The notes under the pieces: generated by a model
What the model was told of the DNA's origin: nothing
What the model saw: only the letters and a program-made list of their open reading frames with translations
Database searches by the model: none
Origin: Minisyncoccota bacterium
Lineage (GTDB): Bacteria > Patescibacteriota > Minisyncoccia > Phycocordibacterales > VMEP01
Assembly (NCBI GenBank): GCA_041661305.1
Contig: JBAZUR010000001.1
Location: forward strand, 99,833 to 163,832
DNA: 64,000 nucleotides
Direction: 5' to 3'
In this document: positions 1-64,000 of the stretch, piece after piece
Layout: each line of letters starts with the position of its first letter
Position numbering within the stretch: the stretch's first letter is position 1
Made by a program: the position numbers and the translations under genes

Positions 1-622
1 TCGTCTCCGAGAAGAGTTCAAATATAAGCACGCTGACATTGCGCAGAAGGTTGGCAAGAGTCGCGAATATGTTTCAAACACAATGCGACTCCTTCTTCTC
101 CCAGAGGAAATGAGAATCGGCCTTGCTCAAGGAAAAATTTCCGAAGGACACACTCGCCCAATTTTGATGCTTGTCGATAGACCTGAGGAGCAAATGACTT
201 TGTACAAAGAAATTGTTTTTAAGCGCATTACTGTGCGTGAGGCAGAAAGCATTGCCAGAAAAATTGCTCACGACCGTGTTCGTAAAAAGGAAATTATATT
301 TGACCCAGAGGCTCTTGAACTTGAGGGAAAAATTGCCGAAGCGCTTGGAACACGTGTCTCCCTTGAGAAGAGAGAGGTTGGGGGCAAGCTAGTAATCGAT
401 TTTTATTCAAACGACGATTTGAGAGCTATTTTCCAGCTCCTAAACGCAAACAAAGAAGACCGCCGAGAATTGCTCGAACAGTTTATTGAAGGGCGTGAAT
501 TGGAAAATACTGTTAACGAAGCAGAAATCGGAGTGGATGCTCTCCTAGACGACCGTTCAAAAGACGAGATACAAGAACAGCAAGAAGACGATTTGTATTA
601 CGTTCGCAACTTCTCTCTCTAG
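1..622 (+). CDS. parB: Chromosome partitioning protein ParB/Spo0J, C-terminal part (5' end outside window)
   Basis: Frame from nt 2 reads RLREEFKYKHADIAQKVGKSREYVSNTMRLL, the ParB HTH; ORF continues to stop at 620-622. Confidence 0.8.
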   Translation, partial: RLREEFKYKHADIAQKVGKSREYVSNTMRLLLLPEEMRIGLAQGKISEGHTRPILMLVDRPEEQMTLYKEIVFKRITVREAESIARKIAHDRVRKKEIIFDPEALELEGKIAEALGTRVSLEKREVGGKLVIDFYSNDDLRAIFQLLNANKEDRRELLEQFIEGRELENTVNEAEIGVDALLDDRSKDEIQEQQEDDLYYVRNFSL

Positions 623-628
623 TTAGGT

Positions 629-2149
629 TTACTTGTTTCCTTTTAGGAATTTAGCAAATTGATCAGCCAATCCTTCCTGTGCGTGAGATTTGATTTGTTT
701 GCGAGCAAAAGCGGTTTTGGTAAACTCAAGCCACTTTGCAGACGGTTTGCTTCCTTCTTTTGTTGATATTTCTACGATATCGGCGTTCTTAAGTTTTGTG
801 TTAAGTGCTACCAATTTTCCGTTGACCTTTGCGCCAGAAACATGGTTTCCAACATCAGAATGGATAGCATACGCAAAATCAATTGGCGACGATTCTTCTG
901 GAAGTTCAATAACATCACCTTGTGGAGTAAACACGAAAACTCGGTTTTTGAAAAAATCCATTTTTAAGTGCTCCAAAAATTCTCCGCTTTTAGAAACATT
1001 TTTTTGCCATTCGGTTATTTCTTGAATCCACTCAAGTTTTTTATTTACGTTTTCCTCTTTTGGCTTACTTTTCTTTTTGCCAACTTCTTTATATCCCAAA
1101 TGTGAGGCGATACCGAACTCTGCTTCCTCGTGCATTTCTTTTGTTCGTATTTGTATTTCAATTATTCCGCCGTCGCCAGAAAAAACAGTAGTGTGAATGC
1201 TTTGATAGCCGTTTGGTTTTGGAAGAGCGATATAATCTTTAATTCTTCCGGGGAGCGGACGCCATTTTTTGTGGATAATTCCAAGTACTCGATAACAATC
1301 TTCGATCGACGGAACAATAATACGCAAGGCGACAAGATCGTATATTTTATCCATATCCATATCATGACGCTTCAACTTTAAGTACAAGCTCCAGAGATGT
1401 TTTATGCGGGAGTCAGTTTTAAAACTTTTTACCCCATTTTCAGCAAGCTCTTTTCGAAGGGAACGTTTTATTTTTTCAGCTTCCAGTTCACCTGCAGTTT
1501 CCCTCTCTTTTAGAAGTTTTTTTACTTGTTCAAATTCTTTTGGGTAGGCGAACTCAAAAGAATAATCTTCGAGCTCTCCTTGAATTCGTCCGATACCAAG
1601 GCGGTTCGCAATTGGCGCATATATTTCAAGTGTCTCTAGTGCTATGCGCTTTCTTTTTGCCTCAGGTACATGTCTCAAGGTGCTCACGTTATGAAGGCGG
1701 TCTGCAAGTTTAATAACGATAACGCGTGCGTCTTGGCCAGTGGCGATGAAGAATTTACGCAAACTTTCTACGTGACGCTCAAGACCGCGATACTTAAGCT
1801 TTCCGAGTTTGGTGACTCCTTTTACGAGGAAGGAAATTTCGGGACCGAACTCTTTTAATATTTCTTCGTCTGAGATGTTTGAGTCCTCAACGGTGTCGTG
1901 AAGAAGTCCGGCGGCAATAGTTTTGGCGTCCATGTGTAGACGGGCCAAATTCTTAGCAACCTCAACAACGTGAGATTCAAAATATGGCTCACCTGAAAAA
2001 CGTTTTTGATCCCCATGTGCTTTTTTTGCAAACGAATAAGCCCTTTCGACAAGAGCTTCATTTTCTTTAGTTTTCTTGACCATCAGGTCGGTAATATCTT
2101 TCGCAGAGACCATTAAATCAATACTAGAACTTAACTTGGCTTTCTGCAA
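629..2149 (-). CDS. rel: Bifunctional (p)ppGpp synthetase/hydrolase, short RelA/SpoT homolog with HD, synthetase and TGS domains and no ACT domain
   Basis: HD motif LLHDTVEDS, RelA/SpoT synthetase core, C-terminal TGS-like segment; 506 aa. Confidence 0.85.
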   Translation of the reverse strand: MQKAKLSSSIDLMVSAKDITDLMVKKTKENEALVERAYSFAKKAHGDQKRFSGEPYFESHVVEVAKNLARLHMDAKTIAAGLLHDTVEDSNISDEEILKEFGPEISFLVKGVTKLGKLKYRGLERHVESLRKFFIATGQDARVIVIKLADRLHNVSTLRHVPEAKRKRIALETLEIYAPIANRLGIGRIQGELEDYSFEFAYPKEFEQVKKLLKERETAGELEAEKIKRSLRKELAENGVKSFKTDSRIKHLWSLYLKLKRHDMDMDKIYDLVALRIIVPSIEDCYRVLGIIHKKWRPLPGRIKDYIALPKPNGYQSIHTTVFSGDGGIIEIQIRTKEMHEEAEFGIASHLGYKEVGKKKSKPKEENVNKKLEWIQEITEWQKNVSKSGEFLEHLKMDFFKNRVFVFTPQGDVIELPEESSPIDFAYAIHSDVGNHVSGAKVNGKLVALNTKLKNADIVEISTKEGSKPSAKWLEFTKTAFARKQIKSHAQEGLADQFAKFLKGNK

Positions 2150-2275
2150 ATAGTATTTTTACTTTCCCTTTTTAAAAACACGATAAAATTCTGCTGAATT
2201 TTTCTATACTCGCGCTCGTCGCGCTCCGTAATGTTTTTAAAAAGGAAAAATTGGGGTTTAGATAAAAGAGGCTAT

Positions 2276-4477
2276 TTACTCGATTTTTTTCTTACCGATT
2301 TTATGTGGATTGTGATTTGGACAAACTTTACTAGAACAGCGTTCGGGGATGGTCTTTGTGCCCTCCATCATGAGGGAGTCGCAAAGTTTACAAAGTTTTC
2401 CAGTTGGGCGCGCCTTGATAGCGTTTTTACAAGAAGGATAATCTGAGCAGGAAAAGAAAACACCAAAGCGCCCACGCCTTTCAACCATTTCACCTTTCTT
2501 ACAAGCAGGGCAGGTAACACCAGTTTTACCTTTGGCCTCCTCCTCGGCACTCTTTTTAATAAACTTACATTTAGGATAGTTTGCACAGGCAATAAATTTT
2601 CCATAACGCCCTTCGCGTTCAATCAATTTTCCTTTTAGACACAAAGGGCAATCCTCGCCAGTTTCTTTTGGTCCTTCTAGTTCTGTTCCGTCTAGTTTTC
2701 TTGCACCGACACAATCGGGAAATTTGGAACAAGAAAGGAATTTGCCACTGCGGCTTAGTTTGATGACCATCGAGCTGTCACATTTTGGACAGCGGATATT
2801 TTCATCAGCTTCGCCGAGGTTTGTTAGCTTGGCGATTTTGTCTTTTGATTTAACGTCTTTAGAGAAAGGCTTGTAGAAATCGCGCAAAGTTTTTTCATAG
2901 TCTCTTTTGCCTTCGGCGATTTGGTCGAGCTTATCTTCCATTTCGGCGGTAAACGAGTCGCTAATATAATTTTCAAAATTTTGCTCAAGGAAACTACTAA
3001 CAACCTCGCCAACATCTGTACCACGAAGAGAGCGCCCTTCTTTTTCCACGTACTCACGCTCCAAAATTGTTTTTATAATCGCAGCATAAGTTGAAGGCCG
3101 GCCGATACCGCGTTTTTCAAGTTCTTTAATAAGACCAGCTTCTGTGTAGCGATTTGGTGGTTCAGTTTGCTTTCCTTCTTCTTCAAGTGAAACAAGTGTT
3201 AATGTTTCGCCAACTTCAGTCAAAGGTAATTCAACATCATCTTCCCGTGAATCTTTGTCTGCCTCTAGCCAACCTAAAAATAGGATTCTGTGACCAGTCG
3301 CAGTGAAGTCTGGAATCTCACCATCCTTTATGTTTGCTGTTATTTTTGTACGCAACATTGTTGCGTCGGCCATTTGAGATGCGACAGTGCGTTGCCAAAT
3401 TAAGCGATAAAGCTTTTTCTCAGCATCGTTTGAGCCACGTTCTTCAAACGAAGCGTTTGTTGGACGGATTGCCTCGTGTGCCTCTTGGGCGCTTTTACTC
3501 TTAGTCTTAAAAACACGAGGTACAACATATTTTTCTCCAAATCTTTTACCAACCATAGTAATGATTTGCTCCTGCGCTTCCTTGGAGAGGTTTGGGCTAT
3601 CTGTACGCATGTAGGTAATATGTCCAGCTTCATATAGGCGTTGTGCGAGCGACATCGTTCTTGATGGAGCAAGACCAAGACGTGAACTTGCGGCCTGCTG
3701 AAGAGTCGAAGTGATGAATGGTGGGCGAGGAGCTCGCGAAGTTTCGCTTTCATCAAGTTTTTTAACAAACCATTCACCTTTCTTACCTAAGGTAAGAATT
3801 TTTTTAACTTCCTTTTCGTCGCGCGGTTCTTCGACGCAAGTAAGCAGAAGTGGAGATTTCTTTTTTGTTTTTGTTTCAGCTCTTATAACCCAATATTGCT
3901 CAGGGATAAAAGCACGGATTTCACGCTCTCGCTCAATCACGATTCGTAGTGCTGGTGATTGCACGCGTCCAGCCGAAAGACCGTAACGAACTTTTTTCCA
4001 AATAAGACCAGAGAGATCGTATCCGAAAAGTCTGTCCAAAACTCGACGTGCTTCTTGAGCCTTTCGTAAATCAGTATCAATATCACGTGGGTGCTTAAGC
4101 GCCTCCTTCACAGCACTTTCGGTAATCTCGTTGAAGACGATTCTTTTAATTGGAATTTTTTTCTTTAGAGATGGAAGTAATATTTCCTTCACGTGCCACG
4201 CGATAGCTTCTCCTTCACGATCCGGGTCGGATGCGAGAATTATTTCAGTTGATTTTTTAGCCTCTTCTTGAAGTTCTGCGACAACCTTTTCTTTTCCTTT
4301 AGAAATTTCATAACGTGGAACAAACCCGCCTTCAATATCAATGGCGGTTTTATTACTCTTTGGCAAATCGCGAACATGGCCAACGCTCGCCATAACAACG
4401 AATTCCTTTCCCACATATTTGGAAATTGTTTTCGATTTGGCGGGTGATTCAACTATAAGAAGTTTTGTCATTGCCAT
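2276..4477 (-). CDS. topA: DNA topoisomerase I
   Basis: TOPRIM N-terminus LLIVESPAKSKTISKY; multiple C-terminal C4 zinc ribbons; 733 aa. Confidence 0.9.
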   Translation of the reverse strand: MAMTKLLIVESPAKSKTISKYVGKEFVVMASVGHVRDLPKSNKTAIDIEGGFVPRYEISKGKEKVVAELQEEAKKSTEIILASDPDREGEAIAWHVKEILLPSLKKKIPIKRIVFNEITESAVKEALKHPRDIDTDLRKAQEARRVLDRLFGYDLSGLIWKKVRYGLSAGRVQSPALRIVIEREREIRAFIPEQYWVIRAETKTKKKSPLLLTCVEEPRDEKEVKKILTLGKKGEWFVKKLDESETSRAPRPPFITSTLQQAASSRLGLAPSRTMSLAQRLYEAGHITYMRTDSPNLSKEAQEQIITMVGKRFGEKYVVPRVFKTKSKSAQEAHEAIRPTNASFEERGSNDAEKKLYRLIWQRTVASQMADATMLRTKITANIKDGEIPDFTATGHRILFLGWLEADKDSREDDVELPLTEVGETLTLVSLEEEGKQTEPPNRYTEAGLIKELEKRGIGRPSTYAAIIKTILEREYVEKEGRSLRGTDVGEVVSSFLEQNFENYISDSFTAEMEDKLDQIAEGKRDYEKTLRDFYKPFSKDVKSKDKIAKLTNLGEADENIRCPKCDSSMVIKLSRSGKFLSCSKFPDCVGARKLDGTELEGPKETGEDCPLCLKGKLIEREGRYGKFIACANYPKCKFIKKSAEEEAKGKTGVTCPACKKGEMVERRGRFGVFFSCSDYPSCKNAIKARPTGKLCKLCDSLMMEGTKTIPERCSSKVCPNHNPHKIGKKKIE

Positions 4478-4643
4478 AACTTGTACAACATTAAATTTAT
4501 TTTTGCAAATTTAGGGTTATTTCTGTTTTTAAAAACACACATAAAACTTTGCTAAGTTTTTGTTATGCTCGGCCCGGTCGGCCTGCGCAATGTTTTAAAA
4601 AACAGAAATGAGAGCACGAAGAAATCGGTTAAATAACAAAAAA

Positions 4644-4667
4644 ACTCGCGCGAGGCGAGTTTTTTTG
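4644..4667 (-). terminator. Intrinsic terminator hairpin (ACTCGC-GCGAG-GCGAGT) with flanking A/T runs, downstream of pilin gene
   Basis: Stem-loop plus T-run on minus strand immediately after pilin stop. Confidence 0.5.
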
Positions 4668-4684
4668 TTTCAAACCATAAAAAA

Positions 4685-5161
4685 TTATGGCTTGTAGTCT
4701 ACGATCAACGTAGGTGTGTCAGCACCGCTGAAGTCAGCACCGCTTCCTGTACAAGCAGTTCCCGCTGTTGCATCTGCGTCACTCGACAAAGCATCGTTTG
4801 TTCCTTCGAGTGTAGCTCCTAAGTGGTAGCTATCACAAGTTGAACCTGCTCCCAAACCAGCATATAGATACTGTGTTGGTGTAGAGGTCGATGTACTTGA
4901 TGGGTCGACTGGAACATTTGCTAAGAAACCACCCGATACGAGTCCTGAAAGGGCTGTTGGGTATTGTTTGTTTGTATCGTAATAAAGAACAAGCGCAGTT
5001 CTAATGCTACCTAAGTCACCAACGCGCTTTGCGTCACGTGCCTTGGCGCGAGCTGAGTTTAAACTTGCCAAAACGATACTCGACAAAATTCCAATAATTG
5101 CGATCACAACTAATAATTCTACGAGCGTAAAGCCGCTCTCGCTTTTTCTTATTTTCATCAT
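4685..5161 (-). CDS. Type IV pilin / pseudopilin with prepilin N-terminal cleavage-methylation domain
   Basis: N-terminus KSESGFTLVELLVVIAIIGIL is a class III signal peptide. Confidence 0.8.
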   Translation of the reverse strand: MMKIRKSESGFTLVELLVVIAIIGILSSIVLASLNSARAKARDAKRVGDLGSIRTALVLYYDTNKQYPTALSGLVSGGFLANVPVDPSSTSTSTPTQYLYAGLGAGSTCDSYHLGATLEGTNDALSSDADATAGTACTGSGADFSGADTPTLIVDYKP

Positions 5162-5206
5162 AACTCAATCAGTATAGCAAAGAAAAACAACAATAACGCA
5201 AGCGTT

Positions 5207-6073
5207 TTAGATTATCCTGTGGATTTCTCCAAATTGTTCCGAAATCAAGCCTTTAATTTCAAGTAGAGAAAGTACTGAATTGAGTTGGTGGACGGGAAGC
5301 TCTGCTTTTTTGACTAGCTCATCGCGTGAGAGAGGTTCGTTAAGTATTTCTAGAATATTTCTTTCGTCTGAAGAGCAATCTAGAAGTAGGGAATTATTTT
5401 GCGAAATATTTCTTTCTACAGAAAAACCAAGCGCCGAAAGTAAATCAGAACTTTCGGTGATTGGTGTTGCTCCTTCTTTGATTAAACGATTTGTCCCTTT
5501 TGAAGACGAAGAAAAAATACTTCCCGGAACGGAGTAAACTTCTTTGTTGTAGTCGAGAGCAAGTCGCGCTGTGATAAGTGAACCAGATTTTTCTGGTGTC
5601 TCGATGACAAGAGTTGCTTTTGAAATGCCAGCCATCAGACGATTCCTTTGTGGAAAAGACCAAGTGGTTGCTCGGAAGTCTGGTTCGTACTCAGAAATTA
5701 ATGCTCCACCACTCTCTACAATCTCATCAGCAAGGCGCGCGTTTGTCGCAGGGTACAAAACTTTTCGTGAAAGCCCAGAGCCAGGGAAAGAAATTGTTTG
5801 CAGTTTCGCGTTGAGCGCTGAGCGGTGGGCAATAGCATCAATGCCGAGGGCGAGACCGGAAACAATAACAATAGGATAGCCACGCAGTCCATCAATAAGA
5901 CGCTCACAAGCTTCTCTTCCATAAGAAGTATATTTCCGCGAACCAATGACAGTCAGAAATGTTTTTGAGTAGTCTGGAAGAGATCCTTCTATATATAGAT
6001 GTTTGGGAGGCTGGGGAATCTCAAGTAAAGCCTCTGGGAATTCGTTTGGTAAAAGTTTTCTTACTGTCTGCAT
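5207..6073 (-). CDS. dprA: DNA processing protein DprA (Smf)
   Basis: Rossmann-like DprA core (VIVSGLALGIDAIAH...) and C-terminal winged helix; 288 aa. Confidence 0.8.
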   Translation of the reverse strand: MQTVRKLLPNEFPEALLEIPQPPKHLYIEGSLPDYSKTFLTVIGSRKYTSYGREACERLIDGLRGYPIVIVSGLALGIDAIAHRSALNAKLQTISFPGSGLSRKVLYPATNARLADEIVESGGALISEYEPDFRATTWSFPQRNRLMAGISKATLVIETPEKSGSLITARLALDYNKEVYSVPGSIFSSSSKGTNRLIKEGATPITESSDLLSALGFSVERNISQNNSLLLDCSSDERNILEILNEPLSRDELVKKAELPVHQLNSVLSLLEIKGLISEQFGEIHRII

Positions 6074-6193
6074 TTTTAAATAATATCACTAGTCTTATCT
6101 TGCCCGAAAGTATGACGGGGATTATACTGAATTTAAGTTTTCGGTTTTTGTATTTACCTAAAAGCTAATACCTAGAAGCTAAAAGCTATTTTC

Positions 6194-7468
6194 ATGCTAG
6201 ATATTAAATTCATTAAAGAAAACCCCGATCTAATCAGGGAAGCTTCTCGAAAAAAACTTATCAATTTTAATGTTGATGAGTTATTAGCTATTGAAGAAAA
6301 AAGACTTTCAGCGCTTTTGGCCGTTGAGGGTTTGCGTGCTGAACAAAACAGAGCAAGCGATGAGGTCGCGAGAGGGGCCGATCCTGTTACGCGCGAAAGG
6401 TTGGTTTCCGAGATGAAGCTTTTGAAAGAACAGCTCAAGCAAAGAGAGGAGGAGTTGAAGGAGATAATGTCCACATGGCAGGCGCTTATGCTTCAGGTTC
6501 CAAATGTTCCAGATATGTCCGTTCCAGATGGTTTGAGTGATGAAGACAATATGGAGGTCAAGAAATGGGGGAATATTCCAGAATTCAAATTTGAACCAAG
6601 AAATCACATAGACCTCATGCAACAAAATGGAATGGTTGATTTTGAGAGAGGTGTTAAGGTCGCCGGTTTCCGTGGATACTTTTTGAAAGGTGATGGCGCG
6701 CTTTTAGCTTTTGCAGTTTGGCAGTATGCGCAAAAGTTTTTCTTGAGTCGTGGCTTTATGCCGATTATTGCGCCGTCACTTGTTCGCCGAGAAGTTTTTC
6801 TTGGAACAGGATATATTCCACAGGGGGAAGAAGATTTGTATAAAACACAAGATGGAGATTTTTTGGCGGGAACAGCAGAGGTCGGTGTTATGGGGTATCA
6901 CATGGATGAAATTATCGACAAAGAAGAATTCCCAAAAAAATATTTAGGATTTTCACCATGCTTTCGTAGGGAAGCAGGAAGTCACGGGAAAGATACAAAA
7001 GGTCTTATTCGAGTTCATGAATTTTATAAATGGGAACAAGTTGTTTTATGTGAAGCTAGTCACGAAGAATCTGCAAAGTGGCACGAGTGGCTCAATCGAA
7101 ATACAGAAGAGTTTATTGAGTCGTTGAACATTCCATATCATACTGTCGCCAATTGTGGCGGTGACTTGGGTCTTGGGCAAGTAAAAAAATATGATATTGA
7201 GCTTTGGGTGCCGGGAGAAAATAAATACCGCGAGATAAGCTCTGCTTCTTATTTCCACGATTTCCAAACAAGAAGAATGAATATTCGCTACAAGGGTGAT
7301 GATGGAAAACTCCGCTTCGCCCACTCGTTAAATAGCACGGCAATCCCAACGCCAAGAATTCTAGTCTCTATTATTGAGAACTTCCAAAACGAAGACGGTT
7401 CAATCACTGTTCCAGAAGCGCTACGTCCGTTTTTTGGTAAAGACGTTATCGACAATATTAATCGCTAA
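6194..7468 (+). CDS. serS: Seryl-tRNA synthetase
   Basis: N-terminal coiled-coil arm, class II aaRS core; 424 aa. Confidence 0.9.
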   Translation: MLDIKFIKENPDLIREASRKKLINFNVDELLAIEEKRLSALLAVEGLRAEQNRASDEVARGADPVTRERLVSEMKLLKEQLKQREEELKEIMSTWQALMLQVPNVPDMSVPDGLSDEDNMEVKKWGNIPEFKFEPRNHIDLMQQNGMVDFERGVKVAGFRGYFLKGDGALLAFAVWQYAQKFFLSRGFMPIIAPSLVRREVFLGTGYIPQGEEDLYKTQDGDFLAGTAEVGVMGYHMDEIIDKEEFPKKYLGFSPCFRREAGSHGKDTKGLIRVHEFYKWEQVVLCEASHEESAKWHEWLNRNTEEFIESLNIPYHTVANCGGDLGLGQVKKYDIELWVPGENKYREISSASYFHDFQTRRMNIRYKGDDGKLRFAHSLNSTAIPTPRILVSIIENFQNEDGSITVPEALRPFFGKDVIDNINR

Positions 7469-7480
7469 ACTTCAATCTCT

Positions 7481-8332
7481 ATGGACTTTGGGCTTCCGGT
7501 TCAAAAAAAAGCACCCACAGCCCGGGATCGTCGGCGCAAGGTGTTAATAAAAAAAGTATCAATAACGCTCGTATCGTTTTTGGTGTTTTTCGGTATTTTT
7601 TCTTATGTAATGAATTTTTCTCCGCTTCGCGTTGAAAAGGTTGTTATCTTCGGCACAAATATCGTGCCAGAGGGTGAGGTGGCGGAGGCGGTAAATACTC
7701 TGATTTCTGGTAAATATTTTTTTCTTATACCAAAGAATAATGTTTTCTTTTACCCCAAAGAGAGACTTAAGAATGATTTGCTAAGTAAGTTTAGTCGAAT
7801 CGAGGCAGTGTATCCGGCGCTTGATAGAGGAAATATTTTGGTTATCACTGTCGCGGAACGTTCTCCGAAATATGTTTGGTGTGGCAAGGAAAACAGGAGA
7901 GATGTTTCTACCCACGAGGAGTGTTATTTTATGGATAAGGATGGTTATATCTTCATTAAGTCTCCAGATTTTTCCCCAAATGTTTTCTTTAGGATTTATG
8001 GTGAACTTGCCTCAACAACCGAACCGATAGGAGCAAGAGTTTTTTCTCCAGATGAATTTGTAAGAATTATGGATTTCAGGAGCGCTGTTTCAAGTATTGG
8101 TTTTAGTCTGAAGGCAGTTGTGTCTTTGAAAGATGGAGATTACGAGTTCGTTCTCAGTAATGGAGGAAAAATTCTTTTTAATTCAAAAAATGATTTTGAT
8201 AAATCTGCCGACAACATTCGTCTAGCTGTTACCTCGGCTCCGCTTTTTGACGAATTAAAAGCAAAACCAAACCAGCTTCTATATATAGACGTGCGTTTTG
8301 GGAACAAGGTCTTCTATAAATTTGACGATTAG
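7481..8332 (+). CDS. FtsQ/DivIB-like cell division protein (POTRA domain, N-terminal TM)
   Basis: Basic N-terminus, single TM, POTRA-like segment VEKVVIFGTNIVPEGEV. Confidence 0.55.
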   Translation: MDFGLPVQKKAPTARDRRRKVLIKKVSITLVSFLVFFGIFSYVMNFSPLRVEKVVIFGTNIVPEGEVAEAVNTLISGKYFFLIPKNNVFFYPKERLKNDLLSKFSRIEAVYPALDRGNILVITVAERSPKYVWCGKENRRDVSTHEECYFMDKDGYIFIKSPDFSPNVFFRIYGELASTTEPIGARVFSPDEFVRIMDFRSAVSSIGFSLKAVVSLKDGDYEFVLSNGGKILFNSKNDFDKSADNIRLAVTSAPLFDELKAKPNQLLYIDVRFGNKVFYKFDD

Positions 8333-8409
8333 GTTAAATTCTCACCTCTTTTAATTTTTGCAATATTGTTGTAGCTTGTCGGTAGGCACAATTTATCTGG
8401 AGGGTTCCC

Positions 8410-8883
8410 ATGAATAATAGTACGGCTTTTCGTTTTCCGATTGGGCTTGCTTACACGCTTTCGGTCGCCGTTGTTGAGGCGATACAGCACAAGCGTAGCT
8501 TTGTCGGCAAGAACGACCTCAAACGACTTCTTGAGTGGTACCAGAACGCAGCGTACCCCTGGAACGCCGCTTTGTTTTCGCGGGAAGGCACAACCGACGA
8601 AGGGCAGGCGCTCTATATTTTGATGAGGCATGTTCACTCGAAAAACGCAGTGAACGGTGTTCGTCAAAGGGTATCGCTCGTAGCTCGGGTTGCCGAGTTC
8701 ATGAGCAGATTTCCGAGGAAAACTTACTCGCATCACGACTTCCACTTCGTACTCGATTTCTTCAACGATTTGTCCATCGAAATAATGAAGTACAGGCGTG
8801 ATGTCGGACGGAGAAAGAGAAGGGCTCGGGCGGGGATGAAAATTGCGCACATCAAAAACAGGATGGCGCACGCGCGGATTTAG
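8410..8883 (+). CDS. Hypothetical basic protein in GC-rich foreign cassette A (157 aa)
   Basis: GGAGGG Shine-Dalgarno 5 nt before ATG; Arg/Lys-rich C-terminus; followed by terminator; GC far above flanks; ORFs open in several frames, so a structured RNA cannot be excluded. Confidence 0.4.
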   Translation: MNNSTAFRFPIGLAYTLSVAVVEAIQHKRSFVGKNDLKRLLEWYQNAAYPWNAALFSREGTTDEGQALYILMRHVHSKNAVNGVRQRVSLVARVAEFMSRFPRKTYSHHDFHFVLDFFNDLSIEIMKYRRDVGRRKRRARAGMKIAHIKNRMAHARI

Positions 8884-8895
8884 TCCGCAGATTAC

Positions 8896-8923
8896 AAAGG
8901 GGCGCTTCGGCGCCCCTTTTTTG
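8896..8923 (+). terminator. Rho-independent terminator GGGGCGCTTCGGCGCCCC + T6
   Basis: Perfect GC-rich hairpin followed by TTTTTTG. Confidence 0.8.
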
Positions 8924-8963
8924 TATCCGACAGAAAAAAACAACTTATGCTAATATCGGGCAA

Positions 8964-9929
8964 ATGAAAGGATTTTGGGGAAAGTTGAATAAGCCATTTT
9001 TTGTTTTGGCACCAATGGCCGATGTCACCGACGCGGCTTTTCGTCGTATCATCGCAAAGTATGGCAAACCAGATGTTTTTTGGACAGAGTTTGTTTCCGC
9101 TGATGGTTTGTGTAATCCAAAAGGGCGAGAGAAGCTTTTGATTGATTTGTCATACACAGAAGCGGAACGTCCGATTATTGCGCAAATTTTTTCTTCTAAA
9201 CCAGACAATGTTCGCGAAGCCGCAAAACTAATTAAAGAATTGGGCTTTGATGGACTCGACATAAACATGGGTTGTCCAGATAGGACGATAGAAAAACAAG
9301 GCGCGGGTGCTTCGCTTATGAAGAATCCAAAACTCGCGCAAGAAATTATCCTCGCCGCGAAAGAAGGCGCAGGGGATATGCCAGTATCTGTCAAAACACG
9401 CCTTGGGTATAACAAAGATATTCTAGAAGAATGGCTCCCGGCTCTACTTGAGACTAAACCAGTCGCGATAACCGTGCATGCTCGCAACAGAAAAGAACTG
9501 TCGGATTTTCCAGCACGATGGGAAATGGTTGCGCGGGCGGTGGAGATTCGCAACGAACTAAAGAGCGATACTTTAATTCTTGGTAATGGCGACGTTAGAG
9601 ATATTGCCGATGCGAAAAGAAAAGTAGAAGAAACTAGCGTTGATGGGGTGATGCTTGGACGAGCGATTTTTGGCAATCCATTTCTTTTTGGTAGCGACAA
9701 GAGAGAAGTATCAATAAAAGAGAGATTGGAAATAATGGTTGAACATACGAAACTTTTTGAGGAATTATTTAAAAACGAGAAAAATTTTGCCGTGATGAAA
9801 AAGCACTACAAAGCGTATGTTCACGGATTTGATGGAGCAAAAGAGCTCCGAGTTGAGTTGATGGAAACAAAAACAGCCAAAGAAGTTGAGGAACTTGTGA
9901 AGAAGTTTCTAGGTGGTAGGGGTGCGTAG
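8964..9929 (+). CDS. dus: tRNA-dihydrouridine synthase (Dus family)
   Basis: FVLAPMADVTDAAFRRI, TIM-barrel FMN motifs, catalytic Cys in GCPD; 321 aa. Confidence 0.85.
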   Translation: MKGFWGKLNKPFFVLAPMADVTDAAFRRIIAKYGKPDVFWTEFVSADGLCNPKGREKLLIDLSYTEAERPIIAQIFSSKPDNVREAAKLIKELGFDGLDINMGCPDRTIEKQGAGASLMKNPKLAQEIILAAKEGAGDMPVSVKTRLGYNKDILEEWLPALLETKPVAITVHARNRKELSDFPARWEMVARAVEIRNELKSDTLILGNGDVRDIADAKRKVEETSVDGVMLGRAIFGNPFLFGSDKREVSIKERLEIMVEHTKLFEELFKNEKNFAVMKKHYKAYVHGFDGAKELRVELMETKTAKEVEELVKKFLGGRGA

Positions 9930-10004
9930 AAACGTTGTAATAAATTTTTGAAGGAATAGAATTAAAGGAGCAGTACAAAACGTATAAAAAGAAAGGAGAG
10001 ACGT

Positions 10005-10427
10005 ATGAGCACGTCACTTGATGTAAAGTTCTTTGCAAAACTCGAGTGTCGTTTAGTGAAACCAGCTTGCTGTGTGGCTGTCGCTACAGTCATCAAGTCA
10101 CAGTATGGTATCCACGACGACGTGGATGTTGTCTTGTGTCGCTTCAGGCGGAGAGAAGTGGCCAAATCATCTTTTCAAGAAGTGTTTGAGGTAATCCGCT
10201 TTTTACCGGAGGATAAAGAGCTAGCTCTCAAATTTTTTCCGCACGGACCACCATTTTTGAATAGTGGTCCAGCATGGAGAGAAACAACCGGATGGCTTGC
10301 CCATGTAGTGAATTCGGACAGACCAATTCGAGAACTTGAATTTGTGCGGATTGAAGAGTATCCCCAAAGGACTCTACCACCGCATTTTAGGGCGAGAGTT
10401 TTCTACAACGCTCCTGCCTTGCGTTGA
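10005..10427 (+). CDS. Hypothetical protein, GC-rich cassette B (140 aa)
   Basis: AGGAGA SD 5 nt upstream; TTGTAA-N16-TAGAAT promoter-like element upstream; no family recognised. Confidence 0.45.
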   Translation: MSTSLDVKFFAKLECRLVKPACCVAVATVIKSQYGIHDDVDVVLCRFRRREVAKSSFQEVFEVIRFLPEDKELALKFFPHGPPFLNSGPAWRETTGWLAHVVNSDRPIRELEFVRIEEYPQRTLPPHFRARVFYNAPALR

Positions 10428-10430
10428 GGC

Positions 10431-10484
10431 CCCAATTTTGTTTGTCGATCTAATCGGCTGACGGAGTTGGGGCTTTTGTTTACA
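10431..10484 (+). terminator. Hairpin GCCCCAA...TTGGGGC followed by TTTTGTTT
   Basis: 7 bp GC-rich stem with long loop and U-run after cassette B. Confidence 0.4.
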
Positions 10485-10547
10485 GTTTTGATATCTTGTG
10501 GTAGCATTTTCCCGGGAATGTTCCCGTAAAACACAAGAAGGATAGTG

Positions 10548-11039
10548 ATGCAAAATCGCACAATAGTAACGGTGTCATCGACGCTGGTTTTCGATCTCGA
10601 GAAGAAGATCGAGGCGTATCTGAAGTCGCACGAGTGGCGTCGCCTGATTCACCCGCAGTTGGGTGATGATTTCCTTGTCACTCTCTGGAGCGAAGGAAAT
10701 GTCCTCGGTGGCCTCGGCAAAGACGGCTTCGTCGAAATCGAGCGCAACAAGATTCCGGGGAAAAAGAACATCACCCGGGCTGTCTCGACCAGGAAGGCGG
10801 TGGAAAACTGTCTGAATGGAACCATTCGCGTTCGCGCTCTCGAAACGCACGAGCTTGTCGAAGTGGTCCAGGGCTGGGCTCTGCTGTCGATTCCCGATGC
10901 GGTGAAGGCGAAGGTCATCAACCACCGCACTGGCGAAGCCAACAACAAGGCGAAGCAGTTGAAGTTGCGTTTCCAGGGCAAGTCCGGCATGGTGCCAGGG
11001 CACGCTTCGATGGAAATCACGGGCCAATCGGCAAGTTGA
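10548..11039 (+). CDS. Hypothetical protein, GC-rich cassette C (about 163 aa)
   Basis: AAGGA SD; GC about 57%; no family recognised. Confidence 0.45.
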   Translation: MQNRTIVTVSSTLVFDLEKKIEAYLKSHEWRRLIHPQLGDDFLVTLWSEGNVLGGLGKDGFVEIERNKIPGKKNITRAVSTRKAVENCLNGTIRVRALETHELVEVVQGWALLSIPDAVKAKVINHRTGEANNKAKQLKLRFQGKSGMVPGHASMEITGQSAS

Positions 11040-11143
11040 TCGGCACCTGTAGACGGCCAATCGGCCTAGTTCAACGGCTTGCGCACAGAAACGTTTTTAG
11101 TTAGTATGTGCCCTGCCGTTCAACCAGAAGAGGAGAAGCACCG

Positions 11144-11338
11144 ATGCATCAACAAGGTTCAGGTTCATCACGCAGTTTTGCAGCCCGACGCGCGAATTAC
11201 TTTGCGGGACAGGGCACGCAAGCACAGCCGATGTCGGGGGGAACAGGGGTCGCCGCAAATGATCCCAAGGCCACTTCCGCCGAAGAAGAAATCGTCGTCG
11301 ACCCGAAAGAGTCGCCGGCAAAGCACCAAAAGCAGTAA
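11144..11338 (+). CDS. Hypothetical small low-complexity protein, GC-rich cassette D (about 64 aa)
   Basis: GAGGAG SD 8 nt upstream of internal ATG; G/S/A/Q-rich, predicted disordered. Confidence 0.35.
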   Translation: MHQQGSGSSRSFAARRANYFAGQGTQAQPMSGGTGVAANDPKATSAEEEIVVDPKESPAKHQKQ

Positions 11339-11437
11339 GTCGGCCACGGCCGATTAACAGGTCCGCAAATCGTCAATCGACGGGGAGCGGGCCTTTTTCA
11401 TTTGGCGAGCTGAACTGATATAATCATTTTTACGAGA

Positions 11438-12508
11438 ATGAAAAATTCAAACGAAAATAAAGCAATGGAAAATGTTGCGTTCTATCGCAAATATCGTCCG
11501 CAGAAATTCGCGGACGTTTTAGGACAAGAGCACGTTGTTTCTGTTATTGAGAATTCGCTTTCGTCTGAAAGCATAGTTCATGCATATCTTTTTGCCGGTT
11601 CTCGCGGAACGGGCAAAACTTCAATCGCGCGCATTCTTGCTCGCGAACTCGGCACGTCGGACAATGACCTATACGAAATAGATGCCGCATCAAACCGTGG
11701 AATCGATGATGTCCGCGCATTGAAAGAATCGGTGCAGTCTCTACCTTTCGATTCAAAGTACAAAGTTTATATTATCGACGAGGTTCATATGCTCACCAAA
11801 GAAGCTTTTAACGCGCTTTTGAAAACTCTTGAAGAACCTCCAAAATATGTAATCTTCATTTTAGCGACGACTGAAATTGAAAAATTACCAGAGACGGTTG
11901 TGTCGCGTTGTCAGGTTTTCCAATTTAAAAAACCATCTCTTGAAACGTTGCGCGGGGTGATAGAAAAAATTGTTAAATCTGAAGGATACAAAATAGAGAA
12001 ATCAGCGGGGGAGCTTATCGCTCTTTTGGGCGAAGGTTCGTTCCGTGACACGCAGGGGATTTTGCAAAAAGTGATCGGACTTTCAAAAGGGAAGGAAATT
12101 ACTCGCACGGAGGTAGAGAACATCACCGGTGCGCCAGCGACAGAACTCGTGCGTGATTTTATTTTGGCGATTGCAACGCACGATTTGGAACGCGGGCTTT
12201 CTGCGGTGGGGAATACAGGAAAAGAGAATCGCGACATGAAGGTATATGCCAAACTCGTCTTGCGACAATTGCGCGCAGGGCTACTTTTGAAATATGCACC
12301 AGCGGGAGCAGAAAGTTTACTTTCAGATTTTGACGAGGACGAAAAGAAGTTTTTGAACACTCTCATTAAAGAAAATGGCAAGAATATCACCTCGGCGGTT
12401 TTAATAGAACTTCTCACCGCATACCAGCTTCTCGACTATTCTTACATCCCAGAACTTCCTTTAGAACTTGCTCTGATTAAGATTGTCGGGCAAAATGACC
12501 GAAGTTAG
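11438..12508 (+). CDS. dnaX: DNA polymerase III subunit gamma/tau (short form)
   Basis: AAA+ clamp-loader motifs GSRGTGKTS, DEVHML, SRC; 356 aa. Confidence 0.9.
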   Translation: MKNSNENKAMENVAFYRKYRPQKFADVLGQEHVVSVIENSLSSESIVHAYLFAGSRGTGKTSIARILARELGTSDNDLYEIDAASNRGIDDVRALKESVQSLPFDSKYKVYIIDEVHMLTKEAFNALLKTLEEPPKYVIFILATTEIEKLPETVVSRCQVFQFKKPSLETLRGVIEKIVKSEGYKIEKSAGELIALLGEGSFRDTQGILQKVIGLSKGKEITRTEVENITGAPATELVRDFILAIATHDLERGLSAVGNTGKENRDMKVYAKLVLRQLRAGLLLKYAPAGAESLLSDFDEDEKKFLNTLIKENGKNITSAVLIELLTAYQLLDYSYIPELPLELALIKIVGQNDRS

Positions 12509-12566
12509 TTAAGGGCTTTAGGCTTTGCTAATAAGCTAATCCCTAAAAGCTAACAGCTGTATTTAT

Positions 12567-12637
12567 TGGGGGATCGTCTAACGGTAGGACATGAGCCTTT
12601 GAAGCTCAGTATCTAGGTTCGATTCCTAGTCCCCCAG
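12567..12637 (+). tRNA. tRNA-Gln (anticodon UUG)
   Basis: Manual fold: 7 bp acceptor TGGGGGA/TCCCCCA, D-arm GTCT/GGAC, anticodon stem TGAGC/GCTCA with loop CTTTGAA, T-arm CTAGG-TTCGATT-CCTAG, discriminator G; no encoded CCA. Confidence 0.85.
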
Positions 12638-12639
12638 TT

Positions 12640-13398
12640 ATGAATGATTTTATAAAATCATCTGTTGATTGGTTTAAAGAGAAAACTAATAGTTCCCTGT
12701 ATTTTACTTATTTTGTTTTTGTTGTTGTTTGGAATTGGAAAACATTTTTCACTTTATTTTTTGAGGACGCCTCTCTTTTTGAGGCGCCTAGAGTTGAGTA
12801 TGTGTTAACCAATTTCGGGGTACACTTTTATGCTACTGAGGAGATTATTCTTTATCGGGTTTTAGAATTTTTTACAAACATCATATGGCATGCAGGAGTA
12901 CCAATATTACTTACTTTTTGGGCGGTAAAATATTTACCTAGATTTAATGCATGGGCACATGAAATTGAAGTGGAAAATTACTATAAAAGGAAGCGCGTTT
13001 ATGACGCCAAGAAGATTACGTATGAAGAAGAAAAGACTTTCTTTTTAAAAACAGAAGCGGAAGAAAAAATAAAACAGAAGACTGCAAAGGATTCCATTCA
13101 GAAATCTCAGACTCAAGAAGAAAAATGGGAGTCTGAATTTTTGAGAATTGACGAGGAAGATGTTCGTGCGATTCAGGTTGGGGTTAGTACTATTTATGGA
13201 AAATCAGGACACTTTACGACTGATCCATTAAAAATGGCAGCAATTTCACAATATGGTAAGTACATCTCGCACGATTTGTATGCACGCCTTGATTCTATGA
13301 ATCTCATAAAAAAGGATAATAACAACTCAAGTAAAATAGAATTCACCGAAAAGGGAAAGTATTTTGTTCGTAAATTACAAGAACAAAAGAGGGTTTAA
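12640..13398 (+). CDS. Hypothetical protein (N-terminal hydrophobic segment), first gene of tRNA-Gln-adjacent island
   Basis: ATG 3 nt after tRNA 3' end; 252 aa; no family recognised. Confidence 0.5.
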   Translation: MNDFIKSSVDWFKEKTNSSLYFTYFVFVVVWNWKTFFTLFFEDASLFEAPRVEYVLTNFGVHFYATEEIILYRVLEFFTNIIWHAGVPILLTFWAVKYLPRFNAWAHEIEVENYYKRKRVYDAKKITYEEEKTFFLKTEAEEKIKQKTAKDSIQKSQTQEEKWESEFLRIDEEDVRAIQVGVSTIYGKSGHFTTDPLKMAAISQYGKYISHDLYARLDSMNLIKKDNNNSSKIEFTEKGKYFVRKLQEQKRV

Positions 13399-13502
13399 AG
13401 GGTAATTTTTGGTTCGTCGTTTAAGTTTGAGATAATTTTCGACTTTGAAGGGTGGGGATAGTGTTTCGCATTCTGTTATATGGCAATTTGGAATAATACA
13501 CA

Positions 13503-13748
13503 ATGGAATATTATGATGTGTATATGCCAAGAGCAATTTATACAAAAGACCATAACGAAATTGTTGAACGCTTGAAAAAGGCGCGACTTAAGGCTGGTTT
13601 TGGGCAGGTTGAGGTTGCAGAAAAACTTGGTAAAACTCAGTCTTATGTTTCTAAGATAGAATCGGGACAAAGACGTTTTGATGTTTTGCAGTTGAAAGAA
13701 TTTGCAAAAATATACAAGAAAAAAATCGATTATTTTATTTCTGACTAA
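13503..13748 (+). CDS. XRE-family HTH controller (C) protein of the R-M module
   Basis: 81 aa with HTH AGFGQVEVAEKLGKTQSYVSKIESGQR; ends 3 nt before the putative restriction endonuclease gene. Confidence 0.7.
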   Translation: MEYYDVYMPRAIYTKDHNEIVERLKKARLKAGFGQVEVAEKLGKTQSYVSKIESGQRRFDVLQLKEFAKIYKKKIDYFISD

Positions 13749-13750
13749 AT

Positions 13751-14785
13751 ATGAAACTAGAACCAAAAAATGTAGTGGAGAGTTTACATAAAATTATGTG
13801 CTCTTCTACGAGCACCCAAGCTGACGCGAGAGTTGATAATAATGATTACTTTAAGAGACGCGTGCTTGGTTTTAAGGCAGAAATTGAATTTGAGAAACTT
13901 ATTGAAAACTATCAAAACATCCAATTTCTTGAGGGAGGACAACTTATATCAAAAGCTCTTTCTGGATCAGCTAGTGATTCAAATAAATTTATATACACTA
14001 CACTTTCTTATGATAAACCAGAGAAATACTTAGAAGTATATAAAGCTGTTTCAAATTGGTCAGATGTTGGCGAAATGTTTTATTTGGAAACAAATGACAA
14101 GTGGACTTATGGTGAACTTCAAGTTAAAGATACATCTACATCTCCAAAAAGAGCAGAAAAGATACTCAAACCTAGTTGTATTTTTTGGATCTATAATAAA
14201 AGTAAGGCAATTTTCGAAAAGCATATTGAGCAAGATTACGGCTGTGTTCTTAGCGGTTTTGAAAATTCAGGTAGAGAACCTTCCGTCTTTCCTTTGAGGA
14301 AACGTGAACAGTTTGATTATTTTTTGGAATATAACATCGATATACTTAAAAAAATATATGCTACAAGATATTTCCTCGATGTAGTATTAAGGAAAGCAAG
14401 TAAAAGAAAAATTATAGATTTTGATGGATTCCTAAAATACAAGCAAGGGCTATCACTCATCGAGATAAAAGAAAAAACACCAATTGTTGGTGAACGGGAT
14501 CCAGCCGATCAAATGCAGTGGAAATATGGCTGGGACTCGAGAAGAATTTTATGGTATCTATATTTTTCGAGTAAGATTAATATGCCAATTATTTATAATG
14601 TTCGACATATTAACAACAGGACTGAAAGAAAATTTATTCAGTGGGATTCTATAACCATTGATACTTTTCTTTCTGGATCTGATTGGTCAAAAGGTAGAGG
14701 AGGCGGAGGTGGGGAGGATACTATGCTTGCCCCATATCTTTTCTTTGAAAGAGTAGAAAAAACACTTGAAAAACTTAATCGGTAA
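13751..14785 (+). CDS. Putative Type II restriction endonuclease (PD-(D/E)XK-like)
   Basis: Position between C protein and convergent MTase; candidate catalytic motif FD...IEIKEK (D-X12-E-X-K); 344 aa. Confidence 0.5.
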   Translation: MKLEPKNVVESLHKIMCSSTSTQADARVDNNDYFKRRVLGFKAEIEFEKLIENYQNIQFLEGGQLISKALSGSASDSNKFIYTTLSYDKPEKYLEVYKAVSNWSDVGEMFYLETNDKWTYGELQVKDTSTSPKRAEKILKPSCIFWIYNKSKAIFEKHIEQDYGCVLSGFENSGREPSVFPLRKREQFDYFLEYNIDILKKIYATRYFLDVVLRKASKRKIIDFDGFLKYKQGLSLIEIKEKTPIVGERDPADQMQWKYGWDSRRILWYLYFSSKINMPIIYNVRHINNRTERKFIQWDSITIDTFLSGSDWSKGRGGGGGEDTMLAPYLFFERVEKTLEKLNR

Positions 14786-16433
14786 ATGCTAAGTTTTTAT
14801 TTTTAGCTAACACTTTACTGACACTAGCTCTTTTTATTTTCTCAATATCTATTCTACCTAATTTATTAGAAGATTTCTCCTCCAATTGATTCAGAGATTT
14901 TAAGACTTCTTTTGCTAATGCTGTAATTACAGGCACAGCAACACTATTCCCAAATTGTTTATATGCTTGCGCATCGCTGACCGGTATCTTGAATGAATCA
15001 GGAAACCCTTGTAATCGTGCAGCCTCTCTAGGAGTGAGTTTTCGAGGATTTTTACTTTTTTGCTCAATGAGAATTTCTGAACCATCTTTATAATATCGTG
15101 CAGATATAGTACTTGTGTATTCTGAATTTTCATTAAACATAGAATATCCGAAACCGTTTCCTTTTTCCCTATGTTCTTTTTTTCTCCTTTGGTGCCCCGC
15201 CCACAACTTGTCGGATATCGTATATTTAGGATCAACCTTTTTTTCAAGAATATTTCCAAGGCGAGTTTTTATGCCCGAAGGTTCAGGAAAAGAAAAATTA
15301 GTTTTTCCTAAAAATCCTATTATATATATACGTTCTCTGTTTTGGGGAACACCAAAGTCTTTTGCATTGAGAACTTTTGAATAGACTTCGTAACCAAGTT
15401 GCTCAAGGATATTATTTATTGTTTCAAAAGTTCTTCCATTATCATGACTCTTAAATCGTTTAACATTTTCTAGAAAAACTACTCTAGGTCTGTGGTATTC
15501 AAGAATTTTAGCGATATCAAAAAATAACGTACCTCTTGTATCTGCAAGACCAAGTTTTTTCCCAGCTTGAGAAAATGGCTGACAAGGGAAGCCAGCAAGT
15601 AATATGTCAAAAGGTGAGATTTCTTCTGGTTTAAACTTGGTAATATCTCCAAACGGAATTTCGGCAAAATTTGCACGATAAGTTTTTTGCGCTGGTTCAT
15701 CCCACTCCGAACTGAAAACTGATTTCGCCCCTATACTTTCAAAGCCTGTTCTTATACCACCTATTCCTGCAAATAGATCTATGACTCTAAGTAATTTTTG
15801 TTGAGAATAATTTTGTTCTTTTTCCGTTTTTTCATTAATGTTTCTTACTATTTGGACAACTACACCTCGGACCTCAACTTCTTTTCTATAAAAAGGGAGC
15901 ATATTTTGATTTCTCGGCTCAAGGCGGAATCCTTTTTTTTCACGATAAAGTTTTTTTAACGTGGCTTGGTTTTCATCAATTATGGCTACAACAGTTTGGC
16001 CATCTTCTGCTACGTCTTGCTTTCTTATGACCACGATGTCTCCCTCAAAAATTCCATCATCCATCATACTGTTTCCAATGACACGGAGAGCATAGTAATC
16101 TTTGGAATTCTTAATATTGGGGTTTACTATCGATATAGTGTCCTGCCTATCTTCTATGGCTTCAATTGGCTGACCGGCGGCAATGGTTCCTAAAATAGGA
16201 ATTTCAAAAATATATTTTATATCTTTTTTGGGTGAAATATTTCTAGATAAATTTTCAGATTTTGAGAGGTAGCCTTTTTCTTTTAAATAGTGAATATGTT
16301 CATGTATTGTGGATATCGCTTTAAGCTTTAGCTTTTTCCTTATTTCTTCAAGGGTTGGCGATATGCCATTTTCAGCGATGTATGTATTTATAAAATCGAA
16401 GACCTGTTTTTGTTTTTTTGTTAGGTTTGCCAT
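14775..16433 (-). CDS. Fusion protein: full-length LexA repressor (HTH + S24 peptidase) joined to a C5-cytosine DNA methyltransferase
   Basis: N-terminus aligns to LexA throughout (LTKKQKQVFDFI; GTIAAGQP Ala-Gly site; GNSM Ser; TLKKL Lys). C-terminus has m5C MTase motifs I FAGIGG, IV GFPCQPFS, VI ENV, VIII QNRERIYIIG, X GNSVAVPV. Single 552 aa ORF. Confidence 0.85.
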   Translation of the reverse strand: MANLTKKQKQVFDFINTYIAENGISPTLEEIRKKLKLKAISTIHEHIHYLKEKGYLSKSENLSRNISPKKDIKYIFEIPILGTIAAGQPIEAIEDRQDTISIVNPNIKNSKDYYALRVIGNSMMDDGIFEGDIVVIRKQDVAEDGQTVVAIIDENQATLKKLYREKKGFRLEPRNQNMLPFYRKEVEVRGVVVQIVRNINEKTEKEQNYSQQKLLRVIDLFAGIGGIRTGFESIGAKSVFSSEWDEPAQKTYRANFAEIPFGDITKFKPEEISPFDILLAGFPCQPFSQAGKKLGLADTRGTLFFDIAKILEYHRPRVVFLENVKRFKSHDNGRTFETINNILEQLGYEVYSKVLNAKDFGVPQNRERIYIIGFLGKTNFSFPEPSGIKTRLGNILEKKVDPKYTISDKLWAGHQRRKKEHREKGNGFGYSMFNENSEYTSTISARYYKDGSEILIEQKSKNPRKLTPREAARLQGFPDSFKIPVSDAQAYKQFGNSVAVPVITALAKEVLKSLNQLEEKSSNKLGRIDIEKIKRASVSKVLAKNKNLAFTD

Positions 16434-16514
16434 ATTGCTAAAAAAATTTATTTGCGATACAGTTTATATTATAACCGAAAATAAACCGAAACATAAGGGC
16501 GACTTATCCACAAG

Positions 16515-17414
16515 ATGAAAAAAGGGAGAAATGAAAAATGTCCATGCGGAAGTGGTTTGAAATATAAGAAATGTCATATGAACAAATCCCGAGAGATTGG
16601 AGTATTACGCAAAGCATACGACATGGGTAAAGACCATGATTTTTATACTCGTTTTTTATTTGGTCTTGGCAACATCAGAAGTTGTGCATACGGAAGAGAT
16701 AAGCAACTTGAGTATGATAAAAGTTTTAGTCCGGTTTTCCAAAATCTAGTTGAAATGAATATTGTAAAAAAGAAATGCGTCGCACTTATTTCTCAACATC
16801 GTGAGGCGGTTGAAACAGGCAAAGATGGGAAATACCATGGTAACCAAATTGACGTAAACGAACCTATTGAGGATGAACTAAATATTTTCTTTAAGGACTT
16901 TTTCATTCGTGGTGAAATGGCAATAGGAAGTCTTATTGCACACTCGCGATACGTGGGATCAAATATCGGGTTTCTTTTTACGGACGACGAAAAGAAATTT
17001 CGCAAGGGATTGGCAAAATTTGTGTTAAACGAGAACGATGAGCGTTTTAAGGGGTTAAATGCGTTCATGAAGCATAATCGAACAACATGGTACGAATCTT
17101 TCAATGACCTTCGCAATAAAATTGAACACGAAGGGTGGCATTTGCCGAATTTGCAGTACACACTTGATTCAAATAATAAAGTGCAGGTTCGGTTACCGAC
17201 ATCCCCCAGTCAAACTATTGAAGAAATTTTGGAGTCATATTGGCAAAGCATGAGTATGTTTTGTGAGGAAGTCATCGTTTTTCTTTTGAGCCTTAAGTTG
17301 AAAGAAGACATGATTATTGTATTTATTCCAGAAGAAAAACGAGATAAAAATTTACCTGTTCGATATATTGTCAGTCATAAAGATTTTCCTGGTGTTTTGT
17401 TGCAGTGCGGGTAA
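16515..17414 (+). CDS. SEC-C motif (CPCGSG..KCH zinc-binding) domain protein, function unknown
   Basis: N-terminal CPCGSGLKYKKCH; 299 aa. Confidence 0.5.
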   Translation: MKKGRNEKCPCGSGLKYKKCHMNKSREIGVLRKAYDMGKDHDFYTRFLFGLGNIRSCAYGRDKQLEYDKSFSPVFQNLVEMNIVKKKCVALISQHREAVETGKDGKYHGNQIDVNEPIEDELNIFFKDFFIRGEMAIGSLIAHSRYVGSNIGFLFTDDEKKFRKGLAKFVLNENDERFKGLNAFMKHNRTTWYESFNDLRNKIEHEGWHLPNLQYTLDSNNKVQVRLPTSPSQTIEEILESYWQSMSMFCEEVIVFLLSLKLKEDMIIVFIPEEKRDKNLPVRYIVSHKDFPGVLLQCG

Positions 17415-17425
17415 AGGGAGCATCC

Positions 17426-17462
17426 CCGCCGTCTCCTATTTTTTCCCACGGCGGGGATATTG
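17426..17462 (+). terminator. Hairpin ATCCCCGCCGT...ACGGCGGGGAT after the SEC-C gene
   Basis: 11 bp perfect stem. Confidence 0.5.
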
Positions 17463-17494
17463 CGCGCGAACGAGGGGTGAGATGAATGGCATTT

Positions 17495-17551
17495 TCAAAA
17501 TGATATAATACGAAAATGGAAAAAGTACCTTATACAAACTTAACCGTATTT
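17495..17551 (+). repeat. Direct repeat copy 1 (about 57 bp): extended -10 TGATATAAT plus truncated 16-codon ORF MEKVPYTNLTVFVLEH
   Basis: About 86% identical to 19656-19712. Confidence 0.8.
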
Positions 17552-17600
17552 GTTCTTGAGCACTAACCATTAGATGAGCTCTTAGAATATATTACTTAAC

Positions 17601-19100
17601 ATGTCTTTCAAGTTATCAAAAACCAATTTTCTAATATGTCTTGATTGTGCAAAAAACGCATGGCTTAAGATTCATAAACCAGACATATACAAGAAAAAAT
17701 CTCCTTCTTCTTTTGAGTTAAACATCATTGATACTGGTAATCAAATTGACGAGCTTGCTCGTGATCTTTTCCCAAACGGAACACTTGTTGATTCTCGTGA
17801 GGATACGGAACTTACAAAAAAACTCATGGCCGATAAAATACCTGTAATTTATCAGCCAGTATTTGCTACAGAAAAATTTATTATCGCCTCCGATATTTTT
17901 GTTTGGAATGCGGATACAAATCTATATGATCTGTATGAAGTAAAATCTTCAACTTCTTCAGAAGAAGAGGGTGGAAGAAAAACTGAAGATTATTTGATTG
18001 ATATGGCTTTTCAAAAAAATATTCTAAATGACTTAGGTATTCAGATTGGCACTCTTAATTTAATTCGACTCAACAAAACATATGTTCGAATGGGAAATAT
18101 TGAGTTAAAAGAACTATTTTTTATTGAAAATTTTACTGATCAAGTAAACGAAAAACTTGAGGATATAAAACAAAAAATGGATGGTGCTTACGAGCTACTA
18201 TCTAAAGAAAAAGAACCGCAAGGGCACTGTGATTGTATTTTGAAAGGGAAAAATTCGCACTGCACGACTTCGTGGTATTCAAACTCTGATCTTCCCGAGT
18301 ACTCTGTTCATTCAATCGCTCGAATTCACAAGAAAAAACTAATTGAATTAGTTGATAGTAATATATTTAGTATTCATGATGTTCCAGACGGTTTTGAGTT
18401 GTCAGATAATCAACGAAGACAGGTAAATACCGCACAGTCGGGTAGGGAGTATATTGATAAGAATGGAATCTCAGAGTTTTTGGAGACTATGAAATATCCT
18501 CTTGCTTTTCTTGATTACGAAACATATCCTTCTGCAATCCCAAAATATAATGGATACAGACCATATCAACAAATTCCATTCCAATTTTCACTTCATGTTA
18601 TTGACTCGCCAACCAGTGAATCTGTTCACTATGATTTTATTTATACAGATCAAGAGTGCCCAGATACATACTTTTCTGAAGCATTAAAAAAGCATCTTCC
18701 AAAAATAGGAAGTATTGTTGTGTGGAGCCAAAGATTTGAAAAAGGTATCAATGAACAAATTGGTGAACGTTTGCCTGACTATAAAAATTTTATGCAGGAA
18801 GTGAATAATCGTGTAGTTGACCTGATGATTCCTTTCTTTGGCAAGACAACAATGTATGACCACCCAAAATTCAAAGGTAGTGCTTCAATAAAATATGTTT
18901 TGCCTGCTCTTGTTCCCACTCTGTCTTATAAAGATATGCACATTCAAGAAGGAGGTACGGCAGCCGACACATGGAATCGTATTGTGTCTGGAGAATATTC
19001 TGAAAATGACAAAAATATGAAAATACAAGCACTCAAGGATTATTGTCATCTCGATACTTTGGCGATGGTTGAAATTTGGAGAGTCTTAAAATCAGTTTAG
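17601..19100 (+). CDS. PD-(D/E)XK (Cas4/RecB-like) nuclease domain fused to a DUF2779 RNase H-like domain
   Basis: N-terminus CLDC and D..LYEVK motif; C-terminus LAFLDYETY...PYQQIPFQFSLH typical of DUF2779; 499 aa. Confidence 0.55.
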   Translation: MSFKLSKTNFLICLDCAKNAWLKIHKPDIYKKKSPSSFELNIIDTGNQIDELARDLFPNGTLVDSREDTELTKKLMADKIPVIYQPVFATEKFIIASDIFVWNADTNLYDLYEVKSSTSSEEEGGRKTEDYLIDMAFQKNILNDLGIQIGTLNLIRLNKTYVRMGNIELKELFFIENFTDQVNEKLEDIKQKMDGAYELLSKEKEPQGHCDCILKGKNSHCTTSWYSNSDLPEYSVHSIARIHKKKLIELVDSNIFSIHDVPDGFELSDNQRRQVNTAQSGREYIDKNGISEFLETMKYPLAFLDYETYPSAIPKYNGYRPYQQIPFQFSLHVIDSPTSESVHYDFIYTDQECPDTYFSEALKKHLPKIGSIVVWSQRFEKGINEQIGERLPDYKNFMQEVNNRVVDLMIPFFGKTTMYDHPKFKGSASIKYVLPALVPTLSYKDMHIQEGGTAADTWNRIVSGEYSENDKNMKIQALKDYCHLDTLAMVEIWRVLKSV

Positions 19101-19621
19101 AAAAGGGGGCAAATGATATTTTTAAAATGGTAGACTTTACGAAACCGAAGCATTCAGCAATTCATATGCCACGAAAAACAATAAAAAATGCCGGCGACCA
19201 AGATTTTAAGCCGGACTTAACTCCGAAGGAAATGCTTGAGCTCGGTGTATTTGGCGGATTATATTTTTCTGATAAACCTAAAGAGTTTCCAAGGAGTTGG
19301 TTTGTGAAAGCAAAATTGTCGCCTGATGGAAAACGCCACAAAGAACTGAACTTTTTCGGCATAAATGCGAGCCAACCGCTTTCTGTGTGGAAAACTAAAG
19401 GGTGGATTCATCCACAAGATCCGCGTGGATGGTTTCAGTGGTACTGCAGATATTACATTGGGCGTCGGACTGTTGATGATGAGCGACAAATAAAAAGGTG
19501 GAGAGCCATACGCAGGCACATTGTGCAAATTAAAAACAATTGCCGAACCGGAGATATTTTTTGCCGACCTCGGCAAAGACAAGCATTGCTTCACTGGGCT
19601 TACGACTCGCGGAAAATGTAA
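19076..19621 (+). CDS. Hypothetical basic protein (true start possibly ATG at 19127)
   Basis: 181 aa ORF overlapping the end of the nuclease gene; Trp/Arg-rich C-terminus. Confidence 0.4.
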   Translation: MESLKISLEKGANDIFKMVDFTKPKHSAIHMPRKTIKNAGDQDFKPDLTPKEMLELGVFGGLYFSDKPKEFPRSWFVKAKLSPDGKRHKELNFFGINASQPLSVWKTKGWIHPQDPRGWFQWYCRYYIGRRTVDDERQIKRWRAIRRHIVQIKNNCRTGDIFCRPRQRQALLHWAYDSRKM

Positions 19622-19655
19622 TAAAGATTCTCCCGAGATAGATTTTTTGCGGGCA

Positions 19656-19712
19656 CCAAAATGATATAATACAAAAATGGAAAAGGTACCATACACAAAT
19701 TTAGCCATCTTT
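19656..19712 (+). repeat. Direct repeat copy 2: TGATATAAT promoter plus start of an intact small membrane-protein gene
   Basis: Matches 17495-17551. Confidence 0.8.
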
Positions 19713-19829
19713 GCCCTTTTCTTTGGTGTTGCTCTTCTAGAAGCAATTCAAAGAAGTAATTGGATTGAAGCAGGCCTTTTTCTCGCCCTAGGTCTTTTAT
19801 TCCTCCGCGCAGATTTTTTAAAGAAATAA
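19677..19829 (+). CDS. Small hydrophobic membrane protein (50 aa), intact copy of the ORF truncated at 17516
   Basis: MEKVPYTNLAIFALFFGVALL...; stop overlaps next start (TAATG). Confidence 0.5.
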   Translation: MEKVPYTNLAIFALFFGVALLEAIQRSNWIEAGLFLALGLLFLRADFLKK

Positions 19830-20425
19830 TGAATATGAAAAATTTTTATACAATCATCCCAATTTTAATCGCTTTGTCTGTCGGGGTTTATTTCTCGCTT
19901 ACAGTTGATGAAAAGAAAGTGACAAATAATAACAACACGTATCCAAATTATTCAAACGAAGTGCTTGGTATCGAATTTGCCTATCGCGCAGGACCAGACG
20001 GATATGTGATACAAGAACACTTTGTATCGAAGTCAGCTGAAGATTTGCTTGGCACGATTGTACTCATGAGGACTGAAGACGCCGAGAGACCAATGCCTGT
20101 CGGTGGTGAGGGTCCAGCAACTATCACTATTCAAGTGCTTAAGAATTCAAAGAAACAACAGTCAGAGGCGTGGGCAAATGCGAATAACATATACAGCAAT
20201 ATCAATCTTAAAACAGGCGAGGTGAGTGAGTATGTTCTCGGTGGAGCAAACGCAATTAGATATTCTGCTACTGGTCTTTATGAATCAGACAATGTGGTGG
20301 TGGCTCACGGCGAGAACGTATATGTGCTCAGCGGAAACTATATGGACGCTGAATCAGATTTGCGAAAAGATTTTACTCCACTTCTTGAATCAGTCAGATT
20401 CATCCCGCAACCAAGACAAAATTAA
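19829..20425 (+). CDS. Hypothetical membrane-anchored protein
   Basis: N-terminal TM; 198 aa. Confidence 0.5.
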   Translation: MNMKNFYTIIPILIALSVGVYFSLTVDEKKVTNNNNTYPNYSNEVLGIEFAYRAGPDGYVIQEHFVSKSAEDLLGTIVLMRTEDAERPMPVGGEGPATITIQVLKNSKKQQSEAWANANNIYSNINLKTGEVSEYVLGGANAIRYSATGLYESDNVVVAHGENVYVLSGNYMDAESDLRKDFTPLLESVRFIPQPRQN

Positions 20426-20585
20426 GGATGAAAAGACAATGTGCAAAAAATGCACACTGTGAATCGAAGGCAAAACATATGGTGGCGTTAGTAACACAGA
20501 TGCTGAAGTAGTTGTTATAAAGAGACGAGAGGGGCTTGTGGAACGAGCCGTTAATATTTTAATCACAACTTGATATAATCTTTTT

Positions 20586-20903
20586 ATGAAAAAACCATTC
20601 CTATACGCATTCTCCGCCGCACTATATATTGTTTCTCTTATTTCCGTTATATATCTTGCCTCTCGTTTTTTGAAAGATGTGCCTGAAACTATAATTATTC
20701 CGATGACTATGCTGAGTATTTTTGTTTTGTCAGCTGCGGTTATGGGGTTCTTGTTTTTATCTGAGCCGTTATCTCTACTAGTTGAAGGCAAGAAGAGAGA
20801 AGCTATTATCTACTTTGCTAAGATTGTCGGATTTTTTGCTTGTTTCGTGATTATTTTTGCAACGATTCTTATCACCGGCCAAACTTTTCTCCCGTCATTT
20901 TAG
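20586..20903 (+). CDS. Small integral membrane protein
   Basis: Three predicted TM helices; GATATAAT -10 upstream. Confidence 0.5.
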   Translation: MKKPFLYAFSAALYIVSLISVIYLASRFLKDVPETIIIPMTMLSIFVLSAAVMGFLFLSEPLSLLVEGKKREAIIYFAKIVGFFACFVIIFATILITGQTFLPSF

Positions 20904-20927
20904 CTTCATATAAATCAACTTATTTTC

Positions 20928-21443
20928 GTGCGATATTTTCTTAAAAATTTTAGGAAGGTCTACAATGCGGACAATCCATTCGGGGCTTTTCCTTTGTGGG
21001 AATATTACCCAAAAACAGGCACACATGTAGGCACAGATTTTAAAATTGCAGTTGGTACGCCAATATTTGCTCCGGCGAACGGTGAGATGTTTAAAGTTTG
21101 GTTTGATAAATATAAAGGAAATGTTGGTGTGTATATATTTGATTATCGAAAAACTACTTGGGGCCTTGAGCTGTGTCATCTAAAAGAATTGCCCGCTGTG
21201 GGAAAATTCAAAGAAGGAGAGATAATTGCTTATTCCGGCAACACCGGCGCATCCACAACCGGCGCTCATCTTCATGCGGTGCTTCATCGTGGTGCCGAGG
21301 TCGCAGAGAATTATCAAGAATTACAAAGTCGGGAAGATTTTCTGCGACTAGAAAAAGAGGGAGCAATTGTTGATTGTTTTCAGTGGTTTTGCTCAAAAAT
21401 GAAAAGAAAAACAAAACGAGAGAAGAAAAGCAAAGCTCTTTGA
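20928..21443 (+). CDS. M23 family (LytM-like) metallopeptidase
   Basis: HVGTDF...GNTGASTTGAHLH motifs. Confidence 0.7.
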   Translation: MRYFLKNFRKVYNADNPFGAFPLWEYYPKTGTHVGTDFKIAVGTPIFAPANGEMFKVWFDKYKGNVGVYIFDYRKTTWGLELCHLKELPAVGKFKEGEIIAYSGNTGASTTGAHLHAVLHRGAEVAENYQELQSREDFLRLEKEGAIVDCFQWFCSKMKRKTKREKKSKAL

Positions 21444-21476
21444 ACCCAGTAAAAAAGGTGCTACAATCGGACGACT

Positions 21477-21593
21477 ATGCCACAAGTAAAAGGATTTCAT
21501 ATAAATAGGGGAAAGTCTCGCTCTAAAAAGACAAAGAAGCGCCTTGCTATAAAGAAGGAAATGCTCGCAAGTCGCAAAACGAAAAAGAAGTAG
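21477..21593 (+). CDS. Very small Lys-rich basic peptide (38 aa), unannotated micro-gene
   Basis: Extended -10 TGCTACAAT upstream; terminator AAGCTCATT..AATGAGCTTTTT downstream. Confidence 0.4.
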   Translation: MPQVKGFHINRGKSRSKKTKKRLAIKKEMLASRKTKKK

Positions 21594-21625
21594 TTTTAGT
21601 TTTAGAAGCCAATACTCGACTCGTC

Positions 21626-21657
21626 AAAAAGCTCATTTCAATCGGAATGAGCTTTTT
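21626..21657 (+). terminator. Intrinsic terminator AAGCTCATT-loop-AATGAGCTT + T5
   Basis: 9 bp stem followed by TTTTT. Confidence 0.6.
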
Positions 21658-21769
21658 GAGCGTTGGTGCAGAGGGAATCTTTGTCTAAATGAAAGAAAAT
21701 TGTATATCGCGTTGTACTAACAGTAGAGATATCGCGAATCTCTACTTAATAAAAAATAATAAAAATAAC

Positions 21770-22147
21770 ATGGAAAAAAGAACATTAAAATTAGGCGCAT
21801 TGGCACTCTTGCTTGGGGCTATGGGGGCACTTACTGGTACAGCTTTTGCATACCAAGGAGATCCGTCAGTTAGAGGCCCAAATTATTCAGCGGAACGTCA
21901 CGCTTCAATGGAGAAGGCGTTTGAGAGCAAAGATTATACAGCTTGGAAAAATCTTATGCCCGGAAGAGGCAGAGTAATGCAAGTTGTTAATAAAGATAAC
22001 TTTGCAAAATTTGCCGAAGCGCACGAATTGGCAGAACAAGGTAAATTTACTGAAGCACAGAAGATTCGACAAGAGATGGGATTAGGACTCCATGATGGTT
22101 TGGGGAAGAAAGTTGGCGGAATGGGGAGGGGTATGATGGGCAGATAA
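21770..22147 (+). CDS. Secreted hypothetical protein (signal peptide; start possibly earlier at 21689)
   Basis: MEKRTLKLGALALLLGAMGALTGTAFA signal peptide. Confidence 0.5.
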   Translation: MEKRTLKLGALALLLGAMGALTGTAFAYQGDPSVRGPNYSAERHASMEKAFESKDYTAWKNLMPGRGRVMQVVNKDNFAKFAEAHELAEQGKFTEAQKIRQEMGLGLHDGLGKKVGGMGRGMMGR

Positions 22148-22162
22148 ACGGTAATGTTTTTA

Positions 22163-22200
22163 CACAGCAAACTCCAGCCACAAAACTGGAGTTTGCTGTG
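22163..22200 (+). promoter_or_regulatory. Perfect 15 bp inverted repeat with 8 nt loop, 20 nt upstream of ECF sigma start
   Basis: CACAGCAAACTCCAG-CCACAAAA-CTGGAGTTTGCTGTG; no U-tract after it. Confidence 0.6.
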
Positions 22201-22220
22201 TAATTGGTATACTCAAACTA

Positions 22221-22768
22221 TGAACGAGGAAAGGAATAAAAAACTATCTGACGAGGAAATTATTGGAAAAGTTCGTTCTAGCGATCAGGAGCTTTACGCC
22301 ATAATCGTTGAACGATATCAGAGCAAGCTCTTTCGTTATGCCAATAATTTAATTAAAGATGAGCACAAATCAGCTGATGTAGTTCAGGAGTCTTTCATTA
22401 AAGCTTTCGTGAATTTGAATAGTTTTGATACAAAAAAGAAATTTTCTAGTTGGATATATCGAATTGTTCACAACGAAGCAATGAATGTTCTAAAGAAAAA
22501 CAAGAAAGAGATATCAATTCCAGATGATATGGATTTTCAGAGTGACGAAGATATTGAAGATGATTTTATAAAAAAAGAGGTTGTCGCAAAGGTCGAGAAA
22601 TGTTTAGGAGAGATGCCAATGCTTTATTCTGAGCCATTGATATTACGCTTCATTGAGGAAAAATCTTATGAGGAAATCAGTGATATATTAAGAATACCAA
22701 TGGGGACGGTCGCAACGCGCATAAGTAGGGCAAAAATATTAATGAAACATCTATGTCAAAAGAACTAA
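22221..22768 (+). CDS. ECF-type RNA polymerase sigma-70 factor
   Basis: Region 2 (ELYAIIVERYQSKLFRYA) and region 4 (SYEEISDILRIPMGTVATRISRA). Confidence 0.8.
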
Positions 22769-23268
22769 AAAATATTAAAGAGTCTGTCATGGGCAAAATT
22801 CATCAGGGCAAGGTGAAGATGCGCCCGAGGATATATTTTGTCATGGGTTCAGTCCTCACTTTTGTGGGACTGGTTTCTTCTGTATTGATTTCTGTTTTTC
22901 TTATTGGATTGATGCGTTTTTCTTTGAGGGCTCACGGACCAATGGGGGAATATCGAGCAGAACAATTACTGACGAGTTTTCCATGGTGGTCGCCAGCTGT
23001 CGCAATTTTGGGACTAGTGGTTGGAATATGGCTACTTCGCCAATATGATTTTTCTTATAAGTTGGACTACAAAATTATAGTTGTTGTTTTTGTGGCTGTT
23101 GTGTTTTCGGCGGGGTGGGTTCTTGATATGACCGGATTGAATGAGGCTTTAACTAGAAGAGGGCCAATGCAAGGAATGATGAGGCAATACCTGGAAGAAA
23201 ATAATATTCAACCAGAGTTCGGTGCCGGCTGGAGAGGTCCGCGAGGTTTAAGGACGATTATTGAATAA
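22753..23268 (+). CDS. Putative anti-sigma factor / membrane protein co-transcribed with the ECF sigma
   Basis: Overlaps the sigma gene 3' end; multiple TM helices. Confidence 0.5.
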   Translation: MSKELKNIKESVMGKIHQGKVKMRPRIYFVMGSVLTFVGLVSSVLISVFLIGLMRFSLRAHGPMGEYRAEQLLTSFPWWSPAVAILGLVVGIWLLRQYDFSYKLDYKIIVVVFVAVVFSAGWVLDMTGLNEALTRRGPMQGMMRQYLEENNIQPEFGAGWRGPRGLRTIIE

Positions 23269-23308
23269 TTCTTGTTTAATTCGGCTGGCGAATTTATAAT
23301 AAAAGAAT

Positions 23309-23857
23309 ATGAATATCTATAGAAACGTAATTATTTTTATTTTAATTCTCGGAGTTATTGGTGCCGGATATTATTTTATTAACAATAAAAGTAGCGAAGA
23401 ATATATTCCACAAGAGATTGTGAATGAGGTTGTGAACGAAACTGAGGAACTTGTAGGTTCTCGAGATGGGACTCATTTTGGTTTTATCCACGGCGTTGAT
23501 GTGGAAAAAGGAGAAATTAAATTTGATAAAACTGTTTGGCTTTCTGGTGTCGAAGGAGAGGAGGCGGCAATTAAAGCAGGCCACTGTACAGAAGAAACAC
23601 GTATTGATTGTCTTCCAAATGATTATTTTATTTCAAACTCTTTGGAAAAAGATGAGGTTCTTTCGGTTGATCCGAGTGTGGTTCTTTTTATGAAGACTTG
23701 GGAAGTTGGAAATTTAGGAATACTAGACCGTGAAATTGGATTTTCTGATTTTGCCAAGCTCGTTTCTGACAAGAGTGCTCAGTGGGATAAGGTGCCGTAT
23801 AATGTCACAATTGAAAACGGAAAAGTGATACACATAGAAGAAGTTTATGTTCCATAG
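23309..23857 (+). CDS. Hypothetical membrane-anchored protein
   Basis: N-terminal TM; 182 aa. Confidence 0.45.
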   Translation: MNIYRNVIIFILILGVIGAGYYFINNKSSEEYIPQEIVNEVVNETEELVGSRDGTHFGFIHGVDVEKGEIKFDKTVWLSGVEGEEAAIKAGHCTEETRIDCLPNDYFISNSLEKDEVLSVDPSVVLFMKTWEVGNLGILDREIGFSDFAKLVSDKSAQWDKVPYNVTIENGKVIHIEEVYVP

Positions 23858-23874
23858 ATTTAAAAAAATGATTA

Positions 23875-24804
23875 ATGATTAACAGTTTATTTATTTTTGC
23901 CGCTTCGCTTTTTATGGTTATAAAAGGCGCGACGATGACAACGCGATACGCTGGACGCTTGGCGGAGAGTTTTCACCTTTCAAAATATACGGTCGGCTTT
24001 ATTATTGTGGCAATTATCTCTATTCTTCCGGAGACATTTATTGCAATAAACTCAGCAATTAAAGGTGTTCCGGCGTTCGGATTCGGCACGCTACTTGGCT
24101 CTAATGTCGCTGATTTGTCTTTGGTTTTTGCGGTGGTTGTGTTTTTGGCAAGACGAAAAATAGTGGTGGAGAGTAAGATTTTAAAAAATAACATTGTTTA
24201 CCCGCTGATACTTCTTTTGCCGATTGTCCTTGGTTTGAATGGACATTTTTCTAGAATGGAAGGCTTGGCCCTTATTATTGCCGGAGGAGTTTTTTATTAT
24301 CTCGCGCTCAGGGACGGTCGTGATGGCGAGAGTACTTTGACAGGACACAATGGTCAGGTAAAAAGTTTTTTTATGCTGTTGTTTGGTATGACAGTACTGC
24401 TCGTCGGCGCATACTTTGTTGTCGCCTCGGCTGTGGGTTTGGCAAATTATCTTGGAGTGAACCCGATTCTTATTGGTATGCTTGTCGTCGGACTTGGTAC
24501 AACTATGCCAGAATTATTTTTTGCTTTGCATTCGGTTAAGAAACAAGATGACTCTCTTGCTATCGGCGACATCCTAGGGACTGTTCTTGCCGACGCGACT
24601 ATCGTAGTTGGAATCCTCGCGCTCATTAGTCCATTCACATTTCCACTTCAGATTATTTACATCACCGGTGTGTTTATGGTGGTGGCCTCGTTTGTCTTAT
24701 TTTATTTTATGAAGACAGGAGAGACTCTCACAAAAAAAGAAGCGCACGCGCTCCTTTTGTTCTGGATAATTTTTGTTCTAGTAGAATTTCTTTTTAGCAA
24801 GTAA
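23875..24804 (+). CDS. Na+/Ca2+ exchanger (CaCA family, YrbG-like)
   Basis: Alpha-repeat motifs GTLLGSNVADL and GTTMPELF; 309 aa, about 10 TM. Confidence 0.75.
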   Translation: MINSLFIFAASLFMVIKGATMTTRYAGRLAESFHLSKYTVGFIIVAIISILPETFIAINSAIKGVPAFGFGTLLGSNVADLSLVFAVVVFLARRKIVVESKILKNNIVYPLILLLPIVLGLNGHFSRMEGLALIIAGGVFYYLALRDGRDGESTLTGHNGQVKSFFMLLFGMTVLLVGAYFVVASAVGLANYLGVNPILIGMLVVGLGTTMPELFFALHSVKKQDDSLAIGDILGTVLADATIVVGILALISPFTFPLQIIYITGVFMVVASFVLFYFMKTGETLTKKEAHALLLFWIIFVLVEFLFSK

Positions 24805-24810
24805 GAGTAC

Positions 24811-25395
24811 TTACTCTAAAATTTTTTGCAAAAGTTTTCCGCTATTTTTTGTTGTGAGTGTTGAGTACGGGAAAATGTTTTCTTCACGAGACGACTGTGC
24901 GATTGCGCGCATTTGTGCCACTGTTTCTTTTTGGTTTAATTTGTCTATTTTGTTGGCGACAATGAGGTAAGGGTAGTTTTTTTCTCGGAGAACTCGAATC
25001 ATCTCTTCGTCGAAAGCGGTGAAGCCAGCTTTAACGTCGAGAATGAGCACTACTTTGTGCAGGGTTGTGTTTGAATACATTAGATACCACAGAATAAGTT
25101 TCTCGATTTTTTCCTTCTCTTTTGGTGACGCCTTGGCGTAGCCATAGCCTGGCAAATCGACAAAATAGCACTTTCTGTTGTTGATAGAAAAGAAGTTTAT
25201 TTCGGTAGTTTTTCCCGGTGTCTTGCCGACCTTCACGAGATTTTTCTTATTTACGAGTGAATTTATGAGACTTGATTTACCAACATTGGAACGTCCAACA
25301 AAGGCGATTTGAGGCACGCCATCTTCGAGGATGTCATTAGTCCCAACTATTCCCCGTACAAATTCTGCGGAGTTAATTTTGTTGATAATAGTCAT
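24811..25395 (-). CDS. engB: Ribosome biogenesis GTP-binding protein EngB/YsxC
   Basis: G1 GRSNVGKSS, G3 DLPGYG, G4 NKID. Confidence 0.85.
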   Translation of the reverse strand: MTIINKINSAEFVRGIVGTNDILEDGVPQIAFVGRSNVGKSSLINSLVNKKNLVKVGKTPGKTTEINFFSINNRKCYFVDLPGYGYAKASPKEKEKIEKLILWYLMYSNTTLHKVVLILDVKAGFTAFDEEMIRVLREKNYPYLIVANKIDKLNQKETVAQMRAIAQSSREENIFPYSTLTTKNSGKLLQKILE

Positions 25396-25524
25396 ATGTT
25401 TAGAACACTACATGAACTGCTAATTTTTTGCTAACTGATTATTTGAAAAAAATGTGGACGATAGTCGCTTATGCACTGAAAATATACCAATATTTTCAGG
25501 ATTTTGATATAATTAGCATTAAGT

Positions 25525-26679
25525 ATGACTCATCAAGAATCACTAGAAGAAGATAATCTTATCTCTGGAAAAGTCTCCTCTGAAGAAGAAGCACGCGATA
25601 TAACAGAAAGTGGTTCGTACGAAAATATCATAAAAGAGCTTTCTGATAAAAAACTATTGGAAGGGTGTATGGAGCGGACAAAAGAGGAGTTTTACCCGCG
25701 TATTGAAAAGGCACATTTTAGTCCCGCAGAAAAAGATTGGGAGATGCTCACCGTTATGCGTTTGTTTCACTTAGATACGGCTGAACACTGTATTCGTACT
25801 TTGGAAATTCTCTCGCACAAAATTCACGAAACACTTATTCGACCAGATGGTTCGGCTGTAAATCTCGACGCAAATATTATTGCGGAAAATATTCAGATTG
25901 AAGAATTTTTGCGTGCGGCCTTGCTTCACGATATCGGCAAAATTGTGATACCTCGTTCAATTCTCGACAACCCACTTTCAAATACAAATTGGTGGGATAT
26001 TTTGAGTTTAGCCGTAAGTACTAAAGGAAAGGAAGCAGATTCAATTCGTGCCCATATTTCGGCGCTGTCAGGTGTTCCTTTTAGTCTCAATACATATAAA
26101 AGTGATCTTAATGCAAAAGAAGTGCGACCAATGCAAGTTTGCCCAGTCTCGGCAATTCTTTCTGAAGAGGAAGTTCGCGATTTAACCAAGCGAGGTTTTT
26201 CTTCAGAGAATACTATTGCCGAAATAATTATGGCGCACGAGGATGAGTCGCGTCGTATTTTGGAGAGTGCAGGTTTTCCTGTTGAGGCAAAACTTGCTGG
26301 CATGCACCATAATTATGCGCGAGAGAATATTGCAAACGAAAGTTTGTCTGTAGAAGCTCTTCAGGTTGGAGCTGATGTCGTTGGAATTTCTATGGCAGAT
26401 ATTATTCATCTTGCTGATGTAACAGATGCTCTCTTGAGCCCGCGTTCATATAAAAAACAGATGCCATTGCCGAAAGTTCTCGTCATTCTGATTCAACACG
26501 CAAAAAGCGGAAAGGTGAGCAAGGAAATGACATATATGTGGATAAAAAGCGAACTCGCCAAAAGCGACATTTCTAATGACGACAAGACAACATTCGCCGG
26601 TGATCTCGGAATGATTGACGCATTTCTTAGGGGAGAAGAAAGGGAAGTCGAAGGAAGACACATGCTTGAAGCGGCTTAA
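25525..26679 (+). CDS. HD-domain phosphohydrolase family protein
   Basis: AALLHDIGK HD motif; 384 aa. Confidence 0.55.
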   Translation: MTHQESLEEDNLISGKVSSEEEARDITESGSYENIIKELSDKKLLEGCMERTKEEFYPRIEKAHFSPAEKDWEMLTVMRLFHLDTAEHCIRTLEILSHKIHETLIRPDGSAVNLDANIIAENIQIEEFLRAALLHDIGKIVIPRSILDNPLSNTNWWDILSLAVSTKGKEADSIRAHISALSGVPFSLNTYKSDLNAKEVRPMQVCPVSAILSEEEVRDLTKRGFSSENTIAEIIMAHEDESRRILESAGFPVEAKLAGMHHNYARENIANESLSVEALQVGADVVGISMADIIHLADVTDALLSPRSYKKQMPLPKVLVILIQHAKSGKVSKEMTYMWIKSELAKSDISNDDKTTFAGDLGMIDAFLRGEEREVEGRHMLEAA

Positions 26680-26694
26680 AAGCCTATAAATAAA

Positions 26695-27456
26695 ATGAAA
26701 CGAATTGTTGTAAAAATCGGAACGAAGGTTCTTTCTCGGGAGAACGGAACGCTTGATTTAGGGGTTCTTGAACATATTGTTCAACAAATAGTCGAGTTGC
26801 GAAAGAATGGACTACAGGTGGTGCTTGTGACATCAGGGGCCGTTGGCGCTGGGAAGAGCTTGGTTTCACTCGGGGAGATAAAGTCAGAGACTGTACAAAA
26901 ACAAGTTTTTGCTGCTATTGGACAGGTGAAGCTCATGTCGACGTACTCTGAGTTTTTTGCAAAATATAATTATTATTGTGCTCAGGTGTTGGCGACAAAA
27001 GAGGATTTTCGAGATGAGACGCACTATCTCAATATGAAAAATTGTTTTGAAGGTTTGCTTTTAGATAACGTAATTCCGATTGTAAATGAAAACGATGTAG
27101 TCGCGACATCAGAGCTACTTTTTACAGACAACGACGAACTCGCTTCACTTGTGGCGGAGCAACTTGGTGTTGATAGTTTGGTTCTTCTCACTGGAACCAA
27201 TGGTATTTTAGATGAAACAAATAATGCAATTGCAGAAGTCGATTTTTCTAATGTTGACATGGTCGCCAAACTTATCAGTCCAAGTAAGTCGTCGTCTGGG
27301 CGCGGGGGGATGGTTTCAAAATTTGCTATTGCTAAAGAATTGTCTGAAAAAGGAATAGTCGTACATGTTGTAAACGGCAAACAAAAAAATATTTTACTTG
27401 ATGTGGTGCGCGGAGAAAAAATAGGAACCAAGTTTATTCCCAAAATTTTACTTTAA
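26695..27456 (+). CDS. proB: Amino-acid kinase family protein, glutamate 5-kinase (ProB)-like without PUA domain
   Basis: RIVVKIGTKVL...VVLVTSGAVGAG, NENDVVATSELLFTDND. Confidence 0.6.
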   Translation: MKRIVVKIGTKVLSRENGTLDLGVLEHIVQQIVELRKNGLQVVLVTSGAVGAGKSLVSLGEIKSETVQKQVFAAIGQVKLMSTYSEFFAKYNYYCAQVLATKEDFRDETHYLNMKNCFEGLLLDNVIPIVNENDVVATSELLFTDNDELASLVAEQLGVDSLVLLTGTNGILDETNNAIAEVDFSNVDMVAKLISPSKSSSGRGGMVSKFAIAKELSEKGIVVHVVNGKQKNILLDVVRGEKIGTKFIPKILL

Positions 27457-27501
27457 ACAATGTTTGCCGACGTTCGTTGTTCTTGTTTTGTTTGATATGA
27501 T

Positions 27502-27729
27502 TTGAAAATGGAAACTAAATCAATTGAAACTCATCATCGTTCGGCAATAAAATCTATTAGCTACCGTGCTCTTTCCGTTGGAGTTGATTCAACTGTCGCA
27601 TATCTTTTTACTCACAACATCGCTCTTTCGGCGGGAATTGTTTTATTTGTGAACCTGTACAGCACCATGTTGTACTATCTTCATGAAAGAGCGTGGGCTC
27701 GCGTGCGTTGGGGAAGGCAGGACGTTTAG
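27502..27729 (+). CDS. DUF2061 family small membrane protein
   Basis: KSISYRALS...HERAWARVRWG signature. Confidence 0.6.
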   Translation: MKMETKSIETHHRSAIKSISYRALSVGVDSTVAYLFTHNIALSAGIVLFVNLYSTMLYYLHERAWARVRWGRQDV

Positions 27730-27777
27730 TTTTTTAAGACAGCGAGTTTACTGTTTTGGTTTTCGCGATATTAACTA

Positions 27778-28044
27778 ATGGTCAATTTTACCTACATTTT
27801 AAAGTGCGCTGACGATACGTTGTATATTGGCTCGACTAATAATTTAGAAAAAAGGTTGGGAGAGCACAACAACTCAAAGTCTGGGGCTCATTACACAAAA
27901 ATTAGAAGACCAGTGGAACTCGTTTATTCTGAGGCGTTTGAAACACTGAAAGAAGCGCGAGGGAGAGAGGTTGAACTTAAGCGTCTAACAAGGGCAGAAA
28001 AGCTGGGTTTAATAAAAACCAAAAAAACGAGACAAAAATCATAA
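27778..28044 (+). CDS. GIY-YIG nuclease superfamily protein (YhbQ-like)
   Basis: FTYILKCADDTLYIGSTNNLEKRLGEHN. Confidence 0.75.
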   Translation: MVNFTYILKCADDTLYIGSTNNLEKRLGEHNNSKSGAHYTKIRRPVELVYSEAFETLKEARGREVELKRLTRAEKLGLIKTKKTRQKS

Positions 28045-28062
28045 ATCTGCTATCTTTTAGAT

Positions 28063-28803
28063 ATGGAAAGAATGGAAGACGGAATTATAGAAGAAAGCCT
28101 AGAGCGGGAGCTAAAGAAGGAAGCCCTCGCCATTTATGCTGAAATCATGAAGAAACCGGAAGTTTCTGAAGCTTTTGCTATTCTTGATCGACTACCTGCC
28201 GAGAAACTTCGTTATCACAATAGGGCTCATACCGAAGATGTTGTGATGGAGACAATATTATTTGCGCTTGCTGACGGAGCTGACAAAGAGACAATAGAAC
28301 AACAAGCGATTTCTGCCGCATGGCATGATGTTGGTTTTGTTGAGCAATATCAAAAAAATGAGCCAAATGCAGTCAGGTTGTTTGAACAAAGTGAAGCATA
28401 CAAAACGCTGTCAGAAGAAGCCCGAGCAGAAATAATTGCAAATATTTTAGATACACAAGTTCAAGTTGATAAGGACGGAAAGCCTTCCTTGGTTCATGAT
28501 AGAAGTAATAATTTTTATATTTTGGATGCGGATGTTAGCAATTTCGGGAGAAAAGATTTTTTTGAAAAGAGAATGATGATAGCAGAGGAGCTTAAAATCG
28601 ATTTGTCCAATCTGGCTGCGAGAAAAGGGTTTTATGGATTTGCTTTGAATCTTTTGAAAAATCACGATTGGGAAACAAATGGAGCAAGAATGCTACGACA
28701 ATCACAGAAGGAAAAAAATATAATACAAGCGGAGGAAGAATACGCTGATCTTTTGGCTCAAGAAGAAAAGGAAGAGAAAAAAGAGGAAGAGCTGATGTAT
28801 TAG
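28063..28803 (+). CDS. HD-domain protein, hypothetical
   Basis: YHNRAHTEDV...AAWHDVG. Confidence 0.5.
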   Translation: MERMEDGIIEESLERELKKEALAIYAEIMKKPEVSEAFAILDRLPAEKLRYHNRAHTEDVVMETILFALADGADKETIEQQAISAAWHDVGFVEQYQKNEPNAVRLFEQSEAYKTLSEEARAEIIANILDTQVQVDKDGKPSLVHDRSNNFYILDADVSNFGRKDFFEKRMMIAEELKIDLSNLAARKGFYGFALNLLKNHDWETNGARMLRQSQKEKNIIQAEEEYADLLAQEEKEEKKEEELMY

Positions 28804-28831
28804 TTGACACCTATTTTAAGTCGTGTAATAT
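28804..28831 (+). promoter_or_regulatory. Near-consensus sigma-70 promoter TTGACA-N16-TAATAT driving cassette E
   Basis: TTGACA at 28804-28809, TAATAT at 28826-28831. Confidence 0.6.
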
Positions 28832-28943
28832 AGCCCAATCGACCTTTTTGGGGTCGATTTCATTTGTCCCACGTGGTTCAAGTGGATGCTCTTTAAAACC
28901 GTTTCTCGTTCAAAAACCCATAAATCTTTTGGAGATTCATCCC

Positions 28944-29279
28944 ATGACTCAGCAATTCAACCAATCGAAACGCAAAGGCCCCTTTGTTCCCAGCAAGATT
29001 TCCGTCATCCTCGCTGGAACGAACATCGTCGGCATGATCGACCGCTCGGCTCTGGCCAAGGACGGCTGGAAGAAGCATTCGGGGAAGGCCCCCGTCGCCG
29101 GCGTGGAAGTGCATTCGCTGGAAAGCCAGAAGATCGACGGTACCGATTCGATCGCGATCAAGGGCAAGGGCGGCTTCATGACGGCAACGAATGGCGAACT
29201 CGAGTGCTTCTGCGCCGACCACCTGACCGGCCTCGGCTACGAAATCATGCCGCCGGGTGGCACCAAGGCCTCGACCTGA
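28944..29279 (+). CDS. Hypothetical protein, GC-rich cassette E (111 aa)
   Basis: GGAGA SD 9 nt upstream of ATG; GC about 58%; no family recognised. Confidence 0.45.
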   Translation: MTQQFNQSKRKGPFVPSKISVILAGTNIVGMIDRSALAKDGWKKHSGKAPVAGVEVHSLESQKIDGTDSIAIKGKGGFMTATNGELECFCADHLTGLGYEIMPPGGTKAST

Positions 29280-29299
29280 ACGACAACGGCAACAACAAC

Positions 29300-29356
29300 C
29301 GCCGATAGTAATATCGGCACCATACAAGGGCGTCTCCTCCGGGAGCGCCTTTTTTC
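29300..29356 (+). terminator. Two hairpins (GCCGATA..TATCGGC, then GGCGTCTCC..GGAGCGCC + T6) after cassette E
   Basis: Second hairpin followed by TTTTTTC. Confidence 0.65.
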
Positions 29357-29421
29357 TTTTCAATATATAATGAGTTGACAGGTTTTTGGATTACAAACTT
29401 ATTTTTAAATAAACAAAATAT

Positions 29422-30384
29422 ATGAAATTTATTTTTAAAGAAATACTAGTGCTCATTTTTGTGGTAGCGCTTTTGTTTGTCGGCATGAATTTTTTGCCAC
29501 CGCCACATAATTTTGTTCCTAAAAATAACGAAGAGGGAAAAATAAAATTGGCACAAAGCTATCTTGATGCCACATATGTTTTAGATGGAAGAGAAGTTAA
29601 ATTGACGGATGGTGTTTCAGAGATTGAGGTTGCGCCTGGTTCAGCTTCAAAAATAATTACTCGCTATTTTGGAAATGAGGTTAAGCACGACCTTGATGAT
29701 GACGGCCGAGAAGATATAGCTTTTCTTTTAACCCAAGAGACAGGGGGAAGCGGAACCTTTTTTTATGTTGTCGCAGCCTTAAATACTCCGTCTGGGTACA
29801 TAGGCTCAGATGCTGTTTTATTGGGTGACCGCATTGCTCCGCAGACGACTCATATGGAGGAAGAAGAAATAGACGGAGGTACGAGAAGACAGAACGTTAT
29901 TGTTGTTAATTATGCCGTTCGTCTCCCTGGGGAACCCATGACGGCACGACCATCCATGGGAAAAAGTATCTGGTTGAAGCTTGATCCAAAGACAATGCAA
30001 TTCGGAGAAGTTGCTCAAAATTTTGAAGGCGAAGCAGATTCCGCCCGTATGACTCTTGGTATGAAAAAATGGAATTGGGTTTCAACCTCGTACAACAATG
30101 ACCAGACGATAGTTCCCAAAAAAGAAAATATTTTTAGCCTAACCCTCAAAAGCGATGGTAGTTTTTCTGCAACAACAGATTGTAATGGTGTCGGCGGAAA
30201 TTACGAGGTTGATGGAAGTCAGATTACGTTCAGTAAAATGATATCAACCATGATGTACTGTGACGGTTCTCAAGAAAGCGAATTTTTGAAAATGTTAAGG
30301 GATACTCAGAGTTATCACTTTACTTCAAAAGGGGAGTTAGTTTTTTCTCTAAAGTTTGATAGCGGTTCCTTTGTTTTTAGATAG
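29422..30384 (+). CDS. Membrane-anchored protein with C-terminal META/HslJ-like domain (DUF306)
   Basis: N-terminal TM; C-terminus TDCNGVGGNYEVDGSQITFSKMISTMMYCDG. Confidence 0.6.
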   Translation: MKFIFKEILVLIFVVALLFVGMNFLPPPHNFVPKNNEEGKIKLAQSYLDATYVLDGREVKLTDGVSEIEVAPGSASKIITRYFGNEVKHDLDDDGREDIAFLLTQETGGSGTFFYVVAALNTPSGYIGSDAVLLGDRIAPQTTHMEEEEIDGGTRRQNVIVVNYAVRLPGEPMTARPSMGKSIWLKLDPKTMQFGEVAQNFEGEADSARMTLGMKKWNWVSTSYNNDQTIVPKKENIFSLTLKSDGSFSATTDCNGVGGNYEVDGSQITFSKMISTMMYCDGSQESEFLKMLRDTQSYHFTSKGELVFSLKFDSGSFVFR

Positions 30385-30501
30385 GCCATATTTGATGGTT
30401 GGTTTGACATACGTTGTTTTTATTGTAGGGTGTAGGGGGTAGTTTTAACGTCGCGTCACTTTATTGTGTCGCTCGATGCACCTTACACGAGGAGGCGAAA
30501 G

Positions 30502-31047
30502 ATGAAGAAGAATAGAAGCGAAATTCTTGCGGGTGCCCGCGAGGCCTTCTTCTATGCGATGTTGCATGGTTGGGTGGCGGGCGGGGACCACAAGAAAGTG
30601 GTCAGAGTTCCTGGAAGTTTTGACAGCAAGGAGGTCTCTTATAGCGCCGGGCTTTTGTACAAAAGGAAGTGGTTTCTTGTTGTTGATCGCTACTGCGTTT
30701 CGGGCGCGGGAAAGTCTGCTGGCACAACAACAATTTGGCTCAGTCACGACCCGGTTTGGTTCATGAGCTACGGCGGTGCTTATCTGAAGGAGGACATCCC
30801 TTTCCTAAAGAATGCCCTTACTCGCGTTTATTCTGAGAAGCAGTTTTTCGGAGGACGTGGGCCGACGAGCCTTGCTATCCCGGCACATCACGTCAACGGT
30901 GGTGTTCTGGTTTACGCGAATGAAGTTGAGAAGGATAGCACCTTCGAAAAATTTCGCGGAAAAGAAGCAATCATCGGCCCATCGAAGGACGGCGGTTCTC
31001 CAGAATTTCGTGGTCACCACGATTACTGGGGGATGTCGCTGATTTGA
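30502..31047 (+). CDS. Hypothetical protein, GC-rich cassette F (181 aa)
   Basis: GAGGAGG SD 6 nt upstream of ATG; TTGACA at 30404; GC about 55%; no family recognised. Confidence 0.45.
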   Translation: MKKNRSEILAGAREAFFYAMLHGWVAGGDHKKVVRVPGSFDSKEVSYSAGLLYKRKWFLVVDRYCVSGAGKSAGTTTIWLSHDPVWFMSYGGAYLKEDIPFLKNALTRVYSEKQFFGGRGPTSLAIPAHHVNGGVLVYANEVEKDSTFEKFRGKEAIIGPSKDGGSPEFRGHHDYWGMSLI

Positions 31048-31083
31048 TGGCGCTATCGTACCTTAGTTTTGTTTTACTCAATT

Positions 31084-31113
31084 GCGTCCCGATAACCTCG
31101 GGACGCTTTTTTT
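31084..31113 (+). terminator. Intrinsic terminator GCGTCCCGA-loop-TCGGGACGC + T7
   Basis: Perfect 9 bp stem followed by TTTTTTT. Confidence 0.8.
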
Positions 31114-31149
31114 GTGGTTGCGACGGAGAGGATAGGGTAATATGTATGG

Positions 31150-31545
31150 ATGGAAAACTATACGAATTACCAAGAATTGATTAAGCCAACATGGAGTCCG
31201 CCAGCTTGGATATTTGGACCGGTTTGGAGTGTGCTCTATCTTTTGATAGCAGTGTCTTTTGGAAAAGTATTTTTGATGCTGTGGCAGAAGCAAATCTCGT
31301 GGCTAGTTGCCTTACCATTTGCACTCAATTTAATTTTTAACCTTTCTTTTACGTGGATTCAGTTTGGTTTGAAAAATAATTATCTTGCTTCGGTTGATAT
31401 TCTCCTTGTTCTTGCAACACTCATTTGGGCGCTGGTTTCTATTTATCCACATATGAAATGGGTGGCTCTCGTGAACATCCCTTATCTGCTCTGGGTCTCT
31501 TTTGCTACAGTCCTTCAGTTAACCATAACTTTTTTGAATAAATAG
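31150..31545 (+). CDS. tspO: TspO/MBR family tryptophan-rich sensory protein
   Basis: PPAWIFGPVWSVLYLLIAVS signature; 5 TM. Confidence 0.8.
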   Translation: MENYTNYQELIKPTWSPPAWIFGPVWSVLYLLIAVSFGKVFLMLWQKQISWLVALPFALNLIFNLSFTWIQFGLKNNYLASVDILLVLATLIWALVSIYPHMKWVALVNIPYLLWVSFATVLQLTITFLNK

Positions 31546-31550
31546 ACTTT

Positions 31551-32057
31551 ATGACAATGATAATGATTGCGATAGTTTTTACGGCTTTAGTGGTCGCTAT
31601 TGTAATTGCGGTTGAAACATTTACAACAGTTGAATCTTCGGACAAAAATGGGAAACCCGTTTTTAATTACGGTCGCAAAGATTTTTTGATGACTCGGGCT
31701 GAGCACGCTTTTTTCGATGTTTTAATTGAGGTTATAGGTGGTCAATATCACGTATTTCCTCAAGTGCATTTGGATGAAATAATTTACCCAAAACCATATT
31801 CTGGGAAAAGAATTTTCCCATTTCGACACGTCAATCAAAAATCAGTTGATTTCGTAATTTGCGATAAGGCAGACATAAAACCACTTCTTGCCATTGAGCT
31901 AGATGATAGAACTCATGAGCTAGAGAATAGAAAGAAAAGAGACGAAGAAGTTGAGAGGATTTTAAGCGGGGCAGGATTTCCTCTTTTGCGAATTAGTAAC
32001 GGTGGTCATTTTGATAAAGAAGAAATAAAAAGACTTGTTTTAGAAAAATTAAGATAA
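31551..32057 (+). CDS. DUF2726 domain protein (restriction-endonuclease-like fold), N-terminal TM
   Basis: FFDVL...VDFVICD...LAIELDDRTHE pattern. Confidence 0.5.
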   Translation: MTMIMIAIVFTALVVAIVIAVETFTTVESSDKNGKPVFNYGRKDFLMTRAEHAFFDVLIEVIGGQYHVFPQVHLDEIIYPKPYSGKRIFPFRHVNQKSVDFVICDKADIKPLLAIELDDRTHELENRKKRDEEVERILSGAGFPLLRISNGGHFDKEEIKRLVLEKLR

Positions 32058-32278
32058 TGGAAAATGAAGACGAAATAGAATTAGGTTTATACGAACACTA
32101 CAAAGGTGGTTTATATGAAGTAGTTGGGGTGGTGAACCACAGCGAAACGCTTGAAAAAATGGTTCTCTATAAACATTTAGACAATGGAGAATTGTGGGTG
32201 CGGCCGCTTCTGATGTTTAAGGAGTTTGTAGAAAAGGATGGGGTCAAGATTCCACGATTTAAAAAAGTAGAAAATTAG
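32057..32278 (+). CDS. DUF1653 family protein
   Basis: LYEHYKGGLYEV signature; start overlaps previous stop. Confidence 0.6.
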   Translation: MENEDEIELGLYEHYKGGLYEVVGVVNHSETLEKMVLYKHLDNGELWVRPLLMFKEFVEKDGVKIPRFKKVEN

Positions 32279-32341
32279 CACCAGACAAGCAAATAAAAAA
32301 CCCCGATTTATGTCGGAGTTTTTTATTCCTGTTGATATTTT

Positions 32342-32977
32342 TTATTTTACAAATTCAACAACTTCGTCGAATGAGCGACGTGTTTTTGGAAGATCTGCAA
32401 ACTCATCATCTCCACGATATCCTAGTGCGAGCATCGTCACTGTTGCTAGGTTTTTCTCTTTTAGTCCGAGAATCTCATCTATTTCTGCGCCGGAGAAGCC
32501 TTCCATTGGCCCAGCGTCTATACCTAAGAGGGCAGAAGTTTCCATCATCATACCAAGAGGGATATAAGTTTGAGCTTGTGCCCAAGCATCAACTGCGTCT
32601 CCTGCCTTATGTGAGATGGCACCAGCCACCATATCTTCAAGACCCTTTAGTTCGGAGATATCTTTACCTTGAGTTTTTGCTGTTCGCTCGACTAGTTCGC
32701 GAGTAATATTTTCGCGAACATCAGTACGACGGGCGATTACTATCAAATGAGAAGCATCAGTCACTTTTGTTTGATCGTAACTAACTGCTCTAATTTTTGC
32801 GCGAATTTCAGGGTTTGAAACCACAATGAACTTCCAGGCCTCAATACCAAATGAACTCGGTGCCATATGAGCACTCTCAAGGATTGTATTTAAATCTGAA
32901 TCCGTTACTTTTTTAGCTGGGTCAAATGTTTTAACTGCATAACGCCAAGAAAGCGCCTTTTTGATTTGTTCTTGCAT
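32342..32977 (-). CDS. Oxygen-insensitive NAD(P)H nitroreductase (NfsB/NfnB family)
   Basis: SWRYAVKTFDP... and nitroreductase fold motifs; 211 aa. Confidence 0.8.
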   Translation of the reverse strand: MQEQIKKALSWRYAVKTFDPAKKVTDSDLNTILESAHMAPSSFGIEAWKFIVVSNPEIRAKIRAVSYDQTKVTDASHLIVIARRTDVRENITRELVERTAKTQGKDISELKGLEDMVAGAISHKAGDAVDAWAQAQTYIPLGMMMETSALLGIDAGPMEGFSGAEIDEILGLKEKNLATVTMLALGYRGDDEFADLPKTRRSFDEVVEFVK

Positions 32978-33057
32978 AATTTATTTTATGTCGTACAATA
33001 TGTTTATTACTAATGTTTCTATAGTACTATAAAAACTATAGTATTCTATTTAAATCA

Positions 33058-33405
33058 ATGAGTCAAGCAATTTCCAAAAAAGGCGACAAAAAAACAAAAA
33101 GTAATCCTGTTTGTGGGAAGGTTTTAGCTACTGGTCTTAAAATCTTTGGTGATACATGGACACTTTTTATTGTGAACTCTCTTTCTACTGGTGAAAAACG
33201 TTTTTGTGAACTTCAGCGCGAGGTTGGTGATTTGAATCCAGTCACTCTGACTAGTCGCTTAAAAAAACTTCAAAGCGAGGGTTTTGTGGATAGAAAAATG
33301 GAGTCAATTGATAAACTTTCGGTTTCTTATGTATTGACCAAAAAAGGCCGTGGAATGTTGCCAGTTCTTCGAAAAATCGAATCTTTTGCTAAGCAATACA
33401 TCTAA
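33058..33405 (+). CDS. HxlR-family winged-helix transcriptional regulator
   Basis: CPV/CGKVLATGLKIFGDTWTLFIVNSL...RFCELQR; divergent from the nitroreductase gene. Confidence 0.75.
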   Translation: MSQAISKKGDKKTKSNPVCGKVLATGLKIFGDTWTLFIVNSLSTGEKRFCELQREVGDLNPVTLTSRLKKLQSEGFVDRKMESIDKLSVSYVLTKKGRGMLPVLRKIESFAKQYI

Positions 33406-33494
33406 ACTATCGATTTTATAGGCCGTTTGGTTAATACCACTGGTTTGCCTTGGTTGTCTTTGTGCTTTATGGAACCGTGCTAAACTTTAATTAA

Positions 33495-34148
33495 ATGGAG
33501 AAAAAATTATCAGTTCTCGTTGTCTTTTTTGGCCTCATCGTTATTTTCTGTGCTGCGCTTTTATTTCAGTCTCAGTTTATCAATATTGAGAATCTGGTTA
33601 ATCTTTATATTATCGAGAGTGGAACGACCGGAGTTTTGATTTTTATTTTGTTTGCGGCTTTCTCAACGGTAATATCAATGTTCTCAAGTCTTCCCGCTGT
33701 TCCATTTGCTGTTTTGGCTTGGGGGAAGACACTCACATTTGTTTTTCTCATCACTGGTTGGGTTATTGGTTCGCTGGTTTCTTATGTGTTGGGGAGATAT
33801 GGACTTTACACGATCTTCAAAAGAAGTGTTTTTCTTAAAAAAGTTGTAGCTTATCAGCAAAAACTTTCTGAAAATTCAGAATTTATTCTCGTGGTTCTTT
33901 TTCGATTAGCCTTACCTTCTGAAATAACAGGGCTTGTTTTGGGTGGTTTGCGTTACAACTTTACTAAATATTTATTGGCAACGTTTATTTCTGAGATACC
34001 ATTCGCTATTGTTGCGGTCTATGCAAGTGGGGCACTTATCTTCAGTGATATTAAAGGTCTTTTGTTGTGGGTTGCCTTGGGGGGTGTTGGTTTTTTCATT
34101 GTTGCAAAGATTTTCACAAAAAGGATTAAATTAGACTGGGAAAAATAG
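33495..34148 (+). CDS. DedA/TVP38-like integral membrane protein
   Basis: Multi-TM protein with GWVIGSLVSYVLGRYG glycine-rich motif. Confidence 0.45.
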   Translation: MEKKLSVLVVFFGLIVIFCAALLFQSQFINIENLVNLYIIESGTTGVLIFILFAAFSTVISMFSSLPAVPFAVLAWGKTLTFVFLITGWVIGSLVSYVLGRYGLYTIFKRSVFLKKVVAYQQKLSENSEFILVVLFRLALPSEITGLVLGGLRYNFTKYLLATFISEIPFAIVAVYASGALIFSDIKGLLLWVALGGVGFFIVAKIFTKRIKLDWEK

Positions 34149-34200
34149 GACACTGTCGTGCGGTCATTATTTGGCTAGCGTTATGATATATAATAATAAG

Positions 34201-34887
34201 ATGAAAAAAGTAGCCATTTTTGATATAGACGGGACGATTTTTCGCTCAAGTCTTTTGATTGAATTGATGGACGTCCTTATTGAGCGCGGAAACATAGATG
34301 AGTCTGCGCGTAAAGAATATGAGAGAGAACATAAACACTGGCTTATGCGTAAGGGTGACTACGAATCATATATCGGGGCGGTAGTGAAATCATTTATCGG
34401 GCACATTAAAGGAGTTCATTATGCTGATTTTGCTGAGGCATCAGAGACTGTCATAGAAAGATATCAAAATCATACATATCGCTATACTAGAGATTTGGTT
34501 ACTCAGCTGAAAAAAGAGAAGTATTTTCTTTTGGCGATTACTCATTCTCCAAAAGGAATTGCCGAAAAATTTTGTAAAGGGTTGGGCTTCGATAAGGTTT
34601 ACGGAAGTCTTTTGGAAATTGGCCCAACAGACCGATTCACGGGAAAGCCTATCGAAGAACACCTCATAATGAATAAGGCCAATATAGTGAAGAGGGCGGT
34701 AGAAAAAGAAGATTTGACACTTGAGGGCTCAATCGGGGTTGGGGACACAGAAAGTGACATTCCGCTTTTGGAAATGGTGACAAATCCGATTTGTTTTAAT
34801 CCCAATATGAAACTATATAAACATGCTAAGAGAAATAAATGGAAAATAGTGGTGGAGCGAAAAGATGTAATTTATGAGATGAATTAG
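34201..34887 (+). CDS. HAD-superfamily hydrolase (subfamily IB-like)
   Basis: Motif I IFDIDGTI, motif IV GDTESDIPLL. Confidence 0.7.
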   Translation: MKKVAIFDIDGTIFRSSLLIELMDVLIERGNIDESARKEYEREHKHWLMRKGDYESYIGAVVKSFIGHIKGVHYADFAEASETVIERYQNHTYRYTRDLVTQLKKEKYFLLAITHSPKGIAEKFCKGLGFDKVYGSLLEIGPTDRFTGKPIEEHLIMNKANIVKRAVEKEDLTLEGSIGVGDTESDIPLLEMVTNPICFNPNMKLYKHAKRNKWKIVVERKDVIYEMN

Positions 34888-34948
34888 TATAAAAAATACA
34901 ATAATAAATTTGATTTGGTATAATTAAATTATTAGAAGCTAACAAATA

Positions 34949-35011
34949 TTTAAATTTTATGGCAAAAGGAAATGATCGTCCTCGTAAAGAGACAAAGAAA
35001 CCAAAAAAGAA
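34949..35011 (+). CDS. Tiny Lys-rich peptide (20 aa) micro-ORF
   Basis: TGGTATAAT -10 upstream; followed by 14 bp perfect hairpin at 35032-35064. Confidence 0.25.
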
Positions 35012-35031
35012 TAAGAAGTAGTCATGCATTA

Positions 35032-35064
35032 GAAAATCCGTCTCATATAGAGACGGATTTTCTA
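35032..35064. terminator. Bidirectional hairpin AGAAAATCCGTCTC-atata-GAGACGGATTTTCT
   Basis: 14 bp perfect inverted repeat with A/T-rich flanks. Confidence 0.55.
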
Positions 35065-35168
35065 ATTATTGATTTTTCGTGGCTTTTATGTTATACATAT
35101 CCCTAAGCACAGGAGCAGAGTCGAGTTTCGTAGTAGCAATTTAAGTAGCAATAAATATAGAAATCAAT

Positions 35169-35366
35169 ATGCAAGGAACAATCAAAACTATCACAGATAG
35201 AGGATTTGGATTCATTTCCCGCGAAGGCGAGTCAAAGGATCTTTTCTTCCACTCTAAGGAGTTGAATGGTGTCACATTTGATGAACTAAAGGTTGGCGAT
35301 GTTGTCAGCTTTGAAGTTACTGACGGTGAAAAAGGCCCAGCAGCAACAAACGTATCACGCGCATAA
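35169..35366 (+). CDS. csp: Cold-shock protein (CspA family)
   Basis: GTIKTITDRGFGFI RNP1 motif, FFHSKEL RNP2-like. Confidence 0.9.
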   Translation: MQGTIKTITDRGFGFISREGESKDLFFHSKELNGVTFDELKVGDVVSFEVTDGEKGPAATNVSRA

Positions 35367-35383
35367 GCTGACGTTTAAGAAAA

Positions 35384-35418
35384 ACACCCTGGGCCAAAGC
35401 TCGGGGTGTTTTTCTTTT
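35384..35418 (+). terminator. Intrinsic terminator ACACCCTGGGCC..GCTCGGGGTGT + T-run
   Basis: Hairpin followed by TTTTTCTTTT. Confidence 0.7.
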
Positions 35419-35501
35419 AGATAAGACATCCGCACTCGGCAAATCTCTTCGTTGCAAACTCCGCTTTTTCCTCATCGTACCTTTCTGTACGACTCGGGCA
35501 A

Positions 35502-35576
35502 ATGCTCGTTTGCGCCTCGAGCTTTACTCAAGTGTGTATGTCCTATCTGGAGATAATATGGATTTTTGTGTGCTAA
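35502..35576 (+). other. 24-codon upstream ORF (MLVCASSFTQVCMSYLEIIWIFVC) ending 13 nt before the ABC-F start; candidate leader peptide
   Basis: ATG at 35502, TAA at 35574; lies in a 200 nt leader. Confidence 0.25.
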
Positions 35577-35589
35577 AGTAATATATCTT

Positions 35590-37053
35590 ATGGCAAAATC
35601 AGAGAGCATAATTTCATTTGAAAAAGTATCATTCGAGTACGGGGTTAATAAGCCTATTTTAGACGAGGCTGATTTTGTTATTCGTCGTGGAACAAAGATT
35701 ACTTTGATGGGTCAAAACGGTGCAGGTAAAAGTACAATTTTTCATCTTATTACAAAGGGTTTACATCCAGAATCTGGCAAAATAAATATTGTTAATAATC
35801 TTTCCATTGCTTTATCGCGACAGGTCATCCCACGTGAAGACTTGGATTTGACCGTGCGCGCATTTTTTGAAAAGTGTTTTACAGACAAGGTCTATGATAT
35901 TGACCCAAGAATCGATGATGTTCTTGAGGTTGTTAATTTGAAGGGGCATGAAAAACTACACGAGAGGATTGTAAAATCATTTTCTGGGGGACAACAGGCT
36001 AGGCTACTTCTCGCATCGGCTCTTATTCAGAACCCAGACTTACTGCTTCTTGATGAGCCAACAAACAATTTAGACAAAGAAGGAATTGAACATTTAACGA
36101 AATTTCTCATTGATTACAAAAAGACTGTAATTGTTATTTCTCACGATGCTGATTTCTTAAATTCATTCAGTCATGGGGTTTTATATCTAGACCTTCATAC
36201 TAGAAAGATTGAGCAATATGCAGGTAATTATTTTGACGTGGTTAAAGAGATTTCTGCGCGTATCGAAAAAGAAAATAGAAAAAATGCTCAACTAGCAAAA
36301 GAAATACAAGAGAACAAAGATAAATCAAACTTCTTTGCCCACAAAGGAGGGCAGATGCGTCTTGTTGCAAAAAGAATGAGAGAGAAAGCAGAGGAGCTTG
36401 AAGAGGAAATGGTTGATGTGAGAAAAGAAGACAGGACAATTAGGCAGTTTATTATCCCTGCTCAAGATGGAGTAGTCGGAGAGATTCTAAGCATAACTTC
36501 TTTTTCGGTAATTGGTAAAAATCATAAACCAGTTGAAAGAAAGGCAAAAATTTCTCTAAAGCGTGGGCAACACTTGTTGTTGAGAGGTCCGAATGGCATT
36601 GGAAAAAGCACCTTACTCGAGGCTCTCGCGAGCGGAAAAGCAAAAGGGGCAACAATAGCAGACGGTGTTCGTGTTGGTTATTATCGACAGGATTTTTCAA
36701 CGCTTAATTTTGACGACACTGTTTTTGAGTCTTTGATGGCAGTAATGGAAACAAGAGACGAAGACAAAATGAGAAGTGTTGCCGCTGGATTTCTCTTGAC
36801 CGGAGAAATTGTAAAAACAAAAATCGGTAGCTTGTCTGAAGGGCAGAAAGGACTTGTTGCTTTTGCTCAGCTCGTACTTCTGCGACCAGGATTACTTATT
36901 TTAGACGAACCGACAAACCACATAAATTTCCGACACATTCCAGTTATTGCGCAAGCTTTGGATAAGTATCTCGGCGCAATGATTATTGTTTCTCACGTTC
37001 CTGAATTTGTGGAACAAATTCGTATTGATGAAACTTTGGATTTAGAGAAGTAA
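35590..37053 (+). CDS. ABC-F family ATPase with two tandem ABC domains and no TMD
   Basis: Walker A GQNGAGKST and GPNGIGKST; signatures LSGGQQARL and LSEGQKGLV; inter-domain linker. Confidence 0.85.
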   Translation: MAKSESIISFEKVSFEYGVNKPILDEADFVIRRGTKITLMGQNGAGKSTIFHLITKGLHPESGKINIVNNLSIALSRQVIPREDLDLTVRAFFEKCFTDKVYDIDPRIDDVLEVVNLKGHEKLHERIVKSFSGGQQARLLLASALIQNPDLLLLDEPTNNLDKEGIEHLTKFLIDYKKTVIVISHDADFLNSFSHGVLYLDLHTRKIEQYAGNYFDVVKEISARIEKENRKNAQLAKEIQENKDKSNFFAHKGGQMRLVAKRMREKAEELEEEMVDVRKEDRTIRQFIIPAQDGVVGEILSITSFSVIGKNHKPVERKAKISLKRGQHLLLRGPNGIGKSTLLEALASGKAKGATIADGVRVGYYRQDFSTLNFDDTVFESLMAVMETRDEDKMRSVAAGFLLTGEIVKTKIGSLSEGQKGLVAFAQLVLLRPGLLILDEPTNHINFRHIPVIAQALDKYLGAMIIVSHVPEFVEQIRIDETLDLEK

Positions 37054-37062
37054 AATATATAC

Positions 37063-38307
37063 ATGAAAGATAAGGTAATAGATGTTGTTGTAATCGGTGG
37101 AGGTCCGGCCGGTATGATGGCGGCTGGGAGAGCTGCTGAACTTGGGCGTTCCGTTTTGTTGCTTGAGAAAAATACTACTCTTGGTAAAAAACTTTTGATT
37201 ACTGGTGGTGGACGCTGTAACGTTACCAATAATAAAAAAGATGTTCGCACGATGCTCTCAAAATATAAAGGTAGTGATAAATTCCTCTTTTCTCCCTTCG
37301 CTCAGTTTGGAGTGAAAGAAACTCTCGAATTTTTTAATAAGCGTGGAATGGCAACAAAAGAAGAAAATGAAGGGAGGGTTTTTCCTGTTTCGGACAAAGC
37401 TCAGTCAGTTTGGGATATTTTAGTAAAATATGTGAAAAATGGTGGGGTGGAAATACAATCTGATGTTGAGGTTATTAGTATTTCTTTTGATAAAAAAACA
37501 AAAAATATTTTTATCAAATTAAAAAAAGGAAAAGAAATAATTGCCAAAAGCTGTGTTCTCGCGACGGGTGGAACTTCGCACCCTGAAACTGGCTCTACTG
37601 GGGAAGGGTTTATGTGGCTTAAAAAACTTGGACACAAAATCGTGGAAAATGACGTAGCTCTTGTGCCACTCAAATTAAAAGATTTTTGGACTAAAAAATT
37701 AAGCGGGGTGACTTTATCGGAAATTAAACTTACTGTTTTCCAAAATGGAGAAAAACGTGGCGTTCAAAAAGGAAAATTACTTTTTACACATTTGGGTATT
37801 AGTGGTCCGACTGTCTTAAATATGAGCCGAGAAGTTGGTGAGTATTTGCAATATGGAGAAGTTAGGATTGATTTAGACTTATTTCCTAAGCTTGACCACA
37901 GCGAGCTGAAGAAAAAACTACAAACACTTTTGGTCGCTGAAAGTAATAAAAAATTAAAAAATACTATTGGCAGACTAATTCCAGAAGCTCTTGGTTTGGC
38001 ATTACTGCAAATTTTAGAAATTGACGGAGAGACGGCCAACCACAGCGTAAAAAGTGTAGATCGTACGAAGCTTGTTGCTCTAATGAAAGCAGTCCCTCTT
38101 AATATTAAGGAATTACTTGGCAGAGATAAGGCAGTCGTTTCTTCTGGTGGGGTTGTGCTTACGGAGGTTGATTTTAGGACAATGCAGTCACGATTAATAC
38201 CAAACCTCTATTTAGTTGGTGATGTTTTGAATATTGATAGGCCGTCTGGAGGTTATAGTCTTCAGATTTGTTGGACGACGGGACATGTAGCTGGAAGCAA
38301 TTGCTAA
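37063..38307 (+). CDS. HI0933/BaiN-like FAD-dependent flavoprotein (YhiN family)
   Basis: DVVVIGGGPAGMMAAGRAAELG...GGGRCNVTN. Confidence 0.75.
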   Translation: MKDKVIDVVVIGGGPAGMMAAGRAAELGRSVLLLEKNTTLGKKLLITGGGRCNVTNNKKDVRTMLSKYKGSDKFLFSPFAQFGVKETLEFFNKRGMATKEENEGRVFPVSDKAQSVWDILVKYVKNGGVEIQSDVEVISISFDKKTKNIFIKLKKGKEIIAKSCVLATGGTSHPETGSTGEGFMWLKKLGHKIVENDVALVPLKLKDFWTKKLSGVTLSEIKLTVFQNGEKRGVQKGKLLFTHLGISGPTVLNMSREVGEYLQYGEVRIDLDLFPKLDHSELKKKLQTLLVAESNKKLKNTIGRLIPEALGLALLQILEIDGETANHSVKSVDRTKLVALMKAVPLNIKELLGRDKAVVSSGGVVLTEVDFRTMQSRLIPNLYLVGDVLNIDRPSGGYSLQICWTTGHVAGSNC

Positions 38308-38365
38308 TGATGATTAGCTGGTTGAATAACTGGTTGTTTGTGGGGTAGAATGTAAAAATAAAAAT

Positions 38366-38728
38366 ATGAGCGAAAAACTTTCCGGTGGATTTGAACAAAA
38401 AAGCGATCTTGAAGAGGCGGCATACGACGCCCGATTAAGAAGAGATGTTGTTTTGCCGAAAGAGGGAACTGGAGCTTATGAGTCTTTGGAAAAAACTTGT
38501 AAGGCTTACTCAAGCGCGGTTGCCCAAGAGATGATTGCACATAGCCCAAAATTTTTTGAGACAAGTGGAAAAACAAGAAGAGCTCTGCACGCAGAGCTCT
38601 GTATAAAACTGTATGGGACGTCCTGGCAGGAAACCTCCCGAGACGATACTGATGCTGCTAGACGTTTTGCGCACTATGTTGCAGGGCGCCCGTCATTTGC
38701 CGAGGATGATTTTGGTGGAAGCCACTAG
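38366..38728 (+). CDS. Hypothetical protein (120 aa)
   Basis: ORF with TAAAAATAAAAAT -10-like upstream; no family recognised. Confidence 0.4.
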   Translation: MSEKLSGGFEQKSDLEEAAYDARLRRDVVLPKEGTGAYESLEKTCKAYSSAVAQEMIAHSPKFFETSGKTRRALHAELCIKLYGTSWQETSRDDTDAARRFAHYVAGRPSFAEDDFGGSH

Positions 38729-38967
38729 CACTCCACCTTTTCGCCGACGTACTGGAACTTCTTGCCCTCGACCGTGACAACGGTCTTGAAAGTGCCGTCG
38801 CCCTGATCAGCGTTGAGCTGGCAGGTATCGTAATTGGCTGAGCACAAGAGGAAACGCAGTTCTTCAAGCTCAATCCAGTAGCTTTTCTTGCTACCGCTCT
38901 CGTTGATACGATTGCGGAGCTTTTCAAGCAGTTTTGCCAACTTTTTCTTGTCACCCGTCGTCGCCAT
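38725..38967 (-). CDS. Hypothetical small protein, GC-rich cassette I (80 aa), convergent with preceding gene
   Basis: GAGGAGG SD 7 nt upstream on minus strand; TTGACA (39033-39038, minus) promoter-like element. Confidence 0.4.
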   Translation of the reverse strand: MATTGDKKKLAKLLEKLRNRINESGSKKSYWIELEELRFLLCSANYDTCQLNADQGDGTFKTVVTVEGKKFQYVGEKVEC

Positions 38968-39098
38968 TTTTTGCCTCCTCAAAAAGATCACGATAAATAA
39001 CCTTATGAAGGATATAACACATATCAATGATTGTCAATATGGTTGAAGTTCGCGGGCCTTTAGTGGAAAAGCCTATTTAATTAAGATAAAATTAACAA

Positions 39099-39494
39099 AT
39101 GTCATACATAACTAATATTCTCAAACAAACGGAAGAAAATACCAATTTTAGAAAAGTGCTTTTTACAGGCAATAAAAGCCAGCTTGTGGTGATGGATATT
39201 CCGGTTGGTGGAGAAATCGGAGAAGAAACACATGGACATGTTGAGCAAACTCTATTTTTTATGAGTGGTACTGGGAAGGTAATTTTAAACGGTGAAGAGA
39301 GCTTGGTTGGCGCTGGTGATGTTGTTGTGGTGACTCCGGGAACAAAGCATAATTTTCTAAATACAGGAGCAGAACCTCTAAAAGTCTATACGATTTATGC
39401 TCCAGCAAACCACATAGACGGACGAATTCATGCCACAAAGGCTGATGCTGACGCAGACGACGAAGACGAGGCGTTTGGAGAAGCGATACAATAG
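39099..39494 (+). CDS. Cupin-domain protein
   Basis: GEETHGHVEQ...VVVVTPGTKHNF cupin motifs; acidic tail. Confidence 0.65.
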   Translation: MSYITNILKQTEENTNFRKVLFTGNKSQLVVMDIPVGGEIGEETHGHVEQTLFFMSGTGKVILNGEESLVGAGDVVVVTPGTKHNFLNTGAEPLKVYTIYAPANHIDGRIHATKADADADDEDEAFGEAIQ

Positions 39495-39525
39495 TTATTA
39501 GTAATTATTAGCTTAAATTAATTTT

Positions 39526-39828
39526 ATGACAGGATTTTTAAACTTTATTCGCGAACAGGGGGTTGTCGGACTAGCTGTCGGTTTTATTTTAGGTGGTGCT
39601 GTTTCTAAGGTTGTAGCTGGTTTGGTTACAGATATAATTAATCCAATTCTAAGCGTCGCCTTAGGTGCAGCGGGGGGGCTAAAGGCTGCAAGCCTAGAGA
39701 TTGGCTCAGTTAGTATTCTCTGGGGTGATTTTGTTAGTGTTCTTATTGATTTTATCGTGATAGCTCTTGTTGTTTATTTTGGAGTTAAACTTATTGGTCT
39801 TGATAAAATAGACAAAAAGAAGGAGTAG
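39526..39828 (+). CDS. mscL: Large-conductance mechanosensitive channel
   Basis: FIREQGVVGLAVGFILGGAVSKVV, two TM; 100 aa. Confidence 0.85.
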   Translation: MTGFLNFIREQGVVGLAVGFILGGAVSKVVAGLVTDIINPILSVALGAAGGLKAASLEIGSVSILWGDFVSVLIDFIVIALVVYFGVKLIGLDKIDKKKE

Positions 39829-39886
39829 TAATTTATTTCTCTAATTTACATCAAGTAAGAATGGGTGTTTTTGTTCGTCTCAATCT

Positions 39887-40396
39887 ATGGAAGACCATTT
39901 AAACGATATTGAAAATATGTTTCTTGGAGCGTACAACCTACACGCTGACTCTATTTTTCGTTTTTGTTATTTTAAAACAAGCGATAGAGAAATAGCGAAA
40001 GACATTGCACAAGATGTTTTTATGAAAACTTGGGAATATCTGGCTCAAGGTGGAGAAGTTCAAAATATGAAAGCATATTTATATAAAGTGGCCCATAACG
40101 CGGTAATTGATTTTTGGCGAAAAAGTAAATCAGTTCCCGAAAGCGACCTACCACTAGGTTTTTTTGAAAACATGGAGGCGAAAGAAAATACCGAGTTGCA
40201 AGCAGAATACTCTATCTTCCTTTCTGTTTTACAAAAGCTTTCAAAAGATGACCGTGACTTGATTACGATGAGGTACGTTGAAGACATGAGCCCAAGGGAA
40301 ATTGCGTATATTTTGAACGAGAAGGAAAATACAATATCAGTGAGGATTAACCGTGCGGTAGCTCGTTTGCGGAATATTGCGGGTGGTAAGGAATAA
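39887..40396 (+). CDS. ECF-type RNA polymerase sigma-70 factor
   Basis: Region 2 DIAQDVFMKTWEYL; region 4 SPREIAYILNEKENTISVRINRAVARLR. Confidence 0.8.
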   Translation: MEDHLNDIENMFLGAYNLHADSIFRFCYFKTSDREIAKDIAQDVFMKTWEYLAQGGEVQNMKAYLYKVAHNAVIDFWRKSKSVPESDLPLGFFENMEAKENTELQAEYSIFLSVLQKLSKDDRDLITMRYVEDMSPREIAYILNEKENTISVRINRAVARLRNIAGGKE

Positions 40397-40400
40397 AAAC

Positions 40401-41648
40401 ATGGATACAAATTTTGAAGAAAAATTAAAAAAATTAAAGGAAATTTCTCTCTCAGAAAGCGAAAAGGCTCTTATTCATGAAAGGTTGATATCTTATATTG
40501 ATAGCAACCCTATTAATTTAGTAAAATCAGATGTAAGAAATGGCGCTGAGGAGCGTCTTAATAGCGAGGGTAGTTTGTTAGACGGTTTTTCATTAGTAAC
40601 CAGCTTATTAGTTAATCAATTAAAAAATATGCCAACATTAATTATTGCACTTATATTAGCTCTCTCAGGAGGGACATCGGTTGTAGCAGAGAATGCGTTG
40701 CCAGGTGACGCACTTTATCCAGTTAAAATATCTTTAAATGAACCAGTTGTCGGGTTGTTTTCTGTATCACAAGAGGCGAAAACAGCTTGGCAGGAGAGAC
40801 TCACAGAGCGCAGATTACAAGAAGTAGATAAACTTGTTGCTAAGGGTGATTTTGATCAGGAAAAAAGAAATGATCTTGAATCAAGATTAAATAATCAGAT
40901 TGAGAAATTCGCTTCAAGCGCAAACGAGCTTTCTAAGAAAGAGGGGGCCAGTTCGTCTGAATTAGCAGTTCGTCTTGAAGCTGCATTGATGGCCCACCAA
41001 GATGTTCTTAAGGCGCTTTCTGAAAATAAAAATGTTGCGACAAGCACAAGAGAGCAAATTGCAACAATACTTTCTTCATTGAAAAATAATGAAAATGTCG
41101 TTAAGGATCATCGCGAAAAAATAGATTCTAAACTTGGAAAAGATATTTCTAAGAGTGACGAAGAAAATAATAAGGCTAGCACAACAAAAGAAAGTGCTCT
41201 TGGAAAACAAGGAGCAGCGGAAAATGTTCTTGATTCTGCAAAAAGAGCTTACTTGAGAGTTAAGGCAGAGCTTTCAGTAGAAACTATTATTGAAGTCGAC
41301 AAGTTCTTTGCTGAGGCAAATACCGCCCTTGTGGAAGGTAAGGCCAAAATAGTAACAGGAGAGTTTGCTGATGCTAGAGATAGTTTCCACAAAGTTATTA
41401 AATTAGCAAACGAAGGGAGGGTCACTGCTCTTAAAAATGCCATCAGAAATGATATTGAAGACGATATGGATAAGAGAGGAGATAATGATAAAAAAGGAGA
41501 AAAGAAAGATGATTGGAATAGAGGAAATAACGCATCATCCACAAGTATTAGGGGCGATGAAAGAGGGCGAAGTGATGACGAAAGAGATAGCAGGAATGGC
41601 ACAAGTACTTCTTCTCGTGACGACGACGAAGATGACGACGATAGGTAG
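40401..41648 (+). CDS. DUF5667-like membrane/coiled-coil protein with acidic low-complexity tail; candidate anti-sigma partner
   Basis: Directly downstream of the ECF sigma; TM + ALPGDALYPVK motif; C-terminal RDDDEDDDDR. Confidence 0.5.
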   Translation: MDTNFEEKLKKLKEISLSESEKALIHERLISYIDSNPINLVKSDVRNGAEERLNSEGSLLDGFSLVTSLLVNQLKNMPTLIIALILALSGGTSVVAENALPGDALYPVKISLNEPVVGLFSVSQEAKTAWQERLTERRLQEVDKLVAKGDFDQEKRNDLESRLNNQIEKFASSANELSKKEGASSSELAVRLEAALMAHQDVLKALSENKNVATSTREQIATILSSLKNNENVVKDHREKIDSKLGKDISKSDEENNKASTTKESALGKQGAAENVLDSAKRAYLRVKAELSVETIIEVDKFFAEANTALVEGKAKIVTGEFADARDSFHKVIKLANEGRVTALKNAIRNDIEDDMDKRGDNDKKGEKKDDWNRGNNASSTSIRGDERGRSDDERDSRNGTSTSSRDDDEDDDDR

Positions 41649-41667
41649 TTTTTAAGAATTATCTTCA

Positions 41668-41695
41668 AAATACCCCCAAAGGGGGTATTTTGTTT
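41668..41695 (+). terminator. Intrinsic terminator AATACCCCC-aaa-GGGGGTATT + TTTGTTT
   Basis: Perfect hairpin plus U-run. Confidence 0.75.
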
Positions 41696-41726
41696 GTAGG
41701 ATAATTTTTTATGATAAAATATTTCC

Positions 41727-42128
41727 ATGAAAAATATTTTAATTGGAACTATTACTTTATTAGTGGTTGGTGCGATTGGTTTTTATTTAATAAAAGGATG
41801 GAATAGTGGAGATTACAAACTCGGTCCGGTTGATAATTCATCCGGTCAAAATGTAGAGGTTTCTCCGACAGTGAGTTCAACCAGTGCGGAAAAAGTTTAC
41901 ACCTTAGCTGATGTCATTTTACATAATTCAGAGGCTAGCTGTTGGTCTGTGGTCAACGACAAAGTTTACGATTTAACTGCTTGGATTTCAAAACACCCTG
42001 GTGGAAGCAAGGCGATTCTTTCTATTTGTGGCAAAGATGGCACCTCTGCGTTTATTGGCCAGCACGAAGGAGATAGTAAGCCCGAGGAAAAACTCACCAC
42101 ATTTTATGTGGGGGCTCTTACTCGATAA
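41727..42128 (+). CDS. Membrane-anchored cytochrome b5-like heme-binding domain protein
   Basis: TLADVILHNSEASCWSVVNDKVYDLTAWISKHPGG...GKDGTSAF. Confidence 0.65.
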   Translation: MKNILIGTITLLVVGAIGFYLIKGWNSGDYKLGPVDNSSGQNVEVSPTVSSTSAEKVYTLADVILHNSEASCWSVVNDKVYDLTAWISKHPGGSKAILSICGKDGTSAFIGQHEGDSKPEEKLTTFYVGALTR

Positions 42129-42148
42129 TTATCATTACCATTAATAGC

Positions 42149-42577
42149 ATGTCGCTTCCAGATATTGTTTTTCCGCTACATATTTCATCACTTATATTTT
42201 CGGTAATAGGAATTTTATTGGCTGACCACAAGGCTCTTAGGTGGTTCTTGGGGAAGGAGCCAACACTTAATAGAACGATACTTTTAAAATATCACCACCA
42301 TGTACTTGCTGGTTTGTCCCTGATGATTATAACTGGAGTTACTCTTTTTTGGTCAATGCGAGAATACCTGCTTGCGTCAAATGTTTTTTACTTAAAAATG
42401 TTTTTTGTTTCAATCCTTATTGTTAATAGTTTTTTTATAGGAAGGTTGATGAATGTGGCGGTTGTAAAAACTTACGCTGAGCTTAATTTTAAAGAAAGGT
42501 TGCCACTTATGATTAGTGGCATGGCTTCCACGTTAGGTTGGTTAGGGGCATTTATTTCAGCTTTTTTCTTGGTGTAA
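42149..42577 (+). CDS. Integral membrane protein, hypothetical
   Basis: 4 TM, 142 aa. Confidence 0.45.
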   Translation: MSLPDIVFPLHISSLIFSVIGILLADHKALRWFLGKEPTLNRTILLKYHHHVLAGLSLMIITGVTLFWSMREYLLASNVFYLKMFFVSILIVNSFFIGRLMNVAVVKTYAELNFKERLPLMISGMASTLGWLGAFISAFFLV

Positions 42578-42627
42578 CCAAACATAAACCAAAAGAAATG
42601 ATGTAGATACGGTGTTTTGAGGTGCCC

Positions 42628-42655
42628 TTGACAAAAAGTTAATTATAGGTATCAT
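42628..42655 (+). promoter_or_regulatory. Consensus-like promoter TTGACA-N16-TATCAT for cassette G
   Basis: TTGACAAAAAGT shared with cassette H promoter. Confidence 0.55.
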
Positions 42656-42717
42656 TTGGTATGGAATGTCTCGGGGGTCCCCGAAACAACGTAGTATCAT
42701 TAAAAGAGGAGAAGTCC

Positions 42718-43128
42718 ATGAAAAAGCTTCTGAGTGTTTTGTTTGCCTCGCTTTTCGCCCTCGTTTTCTTCGCGCCGTCGGCCTTCGCTGACCCCGGGAA
42801 GGGGAAGACGATGCTCGCCAACGCCAATGAAAGCAACGAGCCCGGGCAGGTCATCGCCGACGCGATGTGGGTGGCCGGCGGGGAAGACTATCAGGTCGCC
42901 GTCATCATTCTCGCCAAGAAGTACAACTCGAAGATGGACAAGAACTGCCGCGTCAAGAACTTCGACGTCGGGCTGGCGTCCCAGAACTACCGCTTCGTTC
43001 CGTCCGTCAACAAGGCCGTGCGTGACAAGATGATCCTGAAGCAAGTGGCCACGATGGGTTGCGAGATGAGCCCGTACATCCACAAGGAAGCCAAGACCGC
43101 CGCCATCCAGAAGATCTGGCGCATGTAA
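42718..43128 (+). CDS. Secreted hypothetical protein, GC-rich cassette G (136 aa, signal peptide)
   Basis: AGGAGA SD; signal peptide MKKLLSVLFASLFALVFFAPSAFA/DP; GC about 58%. Confidence 0.5.
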   Translation: MKKLLSVLFASLFALVFFAPSAFADPGKGKTMLANANESNEPGQVIADAMWVAGGEDYQVAVIILAKKYNSKMDKNCRVKNFDVGLASQNYRFVPSVNKAVRDKMILKQVATMGCEMSPYIHKEAKTAAIQKIWRM

Positions 43129-43157
43129 CCGACCGGCGTCGCCAGCAAGAAGAAACA

Positions 43158-43197
43158 GGGGGAGCACGAAAGTGTCTCCCCCTATTTTATTTTTTTT
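43158..43197 (+). terminator. Intrinsic terminator GGGGGAG-loop-CTCCCCC + TATTTTATTTTTTTT
   Basis: Strong hairpin plus long U-run. Confidence 0.8.
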
Positions 43198-43247
43198 AAG
43201 GAGCAATATTTGGTCAGGTGGTAGTTAGTATTTATTTTTATGTTACC

Positions 43248-43280
43248 ATTGACAAAAAGTGTAATTTATGAATTAATTAC
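43248..43280 (+). promoter_or_regulatory. Promoter-like element TTGACAAAAAGT... for cassette H
   Basis: Same -35 + A-tract as at 42628. Confidence 0.45.
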
Positions 43281-43340
43281 AATAGATTTGTGTTTTAACA
43301 AACTTGTTTTTTGAGTAAAATGATTTTTTAGGAGGGTGCC

Positions 43341-43943
43341 ATGAAAAAGCTATTTTTCTGTTTTCTTCTCACTTCTTTCTGTTCGGTTGTTTCTGCTGTC
43401 GAGATGAGGCCATTTCTCTTGGAGAATTACGGCTGGACCATCGACCTTGGCAACAAAGAAAAGAGCTTCTTCGGTTTTTCTTGGAACATTAACTGTCCCA
43501 AAAACGGCCAGATTTTTCCCAAGGAAGGAGTTAACGTCTTTCGTTTTCCGGTATGTGTTCAGAAAGATCGAACTTTTTGGACCGTTATTCTCTGGAGGAC
43601 AAACATGGTGGCACCGGAAGCAATCGAGAAGACGGTGTATAACGCCATGTCTGATGGGCTTGGTTACGGAAAGATTCTTTGTCGCGAGGAACTCGTGTCG
43701 TCTTTTATCAACGAGAGAGGGGTTGTGCGCGACTGTGCAGTCCCACTTCAGCACGGAACGTTCTATGTCTCCTTCTATCATTTCGATATTCTGATGCCGG
43801 CCGGTGGTTCGTTTGTCGACCAGAACGGGGAAAAGGAAAAAACTCTCGGCTTCACCATCTGGGTCCAAAATGCCGGAAACATCGACAGTGGCGTGAAGGA
43901 TAAGTTACGGGAGTTGATCTCGGCCATCAAGGGGAAGGAGTGA
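43341..43943 (+). CDS. Secreted hypothetical protein, cassette H (200 aa, signal peptide)
   Basis: AGGAGG SD 7 nt upstream; signal peptide MKKLFFCFLLTSFCSVVSA; GC about 47%. Confidence 0.5.
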   Translation: MKKLFFCFLLTSFCSVVSAVEMRPFLLENYGWTIDLGNKEKSFFGFSWNINCPKNGQIFPKEGVNVFRFPVCVQKDRTFWTVILWRTNMVAPEAIEKTVYNAMSDGLGYGKILCREELVSSFINERGVVRDCAVPLQHGTFYVSFYHFDILMPAGGSFVDQNGEKEKTLGFTIWVQNAGNIDSGVKDKLRELISAIKGKE

Positions 43944-43963
43944 AGATGTTCTGTTGTTTCAAT

Positions 43964-43998
43964 GCCACCACAGGGAAACCTAGGTGGCATTTTGTTTT
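43964..43998 (+). terminator. Intrinsic terminator GCCACC-loop-GGTGGC + ATTTTGTTTTATTT
   Basis: Hairpin plus U-run. Confidence 0.7.
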
Positions 43999-44027
43999 AT
44001 TTATGTTGATGCGATATTGTGTAATAA

Positions 44028-44909
44028 ATGAATTTTAATAAAGTTTTCCAAAGTATTTTTTTGTTTGTTAAAAAAGTTGCAAGACCCCTGTTTGCTTTGT
44101 CCTTTGTTTTATTTATATTTTTTGGTTTTTGGTATGCCACGGTAAGGCCAACCTATAACCACAAGTATATTTCTATGTATCAAATATTACCTGAAGTTAG
44201 TTTTAGTGGTGATATTGTTACGATACATAACATAAGGAATTTTTCATATATAACCGAGGATGATTTTGAAAAAAATTATTACACCGCTACTTTTGATTTA
44301 AATAAGATCAAATCCGTTGATTATATTTTAGTCCCATTCAGCGACAATAAATTAAAGGCTCATACAATGCTTTCTTTTGTTTTTGAGGATGGTACAAGCT
44401 TCACGCTTTCTCCAGAGGGAAGGAGAGAAAAAGGGGAGCAGTACTCACTTTTTAATGCAACAATTAGGCGACTTGAACTTGCATATTTGATAACTAGTGA
44501 AAATGATGCTTTAACCTTGCGGGCCGTTGCGCGAAATAATTCCGTCTATCTTTACCCGCTCGTTTTAACAAGTGAAAGTAGGAAGACGCTTGCTTTAGAT
44601 ATGCTGGGTCGTTCAAAAGAATTATTCTCCAGTCCGACATGGTATAGTCTGTTTAGCGATGCATGTGCGCTCAACGTTGTTCGTCACATACAAAAATCAG
44701 TACAGAGCGATGTGCCATTGTTTAATTTCAAAATTTTTGTTTCTAGTTTTTCGGATTCATATCTTTACGACAATAATCTAATTGCAACGAGTACTAGATT
44801 TGAAAAAATGAAGCAAGACGCACTTATTAGTGAAAAGATTAGACGTTACGCTGACATGGATGATTTTTCAAGAAAAATTCGCGAAGTAGAATCAGAAGGC
44901 GCTAATTAA
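44028..44909 (+). CDS. DUF4105-like (Lnb N-terminal domain) membrane-anchored protein
   Basis: N-terminal TM; IRNFSY...DYILVPF...MLSFVFEDG pattern. Confidence 0.4.
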   Translation: MNFNKVFQSIFLFVKKVARPLFALSFVLFIFFGFWYATVRPTYNHKYISMYQILPEVSFSGDIVTIHNIRNFSYITEDDFEKNYYTATFDLNKIKSVDYILVPFSDNKLKAHTMLSFVFEDGTSFTLSPEGRREKGEQYSLFNATIRRLELAYLITSENDALTLRAVARNNSVYLYPLVLTSESRKTLALDMLGRSKELFSSPTWYSLFSDACALNVVRHIQKSVQSDVPLFNFKIFVSSFSDSYLYDNNLIATSTRFEKMKQDALISEKIRRYADMDDFSRKIREVESEGAN

Positions 44910-44925
44910 TTGTTTTATTTCAAAG

Positions 44926-45588
44926 ATGACATCTTTTTCCCAGAAAATTCTAGAATATTTTGAAAATAATATGAGGCTATGGCTTGATAAAAATTTTTTG
45001 CTATCGGCCATTCTCTCGTTTAGTCTTCTTTATTTGGCAACCATTATTAACTCAATGGCTGGTATCCTTGCGACAGAAAGGGCAAGTAATTATGTTAATG
45101 ATATTGTCCTTAGCAACATTCCTAGAATGGATACGAGCTTCATTCACGGGGAAATCACTGGACTAGTTCGTGACATAACTTTGTTTTTGCTTTTTTTAAC
45201 TCCACGCTACTTGCCGTTTGCGATGAAAACTATGGCTGTATTAACGGTTGTTCGTGCAGGATTTATTAATATGACTAATATTGGTATATACCCTGATTCA
45301 ATTCCGATTAACTCCCTAGCTACTTTTGGCGGGGATTTATTTTTTTCTGGACACGTGGCGACAAGCTACCTGATGTCTCTTGTTTTTTGGGACAGAAAGT
45401 TTTTACGCTACTTTTTCTTATCCACAGCTATAATTTTTGGAATCAGCGCTCTTCTTGGTCACTATCACTATACAATTGATGTTTTTGCAGCTCCGTTTAT
45501 CGCATATGGAGTATTTACTGTGTGCAGTAGGGTTTTTGTAAATGATTTTAATATGCTTAAAACCAGGTTGTTTACAGCGCAAATGTGA
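44926..45588 (+). CDS. PAP2-superfamily membrane protein
   Basis: SGHVATS and LGHYHYTIDV phosphatase motifs 2/3; multi-TM. Confidence 0.5.
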   Translation: MTSFSQKILEYFENNMRLWLDKNFLLSAILSFSLLYLATIINSMAGILATERASNYVNDIVLSNIPRMDTSFIHGEITGLVRDITLFLLFLTPRYLPFAMKTMAVLTVVRAGFINMTNIGIYPDSIPINSLATFGGDLFFSGHVATSYLMSLVFWDRKFLRYFFLSTAIIFGISALLGHYHYTIDVFAAPFIAYGVFTVCSRVFVNDFNMLKTRLFTAQM

Positions 45589-45621
45589 TAATATTATAAG
45601 TATAATATTTTTGTAATTTTT

Positions 45622-46683
45622 ATGGAAAATAAAAAGTCTATAGTAGTAATCATTCTAACTCTTGTTGCGTTGGTCGCCACTGCTGCCGTTGTTTCTTTTT
45701 TGTTTTTCTCTCAACCAGCACTCTTTGATTTTTTTAAAAACGACGTTCCCAAAATAGCCGAAGAGGAAACTCAATCTCAACAACAGGTATTTGGCCACAT
45801 GCTTTTTTCGATGATTCCAGATAACGCATCAATGCCTTTAGGTATTTATTCCTATGATATTTTTACGAGAAAGCTTAGTCGTGTGTTGGTTGACCCTTCT
45901 GCACAGACATCGGATTATAATGCTTATTTTTCACCATCTTTTTCAGACGATGAGAAGATAATGGTGTTTTCGCAAAGTAAAAAAAGTGAGGGTGTTTCCC
46001 AGATATACATGGCATCTCCAGACGGTACTAATTTAAAGCAAATTACTAGAGGGCCAGAAATTTTCAAAAGAGAACCAGTTGTTAGTCCTAACAATAAATT
46101 AATTGCATATATCGTCCAGCGGACTGACGTCAAAGAAGCAGAAGGCGCAGAGCTACCGGAGAGCTGGACGGTTTTTCTGGCAGATTTTGCTGGAAGGGCA
46201 ATTAAAGTATCAAATGGAACTAACCCACTATTTTCCCCAGACGGAGAAAAACTTTTGGTTTTAAAGAACGATGGTGTTCATCTTTTTGATATTAAGGATA
46301 CTGAGGAGATAAAGGAAATAGGCCTTGTTTTAGTGACAGCAGGAGGAAGGGCGTCTCAGACAATGAAACTTTCTTTGTCGCGCGACAGAAATATGCTTGC
46401 CTGGTCTTCTCCTAGTAAGAATAATCTCATGGTCTATAAAATTACTTCGTGGGATACGTTTTCCGTCACTCCTTTTAAGTCTATTCCAATAAAAGCATAT
46501 TGGTCAGTTTTTTCTCCGGATGGAACTCATTTGGGAATACAAGAGATTAGACTGTCCCCTAAAACCGGTAATGAGTATATTGTTATTGTTGCGTATGAGC
46601 TGAAGACATCAACTTTGGTTGATGTTGTAAAGTTGAATAAATATGCAAATGAGTATTTTTGGTTTGGTGGTTGGGTGAAATAA
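45622..46683 (+). CDS. TolB-like PD40 beta-propeller repeat protein, N-terminal TM
   Basis: Repeated F/YSPDG-like PD40 signatures. Confidence 0.5.
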   Translation: MENKKSIVVIILTLVALVATAAVVSFLFFSQPALFDFFKNDVPKIAEEETQSQQQVFGHMLFSMIPDNASMPLGIYSYDIFTRKLSRVLVDPSAQTSDYNAYFSPSFSDDEKIMVFSQSKKSEGVSQIYMASPDGTNLKQITRGPEIFKREPVVSPNNKLIAYIVQRTDVKEAEGAELPESWTVFLADFAGRAIKVSNGTNPLFSPDGEKLLVLKNDGVHLFDIKDTEEIKEIGLVLVTAGGRASQTMKLSLSRDRNMLAWSSPSKNNLMVYKITSWDTFSVTPFKSIPIKAYWSVFSPDGTHLGIQEIRLSPKTGNEYIVIVAYELKTSTLVDVVKLNKYANEYFWFGGWVK

Positions 46684-46705
46684 TAAAGTTTTTAATTAAT
46701 TTTTT

Positions 46706-47743
46706 ATGGTAAATAAACTAAAAAAAGATATATTGTCACTAGTTTTCTTTTTAGGGGTTTTAGCTTTTTTTAATTTTTTTGTGCCAGTTTCTTTGTTGCC
46801 AAAAGGAGTTTTCTACAATATAGCTTTTGGGTCTTCTGGTTCAGCGGCTGCGTCTGCTTCATGTTCTGCCGATGCGGGGGCTGCATCCTGTGGTGATGGA
46901 GGAGCTAGCGCTGGTGCAGGTGCTGGGAGTAGTGGCGGTGATGGAGGACCAAGTGTTCTGGGAGGTATTGGTGGTGGCAGTATTTTAGATGGGAGGTTAC
47001 TTTGTAGTGTTTATGCTAACCAATCCTGTTCCTCTTCAAACGTCTGTGGTTCAAACCAGGGAACAATAGGTTGTGACGGAGTCTGCAATGCCATAGCCCC
47101 AGCCGTCCCCAGCAATTACGGCAGAGTCTGTCTCGTCTCAAACGTCTGTGGTCAATCAAACCAGGGAACAATAGGTTGTGATGGATCATGTACTGTTAAA
47201 GAAGCACCAGCACTCCCTTCGGGATACGGAACACCATGTCAGTCATCGGTAAATAGCTGTGGTCAAAAAGCTACAGGAATAATCGGTTGTGTCGGTCTAT
47301 GTACAGCAACCACTCCATCTGATCTAAACTGCACCACCTGTGGTAACAATGTCTGTAACTCAAGTGAAGACAACTCAAACTGCCCATCCGACTGTCCATA
47401 TGTCGCCCCAGCAACACCAACAACACCTGCTGGAGAAGGAGCCCTCTGGACAGAAGCCTCACAGTGGACCCTCACCGCTACACCAAACCCAATATTCGCC
47501 AACACAAGAACAACGGTAAGTTGGTCAGTTAGTGGAGCAACAGGATGTACTCTTGTTGGAGTCGGGGCTGTTAGTGGAAAAGAAACAGATAGATTTGTCG
47601 GTGGCCCTGCTCTTGATTATCAATCAAGTAAACTACAAGAAAACACAGACTTCACCCTAACTTGTTCCAATGCCTACAGTGGTAGAAAAGACTCGAAGAC
47701 TGTTACCGTAAAAGTTCGTACGATTAAGATTAGGGAATTTTAG
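46706..47743 (+). CDS. Secreted Cys-rich repeat protein with Gly/Ser/Ala-rich region
   Basis: Signal/TM N-terminus; three about 35-aa modules CG..NQGTIGCDG.C...P..PS.YG; tandem DNA repeats 47035-47300. Confidence 0.55.
   Translation: MVNKLKKDILSLVFFLGVLAFFNFFVPVSLLPKGVFYNIAFGSSGSAAASASCSADAGAASCGDGGASAGAGAGSSGGDGGPSVLGGIGGGSILDGRLLCSVYANQSCSSSNVCGSNQGTIGCDGVCNAIAPAVPSNYGRVCLVSNVCGQSNQGTIGCDGSCTVKEAPALPSGYGTPCQSSVNSCGQKATGIIGCVGLCTATTPSDLNCTTCGNNVCNSSEDNSNCPSDCPYVAPATPTTPAGEGALWTEASQWTLTATPNPIFANTRTTVSWSVSGATGCTLVGVGAVSGKETDRFVGGPALDYQSSKLQENTDFTLTCSNAYSGRKDSKTVTVKVRTIKIREF
47035..47300 (+). repeat. Imperfect tandem repeats (about 105 bp unit) inside the Cys-rich protein gene
   Basis: AACCAGGGAACAATAGGTTGTGA(C/T)GGA recurs at 47051 and 47159. 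Confidence 0.6.
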
Positions 47744-47845
47744 TAAGTTTGGTAGGTTTTTGGATAACTATTTTATCCTTTACAAAAATAGGTAAAGTGT
47801 GTTAATCTTCATGCATCTTTGGCCGATGCAGGGCCATATCGGTAG

Positions 47846-47880
47846 TTAATAGGCACCTGTAGACGGCCTATTTTTTTTAT
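47846..47880 (+). terminator. Hairpin ATAGGC-ACCTGTAGACG-GCCTAT + T9 before typA; contains a 17-mer also found at 11042
   Basis: Stem-loop then TTTTTTTTT. Confidence 0.6.
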
Positions 47881-47889
47881 TCAAAACAA

Positions 47890-49680
47890 ATGGAAATTAG
47901 AAATATTGCAATTATTGCTCACGTTGACCACGGCAAGACCACCTTGACCGATGCTTTAATGCGTCAAACTGGCGTTATGAAGGAGGGGGTCACGATGGAT
48001 TCAAATGCGCTTGAGCTTGAGCGTGGAATTACTATTTACGCCAAGAATACATCCGTTCCCTATAAAGGAACAAAAATAAATATTGTTGATACTCCTGGAC
48101 ACGCGGATTTCGGTTCTGAGGTTGAGCGTGTTTTGCGTTCAATAGACTCAGTGCTTTTAGTTGTTGACGCGCAGGAGGGGCCAATGCCACAAACACGCTT
48201 TGTTCTAAAGAAGTCGCTTGAACTCGGATTAAAACCAATAGTTGTTATTAACAAGATTGATAAACCAGCCGCCAACCCAAAATACTGCGAAGATTTGGTT
48301 CTCGAACTTTTTCTTGAGCTTGGAGCCAATGATGCTCAGGCTGATTTTCCTGTTGTATATGCAATCGGTAGGCAGGGGATTGCAAAAACAAACTTAAATG
48401 ACGATTCAAAGGACCTAACTCCACTTCTGGAAACAATTTTAGAAAAAGTTCCTGCGGCGTCATCTTCAGATTTGGCGACAAAAACGCTTGAGTTTCAACC
48501 ATTCAATCTTGGTTACGATAATTTTCTCGGAAGACTTGCTGTTGGGCGTGTTTACCAGGGGATATTGAAAGCAAATACTAATTTGTTTATAAAAAAGCCA
48601 ACAGGAGAGACCCGTTCGGGAAAAGTTTTAAAGATTTTTACGTTTAATGGAACTGATCGTGTTGAGGAAGATGAAGCTGTTGCTGGCGATATAGTTCTTA
48701 TTTCTGGGTTACCAGATATTTACATTGGAGAAACTATTACAGACGATACAAACACAGAGCCGCTTCCAGCTATAAATATTGATGAGCCTACTATCGCTCT
48801 TTCTTTTTTGGTTAATAATTCGCCATTTGCTGGGCGCGAAGGAAAATTTGTTACTTCACGACAAATTCGTGAATACCTTGAACGTGAACTTGAGGTTAAC
48901 GTCGGACTAAAGGTGGATTTTGATTCAGCTGGCGGTGAAAGCTTTCGTGTTTTTGGGCGCGGTGAACTACATATCTCAATTTTACTTGAAAACATGCGCC
49001 GTGCCGGATATGAAGTACAAGTTTCTCAACCACAGGCAATTATCCGTGAAATTAATGGGGAGAAGCACGAGCCTTTCGAGGAGGTTGTTGTTGATACACC
49101 AGCTGATTTTCAAGGTGCAATTATTGAGCGTTTGAGTATGCGCGGTTTTTTGATGAAGGATATGCATCATGCTGAAAAAACTGTGCGTATGATTTTTGAG
49201 GGACCAACACGTGGTCTTTTGGGATATCGGGGCCAGTTTGTTATTGATACCAAAGGTGAAGGAATTTTGGCTTCTCACTTTATTGGATTTAAGCCATATG
49301 CGGGAGAGATAAAGAAGCGTGCCGTTGGGTCTATGATTTCTATGGCTGCGGGAAAGACTCTCGGATTTTCTTTGTGGACTCTACAAGAGCGTGGTGTTTT
49401 GTATATTGGGCCTGCAACGGAAGTCTACGAAGGAATGGTTATCGGCAATACTTCAAAAGGGGAAGAAATGAATGTTAACCCAACAAAAGGAAAACAGCTT
49501 TCAAACATGCGTTCTTCTGGTACTGACGAAGCTATTAACTTGGTGCCACCGTTTACGCTTTCTATTGAGCGTGGACTCGAAGTTATGTCCGAAGATGAGT
49601 ATTTGGAAGTCACTCCTAAAAACGTTCGCCTACGTAAACAATTCCTAACAGAAAACGACCGTACAAAATCTCGTAGATAA
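47890..49680 (+). CDS. typA: Translational GTPase TypA/BipA
   Basis: [30 protein letters not shown]; 596 aa. Confidence 0.9.
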
Positions 49681-49693
49681 TTTTTAGAAAATT

Positions 49694-49722
49694 AAAATCC
49701 CCCTAAAAACTAGGGGGATTTT
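49694..49722 (+). terminator. Intrinsic terminator AAAATCCCCCT-aaaaa-CTAGGGGGATTTT
   Basis: Perfect hairpin plus U-run. Confidence 0.8.
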
Positions 49723-49730
49723 AATTTCTT

Positions 49731-49759
49731 GACCAAGTACCCTCTGGGGGTATAATGAG
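49731..49759 (+). promoter_or_regulatory. Promoter TTGACC-N17-TATAAT with embedded CsoR-type operator TACCCTCTGGGGGTA
   Basis: GC-rich pseudo-palindrome TACCC-N5-GGGTA overlapping -10, as in copZA-type CsoR sites. Confidence 0.6.
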
Positions 49760-49777
49760 AGGATATTTTTAGTTGAT

Positions 49778-50041
49778 ATGAATCCACAAAAGACAAAATT
49801 AATTAGACGCCTTAAAATTGTTGAAGGACAAGTTCGTGGTTTAATAGAGATGATAGAAAAAGATAAATATTGTATTGATATCATTACCCAGAGTTCTGCT
49901 GCTAAACAAGGACTTTCAAGTTTCGAGGACATACTCATGGAAAATCACTTGTCTGATTGTGCGGTGAGTCAAATAAGAAATGGTAATACTAAAAAGGCGA
50001 TTGGTGAAATTATTGAAGTATATAAGCTAAAAAGAAAATAA
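49778..50041 (+). CDS. csoR: CsoR/RcnR-family metal-sensing transcriptional repressor
   Basis: LKIVEGQVRGLIEMIEKDKYCIDIITQ...HLSDC: W-X-Y-Z residues Cys/His/Cys. Confidence 0.8.
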   Translation: MNPQKTKLIRRLKIVEGQVRGLIEMIEKDKYCIDIITQSSAAKQGLSSFEDILMENHLSDCAVSQIRNGNTKKAIGEIIEVYKLKRK

Positions 50042-50044
50042 ATT

Positions 50045-50866
50045 ATGTCTAACCCAGAACTGTTATCCGAGGAAGATAAAATTATAAAATGGGGGGAGTT
50101 TGTTTATGCACTTCCGATTTCCGCATTAGTTATTTTGGGATTCGTTTTAATCCAAAAAGCTGGTTTGGCCAACTTTATTAATTCGTCTGACGTTAGTTAC
50201 GGAACGGCATTTGTTATTGGACTCATTGCCTCTGTTTCAACGTGTCTTGCAGTTGTTGGTGGAATAGTTCTCTCATTGTCTGCCAACTCGGCAAAAAGAG
50301 GGGGAACATGGCGCCCCCAAGTACTTTTTCATATTGGACGACTTGTAGGATTTTTTGTTTTAGGGGGAATAATTGGACTTATTGGTAGCACATTTCATTT
50401 TAGTATTATAGCTAACATTGTTCTTGGTATTATTGTTGGGATAGTGATGCTTATTTTGGGAATAAACCTTTTGGATGTTTTTAGCCCTATAAGAAAGTTT
50501 CAGGTGCGATTACCTAAATGTTTTTCACGATATGTATTGAATATAAGTGAGCGAAATTATTATTTTACTCCAGCATTATTTGGAGCTGGGACTTTCTTTT
50601 TGCCGTGTGGTTTTACTCAATCGATGCAGGTATATGTTTTAACAGCAGGTGGTTTTATTGAGGGAGCTATTACCATGTTTGTTTTTGCCCTAGGGACATT
50701 TCCAGTACTAGCATTGCTTTCGTTCGGCTCTCTCAATATTGCTAACAGTTCTTGGAGGGGGACATTCTTTAAAATAGCCGGTATTTTAGTTATTGCTCTT
50801 GCCCTCCTTAATATCACCAATTCTCTAGTAGTAGCTGGGGTTATCGCTCCAATTTTCAACTTATAA
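50045..50866 (+). CDS. DsbD_2/CcdA-like transmembrane protein with STC and LPCG cysteine motifs
   Basis: Multi-TM; Cys in TM segments SVSTCLAVVGG and FLPCGFTQS. Confidence 0.5.
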   Translation: MSNPELLSEEDKIIKWGEFVYALPISALVILGFVLIQKAGLANFINSSDVSYGTAFVIGLIASVSTCLAVVGGIVLSLSANSAKRGGTWRPQVLFHIGRLVGFFVLGGIIGLIGSTFHFSIIANIVLGIIVGIVMLILGINLLDVFSPIRKFQVRLPKCFSRYVLNISERNYYFTPALFGAGTFFLPCGFTQSMQVYVLTAGGFIEGAITMFVFALGTFPVLALLSFGSLNIANSSWRGTFFKIAGILVIALALLNITNSLVVAGVIAPIFNL

Positions 50867-50871
50867 ATATT

Positions 50872-51264
50872 ATGAATAAACAAATAATTTTGTCTCTACT
50901 GATAACTGTGGCACTGATTGGAGGAGCCGTCTTTTTTACAAGAGATAATTCTAGAGAGAGTGACCTTGGTGAAATCGCTTCGATTGAAATGGTTGATGGG
51001 AAGCAAATTATAAATATGTCTGCAAAGGGTGGCTACTCGCCAAGAATCGTCAACGCGAAAGCTGGGGTTGATACCATTATTAAAATGAAAACCGAAGGCA
51101 CTTTTGACTGTTCAGCAAGTTTGGTTATTCCAGAAATTTCCTACCAGAAGCTTCTTTCGCCAACTGGTGTTGAAGAAATATTGATTTCTAAGGATAAAGC
51201 AAAAGGGACAATGCAAGGCTTATGCTCAATGGGAATGTATAATTTTCAAATAAGGTTTAATTAG
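50872..51264 (+). CDS. Membrane-anchored periplasmic small protein with conserved Cys pair, hypothetical
   Basis: N-terminal TM; TFDCSASL...GLCSMGMY. Confidence 0.4.
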   Translation: MNKQIILSLLITVALIGGAVFFTRDNSRESDLGEIASIEMVDGKQIINMSAKGGYSPRIVNAKAGVDTIIKMKTEGTFDCSASLVIPEISYQKLLSPTGVEEILISKDKAKGTMQGLCSMGMYNFQIRFN

Positions 51265-51317
51265 TCGCGACTTTGAAGTCTTTGCTTTTTGTTTTTCCTG
51301 CTTGTAGAATTCTTTAG

Positions 51318-52241
51318 ATGAAAAAAACCACTCTAAAAATATGGGTACTTACTATTTTTGTGGCCACGATAGGTGCTTTTGGTGCAAGTGTAAACGCTGC
51401 AACTATTCCAACAACCGAAACTCTTGTTAATGATGGCGCCTCGCAGATTTATGTTGACCGCAATGGGCACGCGGTTATTGGTGGAATTAAGGTGATGCAA
51501 GTTGCTGGTAGCACCTACTTTTCTCGTTTAATTTGGGGTGAAAGTTTTGTCAGAATTACAGTGAAGGCTAATAGTAAAACTAAGTTTGCGAATAAATATG
51601 GAGAGCCTATGTTGGCGAAGGAAATTGCAGAAGGCGATATTCTAGTGGTGGAGGGCGAACTAGAATCCGCTTCTCAAACGATTACGGTTATTCCAAGTGT
51701 TATTCGTGATATTTCAAATCAAACTCAAAATAACGAATTTTCTGGAACAGTCAGTAATATACGCCTCGATTCAGACACGTTTACTCTTACAACAAAAACA
51801 AAAGGGGCGATTACAATTTCGGTAAACAATGGAACTTCTACTCAAATTAGAAAAGGTAGCCGTATTATCAATCTTTCCTCGCTACGTAACGGGGATAAAG
51901 TTACAAAGGTTGACGGTGTTTTGAATCATGCGACAAATCAAATGATTGCTCGTAGTGTTGTGGTTTATGTAGACATGAAGACCTTTAAGCCAAGAAATTT
52001 TGAAGGTAAGATTAAGGAAATTTCTGGAACAACACTCCCGCTCATTTTTACGGCAACAGTTGGTGGGGTTGATTACTCTGTTAAGTTAAATGAAGCTACT
52101 GTTGTTTTGAATAATCTTAGAAAATCAGTTAAGCTTTCGCGCTTTGAGGCGGGGGACAAGGTTAGGTTTTATGGAGAAATAGAAGAAGCCGACTCTCCAA
52201 TTATTGGTAAGGTGGAAATAATTCGAAACTTAGATTTATAA
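51318..52241 (+). CDS. Secreted protein with two internal about 95-aa repeats, hypothetical
   Basis: Signal peptide ...GASVNA; repeated F.G.V..I...GD.V.V.G pattern. Confidence 0.45.
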   Translation: MKKTTLKIWVLTIFVATIGAFGASVNAATIPTTETLVNDGASQIYVDRNGHAVIGGIKVMQVAGSTYFSRLIWGESFVRITVKANSKTKFANKYGEPMLAKEIAEGDILVVEGELESASQTITVIPSVIRDISNQTQNNEFSGTVSNIRLDSDTFTLTTKTKGAITISVNNGTSTQIRKGSRIINLSSLRNGDKVTKVDGVLNHATNQMIARSVVVYVDMKTFKPRNFEGKIKEISGTTLPLIFTATVGGVDYSVKLNEATVVLNNLRKSVKLSRFEAGDKVRFYGEIEEADSPIIGKVEIIRNLDL

Positions 52242-52287
52242 AAGAAATCACAGTTTTGGGGCATGAAAATATGCTACAATTTGCGCA

Positions 52288-53604
52288 ATGCAGAATGTAG
52301 CTAGTGGTAAAATTAAGAATTTTAAAGAACTCGCGATAAATGACTCGCGTCGGGTTGCTCTTGAAATAGCTGAAGCTGGTCTTTGTGCCATTGATACTGG
52401 TAAGGTTGTTAGAAAGTTTATTTCAAAGGACGAAGGTAGGATTGTTTTTGGTGCTGGTTTAACGGTTGAGCCTCTTAGTAACGACAAGAGGATTTTTTTT
52501 ATTGGTGTTGGTAAGTGTGCCTATGACGCAGCTGTTGTGGTTGAAGAAATATTGGGAGAAAAATTAACAGGTGGTATTGTTTTTGATGTAAATATTCCCG
52601 AGGAAAATGTTTTGAAACGGGTCAGAAGTTTTGCCGGTACACACCCATTTCCATCAGAAACAAATGTTGCCGTTTCAAAAGAAATTGTCTTTTTACTTTC
52701 AGATTTAACCGAAAATGATCTTGTGATTATGGCAATTTCTGGTGGCGGTTCGACTCTACTTTGTTTGCCAGATAGAAGCCAAACTTGTCTTGATGAAAAA
52801 TTTATAATTGAAGGACTTTTTGAGTCAGGAGCAACGATTCAGGAGATTAACACAGTTAGAAAACATCTCTCCACAGCGCGCGGTGGTTTTTTGGCGAAAC
52901 ACGCATACCCAGCGAGAGTTGTTTCGTTAATTTTTTCGGATGTTCCTGGAAATGACTTAGGCTTTATTTCTTCCGGCCCAACAGTTGAAGACAAAACTAC
53001 AGTAGAAGAAGCTAAGGTGATTCTTGATAAGTACAACGTCGTAAACTTAACAGGGTCGCCAGTAATTTTGATTGAGACACCAAAAGAAGATCAATATTTT
53101 AAAAACGTTTATAATGTGATTGTTGTTTCAAATGAAATTGCCCTTAAGGCGATGGAAAGAAGAGCGCGAGAACTTTTATTTGAAGCAAAAATTGTAACCG
53201 ATACGCTTTCTGGTGAAGCTAGAGAGGTTGGTTTGTTGGTGGCGGAATCATTACGTAACGTGCACAAAAGATCGGTTTTGCTCTATGGCGGAGAAACAAC
53301 CGTTAAGGTTAAAGGGTCAGGACTTGGTGGAAGAAATCAAGAATTGGCACTAAGTGCGCTTTCTCACCTTGGGTTTGGCGAGCTTGTAGTTTCTTTTGCT
53401 ACCGACGGTAGGGATAATGGAGACTACATGGGGGCGATAGTTGATAATGTTTTAAAAAAAGAAGCCGAAAAACTACTACTAGAGCCGAAGGAGTTTTTGG
53501 AAAAAAACGACAGCTCTTCGTTTTTTAAGAAAACAGGAGGTTTGCTCAAATCGGGGTATACTGGGTCAAACGTTTCTGATTTAATTATAGGGATAAAATT
53601 TTAA
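52288..53604 (+). CDS. Glycerate 2-kinase (MOFRL family)
   Basis: DUF4147-like N-terminus FIGVGKCAYDAA; MOFRL C-terminus ISGGGSTLL...LLYGGETTV. Confidence 0.6.
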   Translation: MQNVASGKIKNFKELAINDSRRVALEIAEAGLCAIDTGKVVRKFISKDEGRIVFGAGLTVEPLSNDKRIFFIGVGKCAYDAAVVVEEILGEKLTGGIVFDVNIPEENVLKRVRSFAGTHPFPSETNVAVSKEIVFLLSDLTENDLVIMAISGGGSTLLCLPDRSQTCLDEKFIIEGLFESGATIQEINTVRKHLSTARGGFLAKHAYPARVVSLIFSDVPGNDLGFISSGPTVEDKTTVEEAKVILDKYNVVNLTGSPVILIETPKEDQYFKNVYNVIVVSNEIALKAMERRARELLFEAKIVTDTLSGEAREVGLLVAESLRNVHKRSVLLYGGETTVKVKGSGLGGRNQELALSALSHLGFGELVVSFATDGRDNGDYMGAIVDNVLKKEAEKLLLEPKEFLEKNDSSSFFKKTGGLLKSGYTGSNVSDLIIGIKF

Positions 53605-53614
53605 CAAGATAAAA

Positions 53615-56050
53615 ATGAACGAGATGAATGAAAATAAATACGTTGTCTGGATGGAGGATGTCGGAATCGAAGATGTTGGAACGGTTGGTGGGAAAAACGC
53701 TTCCTTAGGGGAAATGATAAAAAATTTAGGAGAAAAAGGGGTTGCAGTACCTTCTGGATTTGTTATTACAGCAGACGGATATCGTTATTTCATGAAAGAG
53801 ACGGGAATGGAACAGTTTGTTAAAAAAGCACTTAATGGGCTCGACACTAAAAACCTAAAAGATTTGTCAAAACGTGGAAAGTTGGTTCGCGAAAGTATTA
53901 TTGCAACAAAAGTACCCGTAGAGCTTGATCGTCAAATTGCACTTTGTTATGAGATGATGGAAAAGAGGTATGGTAAAAATATTGACGTCGCTGTTCGTTC
54001 CTCTGCAACAGCGGAAGATTTACCTGGTGCATCGTTCGCAGGAGAACACGAAACGTACTTAGGAATTCGTGGAGCAAAGGATGTGACACAAGCAACAAAG
54101 GCGGCTTTTGCCTCGCTTTTCACCAACAGGGCTATTTCGTATCGTGTTGATAAGGGTTTTGATCATTTCACAATTGCTCTTTCCGTGGGTGTCCAGAGGA
54201 TGGTCCGTTCAGATAAAGGGGTTTCAGGAGTTATGTTTACGGTTGATACCGAATCTGGATTTAGAGACACCGTTGTTATAAACGGCTCCTACGGATTAGG
54301 AGAAATGGTTGTTCAAGGGCAAGTAACACCCGACGAATTTTTTGTTTTTAAAAATACAATTGATACTGCCCCAAAAGCAATTATTTCAAAAACACTTGGT
54401 GAAAAAGCCGACAAGATGATTTATTCAGCAGGGGCCAAAGGAATTCGCCCTGTGAAAATTATCAAGACAACGCCAGCCGAGCGAAATAAATTTTGTCTTT
54501 CCGACGAAGAAGTTTTAAAACTTGCTAGATGGGGGATGATTATTGAAAAACATTACTCAGATAAAAGTGGAAAATGGACACCAATGGATATGGAGTGGGC
54601 AAAAGACGGCAATACTGGAGAGCTTTTTATCGTACAGGCGAGACCAGAGACAGTGCAGGCACTTCGCGATTTCTCTAAGGTGAAGGAATATATCCGCAAG
54701 GAAGAAGGGAAGGTATTAACTGCTGGTGTGTCAGTTGGTAGTTCTATTGCCGTTGGTAAAGCGCGCATCATCATGGACGCCAAAAAGATTGGGGAATTTA
54801 AGCACGGTGAAGTTCTTGTTACTGACATGACAGACCCAGACTGGGAGCCGATTATGAAAATTGCTTCTGCGATTATTACAGATAAAGGGGGGCGAACATC
54901 TCACGCAGCAATTGTTGCTAGAGAGCTTGGGATTCCAGCAGTTGTTGGTTCGAGTGATGCAACTCGAAAAATTAAAACGGGAATGACAGTGACTGTGGAC
55001 ACAACCGGTTCGGACGGGGTTGTTATGGCCGGAGCACTTAAGTTTGATATTGTGACCCATGATTTGGCTTCAATACCAAAAACAAAAACAAAGATTTCTC
55101 TAAATATTGCAACACCTGATACTGCTTTTGAAAAATCATTTTTGCCAGCTGATGGAGTTGGTCTTGCTCGAGAAGAATTTATTATTGCTTCAGAAATCGG
55201 CATTCACCCGCTAGCGCTTTTAAATTATAAAAAACTGTCGGGGGCACTTAAGAAAAAAATTGATGCAAAAACTGTTGGCTATACTGACAAAACACAGTTT
55301 TATGTTGATCGACTTGCTTATGGAATTGGAAAAATTGCGGCAGCCTTTCACCCACGCGAGACAATCGTGCGTTTCTCTGATTTCAAGACAAATGAATACA
55401 GAACTCTTTTGGGTGGCGAGGCTTATGAGCCGTCGGAAGAAAACCCAATGATTGGTTGGCGCGGGGCATCTCGTTACTATGACCCTAAATTTAAAGAAGC
55501 TTTTAAGTTTGAGTGTTTAGCAATAAAAAAAGTTAGAGAAGAAATGGGTCTTGATAATGTTACTCCAATGGTTCCGTTTTGTAGAACAGTTGAAGAAGGA
55601 AAACAGACCCTTGAAATTATGGCGGAGGCAGGACTTGTGGCAAAATCTTTGGCAAAAGAGGGGCAAAAAAGTGTTCCTGTTTATGTAATGTGTGAGATTC
55701 CATCGAACGTTATGCTCGCCGATGACTTTCTGGATATTTTCGATGGTATGTCCATTGGGTCAAATGATCTTGCGCAACTAACCCTCGGCTTAGATAGAGA
55801 TTCTGGAATTGTCAGTCATGTGGCAAACGAAAACAACGAAGCCGTAAAGAAGATGATTAGCGAAGCGATAAAAAAATGTAGAGCTCGCAATAAATACGTC
55901 GGTATTTGTGGACAAGCACCATCAGATTATCCAGAGTTTGCGGCATTTTTAGTGGAAGCAGGAATTGAGAGTATGTCGCTTAATCCAGATACAATAATAA
56001 AAACACGTGGCGTGGTCGCGGAAAAGGAAAAAGAGTTGGGTATTAATTAA
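53615..56050 (+). CDS. ppsA: Phosphoenolpyruvate synthase (pyruvate, water dikinase)
   Basis: N-terminal ATP-grasp GGKNASLGEM; phospho-His domain GGRTSHAAIVARELGIPAVVG; C-terminal PEP-utilising TIM barrel; 811 aa. Confidence 0.9.
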   Translation: MNEMNENKYVVWMEDVGIEDVGTVGGKNASLGEMIKNLGEKGVAVPSGFVITADGYRYFMKETGMEQFVKKALNGLDTKNLKDLSKRGKLVRESIIATKVPVELDRQIALCYEMMEKRYGKNIDVAVRSSATAEDLPGASFAGEHETYLGIRGAKDVTQATKAAFASLFTNRAISYRVDKGFDHFTIALSVGVQRMVRSDKGVSGVMFTVDTESGFRDTVVINGSYGLGEMVVQGQVTPDEFFVFKNTIDTAPKAIISKTLGEKADKMIYSAGAKGIRPVKIIKTTPAERNKFCLSDEEVLKLARWGMIIEKHYSDKSGKWTPMDMEWAKDGNTGELFIVQARPETVQALRDFSKVKEYIRKEEGKVLTAGVSVGSSIAVGKARIIMDAKKIGEFKHGEVLVTDMTDPDWEPIMKIASAIITDKGGRTSHAAIVARELGIPAVVGSSDATRKIKTGMTVTVDTTGSDGVVMAGALKFDIVTHDLASIPKTKTKISLNIATPDTAFEKSFLPADGVGLAREEFIIASEIGIHPLALLNYKKLSGALKKKIDAKTVGYTDKTQFYVDRLAYGIGKIAAAFHPRETIVRFSDFKTNEYRTLLGGEAYEPSEENPMIGWRGASRYYDPKFKEAFKFECLAIKKVREEMGLDNVTPMVPFCRTVEEGKQTLEIMAEAGLVAKSLAKEGQKSVPVYVMCEIPSNVMLADDFLDIFDGMSIGSNDLAQLTLGLDRDSGIVSHVANENNEAVKKMISEAIKKCRARNKYVGICGQAPSDYPEFAAFLVEAGIESMSLNPDTIIKTRGVVAEKEKELGIN

Positions 56051-56067
56051 TGTAGTACAATATAAAC

Positions 56068-57087
56068 ATGACAAAAGTTTCATTTTTCGGTGTGAAGCAA
56101 TGGGAAGAGGAATATCTCAAAGAGAAAATGTCGCAATCTGTGCCCGGAGTGGAGATGTCTTTCTCTACGGAAATACTAGATAAAAGCCATACTCCAGCTG
56201 ACGCAGGTGCGGATATTGTTTCAATCTTCGTCGATTCTACCGTCGACAGTGAGGTTATTAGCAAGTTTCCAAATTTGAAATTTATTCCAACTCGTTCTAC
56301 TGGATATGACCACGTCGACCTAGCAACATGTAAAGAAAAAGGAATTACAGTTTCCTCAGTTCCGTCTTATGGCGAAAATACTGTCGCGGAATTTGCTTTC
56401 GCGCTAATACTATCACTGTCACGTAAAATTTTTGAAGGATATGACAGAATAAAAGAGAAAGGTAGTTTTAGTTTTGACGGTCTTCAAGGTTTTGACTTAA
56501 GAGGAAAAACAATTGGCGTTGTTGGGACAGGTCATATTGGGCGCTTTTCCATAAATATCGCAAAAGGGTTTGGTATGAATATTGTGGCCTATGATCCATA
56601 CCCAAATGAACAATTAGCAAAAGAGCTGGGGTTTGAATATAAATCTTTTGACGACCTACTTTCAGCGAGCGATGTTGTGACTATTCACGTGCCGTATCTT
56701 CCAACAACTCACCACATGTTCAATGAGCAAAAATTCTCATTGATGAAAAAAACTGCAATTCTTGTTAACACAAGTCGTGGACCAATTATTGATACGCAAG
56801 CTTTGGTAAAAGCACTTAAAGATGGAACAATTGCTGGTGCAGGGCTCGATGTTCTTGAGGAGGAAGCGGTAATCAAGGACGAGATGGAGTTTTTGAAAAA
56901 AGGAAGCGGAGAGGGTCATGATTTAAAAACAATTGTTGCTAATCATGTGCTTATAGATTTGCCAAACGTTGTAATGACCCCACACAACGCTTTCAATACT
57001 GGAGAAGCTCTTCGCCGTATTTTGGACACAACCGTAGAAAACATAAAAAATTATTTGGCTGGCACCCCATCAAACGTAGTTAAATAA
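56068..57087 (+). CDS. D-isomer-specific 2-hydroxyacid dehydrogenase (D-lactate/glycerate dehydrogenase-like)
   Basis: NAD-binding GVVGTGHIGR; catalytic R/E/H arrangement; 339 aa. Confidence 0.8.
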   Translation: MTKVSFFGVKQWEEEYLKEKMSQSVPGVEMSFSTEILDKSHTPADAGADIVSIFVDSTVDSEVISKFPNLKFIPTRSTGYDHVDLATCKEKGITVSSVPSYGENTVAEFAFALILSLSRKIFEGYDRIKEKGSFSFDGLQGFDLRGKTIGVVGTGHIGRFSINIAKGFGMNIVAYDPYPNEQLAKELGFEYKSFDDLLSASDVVTIHVPYLPTTHHMFNEQKFSLMKKTAILVNTSRGPIIDTQALVKALKDGTIAGAGLDVLEEEAVIKDEMEFLKKGSGEGHDLKTIVANHVLIDLPNVVMTPHNAFNTGEALRRILDTTVENIKNYLAGTPSNVVK

Positions 57088-57091
57088 AAGC

Positions 57092-58267
57092 ATGTACGAG
57101 ATAGACGACATAAAAGCTGAAATTATTAAGGATTCTCGCGGGGAAGAAACGGTTCAAGCAACGGTTACTCTTACGGGCGGAATAACTGCTTCTGCTTCTG
57201 TTCCACAAGGAAAAAGTCGCGGGGCTGGAGAAGCCCACTATGTTTCTCCAGATTATGCAGTGATAAATATTCAAGAAATTATTTCACCTGCATTGAAGAA
57301 CTCGATGAGTATTATGCAAAAAGAGATTGATGCTAGGCTTAAGGCGCTCGATGGAACACCAACAAAAGAAAAACTTGGAGCAAACGCCATTCTCGCTGTT
57401 TCAATCGCCGTTGCCCGCGCAGCATCTGTCGCGCGTAACATACCACTGTGGGCACATCTTAGAGAGATGACAGGTATTCCAATTTTGGATAATTCTCGTC
57501 CGCGACTTTTTGTTAATTTAATAAACGGCGGTGAACACGCAAAAAACAATCTCGCTTTTCAGGAGTATCTGGCAATTATTGATGGAGCAAATTTTGCTGA
57601 AATGATTGAGGTCCAGGCGTCTCTTTGGAGTAATCTTAAAAAAATGTTTAACGATAAGTTTGGAGATGCTTTACCTCTTGGCGATGAAGGTGGTTTTGCC
57701 CCAGAGGCAATGAGCGATAACCTCGAGCCCTTTCGCCTAATCAAATCTGCAGCAGGGGAACTTATCGAGGATGGTTTTGTTACGTTGGGTACAGACGTAG
57801 CAGGAGCGAATGCAAAACTATCACTAGAAGAGAGGGGTATTCTTTTTGAGACGGCAATAAAAGATTACCAGCTCACTTACATTGAGGATCCATACGGAGA
57901 AGAAGACTTCACTTCTTTTTCCAAAATGACTGCAACATATGGGGATAAGATGATAATTGCAGGGGACGATCTTACTGTGACAAACTCTGAATTGATGCGA
58001 ATGGCTAACCAGAAAAAAAGTATAAACGGGGTCATAATAAAGCCAAATCAAATTGGCACGATTACAGAAGCCTTGGATGCTGTGCGTACAGCGAATAGTT
58101 TTGGTTGGAAGGTTGTTGCTTCACATCGAAGCGGGGAGACCGAGGATACTTTTATTGCAGATTTTGCTTATGCAATTGGTGCCTTTGGCCTGAAATTGGG
58201 TGTGCCAACTCAAGTTGCTAGACATACAAAATATGATAGGTTGCTTGAGATAGACAGGGAGATTTAA
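57092..58267 (+). CDS. eno: Enolase (short form)
   Basis: IKDSRGEETV, GANAILAVSIAVARAAS, DEGGFAP, SHRSGETEDTFIADFA. Confidence 0.85.
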   Translation: MYEIDDIKAEIIKDSRGEETVQATVTLTGGITASASVPQGKSRGAGEAHYVSPDYAVINIQEIISPALKNSMSIMQKEIDARLKALDGTPTKEKLGANAILAVSIAVARAASVARNIPLWAHLREMTGIPILDNSRPRLFVNLINGGEHAKNNLAFQEYLAIIDGANFAEMIEVQASLWSNLKKMFNDKFGDALPLGDEGGFAPEAMSDNLEPFRLIKSAAGELIEDGFVTLGTDVAGANAKLSLEERGILFETAIKDYQLTYIEDPYGEEDFTSFSKMTATYGDKMIIAGDDLTVTNSELMRMANQKKSINGVIIKPNQIGTITEALDAVRTANSFGWKVVASHRSGETEDTFIADFAYAIGAFGLKLGVPTQVARHTKYDRLLEIDREI

Positions 58268-58283
58268 AGGTGGGTTTGTAATT

Positions 58284-58354
58284 CGGGGTATAGTATACCG
58301 GTAGTACGCATGTTTCGGGTGCGTGAAGACAGGGTTCGATTCCCTGTACCCCGA
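58284..58354 (+). tRNA. tRNA, probably Pro (anticodon CGG); Glu(UUC) alternative fold not excluded
   Basis: Manual fold: acceptor CGGGGTA/TACCCCG, T-arm CAGGG-TTCGATT-CCCTG, anticodon loop TTCGGGT with U33 and G37, discriminator A. Confidence 0.65.
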
Positions 58355-58382
58355 CTAATGTTTTAATGAGAACCCTATTTAT

Positions 58383-58967
58383 ATGCTTAGCAAGTTAATT
58401 AATTTTACAAAACTTTTAAATAAATTTCGCTCTGTTGAGCGGGTTCTTTTGGTTAACGAAGAGGAGAGAAACGAAAATGACGTAGAACATAGTTACTATT
58501 TGGCTATGCTTGCGTGGTATGTGATTTCTACTAACAAACTAGACCTAAACCTTGATTTGGTAATCAAGTACGCATTGGTACATGATTTTGTCGAAGTTTA
58601 CGCTGGCGATACTTATATTTATTCTTTAGATAAAACACATACAGGCAGTAAGATGCAAAGGGAAAAAGAAGCGGCAGAACAGTTAGAGAAAAATTTCCCT
58701 GAATTTCAGGACATGCACCAGCTGATTGAAAAGTATGAAAAAAGAGAAGACAAAGAGAGTCGCTTTGTTTATGCTTTGGACAAAATTCAGCCAGTATTAA
58801 ATATCTATACGGACAAGGGGCGAACCTGGAAATTACATAAAGTTGGACTACAAATGCTTATTGAACACAAAAAAGACAAGGTTGCCGTTTCTGGTGAAGT
58901 CGAGGAATACTTTAAGGCGTTGGTCGAGCTTCTTAGGAAGGAGGAAAAAGACCTATTTAATGATTAA
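58383..58967 (+). CDS. HD-domain phosphohydrolase, YfbR-like 5'-deoxynucleotidase family
   Basis: VEHSYYLAML...ALVHDFVEVYAGD. Confidence 0.65.
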   Translation: MLSKLINFTKLLNKFRSVERVLLVNEEERNENDVEHSYYLAMLAWYVISTNKLDLNLDLVIKYALVHDFVEVYAGDTYIYSLDKTHTGSKMQREKEAAEQLEKNFPEFQDMHQLIEKYEKREDKESRFVYALDKIQPVLNIYTDKGRTWKLHKVGLQMLIEHKKDKVAVSGEVEEYFKALVELLRKEEKDLFND

Positions 58968-58991
58968 TGCTCGCGTGTTAATATAACTATT

Positions 58992-59720
58992 ATGTCAGCT
59001 ATTATTTTTATTTTTCTTACACTAATTTCCTCTTTTTTTGGAGGTCTTCTTGCTTTTAGGTATCGTGACCACTTACACATAGTTTTGGGGTTTACTGCAG
59101 GTATTCTTCTTTCTGTTGTCGCTTTTGATTTGATGCCAGAAATTATGGAAATGACTCAAGAGCTCGCGGTCGATCCAATGGTTCCAATGGTTGCTCTTAT
59201 AGCTGGGTTTTTCCTTTTCCACATTCTTGAGAAGGCTGTTTTAGTACATCACGCAAACGAAGATCAATACGGACCACACACTCATCCAACAGTTGGAGTT
59301 GTTTCGGCCTTAGCTCTCGCGGCACACTCATTTTTAGACGGTGTTGGTATTGGACTAGGCTTTCAGGTCTCTCCGGAATTAGGCATGCTCGTTTCCCTTG
59401 GTGTGATCTCTCATGCATTTTCTGATGGTTTAAATACTGTGACAATCATGCTTCAAAATCACAACCCCGCAAAGAAAATTATGTTGTTTTTGTCTATTGT
59501 CGCGGTTGCCCCTGTCTTAGGTGGTATCTCAACATTGTTTTTTAGTGTTCCACAAGAAATCCTTCTTATTTATCTCGGGTTTTTTGCTGGATTCTTTCTT
59601 TATATTGGAGCATCAGAAGTTTTACCTGAGGCACACAGTCAAAGACCGTCTGGTCGTGCAGTCTTAGCAACGATTGTTGGAGTTCTTTTTATGTTTTCTG
59701 CGACAATATTTGCACATTAA
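58992..59720 (+). CDS. ZIP-family divalent metal (zinc) transporter, ZupT-like
   Basis: HSFLDGVGIGLGF and HAFSDGL ZIP signatures; 8 TM. Confidence 0.75.
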   Translation: MSAIIFIFLTLISSFFGGLLAFRYRDHLHIVLGFTAGILLSVVAFDLMPEIMEMTQELAVDPMVPMVALIAGFFLFHILEKAVLVHHANEDQYGPHTHPTVGVVSALALAAHSFLDGVGIGLGFQVSPELGMLVSLGVISHAFSDGLNTVTIMLQNHNPAKKIMLFLSIVAVAPVLGGISTLFFSVPQEILLIYLGFFAGFFLYIGASEVLPEAHSQRPSGRAVLATIVGVLFMFSATIFAH

Positions 59721-59734
59721 AAATAAAATTTAAT

Positions 59735-60556
59735 ATGTATAGTAAAAAAACATATATCTTAGCCACAATTATTGGGTTAGCTTTGTTTGCTTTTACGCCA
59801 ACGATTTCTTTGGCAGTAGACGCCGTTGTTAAGAATGCTGGTTTTGCCCCTGGTAATATTTGGTTTTCAAAAAATGATTTTGCTCCAGGAGATGTTGTAA
59901 AAATTTATACAATTCTTTGGAATGGAGGGAAAGAAACAATTACTGGTGAGGTTGTTTTTTATGATAATGATTTAGTGTTGGATAAGGTCGCGTTCTCTCT
60001 TTCGACTGGTAGTACAAAAATTGCATCGGCTGATTGGAGTGTTGCTGAGGGTTATCACAAGGTTTATGCAGTTGTTGGAACGTCCAAGATTGGAAGCAGT
60101 GGAGCAACTCTTGAATACTCAAAAACAGAAGAAAGTGAGCATTTTATTGGAGCTCCAATAAAAACAACTAGCCCAACTAGTACAGCCCAGCAAATTGTTG
60201 AACAAAAAATTAATTTTGCAAAAGAGTATGCAACTGAAAATTTTCCAGCTCCAGTTGTTGAGACAACAAGCTCTATTACGAGTGTCGTTGAATCGGCGCG
60301 AAAAGATGTAAAGATTTGGAGTGATAGCAAATCAGCGCAAGTGCAAAAAAACATAGAAGCGATAGGCGCGAAGATTGCCAAGAATGATGCAGGGTCCGAT
60401 ACATGGTCTGCTGTTAAGCGCCCACTAAATTACGTGTATTCTTTTTTACTAACGTTAGTTGGTTATATTTTTGGTAACCAGTTTATTTTCTATGGGATTA
60501 TTGCCGTAATTTTGTTTTTATTTTTGAGATTTATTAAAAGACGTTTTATCTTTTGA
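59735..60556 (+). CDS. Secreted/anchored hypothetical protein (N-terminal signal, C-terminal TM)
   Basis: 273 aa; no family recognised. Confidence 0.45.
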   Translation: MYSKKTYILATIIGLALFAFTPTISLAVDAVVKNAGFAPGNIWFSKNDFAPGDVVKIYTILWNGGKETITGEVVFYDNDLVLDKVAFSLSTGSTKIASADWSVAEGYHKVYAVVGTSKIGSSGATLEYSKTEESEHFIGAPIKTTSPTSTAQQIVEQKINFAKEYATENFPAPVVETTSSITSVVESARKDVKIWSDSKSAQVQKNIEAIGAKIAKNDAGSDTWSAVKRPLNYVYSFLLTLVGYIFGNQFIFYGIIAVILFLFLRFIKRRFIF

Positions 60557-60596
60557 CCTAATCGTAAAATTTTGGCAAAGTGCATAGGCTAAACAA

Positions 60597-61802
60597 ATGA
60601 AGCCGATTAAATTTACTATTGATAAAAAGTTACCAAATGCTTTGGGTAGGGCTGGGGTAATTGAGACTCCCCACGGAACACTCGAAACTCCGTCTTTTAT
60701 TGTTGTTGGGACTAAAGGGAGTGTTAAGTCTCTTACAACTGAGCAGGTGTTAGCCTTAGGGGGACAGGCTGTTTTGGCGAATACATATCATCTTTATCTT
60801 GAGCCAGGAGACAGACTTGTAAAAGATTCTGGTGGTTTGGGAAAGTTTATGAATTGGAGCGGACCGACATTTACTGATTCTGGTGGTTTCCAAGTTTTCT
60901 CTCTCGGGGCTGCTATGGGGAAAAGTGTTGGTAAAATTGCCACAGGAGAAGAGATTGCAGAATACACAGACGAGGGAAATTTTGGCGGGAAGCTCGCGCA
61001 AATAGATGAAGAGGGTGTAACCTTCAGGTCTTTTATGGATGGCAGTGAGCATCGTTTTACTCCAGAACGTTCTATGGAGATACAGCAAAATTTGGGAGCC
61101 GATATTATTTTTGCTTTTGATGAATGCACTTCGCCGATGGCTCCGAGAGAATATCAAATGGAAGCGATGGAGAGAACTCATCGCTGGGCAAAAAGATGCT
61201 TAGAAGCACACACCAAAAATGATCAAGCGTTGTTTGGGGTAGTTCAAGGAGGGCGTTTTGAAGATTTAAGAAAAGAAAGTGCCAAGGTCCTCGCTCAACT
61301 TGAGGTGGGTGGTAAAACATTTGATGGTTTTGGTATTGGTGGATCATTCGTCAAAGAAGATATGGCGACAGCTGTAAGGTGGGTAAATGAAATTTTACCG
61401 GAAGACAAACCAAGACATTTGCTTGGGGTGGGTGAGCCAGAAGATTTATTCTTGGGAGTAGAAAACGGATGTGATACGTTTGATTGCGTTGCTCCAACTC
61501 GCCAAGGCAGAAATGGTAATTTTTATACAAACGAAGGACGTATAATAGTGCAAAATTCTAAATTTAGAGAAGACTTAAAACCAATTGAAGAAAGCTGTGA
61601 TTGTTATGCTTGTAAGAATTTTAGTAGAGCTTATATAGCGCACCTTTTTAGAGCGAAAGAAATGCTTGGTCCAACACTAGGTTCTATTCATAATCTGCAC
61701 TTCATCGTCAATTTGGTGAAAAAAATTAGGCAATCAATTTTGGACGATAATTTTACAGAGTTTAAAGAGGAATTTTTAGGGAAGTATCGTAAGTTGACGT
61801 AA
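60597..61802 (+). CDS. tgt: Queuine tRNA-ribosyltransferase
   Basis: TPHGTLETPSF, FTDSGGFQVFSL, Zn site CDCYAC...H. Confidence 0.9.
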   Translation: MKPIKFTIDKKLPNALGRAGVIETPHGTLETPSFIVVGTKGSVKSLTTEQVLALGGQAVLANTYHLYLEPGDRLVKDSGGLGKFMNWSGPTFTDSGGFQVFSLGAAMGKSVGKIATGEEIAEYTDEGNFGGKLAQIDEEGVTFRSFMDGSEHRFTPERSMEIQQNLGADIIFAFDECTSPMAPREYQMEAMERTHRWAKRCLEAHTKNDQALFGVVQGGRFEDLRKESAKVLAQLEVGGKTFDGFGIGGSFVKEDMATAVRWVNEILPEDKPRHLLGVGEPEDLFLGVENGCDTFDCVAPTRQGRNGNFYTNEGRIIVQNSKFREDLKPIEESCDCYACKNFSRAYIAHLFRAKEMLGPTLGSIHNLHFIVNLVKKIRQSILDDNFTEFKEEFLGKYRKLT

Positions 61803-61856
61803 AGATATTTTTATTGTACCATTAAAAAAGATTCTTTCATTTTCTGGAGGGGGATT

Positions 61857-62210
61857 ATGTCACGTCTACTTTTTACTTGGTGTTTTGCGATTGTTTTCCA
61901 AACAATCATCCACCTTGTGATTGTTGTCGTATCAACAATTTGGGCGGAGGGAGATGGTGTGAGATTTCTTTACACATACTCTCTCCTTTCGGTTCTTTGG
62001 CTTCATCCGATAAGGAAGGTGCCAATAAAATCTTTTTCCAAGCTGAGTGTCGTTGGTTCTTTTTCTCTCGGCTTGGTTATTATGATGATGACGGTTAGTC
62101 TCTGGTCTTTCTTTTTTACTCACATTGCCTATATTTTAGTTGGGTACATTTCCCTCTCGGCGAAAGACAGTCCGTTCCAGAAATCAATTACCGCGCTTGT
62201 TCACGATTAA
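61857..62210 (+). CDS. Small integral membrane protein, hypothetical
   Basis: 3-4 TM, 117 aa. Confidence 0.4.
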   Translation: MSRLLFTWCFAIVFQTIIHLVIVVVSTIWAEGDGVRFLYTYSLLSVLWLHPIRKVPIKSFSKLSVVGSFSLGLVIMMMTVSLWSFFFTHIAYILVGYISLSAKDSPFQKSITALVHD

Positions 62211-62306
62211 GCGGTTTTGTTTGCTAATCCGATTTGTTGTCGGTTTGCCGTCGAAAATATCGACGGCTTTCCTTTTTGCTTTACTACAGTATTATTTATT
62301 TTACAT

Positions 62307-64000
62307 ATGTCAGTTTTTAAAATATCAAAACACTTTACCCCAGCCGGAGACCAGCCGAAGGCTATAACTGCGCTTACTAAAGGATTAAAAAAAGGCTATA
62401 AAAAGCAGACGTTACTTGGTGTGACTGGCTCTGGAAAAACATTCACGATGGCAAACGTTATTGCCAAAGAAGGGAAACCGACACTCGTGATTGCTCACAA
62501 CAAAACTCTTGCTGCTCAGCTTGCTCAAGAGTACAAAGAATTTTTTCCAGAAAACGCGGTGCATTATTTTGTTTCCTACTATGACTATTATCAACCAGAA
62601 GCGTATATGCCCGTGACAGACACGTACATTGAGAAAGACGCACAGATTAATGAAGAAATCGACCGCTTGAGGCATGCTTCTACGCAGGCGTTAATGTCAC
62701 GCCGTGACGTGATAATTGTTGCTTCAGTGTCGTGTATTTATGGCTTGGGTAGCCCGGAAGAGTATCGCAAAGAAAATCTTGAGCTTAAGGTTGGGGATCG
62801 TGTCGAGCGGCTAGAATTAATCCGCCGTTTAATCAGTATTCATTTCGAAAGAACAAATGCGGATATAAATCCCGGAGAGTTTCGAAGTATCGGTTCGAGG
62901 GTTGAAATAATGCCAACATCAGAGCGTTATGTTTTAAATATTGATATTGTCGATGGTAAAATTTCAAACATTATTATTGTCGACCCAGTGTCGCAAAAAA
63001 TTCTTGGTGAAGAAAAAAGTGTTTTTCTTTTTCCAGCCAAACATTTCCTTACAGAAAAATCACAGCGAGACCGTGCAATAAAAATTATAAAAAAAGAACT
63101 TGCAGAGAGTTTGAAAAAATTTGAGAAAGAGGGGAAATTGCTTGAAGCCGAAAGGTTAAAACGGAGGACAAATTATGACATGGCGATGATTCGTGAGGTT
63201 GGTTATTGTTCAGGTATTGAAAATTATTCAAGACCTCTTTCAGGAAGACCAGCCGGTGCTGCACCAGACACACTTCTTTCGTATTTTCCAAAAACAAAAG
63301 ATGGCAAGCCAGACTTCCTTACTGTTATAGACGAATCACACGTGACCCTCCCACAGGTTCGCGGAATGCAGGCGGGAGATTTTTCCCGCAAAAGTACTCT
63401 TGTGGATCACGGTTTTCGCTTGCCTTCAGCAATAGACAATCGCCCGCTGACATTTAAGGAATTTGAGGAGCGGATTGCTGATGTGATTTATACCTCAGCA
63501 ACCCCAAGTGAGCTTGAGATGACGACGAGTGATCAGATAGTTGAACAGATTATTCGTCCAACCGGTTTGGTCGATCCTGAAATTACGATAAAACCAATTT
63601 CTTCAAAAGGCACATATGGCGGACAAATTGAAGATTTTATGGCTGAGACGAAAAAGGTTGTTTTGAAAAATGAACGTTCTATTGCAACGACTTTGACCAA
63701 AAAAATGGCAGAAGAGCTCAGTGTGTATTTAAGAGAGAAAGGTATTAAGGCAGAGTATTTACACAGCGATATTAAGACAATAGATAGAATTAAAATATTG
63801 TCAGATTTTAGACGAGGCACATTTGATTGTTTGGTTGGAGTAAACCTTCTTCGTGAAGGTTTAGATTTGCCAGAAGTTTCTTTTATTGGAATTTTGGATG
63901 CAGACAAGGAAGGGTTTTTACGCTCCGCAGTTTCGCTTATTCAAACCATCGGTCGTGCAGCTAGAAATTCTGCGGGGCGAGTGACGCTTTATGCTGATGT
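62307..64000 (+). CDS. uvrB: Excinuclease ABC subunit B (3' end outside window)
   Basis: [20 protein letters not shown]...[15 protein letters not shown]...[10 protein letters not shown]; not in ORF table because no stop before window end. Confidence 0.9.

Follow-up and report, generated by a model that had tools for sequence, protein, structure and literature searches.

Nine small, GC-rich, fast-evolving cassette genes (A to I) are interspersed among housekeeping genes without Shine-Dalgarno (SD) sequences in the window, the 64 kb stretch of DNA analysed here. They are old syntenic residents of their lineage, neither recent imports nor assembly errors. The bacterium is a tiny-genome Paceibacterota (CPR) whose ordinary genes lack ribosome-binding sites. 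In the account we favour, to which we give about an even chance, the cassettes form a long-resident, lineage-restricted, SD-dependent accessory class with its own expression; its GC-rich transcripts would be either maintained or replenished.

Architecture and composition of the cassettes

The cassettes are listed below; their promoters, transcription start sites and terminators are predicted by consensus match.

A, 8339..8927, + strand: CDS 8410-8883, 157 aa, basic C-terminal tail; weak promoter at ~8339-8377; SD GGAGGG; terminator stem 8896-8919 followed by a T-run.
B, 9935..10481, + strand: CDS 10005-10427, 140 aa; promoter TTGTAA-16-TAGAAT (9935-9962); SD AAAGGAGAG; terminator 10428-10481.
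C, 10479..11066, + strand: CDS 10548-11039, 163 aa; promoter TTTACA-17-TGgTAGCAT (10479-10507); 5′ stem-loop GGGAA/TTCCC; SD AGAAGGA; hairpin 11055-11066.
D, 11079..11404, + strand: CDS 11144-11338, 64 aa, low-complexity; weak promoter with TAGTAT ending at ~11107; SD GAGGAGA; terminator 11359-11404.
E, 28804..29363, + strand: CDS 28944-29279, 111 aa; promoter TTGACA-16-TAATAT (28804-28831); SD GGAGA; terminator 29326-29363.
F, 30404..31113, + strand: CDS 30502-31047, 181 aa, DUF5680; promoter TTGACA-16-TAGGGT (30404-30431); SD GAGGAGG; terminator 31084-31113.
I, 38725..39037, - strand: CDS 38967-38725, 80 aa; promoter TTGACA-17-TATCCT (39037-39009); SD GAGGAGG; no terminator of its own.
G, 42628..43199, + strand: CDS 42718-43128, 136 aa, N-terminal signal peptide ending AFA; promoter TTGACA-16-TATCAT (42628-42655); stem-loop ~42668-42688; SD AGAGGAGAAG; terminator 43157-43199.
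H, 43249..44002, + strand: CDS 43341-43943, 200 aa, signal peptide; TTGACA at 43249 with a poor -10; SD AGGAGGG; terminator 43963-44002.

The first-pass annotation had proposed nine GC-rich cassettes as self-contained, compositionally distinct units, and this description holds: each combines promoter, leader, SD and ORF, in most cases with a terminator, and the GC peaks of the window coincide exactly with the cassette coordinates. GC measured per gene is 0.47-0.60 (A 0.51, B 0.47, C 0.56, D 0.57, E 0.60, F 0.52, G 0.58, H 0.47, I 0.51). Third codon positions (GC3) lie at 0.42-0.86, including 0.62 in A, 0.80 in E, 0.86 in G, 0.58 in H and 0.72 in I, against 0.335 +/- 0.048 in native genes (maximum 0.446); the pooled values are 0.638 and 0.326, respectively (chi-square P ~1e-108). 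Codons ending in G and in C are both enriched, with GC1 and GC2 just slightly raised. B is the least atypical cassette (GC 0.47, GC3 0.42), and we note that B and H are merely mildly GC-rich. High GC covers the entire transcribed unit (5′UTR 0.30-0.59, 3′UTR 0.48-0.67) and likewise the C-D spacer; the promoters are not GC-rich but AT-rich and native-like (GC 0.17-0.34).

Upstream of E, F, G, H and I lies a perfect TTGACA, 16-17 nt from a TAnnnT box, and five of the six intergenic TTGACA sequences in the 64 kb window precede cassettes. The -35 box is TTTACA in C and TTGTAA in B, and is weak in A and D. The leaders span ~30-105 nt and have a 5′ stem-loop in at least four cassettes (C, E, F, G). 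That of E (~105-112 nt) starts with a hairpin at 28837-28859 and gave no match to Rfam; that of F measures ~63-70 nt. Leader hairpins, including that of G, are conserved, with compensatory changes in some pairs. A hairpin followed by a T-run ends seven of the nine units (A, B, D, E, F, G, H), in line with the earlier observation that most close with an intrinsic terminator. C has a hairpin without a T-run. The stop codon of I overlaps the stop of the convergent gene 38366-38728, which leaves I without a terminator.

SD strength was taken as the duplex energy to CACCUCCUUU, with a cut-off of -6 kcal/mol. All nine cassettes reach it, as had been claimed, at -6.0 to -12.0 kcal/mol (A -9.8, B -9.0, D -9.0, E -6.4, G -9.0, H -10.7, I -11.5); C (AAGGA) and E (GGAGA) have the weaker sites. 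Only 5 of 69 other ORFs do so (Fisher P = 1.1e-8). Most native unit heads appear to have no leader or a short one, and no SD. In 12 of 37 a strong -10 ends 5-14 nt before the start codon, the leaderless type, and the -35 boxes of these are weak. A further SD-led gene at 61857-62210, beyond the range of the first-pass annotation, is not GC-rich. Going by the predicted elements, each cassette forms a monocistronic unit under a sigma-70-type promoter, in most cases one whose -35 is good, and has an expression architecture that differs from that of the housekeeping genes.

Conservation, age and selection

Every one of the nine has a counterpart at the same position in one or more relatives; for G and H these are closer relatives only. 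Syntenic cassettes are carried by L082/L083 (A-D), L121 (E-I) and L166/L167 (G, H, I) and, among more distant relatives, by L169 (A-D and one extra) and L086 (E-like, F, I). At the same site in L169, the A protein is 61% identical with GC3 0.59 and GGAG kept, and D is 68% identical with AGAGGAGA kept; B is 59-61% identical in L169 and L168, where AAAGGAG is kept. The E protein is identical in strain L121 and has a partial, 49%-identical homologue at its site in L086. H is 93% identical in L121 and 89% in L167, its promoter and N-terminal region forming a divergent recombination tract versus L121. I is 96% identical in L121 and L166 and 85-86% in L086, with GAGGAG kept. In every orthologue set the SD core is kept while the surrounding leader has diverged. 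Because the SD is conserved among orthologues, we infer that the cassettes use it.

The native fourfold-degenerate sites of L169 and L086 are just 40-50% identical to the window (dS 1.2-2.5), yet A-D, F, I and the partial E homologue are found at their sites in one or the other, still with GC3 of 0.55-0.72 and a conserved SD. By sequence comparison, the cassettes predate the split of the window lineage from those of L169 and L086. Cassette dS in these comparisons (0.7-1.4) is below native dS; we note that lineages which swapped cassettes at a later date would be another explanation. Cassette dN/dS is 0.1-0.47 and always below 1 (I 0.11-0.25; G 0.27-0.41 versus native 0.03-0.13), and most native genes lie at 0.01-0.13. 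Judged by these ratios, the cassettes truly encode proteins, on which purifying selection is relaxed. The alignments show genes inherited in synteny, apparently shuffled by ordinary homologous recombination, and fast-evolving.

The claim that the proteins belong to no recognisable family is correct for eight of nine (family searches with A, for example, gave no match) but fails for F, which scores above the curated cut-off for Pfam DUF5680 (PF18931). F has 41 homologues with the conserved motifs SAGTTTIW and GxHxYWGMS; those that are named are all CPR, and F is SD-led in three further SD-less Paceibacteria genomes. C was searched exhaustively with HMMER against 1.84 billion representatives; of the four matches, the two with retrieved contigs (L168, L169) are in the window's lineage. 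G has just five homologue clusters (72-91% identical), two of them traced to contigs (L166, L167), again of the same lineage. From these searches, the cassette families are lineage- or CPR-restricted. Two members are predicted to be secreted and the class evolves fast, which suggests roles at the surface or in interaction with a host.

The anti-SD motif is detected in just 48% of Parcubacteria (PMC9297842). The relative L115 lacks the anti-SD and has no SD-led gene across 20 kb. Among a handful of Paceibacteria loci checked by hand, the same architecture was seen at L092, L097, L004, L170, L171 and L173.

Possible origins and maintenance of the GC-rich units

The ultimate origin of the cassettes may well be ancient horizontal transfer. 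In our preferred account the intrinsic terminators (seven of nine) would insulate the units from adjacent operons. GC-rich mRNAs are expected to be structured, which would close the unstructured or leaderless entry route to them, so that they would recruit 30S through, and depend on, SD:anti-SD pairing. The 5′ stem-loop, GC-rich body and 3′ hairpin may together give long-lived transcripts. As GC-richness has outlasted saturation of native silent sites, the composition would have to be maintained, by selection on RNA or by GC-biased gene conversion at recombination-prone loci, or else renewed from a pool not yet sampled. Among polarised substitutions, the two directions balance in C (16:16), H (13:13), I (3:3) and D (2:2); in G and F a GC-to-AT excess of ~2:1 fits slow amelioration, thus GC may be decaying in some cassettes.

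An unlikely alternative is repeated import, in which the sites are old but homologous alleles from an unsampled GC-rich pool supplant their contents from time to time; the pool could be a plasmid or phage of the lineage, higher-GC Paceibacteria, or the host organism. Allele replacement by recombination in the conserved flanks would keep GC high without selection. The F allele of L121 is indeed only 69-72% identical (dS 1.2) between flanks at 92-100% (dS ~0.17); however, the divergent tract begins ~220 nt within the upstream native gene, like ordinary mosaic recombination, which also hits native genes (dS 0-1.5 in L166). Compared with L082, C has 89% identity and most of the genes beside it ~98-99%, and G is 72-80% identical where native genes reach 86-97%, yet neither family was found outside its syntenic chromosomal context in up to 1.84 billion representatives. 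The low cassette dS versus L169 and L086 and the extra cassette of L169, between dus and B, are consistent with import. Paceibacteria genomes span GC 0.35-0.54, but native genes are SD-less even at a Paceibacteria locus of GC 0.54. Searches of phage and plasmid collections and IMG/VR with the cassettes gave no match, and no flanking repeats or att-like sites were found around them.

The first-pass annotation had instead favoured recent acquisition from a high-GC donor. Taken as horizontal transfer from an SD-using source with amelioration still to come, this reading is in our view improbable. The codon shift towards G- and C-endings alike is as in a ~55-60% GC genome, amino-acid usage is nearly unchanged, and the 3′UTRs and C-D spacer are GC-rich as well; G in particular combines the highest GC3, close relatives only and the GC-to-AT excess. 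Comparison with relatives nevertheless places A-D, F and I, together with the partial E homologue, at the same sites past silent-site saturation, with the same GC3 in both lineages, and a neutral back-calculation would demand an ancestral GC3 >1 for C, F and I. The promoter regions are native-like, and no donor homologues were found in protein, phage, plasmid or IMG/VR searches. Recent acquisition already conflicts with the evidence on A-D, F and I, and probably with that on E.

Sharp compositional boundaries are all that speaks for a chimeric assembly, contamination or artificial insertion, also raised earlier, and its likelihood is negligible: independent ENA contigs reproduce the window at 100% identity, there are matches to NCBI MAG proteins, the same junctions occur at 95-100% nucleotide identity in contigs from JGI, Logan and two ENA samples, and five further assemblies have diverged cassette orthologues there. 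Chimerism is excluded, as every one of the nine proteins is found again in independent assemblies of other samples (JGI, ENA or Logan). In some AT-rich genomes RNA genes are marked by GC-rich islands, and several islands here carry long ORFs on both strands; that these are structured non-coding RNA genes with by-product ORFs is scarcely credible given GC3 far above GC2 in the proposed frame, the dN/dS values with substitutions mostly at third positions, the signal peptides of G and H, the Pfam domain of F and an Rfam search whose sole matches in the window were two tRNAs.

Comparison with known systems

Phage morons, in the concept of Hendrix and Juhala, are additional genes lodged between conserved ones, each bringing its promoter and terminator along. 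The cassettes resemble them as autonomous promoter-ORF-terminator units wedged between co-directional conserved genes, with composition unlike the flanks, small unknown or accessory proteins and some gain and loss between relatives. Unlike morons, the cassettes neighbour chromosomal housekeeping genes (e.g. serS, dus, dnaX) rather than a prophage, gave no viral relatives in phage and IMG/VR searches, keep synteny over saturated silent-site divergence and differ from host genes in their mode of translation initiation. In the model of Lawrence and Ochman, acquired ORFans ameliorate; as a rule they are richer in AT than the genome and have a patchy distribution in close relatives. Such islets share with the cassettes atypical GC and codons, short length, lack of homologues, fast evolution and intergenic position; the cassettes, however, are GC-rich, keep their synteny in species-level relatives and still stand apart from host composition though native silent sites are saturated. 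Likeness to DUF5680 (PF18931) is limited to F.

Integron gene cassettes are also small single-gene modules encoding unrelated orphan proteins, but are promoterless, attC-bearing and arrayed beside intI, whereas the cassettes have their own promoters and are scattered without shared repeats. In the Bacteroidia, one autoregulated ribosomal-protein gene is SD-led while the anti-SD is sequestered; Flavobacterium johnsoniae is SD-'blind', yet its rpsU is SD-led (PMC7797042, PMC13000453). The cassettes differ in that they form a whole group of GC-rich genes, orphan or accessory in kind. In both cases nearly all genes are SD-less and a few have a strong, conserved SD, which implies a special translational regime for those genes.

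Composition and coding status of the cassettes

The maxima of the GC profile coincide exactly with nine small, GC-rich open reading frames, here called cassettes; the remaining genes are referred to as native.

A: 8410-8883, + strand, cassette coding sequence
B: 10005-10427, + strand, cassette coding sequence
C: 10548-11039, + strand, cassette coding sequence
D: 11144-11338, + strand, cassette coding sequence
E: 28944-29279, + strand, cassette coding sequence
F: 30502-31047, + strand, cassette coding sequence
G: 42718-43128, + strand, cassette coding sequence
H: 43341-43943, + strand, cassette coding sequence
I: 38725-38967, - strand, cassette coding sequence

The coding GC of the cassettes is 0.47-0.60 and their third-position GC (GC3) is 0.42-0.86. 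Native GC3 is 0.335 +/- 0.048 (n = 64 genes) with a maximum of 0.446, a value exceeded by all cassettes but B. The pooled GC3 is 0.638 for the cassettes and 0.326 for native genes (P ~1e-108), in line with the first-pass annotation, which had called the cassettes compositionally foreign. The shift is mainly synonymous; for the cassettes GC1/GC2/GC3 are 0.54/0.41/0.64, for native genes 0.50/0.36/0.33, and amino-acid usage is nearly the same. Codon preferences differ markedly (AAG 0.72 vs 0.28, CAG 0.66 vs 0.32, ATC 0.60 vs 0.15), with both G-ending and C-ending codons enriched in the cassettes. Translational selection for C-ending codons was rejected, as the enrichment is just as strong for those ending in G and as csp, although highly expressed, has a native GC3. 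The 5′UTRs have a GC of 0.30-0.59 and the 3′UTRs with terminators 0.48-0.67; the cassette promoters (0.17-0.34) and native intergenic DNA (0.34) are lower. The enrichment thus reaches the UTRs and so appears to concern the transcript or region, not codon choice alone.

Sequence comparisons identify the cassettes as genuine coding genes. In the frames proposed, GC3 is higher than GC2. Orthologues differ chiefly at third codon positions, and their dN/dS stays below 1 throughout, at 0.10-0.47 (0.01-0.13 for most native genes). Structured non-coding RNA genes were rejected on codon periodicity, dN/dS below 1 and the lack of any Rfam family at the cassettes; Rfam found two tRNAs only in the window and the long leader of E gave no match. 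F matches Pfam DUF5680 (PF18931; 33.7 bits, gathering cut-off 25, E = 4.9e-8), a match that is precomputed for 37 of its 41 homologues. The cassette proteins had been described as belonging to no recognisable family; against Pfam and NCBIfam this holds for the other eight but not for F. Scans of the nine proteins with PHROGs, PADLOC and NCBIfam gave no significant match. There was likewise no significant profile match to known defence or toxin-antitoxin proteins (PADLOC, Pfam, NCBIfam), although the cassettes may belong to novel systems. AF2 models of C (pLDDT 76) and F (pLDDT 88) yielded no convincing structural relatives. Predicted signal peptides are visible at the start of G (MKKLLSVLFASLFALVFFAPSAFA/D) and H (MKKLFFCFLLTSFCSVVSA/V). 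The predicted secretion of these two, taken with the fast evolution, hints at functions on the surface or in host interaction.

We note that a 120-aa orphan gene (38366-38728, + strand), the most GC-rich of the native genes (0.47), converges on I; its promoter is of the leaderless type. The pair is kept in three contigs from relatives (L086, L121 and L166) and may be a functional two-gene module.

Expression signals and the anti-SD sequence

Using the canonical anti-Shine-Dalgarno (anti-SD) sequence, the SD duplex energy is -6.0 to -12.0 kcal/mol in all nine cassettes, and -6 kcal/mol is reached by 5 of 69 non-cassette ORFs (Fisher P = 1.1e-8). An SD in front of each cassette, as first proposed, is thereby borne out. 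All nine SDs are purine-rich and of GGAGG type, lie 5-10 nt before the start codon and are kept in orthologues. Core and spacing persist in every orthologue set while the surrounding leader diverges; kept cores include GGAG (A), AAAGGAG (B), AGAAGGA (C), AGAGGAGA (D), GGAGG/AGGAG/GGGGG (F), AGAGGAGAAG (G), AGGAG/GGGAG (H) and GAGGAG (I). Comparison of orthologues indicates that the cassette expression signals are under selection.

TTGACA occurs six times in the intergenic DNA of the 64 kb, and five of the six precede E, F, G, H and I, each 16-17 nt upstream of a TAnnnT box. The -35 box matches at 5/6 positions in C and 4/6 in B, and is weak in A and D. The TTGACA promoters previously assigned to most cassettes are therefore exact in five of the nine (E-I) and inexact or weak in A, B, C and D. 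A GC-rich hairpin followed by a T-run is found at the 3′ end of A, B, D, E, F, G and H (7/9), so that most cassettes do end in a predicted intrinsic terminator, as had been suggested. C ends in a hairpin without a T-run; I lacks a terminator, since its stop codon and that of the gene converging on it overlap. Cassette leaders run ~30-105 nt from predicted start site to ATG. By a strict criterion, 12 of 37 native unit heads have a -10 box ending 5-14 nt before the ATG; native -10 boxes are often TG-extended and native -35 boxes are poor. A -10 box so close to the ATG, combined with a poor -35, argues for a leaderless or short-leader architecture. The first description of cassette and native signals was thus essentially correct. 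An automatic detector (first ATG, SD, TTGAC[AT] promoter, terminator) was too strict, finding only F in the window, and was not used for counts; an SD scan in which any start codon could be chosen produced spurious internal starts.

Four leaders carry a GC-rich 5′ stem-loop, which lies a few nt downstream of the predicted transcription start:

C: 10514-10525, leader stem-loop
E: 28837-28859, leader stem-loop, followed by TCATTTG
F: 30453-30471, leader stem-loop
G: 42668-42688, leader stem-loop

The GC-rich stem-loop is kept in orthologues of C and G. For F the promoter (TTGACA-16-TAGnnT), leader hairpin and terminator are kept in three diverged alleles, with two compensatory base pairs in the hairpin. 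These stem-loops may be 5′ mRNA stabilisers, that of E possibly an attenuator. A tenth SD-led gene, beyond the range first considered, is located at 61857-62210 (+ strand) and encodes a 117-aa predicted membrane protein. Its SD, CTGGAGGGGG, is strong (-10.8 kcal/mol) and its GC native-like (0.41), which shows that an SD does not always go with high GC.

The anti-SD motif CCTCCT has been found in only 48% of Parcubacteria 16S genes (Tsurumaki et al., PMC9297842). No rRNA was detected in the window (Rfam) or in the examined flank. A contig from a more distant Paceibacteria relative (L115) holds a complete 16S gene (4531-6097, - strand), the 3′ tail of which is GGAATATTTCAAGT rather than GGATCACCTCCTTA; it ends in GCTCGTGGAATATTTCAAGT with no CCUCC (tail type AAUAUUUCAAGU). 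None of the ~27 ORFs in this 20-kb locus is SD-led; tail and SD-less ORFs agree with the published loss of the anti-SD in some Parcubacteria (PMC9297842). In view of the conserved cassette SDs and the contrast with this relative, we consider it quite likely that the organism studied here keeps the anti-SD. That it has instead lost the motif, like this relative and about half of the Parcubacteria, so that the cassettes bypass its own standard initiation route, appears very improbable. Equally improbable are the corollaries of such a loss, a non-canonical reader of the SD-like motif or expression tuned for another context, for example the host of the presumed episymbiont. With the anti-SD kept, it is conceivable, though we would not favour it, that Paceibacteria retain it just for a second, separately controllable translation channel serving fast-evolving, GC-rich accessory genes whose composition is actively kept up. 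A full-text literature search returned no paper connecting Parcubacteria to leaderless genes.

Contigs from other Paceibacteria indicate that the cassette architecture extends beyond this genome. DUF5680 homologues 38-45% identical to F are present in L170 (GC 0.43), L171 (0.39) and L173 (0.54). They are monocistronic, with SDs of -10.7 to -11.7 kcal/mol and a GC-rich hairpin and T-run downstream, and sit among SD-less, leaderless-type neighbours. Among these three, the TTGACA promoter is plain in L171 only; the GC of the gene is raised in L170 but not in L171. Hand inspection located the full pattern (TTGAC[AT] -35, leader, AGGAGG, coding sequence 0.07-0.17 above locus GC, terminator) in four contigs:

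L092: 4290-4685, full-pattern gene
L097: 573-896, - strand, full-pattern gene
L004: 11527-12237, - strand, full-pattern gene
L170: 12509-12970, full-pattern gene
L170: 13011-13235, full-pattern gene

One full-pattern gene product is by eye alpha/beta-hydrolase-like (GQSAGG motif). In L171 a nucleotide-metabolism operon of cytidylyltransferase-like, dCMP deaminase, DHFR and thymidylate synthase genes (858-3326) has SDs of -7 to -9 kcal/mol in an otherwise SD-less locus; it may be another acquired block that has retained its SDs.

Age, origin and mobility

A graded series of relatives was assembled from a scan for the HI0933-like protein and exact-protein look-ups. A DnaX scan of genome contigs gave relatives of at most 58% identity among the matches listed, of little use for identifying empty sites. 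In the close strains (L121, L166 and L167) native proteins are mostly 86-100% identical, and E, F, G, H and I are found at their sites among these strains. Cassettes are also at their sites in L082 and L083. The 136-kb JGI contig L169 is further removed (SerS 90%, DnaX 94%, Dus 80% and FtsQ-like 62% identical) and carries orthologues of A (61%), B (59%), C (39-41%) and D (68%) in the order, and between the bounding genes, seen in the window. In L086, where native proteins are ~80% identical, homologues of E (49%), F (71-73%) and I (85-86%) occupy the matching sites. Native fourfold-degenerate sites share only 40-50% identity with those of L169 and L086, and native NG86 dS is 1.2-2.5 or not computable, so that these sites are saturated. 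Presence of cassettes at their sites in L082, L083, L121, L166, L167, L169 and L086 speaks against acquisition after divergence, and the turnover seen is limited to single cassettes. In L169 an extra 175-aa SD-led cassette (5609-6136, + strand; GC 0.50, with terminator) lies between dus and the B orthologue; the corresponding gap in the window is just 75 nt and lacks it, evidence of cassette gain or loss at one locus.

The high GC3 is shared by the diverged orthologues (window/orthologue: C 0.71/0.71, A 0.62/0.59, F 0.56/0.55, I 0.72/0.65, D 0.54/0.65). A two-state model of decay toward the native GC3 of 0.33, our own construction, with at least 0.6 substitutions per silent site per lineage, would put the ancestral GC3 of C, F and I above 1. 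The composition therefore seems to be maintained or replenished and not to be the fading trace of a recent transfer. Counts of polarised substitutions (GC-to-AT vs AT-to-GC) are even for C (16:16), H (13:13), I (3:3) and D (2:2); for G and F, GC-to-AT changes outnumber the reverse by ~2:1. With so few changes, and given the bias of parsimony when outgroups are saturated, these counts are suggestive only.

The main rival to long residence is periodic replacement of the cassettes from an unsampled GC-rich pool. Between close strains, the divergence of some cassettes greatly exceeds that of their flanks. The L121 allele of F shares 69-72% identity with that of the window (dS 1.2, against ~0.17 for the flanking genes), C is 89% identical in L082 and G 72-80% identical in L166 and L167. 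The divergent tract around F begins at ~30160, still within the 3′ part of the native gene that precedes it, and stops at ~31140; native genes are mosaic too (dS 0-1.5 vs L166). On this sequence evidence the divergence looks like ordinary homologous recombination between diverged alleles and not mobility specific to cassettes. No shared direct or inverted repeats, att-like sites or transposon ends flank the cassettes, no integrase is among the annotated window genes, and no cassette protein matches a transposase (Pfam and NCBIfam). Transposon or MITE passengers were rejected for lack of terminal repeats and of any transposase match.

An ancient, untraceable horizontal origin is plausible. Recent acquisition from a high-GC donor, as the first-pass annotation had it, is unsupported on both points: A-D, F and I, and a 49%-identical E homologue, are syntenic in L169 or L086, where native silent sites are saturated and cassette GC3 is still high, and the homologues recovered point to no donor. 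The large protein databases were searched with G, C and F. For G, five homologue clusters were found among 5.8 billion (72-91% identity), and both retrieved contigs share its genomic context. An exhaustive HMMER search of 1.84 billion representatives gave four matches for C, from which two contigs were retrieved, L169, which is syntenic, and L168, in which a B-like gene adjoins the C-like gene. All named members of the 41 F homologues are Paceibacterota or Zambryskibacteria (CPR). IMG/VR held no relatives (F and C profiles; A, E, G and H proteins), and tblastn found no matches for G, E and F in plasmids or for C and F in phages. Neither these searches nor those with G, C and F returned identifiable homologues in a donor lineage.

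An artificial or chimeric origin, also raised at first, is excluded, since independent ENA and Logan contigs match parts of the window at 100% identity and A-D occur at identical junctions in JGI and ENA contigs from other samples (95-97% nucleotide identity). The nine cassette proteins and the adjoining DnaX are in a public protein collection as hypothetical proteins ("MAG: Candidatus Paceibacterota bacterium", tags WC724_00660 to 00910, 476-kb contig).

Two further features of the window vary among relatives. A 168-aa AT-rich native-type gene (31551-32057, + strand) is missing in the otherwise near-identical L121, an indel unrelated to the cassettes. Downstream of dnaX, 13400-20900 is a variable defence-type island beside A-D; it holds restriction-modification-type genes, differs strongly among the window, L082 and L169, and is represented in L169 by SduA_C-domain, Peptidase_S24-domain and other genes.

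Interpretation and comparison with known systems

We suggest that the cassettes form a class of accessory genes that is specific to the lineage and has long resided in it. The mRNA of each would be monocistronic, leadered and SD-dependent, insulated from its neighbours and probably stable, with the rest of the genome using leaderless or SD-independent initiation. We infer that the GC-rich, structured transcripts need an SD and that the high GC may be held by RNA-level selection or by GC-biased gene conversion. One small genome would then contain two cleanly separate expression architectures, a majority of leaderless, SD-less housekeeping genes and a minority of self-contained, SD-led, GC-rich orphans, which are syntenic, old and evolve fast. 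A substantial part of bacterial diversity belongs to the CPR and, to our knowledge, almost none of these bacteria has been cultured. If the pattern holds genome-wide and across Paceibacteria, it would provide a sequence signature for lineage-specific accessory proteins, including secreted ones, likeliest to act in symbiont-host interaction, and a natural test of anti-SD retention versus loss among Parcubacteria. Gene callers trained on one model would mis-start the other class. Atypical GC would also be doubtful as a clock for recent transfer, because the cassette composition has outlasted the saturation of native silent sites.

The cassettes resemble phage morons in working as autonomous units; each is a self-contained transcription unit between two genes, with predicted promoters in 9/9 and predicted terminators in 7/9. 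Their neighbours are serS, ftsQ-like, dus, dnaX, ABC ATPase, HI0933-like, mscL and sigma factor genes, and PHROGs, IMG/VR and phage searches gave no relatives that would place them in a phage or prophage genome. Like horizontally transferred islets they have a composition and codon usage unlike the host, but they differ in recency, patchiness and donor. Integron cassettes have attC sites and promoterless ORFs arrayed by an integrase, whereas those described here have their own promoters and are spread over 35 kb; this identity was rejected on those promoters, the lack of flanking repeats and the lack of an integrase among the annotated window genes. In SD-blind Bacteroidia, rare genes such as rpsU are SD-led (PMC7797042, PMC13000453). 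The cassettes recall these rpsU-type genes, the set here being one of GC-rich orphans.

Follow-up and report, generated by a model that had tools for sequence, protein, structure and literature searches.

The block described here lies in a Candidatus Paceibacterota genome, between dus and dnaX, within a window of 64,000 nucleotides (the whole stretch of DNA that was analysed). The left flank encodes Dus (PF01207, E 8e-62) and the right flank DnaX (DNA_pol3_delta2, AAA). Between them sit three plus-strand genes, here called B, C, and D, each with its own SD, as the preliminary description had it and as ORF calls, SD motifs, and public gene calls confirm. Public gene callers, applied to identical contigs, return the same genes of 140, 163, and 64 aa; NCBI labels the C product “hypothetical protein.” The frame originally proposed for D was right, and its actual start is at 11144. 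The genes do not overlap, and the intergenic gaps measure 104–117 nt (C–D 104 nt; B–C 120 nt if C is counted from its ATG). The features of the block are as follows:

9935..9962, plus strand: promoter-like element for B, TTGTAA-16-TAGAAT, 9/12 matches
10005–10427, plus strand: gene B, 140 aa, ATG start, AAAGGAG upstream
10426..10480, plus strand: intrinsic-terminator-like hairpin after B, stem of ∼23 bp, then UUUUGUU
10479..10507, plus strand: promoter-like element for C, TTTACA-17-TAGCAT with upstream TG, from promoter scan and alignment
10510..10527, plus strand: inverted repeat in the C leader, CCGGGAA TG TTCCCG, conserved, and GGGAAnnTTCCC in relatives
10548–11039, plus strand: gene C, 163 aa from ATG, AAGGA upstream; a GTG at 10545 gives 164 aa
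10575..11060, minus strand: antisense shadow ORF of 161 aa on the strand facing C, judged not to be a gene
11021..11061, plus strand: 41-nt element covering the 3′ end of C and part of the C–D spacer, 78% identical to 47831–47871, with the exact 17-mer GGCACCTGTAGACGGCC
11144–11338, plus strand: gene D, 64 aa, GAGGAG upstream, within the listed ORF 11108–11338
11335..11404, plus strand: two hairpins after D, the second intrinsic-terminator-like with a U tract, conserved in all loci
11395..11424, plus strand: dnaX promoter-like element, TTTTCA-18-TATAAT, TG-extended, 10/12 matches, conserved in all loci

B, C, and D are genuine protein-coding genes. Because ORF length, position, and frame are preserved across about 10 independent lineages and third-position change is in excess, they are not chance ORFs, and the block is clearly something other than the random GC-rich DNA, devoid of conservation and coding coherence, that the preliminary description had named as the finding that would undo it. 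Across the three genes dN/dS is mostly 0.07–0.31: for B it is 0.07–0.21 (unsaturated pairs), for C 0.16–0.31, and for D 0.14–0.18 in three comparisons and 0.7–1.45 in others. In this sample of about 10 lineages, the ratios place all three genes under purifying selection.

The products themselves say little about function. That of B is soluble and basic (pI 9.0), lacks a TM segment, and carries the invariant motif FFPxGPPFLNSGxAW..TT.WL; that of C is likewise soluble and basic (pI 9.7, charge +7). With pI values of 8.5–9.8 and no 19-residue window above KD 1.25, both would be soluble basic cytoplasmic proteins. The D product is Gly/Ser/Gln-rich, as first reported, and strongly hydrophilic (GRAVY −0.96), with a conserved N-terminal S.SFA.R(R/K)A.Y motif and an acidic tail; its composition suggests a peptide that is probably disordered. 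Remote homology searches and structure prediction, suggested in the preliminary description as a way forward, gave no family match and no usable model. Whether queried with single sequences or with every member of the alignments, Pfam, PHROGs, PADLOC, and NCBIfam returned noise only (EnY2 at E 0.1, phrog_34239 at E 0.005); PADLOC-DB v2 held no match to B, C, or D at E up to 1, and PDB profile searches again gave noise, at E 0.28 or worse. AlphaFold2, run with shallow alignments, reached a pLDDT of 47.3 for B and 49.5 for C (residues 10–90 at 58–79), and the models are unusable. B is unrelated to C (hhalign probability 0.3%), and the window's other GC3-rich ORFs are unrelated to both.

How are these genes expressed? 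The preliminary description saw a small operon, and here its reading does not hold. The promoter-like element that it noted before B is present, and relatives keep it as TTGTGA/TTGTAA ... TATAGAAT, despite differing genes upstream of B. The hairpins that it noted after B and after D were also confirmed by folding against shuffles: the B hairpin (10426–10476) folds at −31.9 kcal/mol (z −7.1, with 0/200 shuffles as good) and is kept in all relatives, and the D hairpins (11335–11394) fold at −33.1 kcal/mol (z −4.25) and are followed by UUUUUCAUUU. Directly after the B hairpin comes the C promoter-like element, TTTACA-17-(TG)TAGCAT/TAGTAT, near-invariant in all loci including the distant L020. It should be remembered that the promoter scan as a whole was not above shuffles (3 found vs 2.0 expected). 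In relatives, stable hairpins and U tracts also follow C. A single operon, with one promoter and no internal terminator, was rejected, since a predicted terminator and promoter lie between B and C in all loci. From the terminator after B, the conserved C promoter, and the hairpins that follow D and, in relatives, C, we predict that B, C, and D form separate units.

Seen this way, B is certainly, and C and D are in most lineages, a self-contained cassette with a predicted sigma-70-like promoter, an SD, and a predicted hairpin terminator. In the window itself C and D may be co-transcribed, since there is no convincing terminator between them there (no significant fold at 11005–11085, z 0.19). 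The D SD, AGAGGAGA, is conserved in both types of spacer. At 47831, the copy of the 41-nt element belongs to a terminator hairpin (z −2.5), of which it forms the 3′ arm. The inverted repeat in the C leader is a possible operator or 5′-UTR hairpin; its fold alone is not significant (z −1.4). On the right, the dnaX promoter-like element is the conserved anchor of the block.

The distribution of the block is narrow. At 90% identity, a set of 5.8e9 proteins yields 8 clusters for B, and 3 of 185,579 species genomes carry it; for C there are 4 representative clusters in a set of 1.84e9 (1.84 billion) representatives, and only 3 additional metagenome loci were found. On these homology searches, the three genes are shown to be private to one small clade of the ultra-small Paceibacterota (CPR) bacteria. 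In every lineage found the block is single-copy and directly upstream of dnaX, with the order B-C-(D)-dnaX syntenic throughout; all loci were recruited by B or C searches, which block-less relatives would escape. The conserved co-occurrence that the preliminary description had asked after is therefore present: B and C stand together in all lineages whose contig extends far enough, and D is missing only from L020, the most distant. Two misleading cases were set aside. The hit in L019 (Chloroflexota) is a spurious motif match in a membrane protein, and the seeming loss of C in L013 is a gene-calling omission, the DNA being identical to that of L014. IMG/VR viral contigs, INPHARED phages, and PLSDB plasmids contain no relatives, and a mobile-element origin was rejected on that ground. 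The same collections, together with the constant position in all lineages found, speak against the patchy accessory distribution typical of defence systems; the variable island of this region is on the opposite side of dnaX.

The new finding of this analysis is a cassette-like exchange of alleles. The aligned loci show coding parts that are deeply divergent alleles, exchanged among lineages gene by gene. L007, L010, and L017 are 96–98% identical in the FtsQ-like protein and in Dus, 99–100% in DnaX, and 91–96% in B; in the same three, C is 44–54% and D 42–71% identical. Between L007 and L010, dS is 0.21 for dnaX, 0.23 for B, and 1.25 for C; between the window and L023 it is 0.03 for B, 0.045 for D, and 0.34 for C. 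The D of the window matches that of L017 at 93–95% nucleotide identity over most of its length, with flanks at 61–88%. Similarly, L014 and L017 share 43–77% nucleotide identity in B and 76–98% in C and D, and in L025 a B like that of the window (78%) stands next to a C like that of L014 (70%). A single B type is found beside three different C types, and a single C type beside two D types; C is the most allele-variable unit of the block. Identity falls and recovers within one 60-nt window of start and stop codons, placing the breakpoints at ORF borders; the coding DNA is less well conserved than the spacers.

A further property of the block is its base composition. The preliminary description called all three genes GC-rich, which stands for C and D, with GC at 0.56 and 0.57 where the other genes of the window average 0.40 (sd 0.04), and is overstated for B (0.47). 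The excess sits chiefly at third codon positions in C and, to a smaller degree, in D. GC3 is 0.71 in C and 0.54 in D against a window mean of 0.35, and ordinary in B at 0.42. Within C, GC1 is 0.57, GC2 0.39, and GC3 0.71, and the C alleles measured keep a GC3 of 0.65–0.72 even though synonymous sites are saturated. The raised GC is best seen as a property of the allele pool, which may reflect GC-biased conversion accompanying recombination or import from an unnamed source. The window holds several further small orphan ORFs of high GC3, of unrelated sequence, at 8410–8883, 30466–31047, 42661–43128, and 43341–43943.

Our best explanation of the whole, which we hold to be probable without great confidence, is that B, C, and D are real clade-private genes arranged as separate cassettes, with alleles that are swapped independently and a diversity that is probably selected. 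The swaps would proceed through homologous recombination, with the conserved spacers and dnaX as its anchors, and balancing or diversifying selection would probably maintain the allelic diversity. The most plausible reason for such diversity would be that the products act as targets or effectors in an antagonistic interaction with a phage, host, or competitor. We infer this role, and the deep allelic diversity is what keeps a conflict-related function in view. It is important to note that dN/dS, from about 10 lineages, is below 1 almost everywhere, which counts against an outright claim of diversifying or balancing selection, and that weak constraint combined with frequent recombination in these populations would account for the deep alleles just as well. 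A functional link between B and C is possible, since the two are always adjacent.

Known systems help to place the locus. Staphylococcus agrBDC, Bacillus comQXP, and streptococcal blp/com are allele-shuffled (“pherotype” or “specificity-group”) loci under balancing selection. The likeness lies in a fixed single-copy chromosomal locus in all clade members, with a small peptide gene included, and in divergent coding alleles that are bounded by conserved DNA and recombined, which sets the tree of the locus at odds with that of the genome. Unlike those loci, where the variable genes co-vary as a unit of peptide, processing enzyme, and receptor, with membrane proteins or kinases, B, C, and D re-assort independently, are predicted to be transcribed separately, and have neither TM segments nor a recognisable domain.

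Targets of diversity-generating retroelements (DGRs) are common in CPR and also present a locally hypervariable coding segment. Here, in contrast, variation spans whole genes at about 50% identity and does not consist of adenine-specific changes in a short C-terminal repeat. A repeat search of the window found no DGR template/variable repeat pair in 9900–11450, where the 41-nt terminator-like element was the only repeat, and a DGR target was rejected for that reason. The block also resembles CPR/Patescibacteria ORFans in general, being small and without domains, having homologues only in a narrow clade, and evolving faster than its housekeeping neighbours; it differs from them in its strict placement beside dnaX, its conserved regulatory spacers, its cassette exchange, and a GC3 about twice the genome average. 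A literature search found nothing on this locus, and the only comparable case that it brought up, a hypervariable CPR gene in PMC6851277, is repeat-based and differs in nature.

A bolder form of our explanation, which we regard as unlikely, would make this a clade-specific cassette locus for three independently expressed cytoplasmic proteins. Their diversity would be frequency-dependent and traded across species through the promoter/terminator spacers; the locus would then serve as a self/non-self or phage- or host-interaction determinant in episymbiotic CPR bacteria, and the high GC3 would be a footprint of biased conversion.

Of the alternatives, we give appreciable weight, short of preference, to one in which the three genes are functionally unrelated, weakly constrained, lineage-specific orphans in a recombination-active interval. 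Alleles and GC3 would then be neutral products of fast evolution, recombination, GC-biased conversion, or old horizontal acquisition, with neither diversifying selection nor a role in conflict. Other unrelated GC3-rich orphan ORFs are indeed scattered through the window, a 157-aa ORF beside dus diverges as much as B with no obvious allele swapping, and dN/dS below 1 is as this alternative would have it. The neighbours recombine too: at dnaX, L014 is as close to the others as they are to one another, yet it stands farther off in dus and the ftsQ-like gene. Against it, B and C keep their presence, order, and position in every lineage found, even L020, and the coincidence of breakpoints with ORF borders and the better conservation of spacers than of coding DNA do not fit it. 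A C gene that differs by 46–56% between otherwise near-identical strains is hard to obtain by relaxed constraint alone, and the GC3 of C, kept despite saturation, needs a sustaining force.

The preliminary description raised the possibility of a toxin/antitoxin- or defence-like trio in a small operon; a co-transcribed toxin-antitoxin or anti-phage defence trio is one that we now consider quite improbable. Small, adjacent, same-strand genes with a disordered or partly disordered product and lineage-variable sequences are what type II and three-component toxin-antitoxin systems have, high allelic diversity is seen in conflict systems, and beyond dnaX there is a variable island with restriction-modification or defence genes, here and in relatives. 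However, PADLOC, Pfam, NCBIfam, and PHROG hold no match, toxin and antitoxin families included, and the wide spacers hold a terminator and a promoter that split B from C. The block is also one fixed copy per genome, shows no mobility, never turned up on phage, plasmid, or viral contigs, and in L020 lacks D. Membership of the type II systems in particular was rejected: the predicted layout is not that of one transcript with tiny gaps, no known toxin or antitoxin family was matched, and the partners do not co-vary. The alleles of B, C, and D combine freely, contrary to the co-variation that cognate toxin-antitoxin or toxin-immunity pairs should show, and the three do not look like such partners.

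That the GC-rich stretch is a non-coding structured RNA, or that the real gene is the antisense ORF, is very improbable and largely refuted already. What invites the idea is a GC of up to 0.57 in a 0.40 genome, the 161-aa antisense ORF, which some gene callers choose over C, and a depletion of CTA and TTA codons in C. SRP RNA sits upstream of dnaX in some bacteria. With Rfam 15, only two tRNAs in the window reach the gathering score, and 8200–11600 holds nothing credible at E up to 10, so SRP RNA is unsupported. GC is concentrated at sense third positions, and the sense SDs and start codons are conserved; the raised GC is not a mark of non-coding or structural RNA. The antisense ORF is codon-aligned to C, such that its first position is the third position of C, where substitutions peak, and its frame is interrupted in L004 and L025; the substitution pattern and the two broken frames are the grounds for rejecting an antisense gene. 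Since TCA is not depleted, the CTA/TTA deficit fits ordinary UA avoidance. Finally, a mosaic created by chimeric metagenome assembly of co-occurring strains is almost certainly not the answer, for although all loci are metagenome-assembled and several lineages share samples, the B-C-D-dnaX combinations recur at 99.6–100% over 1.1–1.8 kb in independent assemblies from other samples and pipelines (recurrence counts: window type 4, L007 type 4, L010 type 2, L004 type 4, L014 type 2).

Small unannotated genes abound in CPR/Patescibacteria genomes, with very little to tell which of them matter, and this locus offers a clean case: genes with no detectable relatives elsewhere, yet fixed beside an essential replication gene, individually regulated by prediction, and allele-diverse. 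On present evidence the importance of a set of hypothetical proteins is modest. If the diversity is neutral, the locus still documents frequent homologous recombination with breakpoints at gene borders, together with an anomalous GC3, in a reduced genome. If it is selected, as our preferred explanation has it, the locus would mark a surface through which an uncultivated symbiont lineage interacts with phage, host, or competitors, and strains could usefully be typed by it. Should the bolder form hold, it would represent a new kind of self/non-self, phage-, or host-interaction determinant in episymbiotic CPR bacteria.

As read from its sequence, the noteworthy feature of this locus is that alleles have been shuffled one gene at a time, with breakpoints at the borders of ORFs, beside an essential gene. 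Three plus-strand orphan ORFs (B, C and D) of a Candidatus Paceibacterota (CPR) genome are present between dus and dnaX, as the preliminary description reported, each with its own SD-like sequence. The promoter-like element placed upstream of B was also found, and the hairpins noted after B and D are real, with folding energies far beyond those of shuffled sequences (z, energy relative to shuffles).

8964-9929, dus (PF01207, E 8e-62)
9935-9962, promoter-like element before B (TTGTAA-16-TAGAAT)
10005-10427, plus strand, B, 140 aa, SD-like AAAGGAG
10426-10476, hairpin after B, -31.9 kcal/mol, z -7.1, then UUUUGUU
10548-11039, plus strand, C, 163 aa counted from ATG, SD-like AAGGA
10575-11060, minus strand, antisense ORF opposite C, 161 aa, a codon-aligned shadow ORF
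11144-11338, plus strand, D, 64 aa, SD-like GAGGAG
11335-11394, hairpins after D, -33.1 kcal/mol, z -4.25, then U5
11438-12508, dnaX (DNA_pol3_delta2 plus AAA)
12566-12638, tRNA-Gln, downstream of dnaX

In three other samples with identical contigs, public gene callers arrived at the same three genes (140/163/64 aa). The C product is identical at NCBI to [quoted passage not shown]; an alternative GTG start lies 3 bases upstream of its ATG. Homologues of B are 55-95% identical and those of C 64-89%, with remoter C alleles at 31-47%. In codon-aligned comparisons, third-position change is in two- to three-fold excess. For unsaturated pairs, dN/dS is 0.07-0.21 in B and 0.16-0.31 in C; for D, three pairs give 0.14-0.18 and three others, with few substitutions, 0.7-1.45. 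The GC of C at its three codon positions (GC1/GC2/GC3, 0.57/0.39/0.71) gives a coding-frame signature. Judged by such comparisons, B, C and D are genuine protein-coding genes, and the conserved homologues and coding-type substitution pattern exclude random GC-rich DNA, the case against them that had been raised earlier. The antisense ORF was rejected as a gene: its first codon position is the most variable position of C, and its frame is interrupted in two C alleles. CTA and TTA codons are deficient in C and TCA is not, which fits avoidance of UA. No Rfam family matched the block, even at E up to 10.

The searches portray extremely narrow families and clade-restricted orphan genes. The B profile recovered 8 clusters among 5.8 billion proteins, and B is present in 3 of 185,579 species-representative genomes, a fourth match (L019, Chloroflexota) being spurious. 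An exhaustive HMMER search with the C profile yielded 4 representative clusters out of 1.84 billion. JGI metagenomes supplied 3 more loci; IMG/VR, INPHARED phages and PLSDB plasmids held no further B/C loci. Looking for co-occurrence of the three genes, as had been proposed, revealed a fixed order, B-C-D-dnaX, in every locus with a contig long enough except L020, the most distant relative (B'-C'-dnaX, D absent); all loci were recruited by a B or C query, and relatives without the block escape such sampling. Some genomes carry extra genes between dus and B (a 175-aa ORF, a membrane protein, large CARDB-like or Gly-rich secreted proteins), and B-C-D itself stays joined to dnaX.

Within this fixed order, per-gene identity matrices and a 60-nt sliding comparison show that the coding regions of B, C and D have histories unlike their flanks and unlike one another. 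Three of the relatives' loci, L007, L010 and L017, belong to near-identical strains (FtsQ-like 96-98%, Dus 96-98%, DnaX 99-100%, B 91-96%), among which the C proteins are 44-54% and the D proteins 42-71% identical; between L007 and L010, dS is 0.21 for dnaX, 0.23 for B and 1.25 for C. The FtsQ-like protein of L023 is identical to that of the window, with dS between the two of 0.03 in B, 0.045 in D and 0.34 in C. The window's D matches that of L017 at 93-95% nucleotide identity over most of its length (flanks 61-88%), and its C matches that of L007 at 80-89% across most of the gene (B mostly 60-70%). Between L014 and L017 the B alleles are unrelated (43-77% nucleotide identity) and C and D near-identical (76-98%); in L025, B resembles the window's (78%) and C that of L014 (70%). 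Identity drops and returns at start and stop codons, and the spacers keep 93-100%. Assembly chimeras can be ruled out as the source of these mosaics, since other samples, independently assembled, reproduce each allele combination at 99.6-100% identity. We infer that one coding cassette would be swapped per event, out of a pool of old, divergent alleles, by homologous recombination with its anchors in the conserved spacers.

The single operon envisaged earlier is not supported, because a predicted terminator and promoter part B from C in all lineages. The B-C spacer keeps the terminator hairpin, then a promoter (TTTACA-17-TAGCAT/TAGTAT, TG upstream), then a leader with an SD; the C leader contains the inverted repeat GGGAAnnTTCCC. 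Stable hairpins with a U tract follow C in the L014 type (-34.5 kcal/mol, z -6.2) and the L007 type (z -3.4). The window's own C-D spacer shows no significant fold (z 0.19), which leaves room for co-transcription of C and D in this genome. The dnaX promoter (TTTTCA-18-TATAAT) and the terminator after D are conserved everywhere. Together, the predicted promoters and terminators favor a division into two or three transcription units.

A 41-nt element at 11021-11061 (C 3' end/C-D spacer) is 78% identical to 47831-47871, with the exact 17-mer GGCACCTGTAGACGGCC; the second copy is the 3' arm of a terminator hairpin, followed by U8, upstream of typA/bipA (47890-49680), and at 11021-11061 the 5' arm is absent. 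Among the loci fetched, this element is found only in window-type and L004-type C-D spacers. In the relative L005, a MITE-like, AT-rich perfect palindrome of ~100 nt (1700-1800) is inserted after the D terminator and ahead of the dnaX promoter, on a scaffold that has an N gap within dnaX.

GC rises from about 0.37 to 0.57 over 10500-11400. The description of a GC-rich three-gene block is right for C (0.56) and D (0.57) but not for B (0.47), whose GC3 of 0.42 is ordinary (other genes 0.35 +/- 0.09). Across measured alleles the GC3 of C stays at 0.65-0.72 despite synonymous saturation between them, so something sustains it. Plausible causes would be GC-biased gene conversion, acting at a recombination-active locus, and continual import from a hypothetical GC-richer pool; no donor was found in any database.

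A 157-aa orphan ORF at 8410-8883 (plus strand, GC3 0.62, no Pfam match) lies between an ftsQ-like gene and dus. It is kept in relatives as a 155-158-aa gene (42-93% identity), has a codon-aligned antisense shadow ORF at 8329-8943, and its tree follows the flanks, unlike those of C and D. Other small plus-strand ORFs are GC3-rich against a genome GC3 of 0.35: 42661-43128 (0.82) and 43341-43943 (0.58), with signal-peptide-like N-termini and no Pfam match, and 30466-31047 (0.57), which matches DUF5680 (E 6e-8). These last are paralogous neither mutually nor to B, C or D. Small genes with high GC3 seem to recur as a class in this genome.

On the opposite side of dnaX from the block, past tRNA-Gln, lies a variable/defence island; on its predicted gene content, the region is a variable hotspot for defence or integration. 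GC falls to 0.32-0.35 over 12566-19000, and gene content differs in each relative: AIPR and MutH in L007, an S24 peptidase and SduA_C (Shedu-like) in L010, DUF2779 in L013, and in L017 a methyltransferase-like ORF, inferred from sequence motifs only. In the window, one 552-aa ORF (14775-16433, minus strand) unites a LexA DNA-binding domain with an S24 peptidase and a C5 cytosine DNA methylase (E 1e-109). Next to it are an HTH_3 protein and an ORF of 344 aa without a Pfam match (13503-13748 and 13751-14785, plus strand), and the whole looks like a restriction-modification module with the methylase fused to a LexA-like repressor. A 62-nt direct repeat (17496-17557 and 19657-19718, 84% identical) with a TATAAT-like box includes the apparent start of two paralogous ORFs.

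Structure prediction and remote homology search, suggested at the outset, yielded no assignment by homology or by fold: B, C and D have no match in Pfam, NCBIfam, PHROG, PADLOC or PDB, and AlphaFold2 models of B and C reach pLDDT 47-50. B and C are mutually unrelated, soluble and basic (pI 8.5-9.8), without a TM-like segment, and the charge of C is consistently about +7 to +9. D is hydrophilic and probably a disordered peptide; its N-terminus bears a conserved S.SFA.R(R/K)A.Y motif and its tail is acidic. The block may instead consist of orphan genes under weak constraint in an interval active in recombination, a neutral alternative supported by the several other GC3-rich orphan ORFs, unrelated in sequence, that the window contains. 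As far as PADLOC models cover them, known defence systems are excluded, and a toxin-antitoxin reading is disfavored by the lack of any family match, by the predicted terminator and promoter between B and C, by the single copy in a fixed place and, most weightily, by free allele re-assortment, which is incompatible with cognate pairs. With low confidence, we suggest that the likeliest functional class is a role in an interaction, either antagonistic or one of recognition. It is ranked first for the universal retention at one site, the individually conserved regulatory DNA and the deep, re-assorting alleles, features expected where balancing or diversifying selection acts on a locus.

Follow-up and report, generated by a model that had tools for sequence, protein, structure and literature searches.

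Genes and features of the locus

The window, by which we mean the whole stretch of 64,000 nucleotides that was analysed, comes from an uncultured Parcubacteria (CPR) bacterium whose genome is probably well under 1 Mb in size. The region between dnaX and ORF105 carries the following features.

11438-12508, + strand: dnaX, clamp-loader subunit (Pfam DNA_pol3_delta2/AAA); conserved left flank and left recombination anchor
12509-12566, no strand: dnaX-tRNA spacer, unalignable with the close relative L179
12567-12637, + strand: tRNA-Gln(UUG) (ARAGORN; Rfam 63.3 bits)
12640-13398, + strand: ORF252
13399-13502, + strand: C-gene promoter and putative control region with a repeated TGGAATA(A/T)TA motif
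13503-13748, + strand: C (controller) protein, HTH_3 (Pfam, 2.2e-13)
13751-14785, + strand: ORF344, predicted Type II restriction endonuclease (REase; homologue neighbourhoods, AF2, Foldseek)
14775-16433, - strand: LexA-MTase fusion (Pfam LexA_DNA_bind, Peptidase_S24 and C5 DNA_methylase)
16434-16521, - strand: LexA-MTase promoter and putative operator; right edge of the R-M cassette
16515-17414, + strand: SEC-C-motif protein, 299 aa (Pfam SEC-C), filling variable slot 2
17422-17458, + strand: GC-rich inverted repeat with a 10-bp stem, 3' of the SEC-C stop codon
17496-17557, + strand: D1 copy 1, a 62-nt direct repeat; right edge of the variable region
17601-19100, + strand: DUF2779 nuclease (Pfam PF11074, 128.6 bits)
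19127-19621 (19076-19621 in the ORF listing), + strand: ORF181, conserved Parcubacteria family
19657-19718, + strand: D1 copy 2, promoter and 5' end of the intact ORF50 gene
19677-20425, + strand: ORF50 and ORF198, with overlapping stop and start codons
20586-20903, + strand: ORF105, hydrophobic protein; right anchor

The initial annotation had described 12567-19830 as an accessory, defence-type island inserted immediately 3' of tRNA-Gln, with dnaX on one side and ordinary membrane-protein genes on the other. The tRNA and dnaX lie where it placed them, and all genes that it named were found and are of the kind given (Pfam, ORF listing). CCA is not encoded in the tRNA gene, and the ATG of ORF252 at 12640 is the third base past the discriminator G (12637); that is, the first ORF begins 2 nt beyond the tRNA. 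Its picture of the right flank is incomplete, because that side also encodes an M23 peptidase, an ECF sigma factor, a Na/Ca exchanger, an EngB GTPase, an HD protein and an amino-acid kinase. The stretch 12640-19100 has the lowest GC in the window (0.35 vs 0.40). GC is 0.348 in 12640-17497 and 0.337 in 17498-19100, and segments of equal size from the rest of the window have a mean of 0.401 (sd 0.014, minimum 0.371); the expected compositional signal is thus present, and at about 5 points the dip is not dramatic. The intergenic gaps within the block are 2, 104, 2, 81, 186 and 26 nt, about 400 nt in total.

ORF252 (252 aa) consists of a hydrophobic N-terminal part, a charged stretch and a C-terminal domain; reading the sequence by eye, it probably has two N-terminal membrane helices followed by a coiled stretch. 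It gave no Pfam, NCBIfam or phage match and belongs to a small, divergent family (136 clusters at 50% identity). A 250-aa ORF at the equal place in L179 is about 77-78% identical at the amino acid level, with residues 1-25 identical, and the start codon is 2 nt past the tRNA in both alleles.

A restriction-modification cassette with a LexA-fused methyltransferase

In the promoter of the C gene, the TGGAATA(A/T)TA repeats extend to the start codon. The segment 13476-13735 has 80% nucleotide identity to the C-gene upstream region of L171-173 and includes the conserved block TATATGGCAATTTGGAATATTACACAATGGAATATTAT. The C protein matched the PADLOC models Control_protein and HTH and is 77.5% identical in amino acids to the product of the C gene of a Bsp6I-type cassette in L171; from these similarities it is assigned as an HTH_3 family regulator of the R-M cassette. 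ORF344 has a start coupled to the C gene, and at its other end it runs 11 nt into the convergent MTase gene. ORF344 has 95 homologous clusters, none of which (0/95) carries a Pfam domain, and it lies beside a C5 MTase in 4/4 contexts examined (the window, a second CPR genome, Halobacteriovorax and Porticoccaceae). Residues D223, D225, E238 and K240 are invariant. Its AF2 model has a pLDDT of 90.9, and the C-terminal ~120 residues match the PD-(D/E)XK nucleases D212, Hjc and NhoI in Foldseek. ORF344 is thus predicted to be a Type II REase of a new, undescribed PD-(D/E)XK family.

The MTase gene encodes a fusion of full-length LexA (residues 1-199) with an SsoII-type C5 MTase (residues about 213-515). 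The LexA moiety matches the NCBIfam LexA equivalog TIGR00498 with 170.8 bits against a cutoff of 110.95, and Ala86-Gly87, Ser122 and Lys160 are invariant among 27 LexA-MTase fusions; it is complete and apparently cleavable. The MTase part has 63% identity, target-recognition region included, to the 379-aa Dcm of pKPN2, and its predicted target is CCNGG. This site is under-represented, with 59 observed vs 94 expected, a modest depletion that GATC and GCWGC equal or exceed. The promoter contains TTTCGG-N5-TTTCGG (16475-16491), followed by TATAAT and a DnaA-box-like TTATCCACA (16504-16512), and these elements are conserved upstream of LexA-MTase genes of four lineages. In the window, the direct repeat has no second exact occurrence. 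By eye, the LexA half looks closer to one group of fusions and the MTase half to another. The fusion is common in CPR, and we found no description of it in the literature. The Type II R-M cassette with its LexA-fused MTase is the most unusual part of the locus, which is otherwise an ordinary kind of feature.

SEC-C protein, D1 repeats and the right-hand genes

The SEC-C motif is confined to residues 5-23 of the 299-aa protein (Pfam), and a single-sequence AF2 model was unusable (pLDDT 44). The protein is a candidate defence gene by position only. The inverted repeat behind it is possibly a terminator; it is given as descriptive only, because the fold energy of its surroundings (91 nt) is no better than that of shuffles (z = -0.07). 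The two D1 copies are 84% identical, and both are also present in L179. Copy 1 consists of a promoter (TGATATAAT, 6 nt, ATG) and the first 14 codons of ORF50, ended by a stop codon, and is the probable promoter of the DUF2779 gene.

The DUF2779 gene (GC 0.34) is present in 3/3 versions of the locus and is conserved in both alleles (94% amino acid identity to L179). It has 86% amino acid and nucleotide identity to L168, where the dnaX fragment has 47%, sigma 56% and TypA 74%. By family membership, we apply to it the domain assignments of the literature, which place DUF2779 among the RNase H-like 3'-5' exonucleases and give the family an N-terminal Cas4-like PD-(D/E)XK domain (PMC3985635, PMC13621843). 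A homologue is quasi-essential in JCVI-syn3.0 (PMC13621843). The low GC of DUF2779 may be incidental and the gene a housekeeping one. ORF181, which the initial annotation had counted as cargo (a basic hypothetical protein), is not island cargo, because it belongs to a very large and highly conserved Parcubacteria family: its homologues, about 150 aa long, number at least 8000, and the top 120 have 69-92% identity. Its GC is normal (0.42), it occurs in other contexts in L178 and L168, and its true start is probably ATG 19127 rather than TTG 19076. ORF50, a small hydrophobic protein, and ORF198 are lineage-specific, with 94% and 90% amino acid identity to L179, respectively. Of the genes on the right, ORF105 is the first to have a counterpart near tRNA-Gln in distant relatives as well and is therefore used as the right anchor; its homologues lie 0.82 kb downstream of the tRNA in L087 (59% amino acid identity) and 1.47 kb downstream in L084 (44%), compared with 7.95 kb in the window.

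Comparison with relatives

The flanks of L179 have 93.9-95.4% nucleotide identity to the window, and the flank proteins 95-100%, except two at 88-89%. L179 has the same scaffold, namely tRNA-Gln, an ORF252 homologue, a LexA-MTase, DUF2779 and ORF181. The LexA region is 70.6% and 17498-20425 is 90.7% identical at the nucleotide level, whereas there is no homology across 13399-15857 (slot 1) and 16521-17497 (slot 2). Slot 1 contains the C gene, the REase and the SsoII-like MTase domain in the window, and Mrr (mREase_IV, 1e-61), a different Type II REase (2e-12) and a different MTase domain in L179. Slot 2 contains the SEC-C protein in the window and a 477-aa protein matching the PADLOC candidate PDC-M36A (1.3e-53) in L179; the suggested PADLOC search thus gave matches in both alleles. 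L179 is one of the two versions of the locus found besides that of the window; between them, these carry Mrr, further Type II REases, PDC-M36A and a Hhe/PDC-S37-like helicase in the slots. The equivalent region of L179 has a GC of 0.327, compared with 0.40-0.48 in its flanks. Scaffold, slots, breakpoints and different occupants are therefore all seen against a relative that is 95% identical.

The fast-changing part is about 12509-17497, not up to 19830, because homology with L179 restarts at 17498. The same restart point, at the start of the D1 repeat, is seen in L181. The right boundary originally placed at 19830 holds by no measure: low GC stops at about 19100, strain-level variability ends at 17497, and conserved genes would be included. 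On the other side, nucleotide identity of dnaX to L179 is ~0.87-0.99 up to 12478 (98% at the amino acid level) and falls to 0.43 with 51 gap columns in 12479-12578, where the dnaX-tRNA spacer of L179 is only 9 nt. The tRNA-Gln is 68% identical to that of L179, and the differences between these two include compensatory ones in the acceptor stem, the anticodon stem and the T stem; identity to the tRNA-Gln of the distant L084 and L090 is 85-86%. Judged from these identities, the tRNA-Gln allele disagrees with the flank phylogeny, and the tRNA gene and the spacer themselves belong to the exchanged DNA.

The cassette also has relatives elsewhere. The segment 13708-16522 has 85% nucleotide identity to L175, where the neighbours are different, and the LexA and C parts have 76-80% to L171-173, whose REase is Bsp6I-type. 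Cassette homology ends on the right at 16522 with L175 and at 16520 with L179. Related cassettes in unrelated contexts match at 70-89%. In about ten more distant Parcubacteria, the block is missing from the equivalent position; synteny is held to tRNA-Gln and lost beyond it (52/68 ORFs upstream of the tRNA are shared among ten distant relatives vs 10/88 downstream). Among ordinary genes, the 8 kb downstream of the tRNA in these relatives encode three proteins with N6/N4 MTases, a BsaWI REase and a Zeta toxin. By eye, L084 has a RelB/YafQ-type toxin-antitoxin pair directly after the tRNA. The suggested comparison for presence or absence thus shows the block to be missing from distant genomes, and the closest relative keeps the scaffold with the cassettes swapped. 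The accessory, defence-type nature of the block is supported by the atypical GC, the absence from distant relatives, the R-M core and the slot contents of the other versions, but does not extend to ORF181. On sequence evidence, defence can be assigned to the R-M system only, as neither ORF252 nor the SEC-C protein has a known function.

Proposed origin and turnover of the locus

We consider it likely that the segment from 12509 to about 19100 represents, in this genome, a hot spot for defence genes that is long-lived and free of integrases and that extends from dnaX/tRNA-Gln to a conserved ECF-sigma operon in one Parcubacteria (CPR) clade. Its semi-conserved scaffold would consist of tRNA-Gln, ORF252, the LexA-coding half and promoter of the LexA-MTase gene, D1 and DUF2779, and cassettes would be replaced between these anchors. 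Slot 1 would carry the specificity genes of a Type II R-M system: C, the REase, and the catalytic and target-recognition part of the m5C MTase. From the breakpoints, we infer that cassettes may turn over when DNA of diverged relatives recombines homologously, crossing over within the conserved anchors. The rate and mechanism are only inferred, because the comparison comprises two alleles of a species-level group and one more distant version, among which neither an empty site nor an intermediate was found. The cassette would serve as an anti-phage system. Its LexA moiety may repress the MTase promoter through the TTTCGG-N5-TTTCGG repeat and may be removed by RecA-stimulated self-cleavage; DNA breaks would thereby raise methylase expression.

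The initial annotation had instead favoured integrase-driven insertion of one unit at the 3' end of the tRNA, with later loss of the integrase, and a classical island that integrated site-specifically into tRNA-Gln and then lost its integrase and distal repeat would agree with a block that begins 2 nt past the tRNA, has atypical GC and carries defence-type cargo. A related LexA-MTase cassette in L171, which is of another lineage, adjoins a large serine recombinase and tRNA-Glu. However, in agreement with the annotation, the domain search found no integrase or recombinase domain in the block, nor was an integrase found in the L179 allele or in L168, and a decayed integrase would not fit, because the ~400 nt of intergenic DNA leaves no room for a pseudogene. 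The degenerate tRNA 3'-end repeat that it proposed as the far boundary is absent from the window with up to 3 mismatches allowed; the best gapped match to the last 23 nt of the tRNA, a weak resemblance at 17185-17209, scores at the mean of shuffled controls. Exchange at a 3'-end attachment site does not fit, as both halves of the tRNA differ from those of L179 with compensatory changes. The block is moreover a mosaic with at least 4 internal breakpoints and not a single unit, and L179 has no empty site. We regard such an insertion as quite improbable.

It is also unlikely, if somewhat less so, that the block is not accessory but an ancestral, vertically inherited, fast-evolving AT-rich cluster whose synteny was lost by ordinary rearrangement. 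It is true that L179, and in part L168, has ORF252, LexA-MTase, DUF2779 and ORF181 at the corresponding position, that the ORF181 family is conserved and core-like, and that rearrangement is expected in the other relatives, given their distance (dnaX about 50-58% identical). However, segments of 2.5 kb and 1 kb lack homology and encode different enzymes despite 94-95% identical flanks, the R-M cassette has a counterpart of 85% identity in different surroundings, and the tRNA and DUF2779 similarities disagree with the flanking genes. A chimeric join at the tRNA is hardly credible, even though the window is part of a metagenome contig (JGI 3300037810, 476 kb). Independent contigs from two other samples span the left junction (L081: dnaX, tRNA, ORF252, C and R) and the right part (L163 and L164: SEC-C, DUF2779, ORF181 and ORF50), with proteins 100% identical except for an alternative ORF181 start codon; the same junctions are thus found in three samples.

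Relation to known systems

Genomic islands associated with tRNA genes integrate into the tRNA gene 3' end by means of an integrase. The present locus resembles them in its place directly after a tRNA, its atypical composition, its accessory or defence-related cargo, and its absence from the site in distant relatives. It differs in lacking an integrase, a tRNA-end direct repeat and an empty site in the closest relative, in the exchange of the whole tRNA gene and upstream spacer, and in being internally mosaic. The E. coli 'immigration control region' (hsd/mcr/mrr) is an example of a chromosomal defence hot spot. Defence islands and hot spots of this kind have conserved core genes at their borders (Makarova et al. 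2013, PMC3632139). Shared with them are the fixed position between conserved genes, the different restriction and defence genes in the same slots of related strains, the Type IV Mrr in one allele (L179) and the absence of dedicated mobility genes. Here, in contrast, the host is a CPR bacterium, the locus is very compact (about 5-6.5 kb), and the anchors include a tRNA gene and the LexA regulatory half of a methylase gene.

In R-M systems of the SsoII/Ecl18kI/Kpn2kI type, an N-terminal DNA-binding region of the C5 MTase regulates the system (PMC3978073, PMC2760811, PMC3695355). The fusion shares with them the MTase domain related to the pKPN2 enzyme, an N-terminal DNA-binding module and a conserved promoter repeat. 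However, a whole LexA of 199 residues, including the cleavage site and the Ser/Lys dyad, stands here in place of the regulatory region of ~71 residues, and the R gene is convergent rather than divergent, is unrelated to R.Ecl18kI and is accompanied by a separate C protein. As in the C-protein-controlled Type II systems (reviewed in PMC3874152), the R gene is immediately preceded by, and translationally coupled to, a small HTH gene with a conserved repeated promoter motif. In contrast to these systems, the putative motif differs from the canonical C-box, and control appears to be double, with the C protein for the C-R operon and the LexA fusion for the M gene. Genomic islands predicted by composition in Patescibacteria/CPR include a Type I R-M island (PMC12455944); a term search of that text returned no mention of tRNAs, integrases or LexA. 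Those islands are likewise horizontally acquired, compositionally atypical and R-M-bearing in ultra-small bacteria, whereas here alleles and breakpoints are resolved against a close relative.

Limits and composition of the region beside tRNA-Gln

The window lies in a 476-kb metagenome contig (JGI 3300037810, Ga0376277_0000126) of a Parcubacteria/Paceibacterota-type CPR bacterium, and the closest dnaX matches are MAGs of Nomurabacteria, Parcubacteria and Paceibacterota. The initial annotation proposed an accessory, defence-type region beside tRNA-Gln. We found that the region is real, as shown by its low GC content and by slots that vary between relatives, and that all the genes named are present as described.

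Features of the region in the window
11438-12508, dnaX
12567-12637, tRNA-Gln(UUG), no CCA encoded
12640 (start), ORF252, 252 codons, just 3' of the tRNA-Gln end at 12637
13503-13748, helix-turn-helix controller (C) gene
13751-14785, ORF344
14775-16433, minus strand, LexA_DNA_bind, Peptidase_S24 and C5 DNA_methylase domains (LexA-MTase fusion)
16515-17414, SEC-C protein gene
17601-19100, DUF2779 gene
19076-19621, ORF181, with ATG 19127 as the likely start

GC content is 0.348 in 12640-17497 and 0.337 in 17498-19100, against a mean of 0.401 (sd 0.014, minimum 0.371) in same-size windows elsewhere. This block holds all four of the window's lowest-GC genes, and GC is back to normal in ORF181 (0.42). 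The fast-changing part spans about 12509-17497 and the low-GC block stops at about 19100, so the right end cannot be kept at 19830, where it had been placed. An assembly artefact at the locus was ruled out, because both junctions, with identical proteins, recur in contigs from two other samples.

Conserved scaffold and variable slots

A dnaX search of genome and metagenome collections gave best matches of 56-58% identity, and the useful close relative, L179 (ENA ERZ27253369, a 55-kb contig), was obtained solely via homologues of ORF181. Nucleotide identity to L179 in the flanks is 93.9% (10279-11433) and 95.4% (20502-29676); dnaX is 98% identical at the amino-acid level and right-flank proteins are mostly 95-100% identical.

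Gene order after dnaX in L179, with identity to the window
1, tRNA-Gln
2, 250-aa ORF252 homologue (77-78% aa), starting 2 nt past the tRNA
3, Mrr-type Type IV restriction endonuclease (REase; PADLOC mREase_IV, 1e-61)
4, 277-aa Type II REase (2e-12)
5, minus strand, 525-aa LexA-MTase (52% aa overall, LexA-coding part 70.6% nt)
6, 477-aa PADLOC candidate PDC-M36A (1e-53)
7, DUF2779 (94% aa), ORF181 (88%), ORF50 (94%), ORF198 (90%) and ORF105 (91%)

Two slots have no nucleotide homology between the window and L179, namely 13399-15857, with the restriction-modification (R-M) specificity genes, and 16521-17497, with the SEC-C protein. Non-homologous slots between flanks of 94-95% nucleotide identity, together with a third content in L168, are the conserved flanks and variable content of a defence hot spot. 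Homology picks up again at 17498, where the 62-nt direct repeat D1 begins (17496-17557 and 19657-19718, 84% identical). D1 is made up of an extended -10 promoter (TGATATAAT), then, six bases on, an ATG, and the first 14 codons of a 50-codon gene at 19677. The upstream copy ends early at a stop codon and precedes DUF2779, and both copies are found in L179 too. On the left side, the dnaX-tRNA spacer is unalignable (57 nt in the window, 9 nt in L179) and the two tRNA-Gln genes are 68% identical, with compensatory changes in all three differing stems. Therefore, the tRNA lies inside the exchanged DNA and is not a fixed attachment point. The tRNA-Gln of the window is 85-86% identical to the genes of the distant loci L084 and L090, and the first 75 nt of ORF252 are again near-identical between the window and L179.

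A more distant version of the locus, L168-170 (dnaX fragment 47% aa, TypA 74%, ECF sigma and anti-sigma factors 54-56%), likewise carries defence genes in the interval from tRNA-Gln to the sigma operon. It contains a Hhe/PDC-S37-like helicase gene overlapping the DUF2779 gene, a MazG-like gene, a LexA-MTase gene (74% aa) with a convergent gene for an MvaI/BcnI-type REase, and an ORF181 homologue (75% aa). The DUF2779 gene of L168 is 86% identical to that of the window, in protein and nucleotide alike, and this identity is bounded by the gene ends. Since this is higher than in the tRNA (81%) and in every core gene compared, exchange from lineage to lineage is indicated. The proposal that the block is accessory therefore withstood the comparison with relatives: its contents differ in L179 and L168 and do not form one conserved gene set.

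Farther away, the order dnaX then tRNA-Gln is kept in most of the closest dnaX matches; the tRNA has the opposite orientation in L001 and L083 and is absent from some short contigs. Ten loci had enough flanking sequence for a count of ORFs within 8 kb of the tRNA: 52 of the 68 upstream ORFs had an upstream homologue in another relative; downstream the same count was 10 of 88. None of the window genes from ORF252 through ORF198 recurs downstream of the tRNA in distant relatives. ORF105 (a 105-aa hydrophobic protein, 20586-20903) does recur, 0.82 kb after tRNA-Gln in L087 (59% aa) and 1.47 kb after it in L084 (44% aa); the distance in the window is 7.95 kb. Genes after the tRNA in relatives are mixed, with N6/N4 MTases, a BsaWI-type REase and a Zeta toxin as well as ordinary metabolic genes, and by-eye reading placed a RelB/YafQ-type pair right after the tRNA in L084.

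In another locus, L178 (2246-7640), an ORF181 homologue (86% aa by tblastn, 92% in the list of homologues) lies in a different neighbourhood. ORF50 and ORF198 overlap in the window; their homologues in L178 have genes for a NYN-domain protein and a P-type ATPase between them. Therefore, plasticity extends to the right of the island too.

Integration or recombination

It had been proposed that an integrase, since lost, inserted the region at the tRNA 3' end. The first ORF does start directly 3' of the tRNA gene (tRNA end 12637, ORF start 12640), as in an island of the integrase type, but no integrase, repeat or empty site accompanies this position. Tyrosine or serine integrase/recombinase domains were found in none of the island and flank ORFs scanned, and an integrase is also missing from the alleles L179 and L168. 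The non-coding gaps of the block are 2, 104, 2, 81, 186 and 26 nt, and therefore no decayed integrase gene is hidden in them. A repeat of the tRNA 3' end, expected to mark the far boundary, did not rise above chance: no match with three or fewer mismatches occurs across the 64 kb, and the score of the top gapped match (17185-17209) equals the average over shuffled sequences. The block's terminal inverted repeats reach only 21-31 nt at 70-83%, which is usual for AT-rich DNA. No empty site was seen, as L179 and the same-species contigs are all filled; what is observed is replacement and not absence. ORF252 has no match in phage genomes, DUF2779 and the LexA domain have no relatives in viral contigs, and the sole match in plasmid sequences is to the catalytic domain of the MTase (66-70% nt).

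The region is thus not an element that an integrase inserted at the tRNA 3' end; the accessory defence-type region is best seen as a hot spot driven by recombination, in which a conserved scaffold carries swappable slots. The breakpoints and the lack of a recombinase of any kind lead us to infer that exchange would occur by homologous recombination with DNA of relatives at the anchors. A smaller insertion was also considered, in which D1 would be the footprint of a separate 2.1-kb unit of DUF2779 and ORF181; it was rejected because L179 has the two D1 copies as well as the two genes and the ORF181 family is conserved. A position next to a tRNA alone need not mean integrase insertion, as here the tRNA gene is within the exchanged DNA. 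Genomic islands of Patescibacteria, R-M islands among them, have already been reported (PMC12455944). As an island the region is ordinary; it is a well-resolved case of a dedicated, fast-reshuffled defence locus in ultra-small CPR genomes.

The R-M cassette

As a module, the R-M cassette is separable from its surroundings. Window positions 13708-16522 are 85% identical in nucleotides to L175 (GCA_023245995.1; REase 86% aa, MTase 89% aa), where the neighbours are unrelated (DUF554, a lipase and a SET-domain protein). Two parts of the cassette match L171-173, from another Parcubacteria lineage: the C gene and the sequence upstream of it (13476-13735) at 80% nucleotide identity, and the LexA half together with its promoter (15737-16491) at 76%. 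In L171-173 the REase is of Bsp6I type and the MTase domain differs from that of the window. The right breakpoint falls at 16520-16522 in two independent comparisons (L175 and L179).

Type II R-M is the only recognisable defence system in the window, and the other alleles carry several defence genes (Mrr, Type II R-M, PDC-M36A and Hhe-like helicase). The MTase has complete catalytic motifs (Pfam DNA_methylase 1.3e-109; TIGR00675 354 bits), and its alignment to M.HhaI covers the full length and includes the FPCQ and ENV motifs. PADLOC, which had been suggested as a check of the defence content, matched only the MTase and the HTH protein among the window proteins. The SEC-C protein, ORF252 and DUF2779 match no complete PADLOC system. 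Matches of the SEC-C protein to PADLOC E2 models were discarded since they are based solely on a 20-residue zinc motif.

ORF344 has no match in Pfam, NCBIfam, PHROG or PADLOC. Its family comprises 95 clusters and adjoins a C5 MTase in each of the four contexts inspected (the window, another CPR genome, Halobacteriovorax and Porticoccaceae). D223, D225, E238 and K240 are invariant in the family, forming a D...D...ExK motif. The structural model has a pLDDT of 90.9, and its C-terminal third matches PD-(D/E)XK nucleases (Foldseek E = 1e-3 to 1e-2). ORF344 is predicted to be the REase of the cassette, which would bring an uncharacterised REase family with the predicted target CCNGG. In L174 (2739-6032, Halobacteriovorax sp.), one C5 MTase stands between an MvaI/BcnI-type REase and an ORF344-family protein; the two nucleases, which are unrelated, may have a methylation specificity in common, an arrangement that fits a role of ORF344 as alternative REase at sites of CC(N/W/S)GG type.

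CCNGG is rarer than expected in the window (59 observed versus 94 expected), with GATC and GCWGC depleted as much or more. Observed/expected ratios there indicate about two-fold depletion of GATC (0.49), GCWGC (0.47), GCNGC (0.50) and CCWGG (0.51), which suggests past or present R-M systems with those targets elsewhere in the genome or lineage.

The LexA-MTase/Bsp6I/C cassette of L171, L172 and L173 lies, with a ThsB-TIR gene and an 8xMP gene, in a 6.9-kb segment bounded by inverted repeats of about 245 bp (98.8%; L171 41-285 and 6868-7113) and adjoining a large serine recombinase and tRNA-Glu. The right end has different flanks in two assemblies (ATP synthase genes or murE). The segment is either invertible or mobile, or an assembly ambiguity.

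The LexA-methyltransferase fusion

The MTase of the cassette is fused to LexA in a protein of 552 aa. The LexA part (199 aa) scores 170.8 bits on TIGR00498 (cutoff 110.95), and its alignment with solved LexA structures runs from end to end. It has the winged helix and the S24 domain, and the AAG, GxSM and Lys of the Ala-Gly cleavage site and Ser/Lys dyad are kept in comparison with LexA of E. coli and T. maritima. The cleavage site and the dyad are invariant across 27 diverse fusions. Over 306 aa, the MTase domain shares 63% identity with a 379-aa Dcm encoded by pKPN2, a Klebsiella plasmid that carries the Kpn2kI system, and the target-recognition/variable region is well conserved. The Dcm of pKPN2 has the same size as M.SsoII and M.Ecl18kI. 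These two enzymes methylate CCNGG, and their 71-residue N-terminal region regulates their own system (PMC3978073, PMC2760811, PMC2577355). The window protein shares with SsoII-type MTases the homologous MTase domain and target-recognition region, but it carries the 199-aa LexA where those have a short regulatory HTH N terminus, which binds an operator between divergent R and M genes; in the window R and M are convergent.

About 70 of the best 120 database matches have the three-domain architecture, all from CPR-type sources, and some of the fusions in this set are annotated merely as 'transcriptional repressor LexA'. The fusion gene is convergent with an REase gene in every context examined, and the fusions pair with at least three unrelated REase families. 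A candidate operator, TTTCGG-N5-TTTCGG, followed by TATAAT and a DnaA-box-like TTATCCACA, is located upstream of fusion genes in four lineages; the exact TTTCGG repeat occurs once in the window. No description of a LexA-methyltransferase fusion was found in the literature searched, whose limits leave novelty unproven.

From these sequences we tentatively propose, as a reading somewhat less probable than its opposite, that Type II R-M systems of CPR bacteria are commonly built on a self-cleaving, damage-sensing LexA-MTase whose LexA half serves as a swap anchor. RecA filaments on breaks, caused by self-restriction or infection, would trigger loss of the DNA-binding domain of the fusion; the M gene would then be de-repressed and methylation would increase. 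Such damage sensing would guard against autoimmunity by feedback. The conserved half that codes for LexA would in addition be the homology anchor for swapping R and M specificity modules at a fixed locus. Conserved residues and architecture are what this model of SOS control draws on. If LexA cleavage controls expression of the methylase, the SOS response would be directly linked to restriction-modification. In genomes so small, the fusion might be the cell's only LexA.

By-eye reading of the alignments showed that the LexA half of the window protein resembles those of the fusions of about 525 aa, which have Bsp6I-type REase partners where checked, and that the MTase half resembles the P0002-P0005 group, in which P0004 and P0005 pair with MvaI/BcnI-type REases. 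As the halves resemble different fusion groups, the domain junction looks like a recombination breakpoint. The DnaA-box consensus TTATCCACA has five exact copies in the 64 kb (1270, 16504, 26537, 31443 and 45418) versus 0.54 expected, and none of 100 shuffles attained five. The copy at 16504-16512 is conserved across four lineages, where TTATCCACA or TTATCCCCA precedes the LexA-MTase genes by about 70 nt.

Other genes and expression signals

Of the initial claim that the region lacks housekeeping functions, the part concerning the R-M system stands, as it is of defence type. ORF181, by contrast, is a highly conserved Parcubacteria protein (at least 8000 matches) and therefore not cargo. The DUF2779 gene product scores 128.6 bits on PF11074 (gathering score 23.3), and by-eye reading found an EVK motif and a cluster of Cys residues in it. 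Proteins of the DUF2779 family are predicted to be nucleases that combine a Cas4-like PD-(D/E)XK N-terminal domain and a 3'-5' exonuclease domain, and a homologue is quasi-essential in JCVI-syn3.0 (PMC3985635, PMC13621843); a housekeeping role is therefore possible. PDB sequence searches with ORF181, ORF252 and DUF2779 gave nothing useful; for DUF2779 there was no match at all. The ORF252 family is small and very divergent (136 clusters at 50% identity). In the SEC-C protein the zinc motif is the only recognised part, and a single-sequence AF2 model was unusable (pLDDT 44); the one argument for a defence role is that L179 has a candidate defence gene in the corresponding slot.

A promoter scan found 33 promoter-like sites versus 27.9 in shuffles, i.e. 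no excess. Terminator-like sites were in excess (12 versus 4.7 in shuffles) and were of no help in defining operons; a hairpin after the SEC-C gene is no more stable than shuffles. ORF252 is probably co-transcribed with tRNA-Gln and nearly leaderless after 3' processing, because its start lies only 2 nt past the tRNA in both alleles (window 12637-12640; L179 2552-2554). In the D1 promoters (17505-17518 and 19666-19679), TATAAT is just 6 nt ahead of the ATG, which implies leaderless mRNAs. By-eye reading found Shine-Dalgarno sequences missing from several island genes.

Rfam identified two tRNAs in the window and nothing else, including over two ORFs of the conserved left flank (8410-8883 and 10545-11039) that are unusually GC-rich (0.51 and 0.56; GC3 0.62 and 0.71; genome 40%). 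The ORF at 10545-11039 is 88% identical in amino acids to its counterpart in L179.
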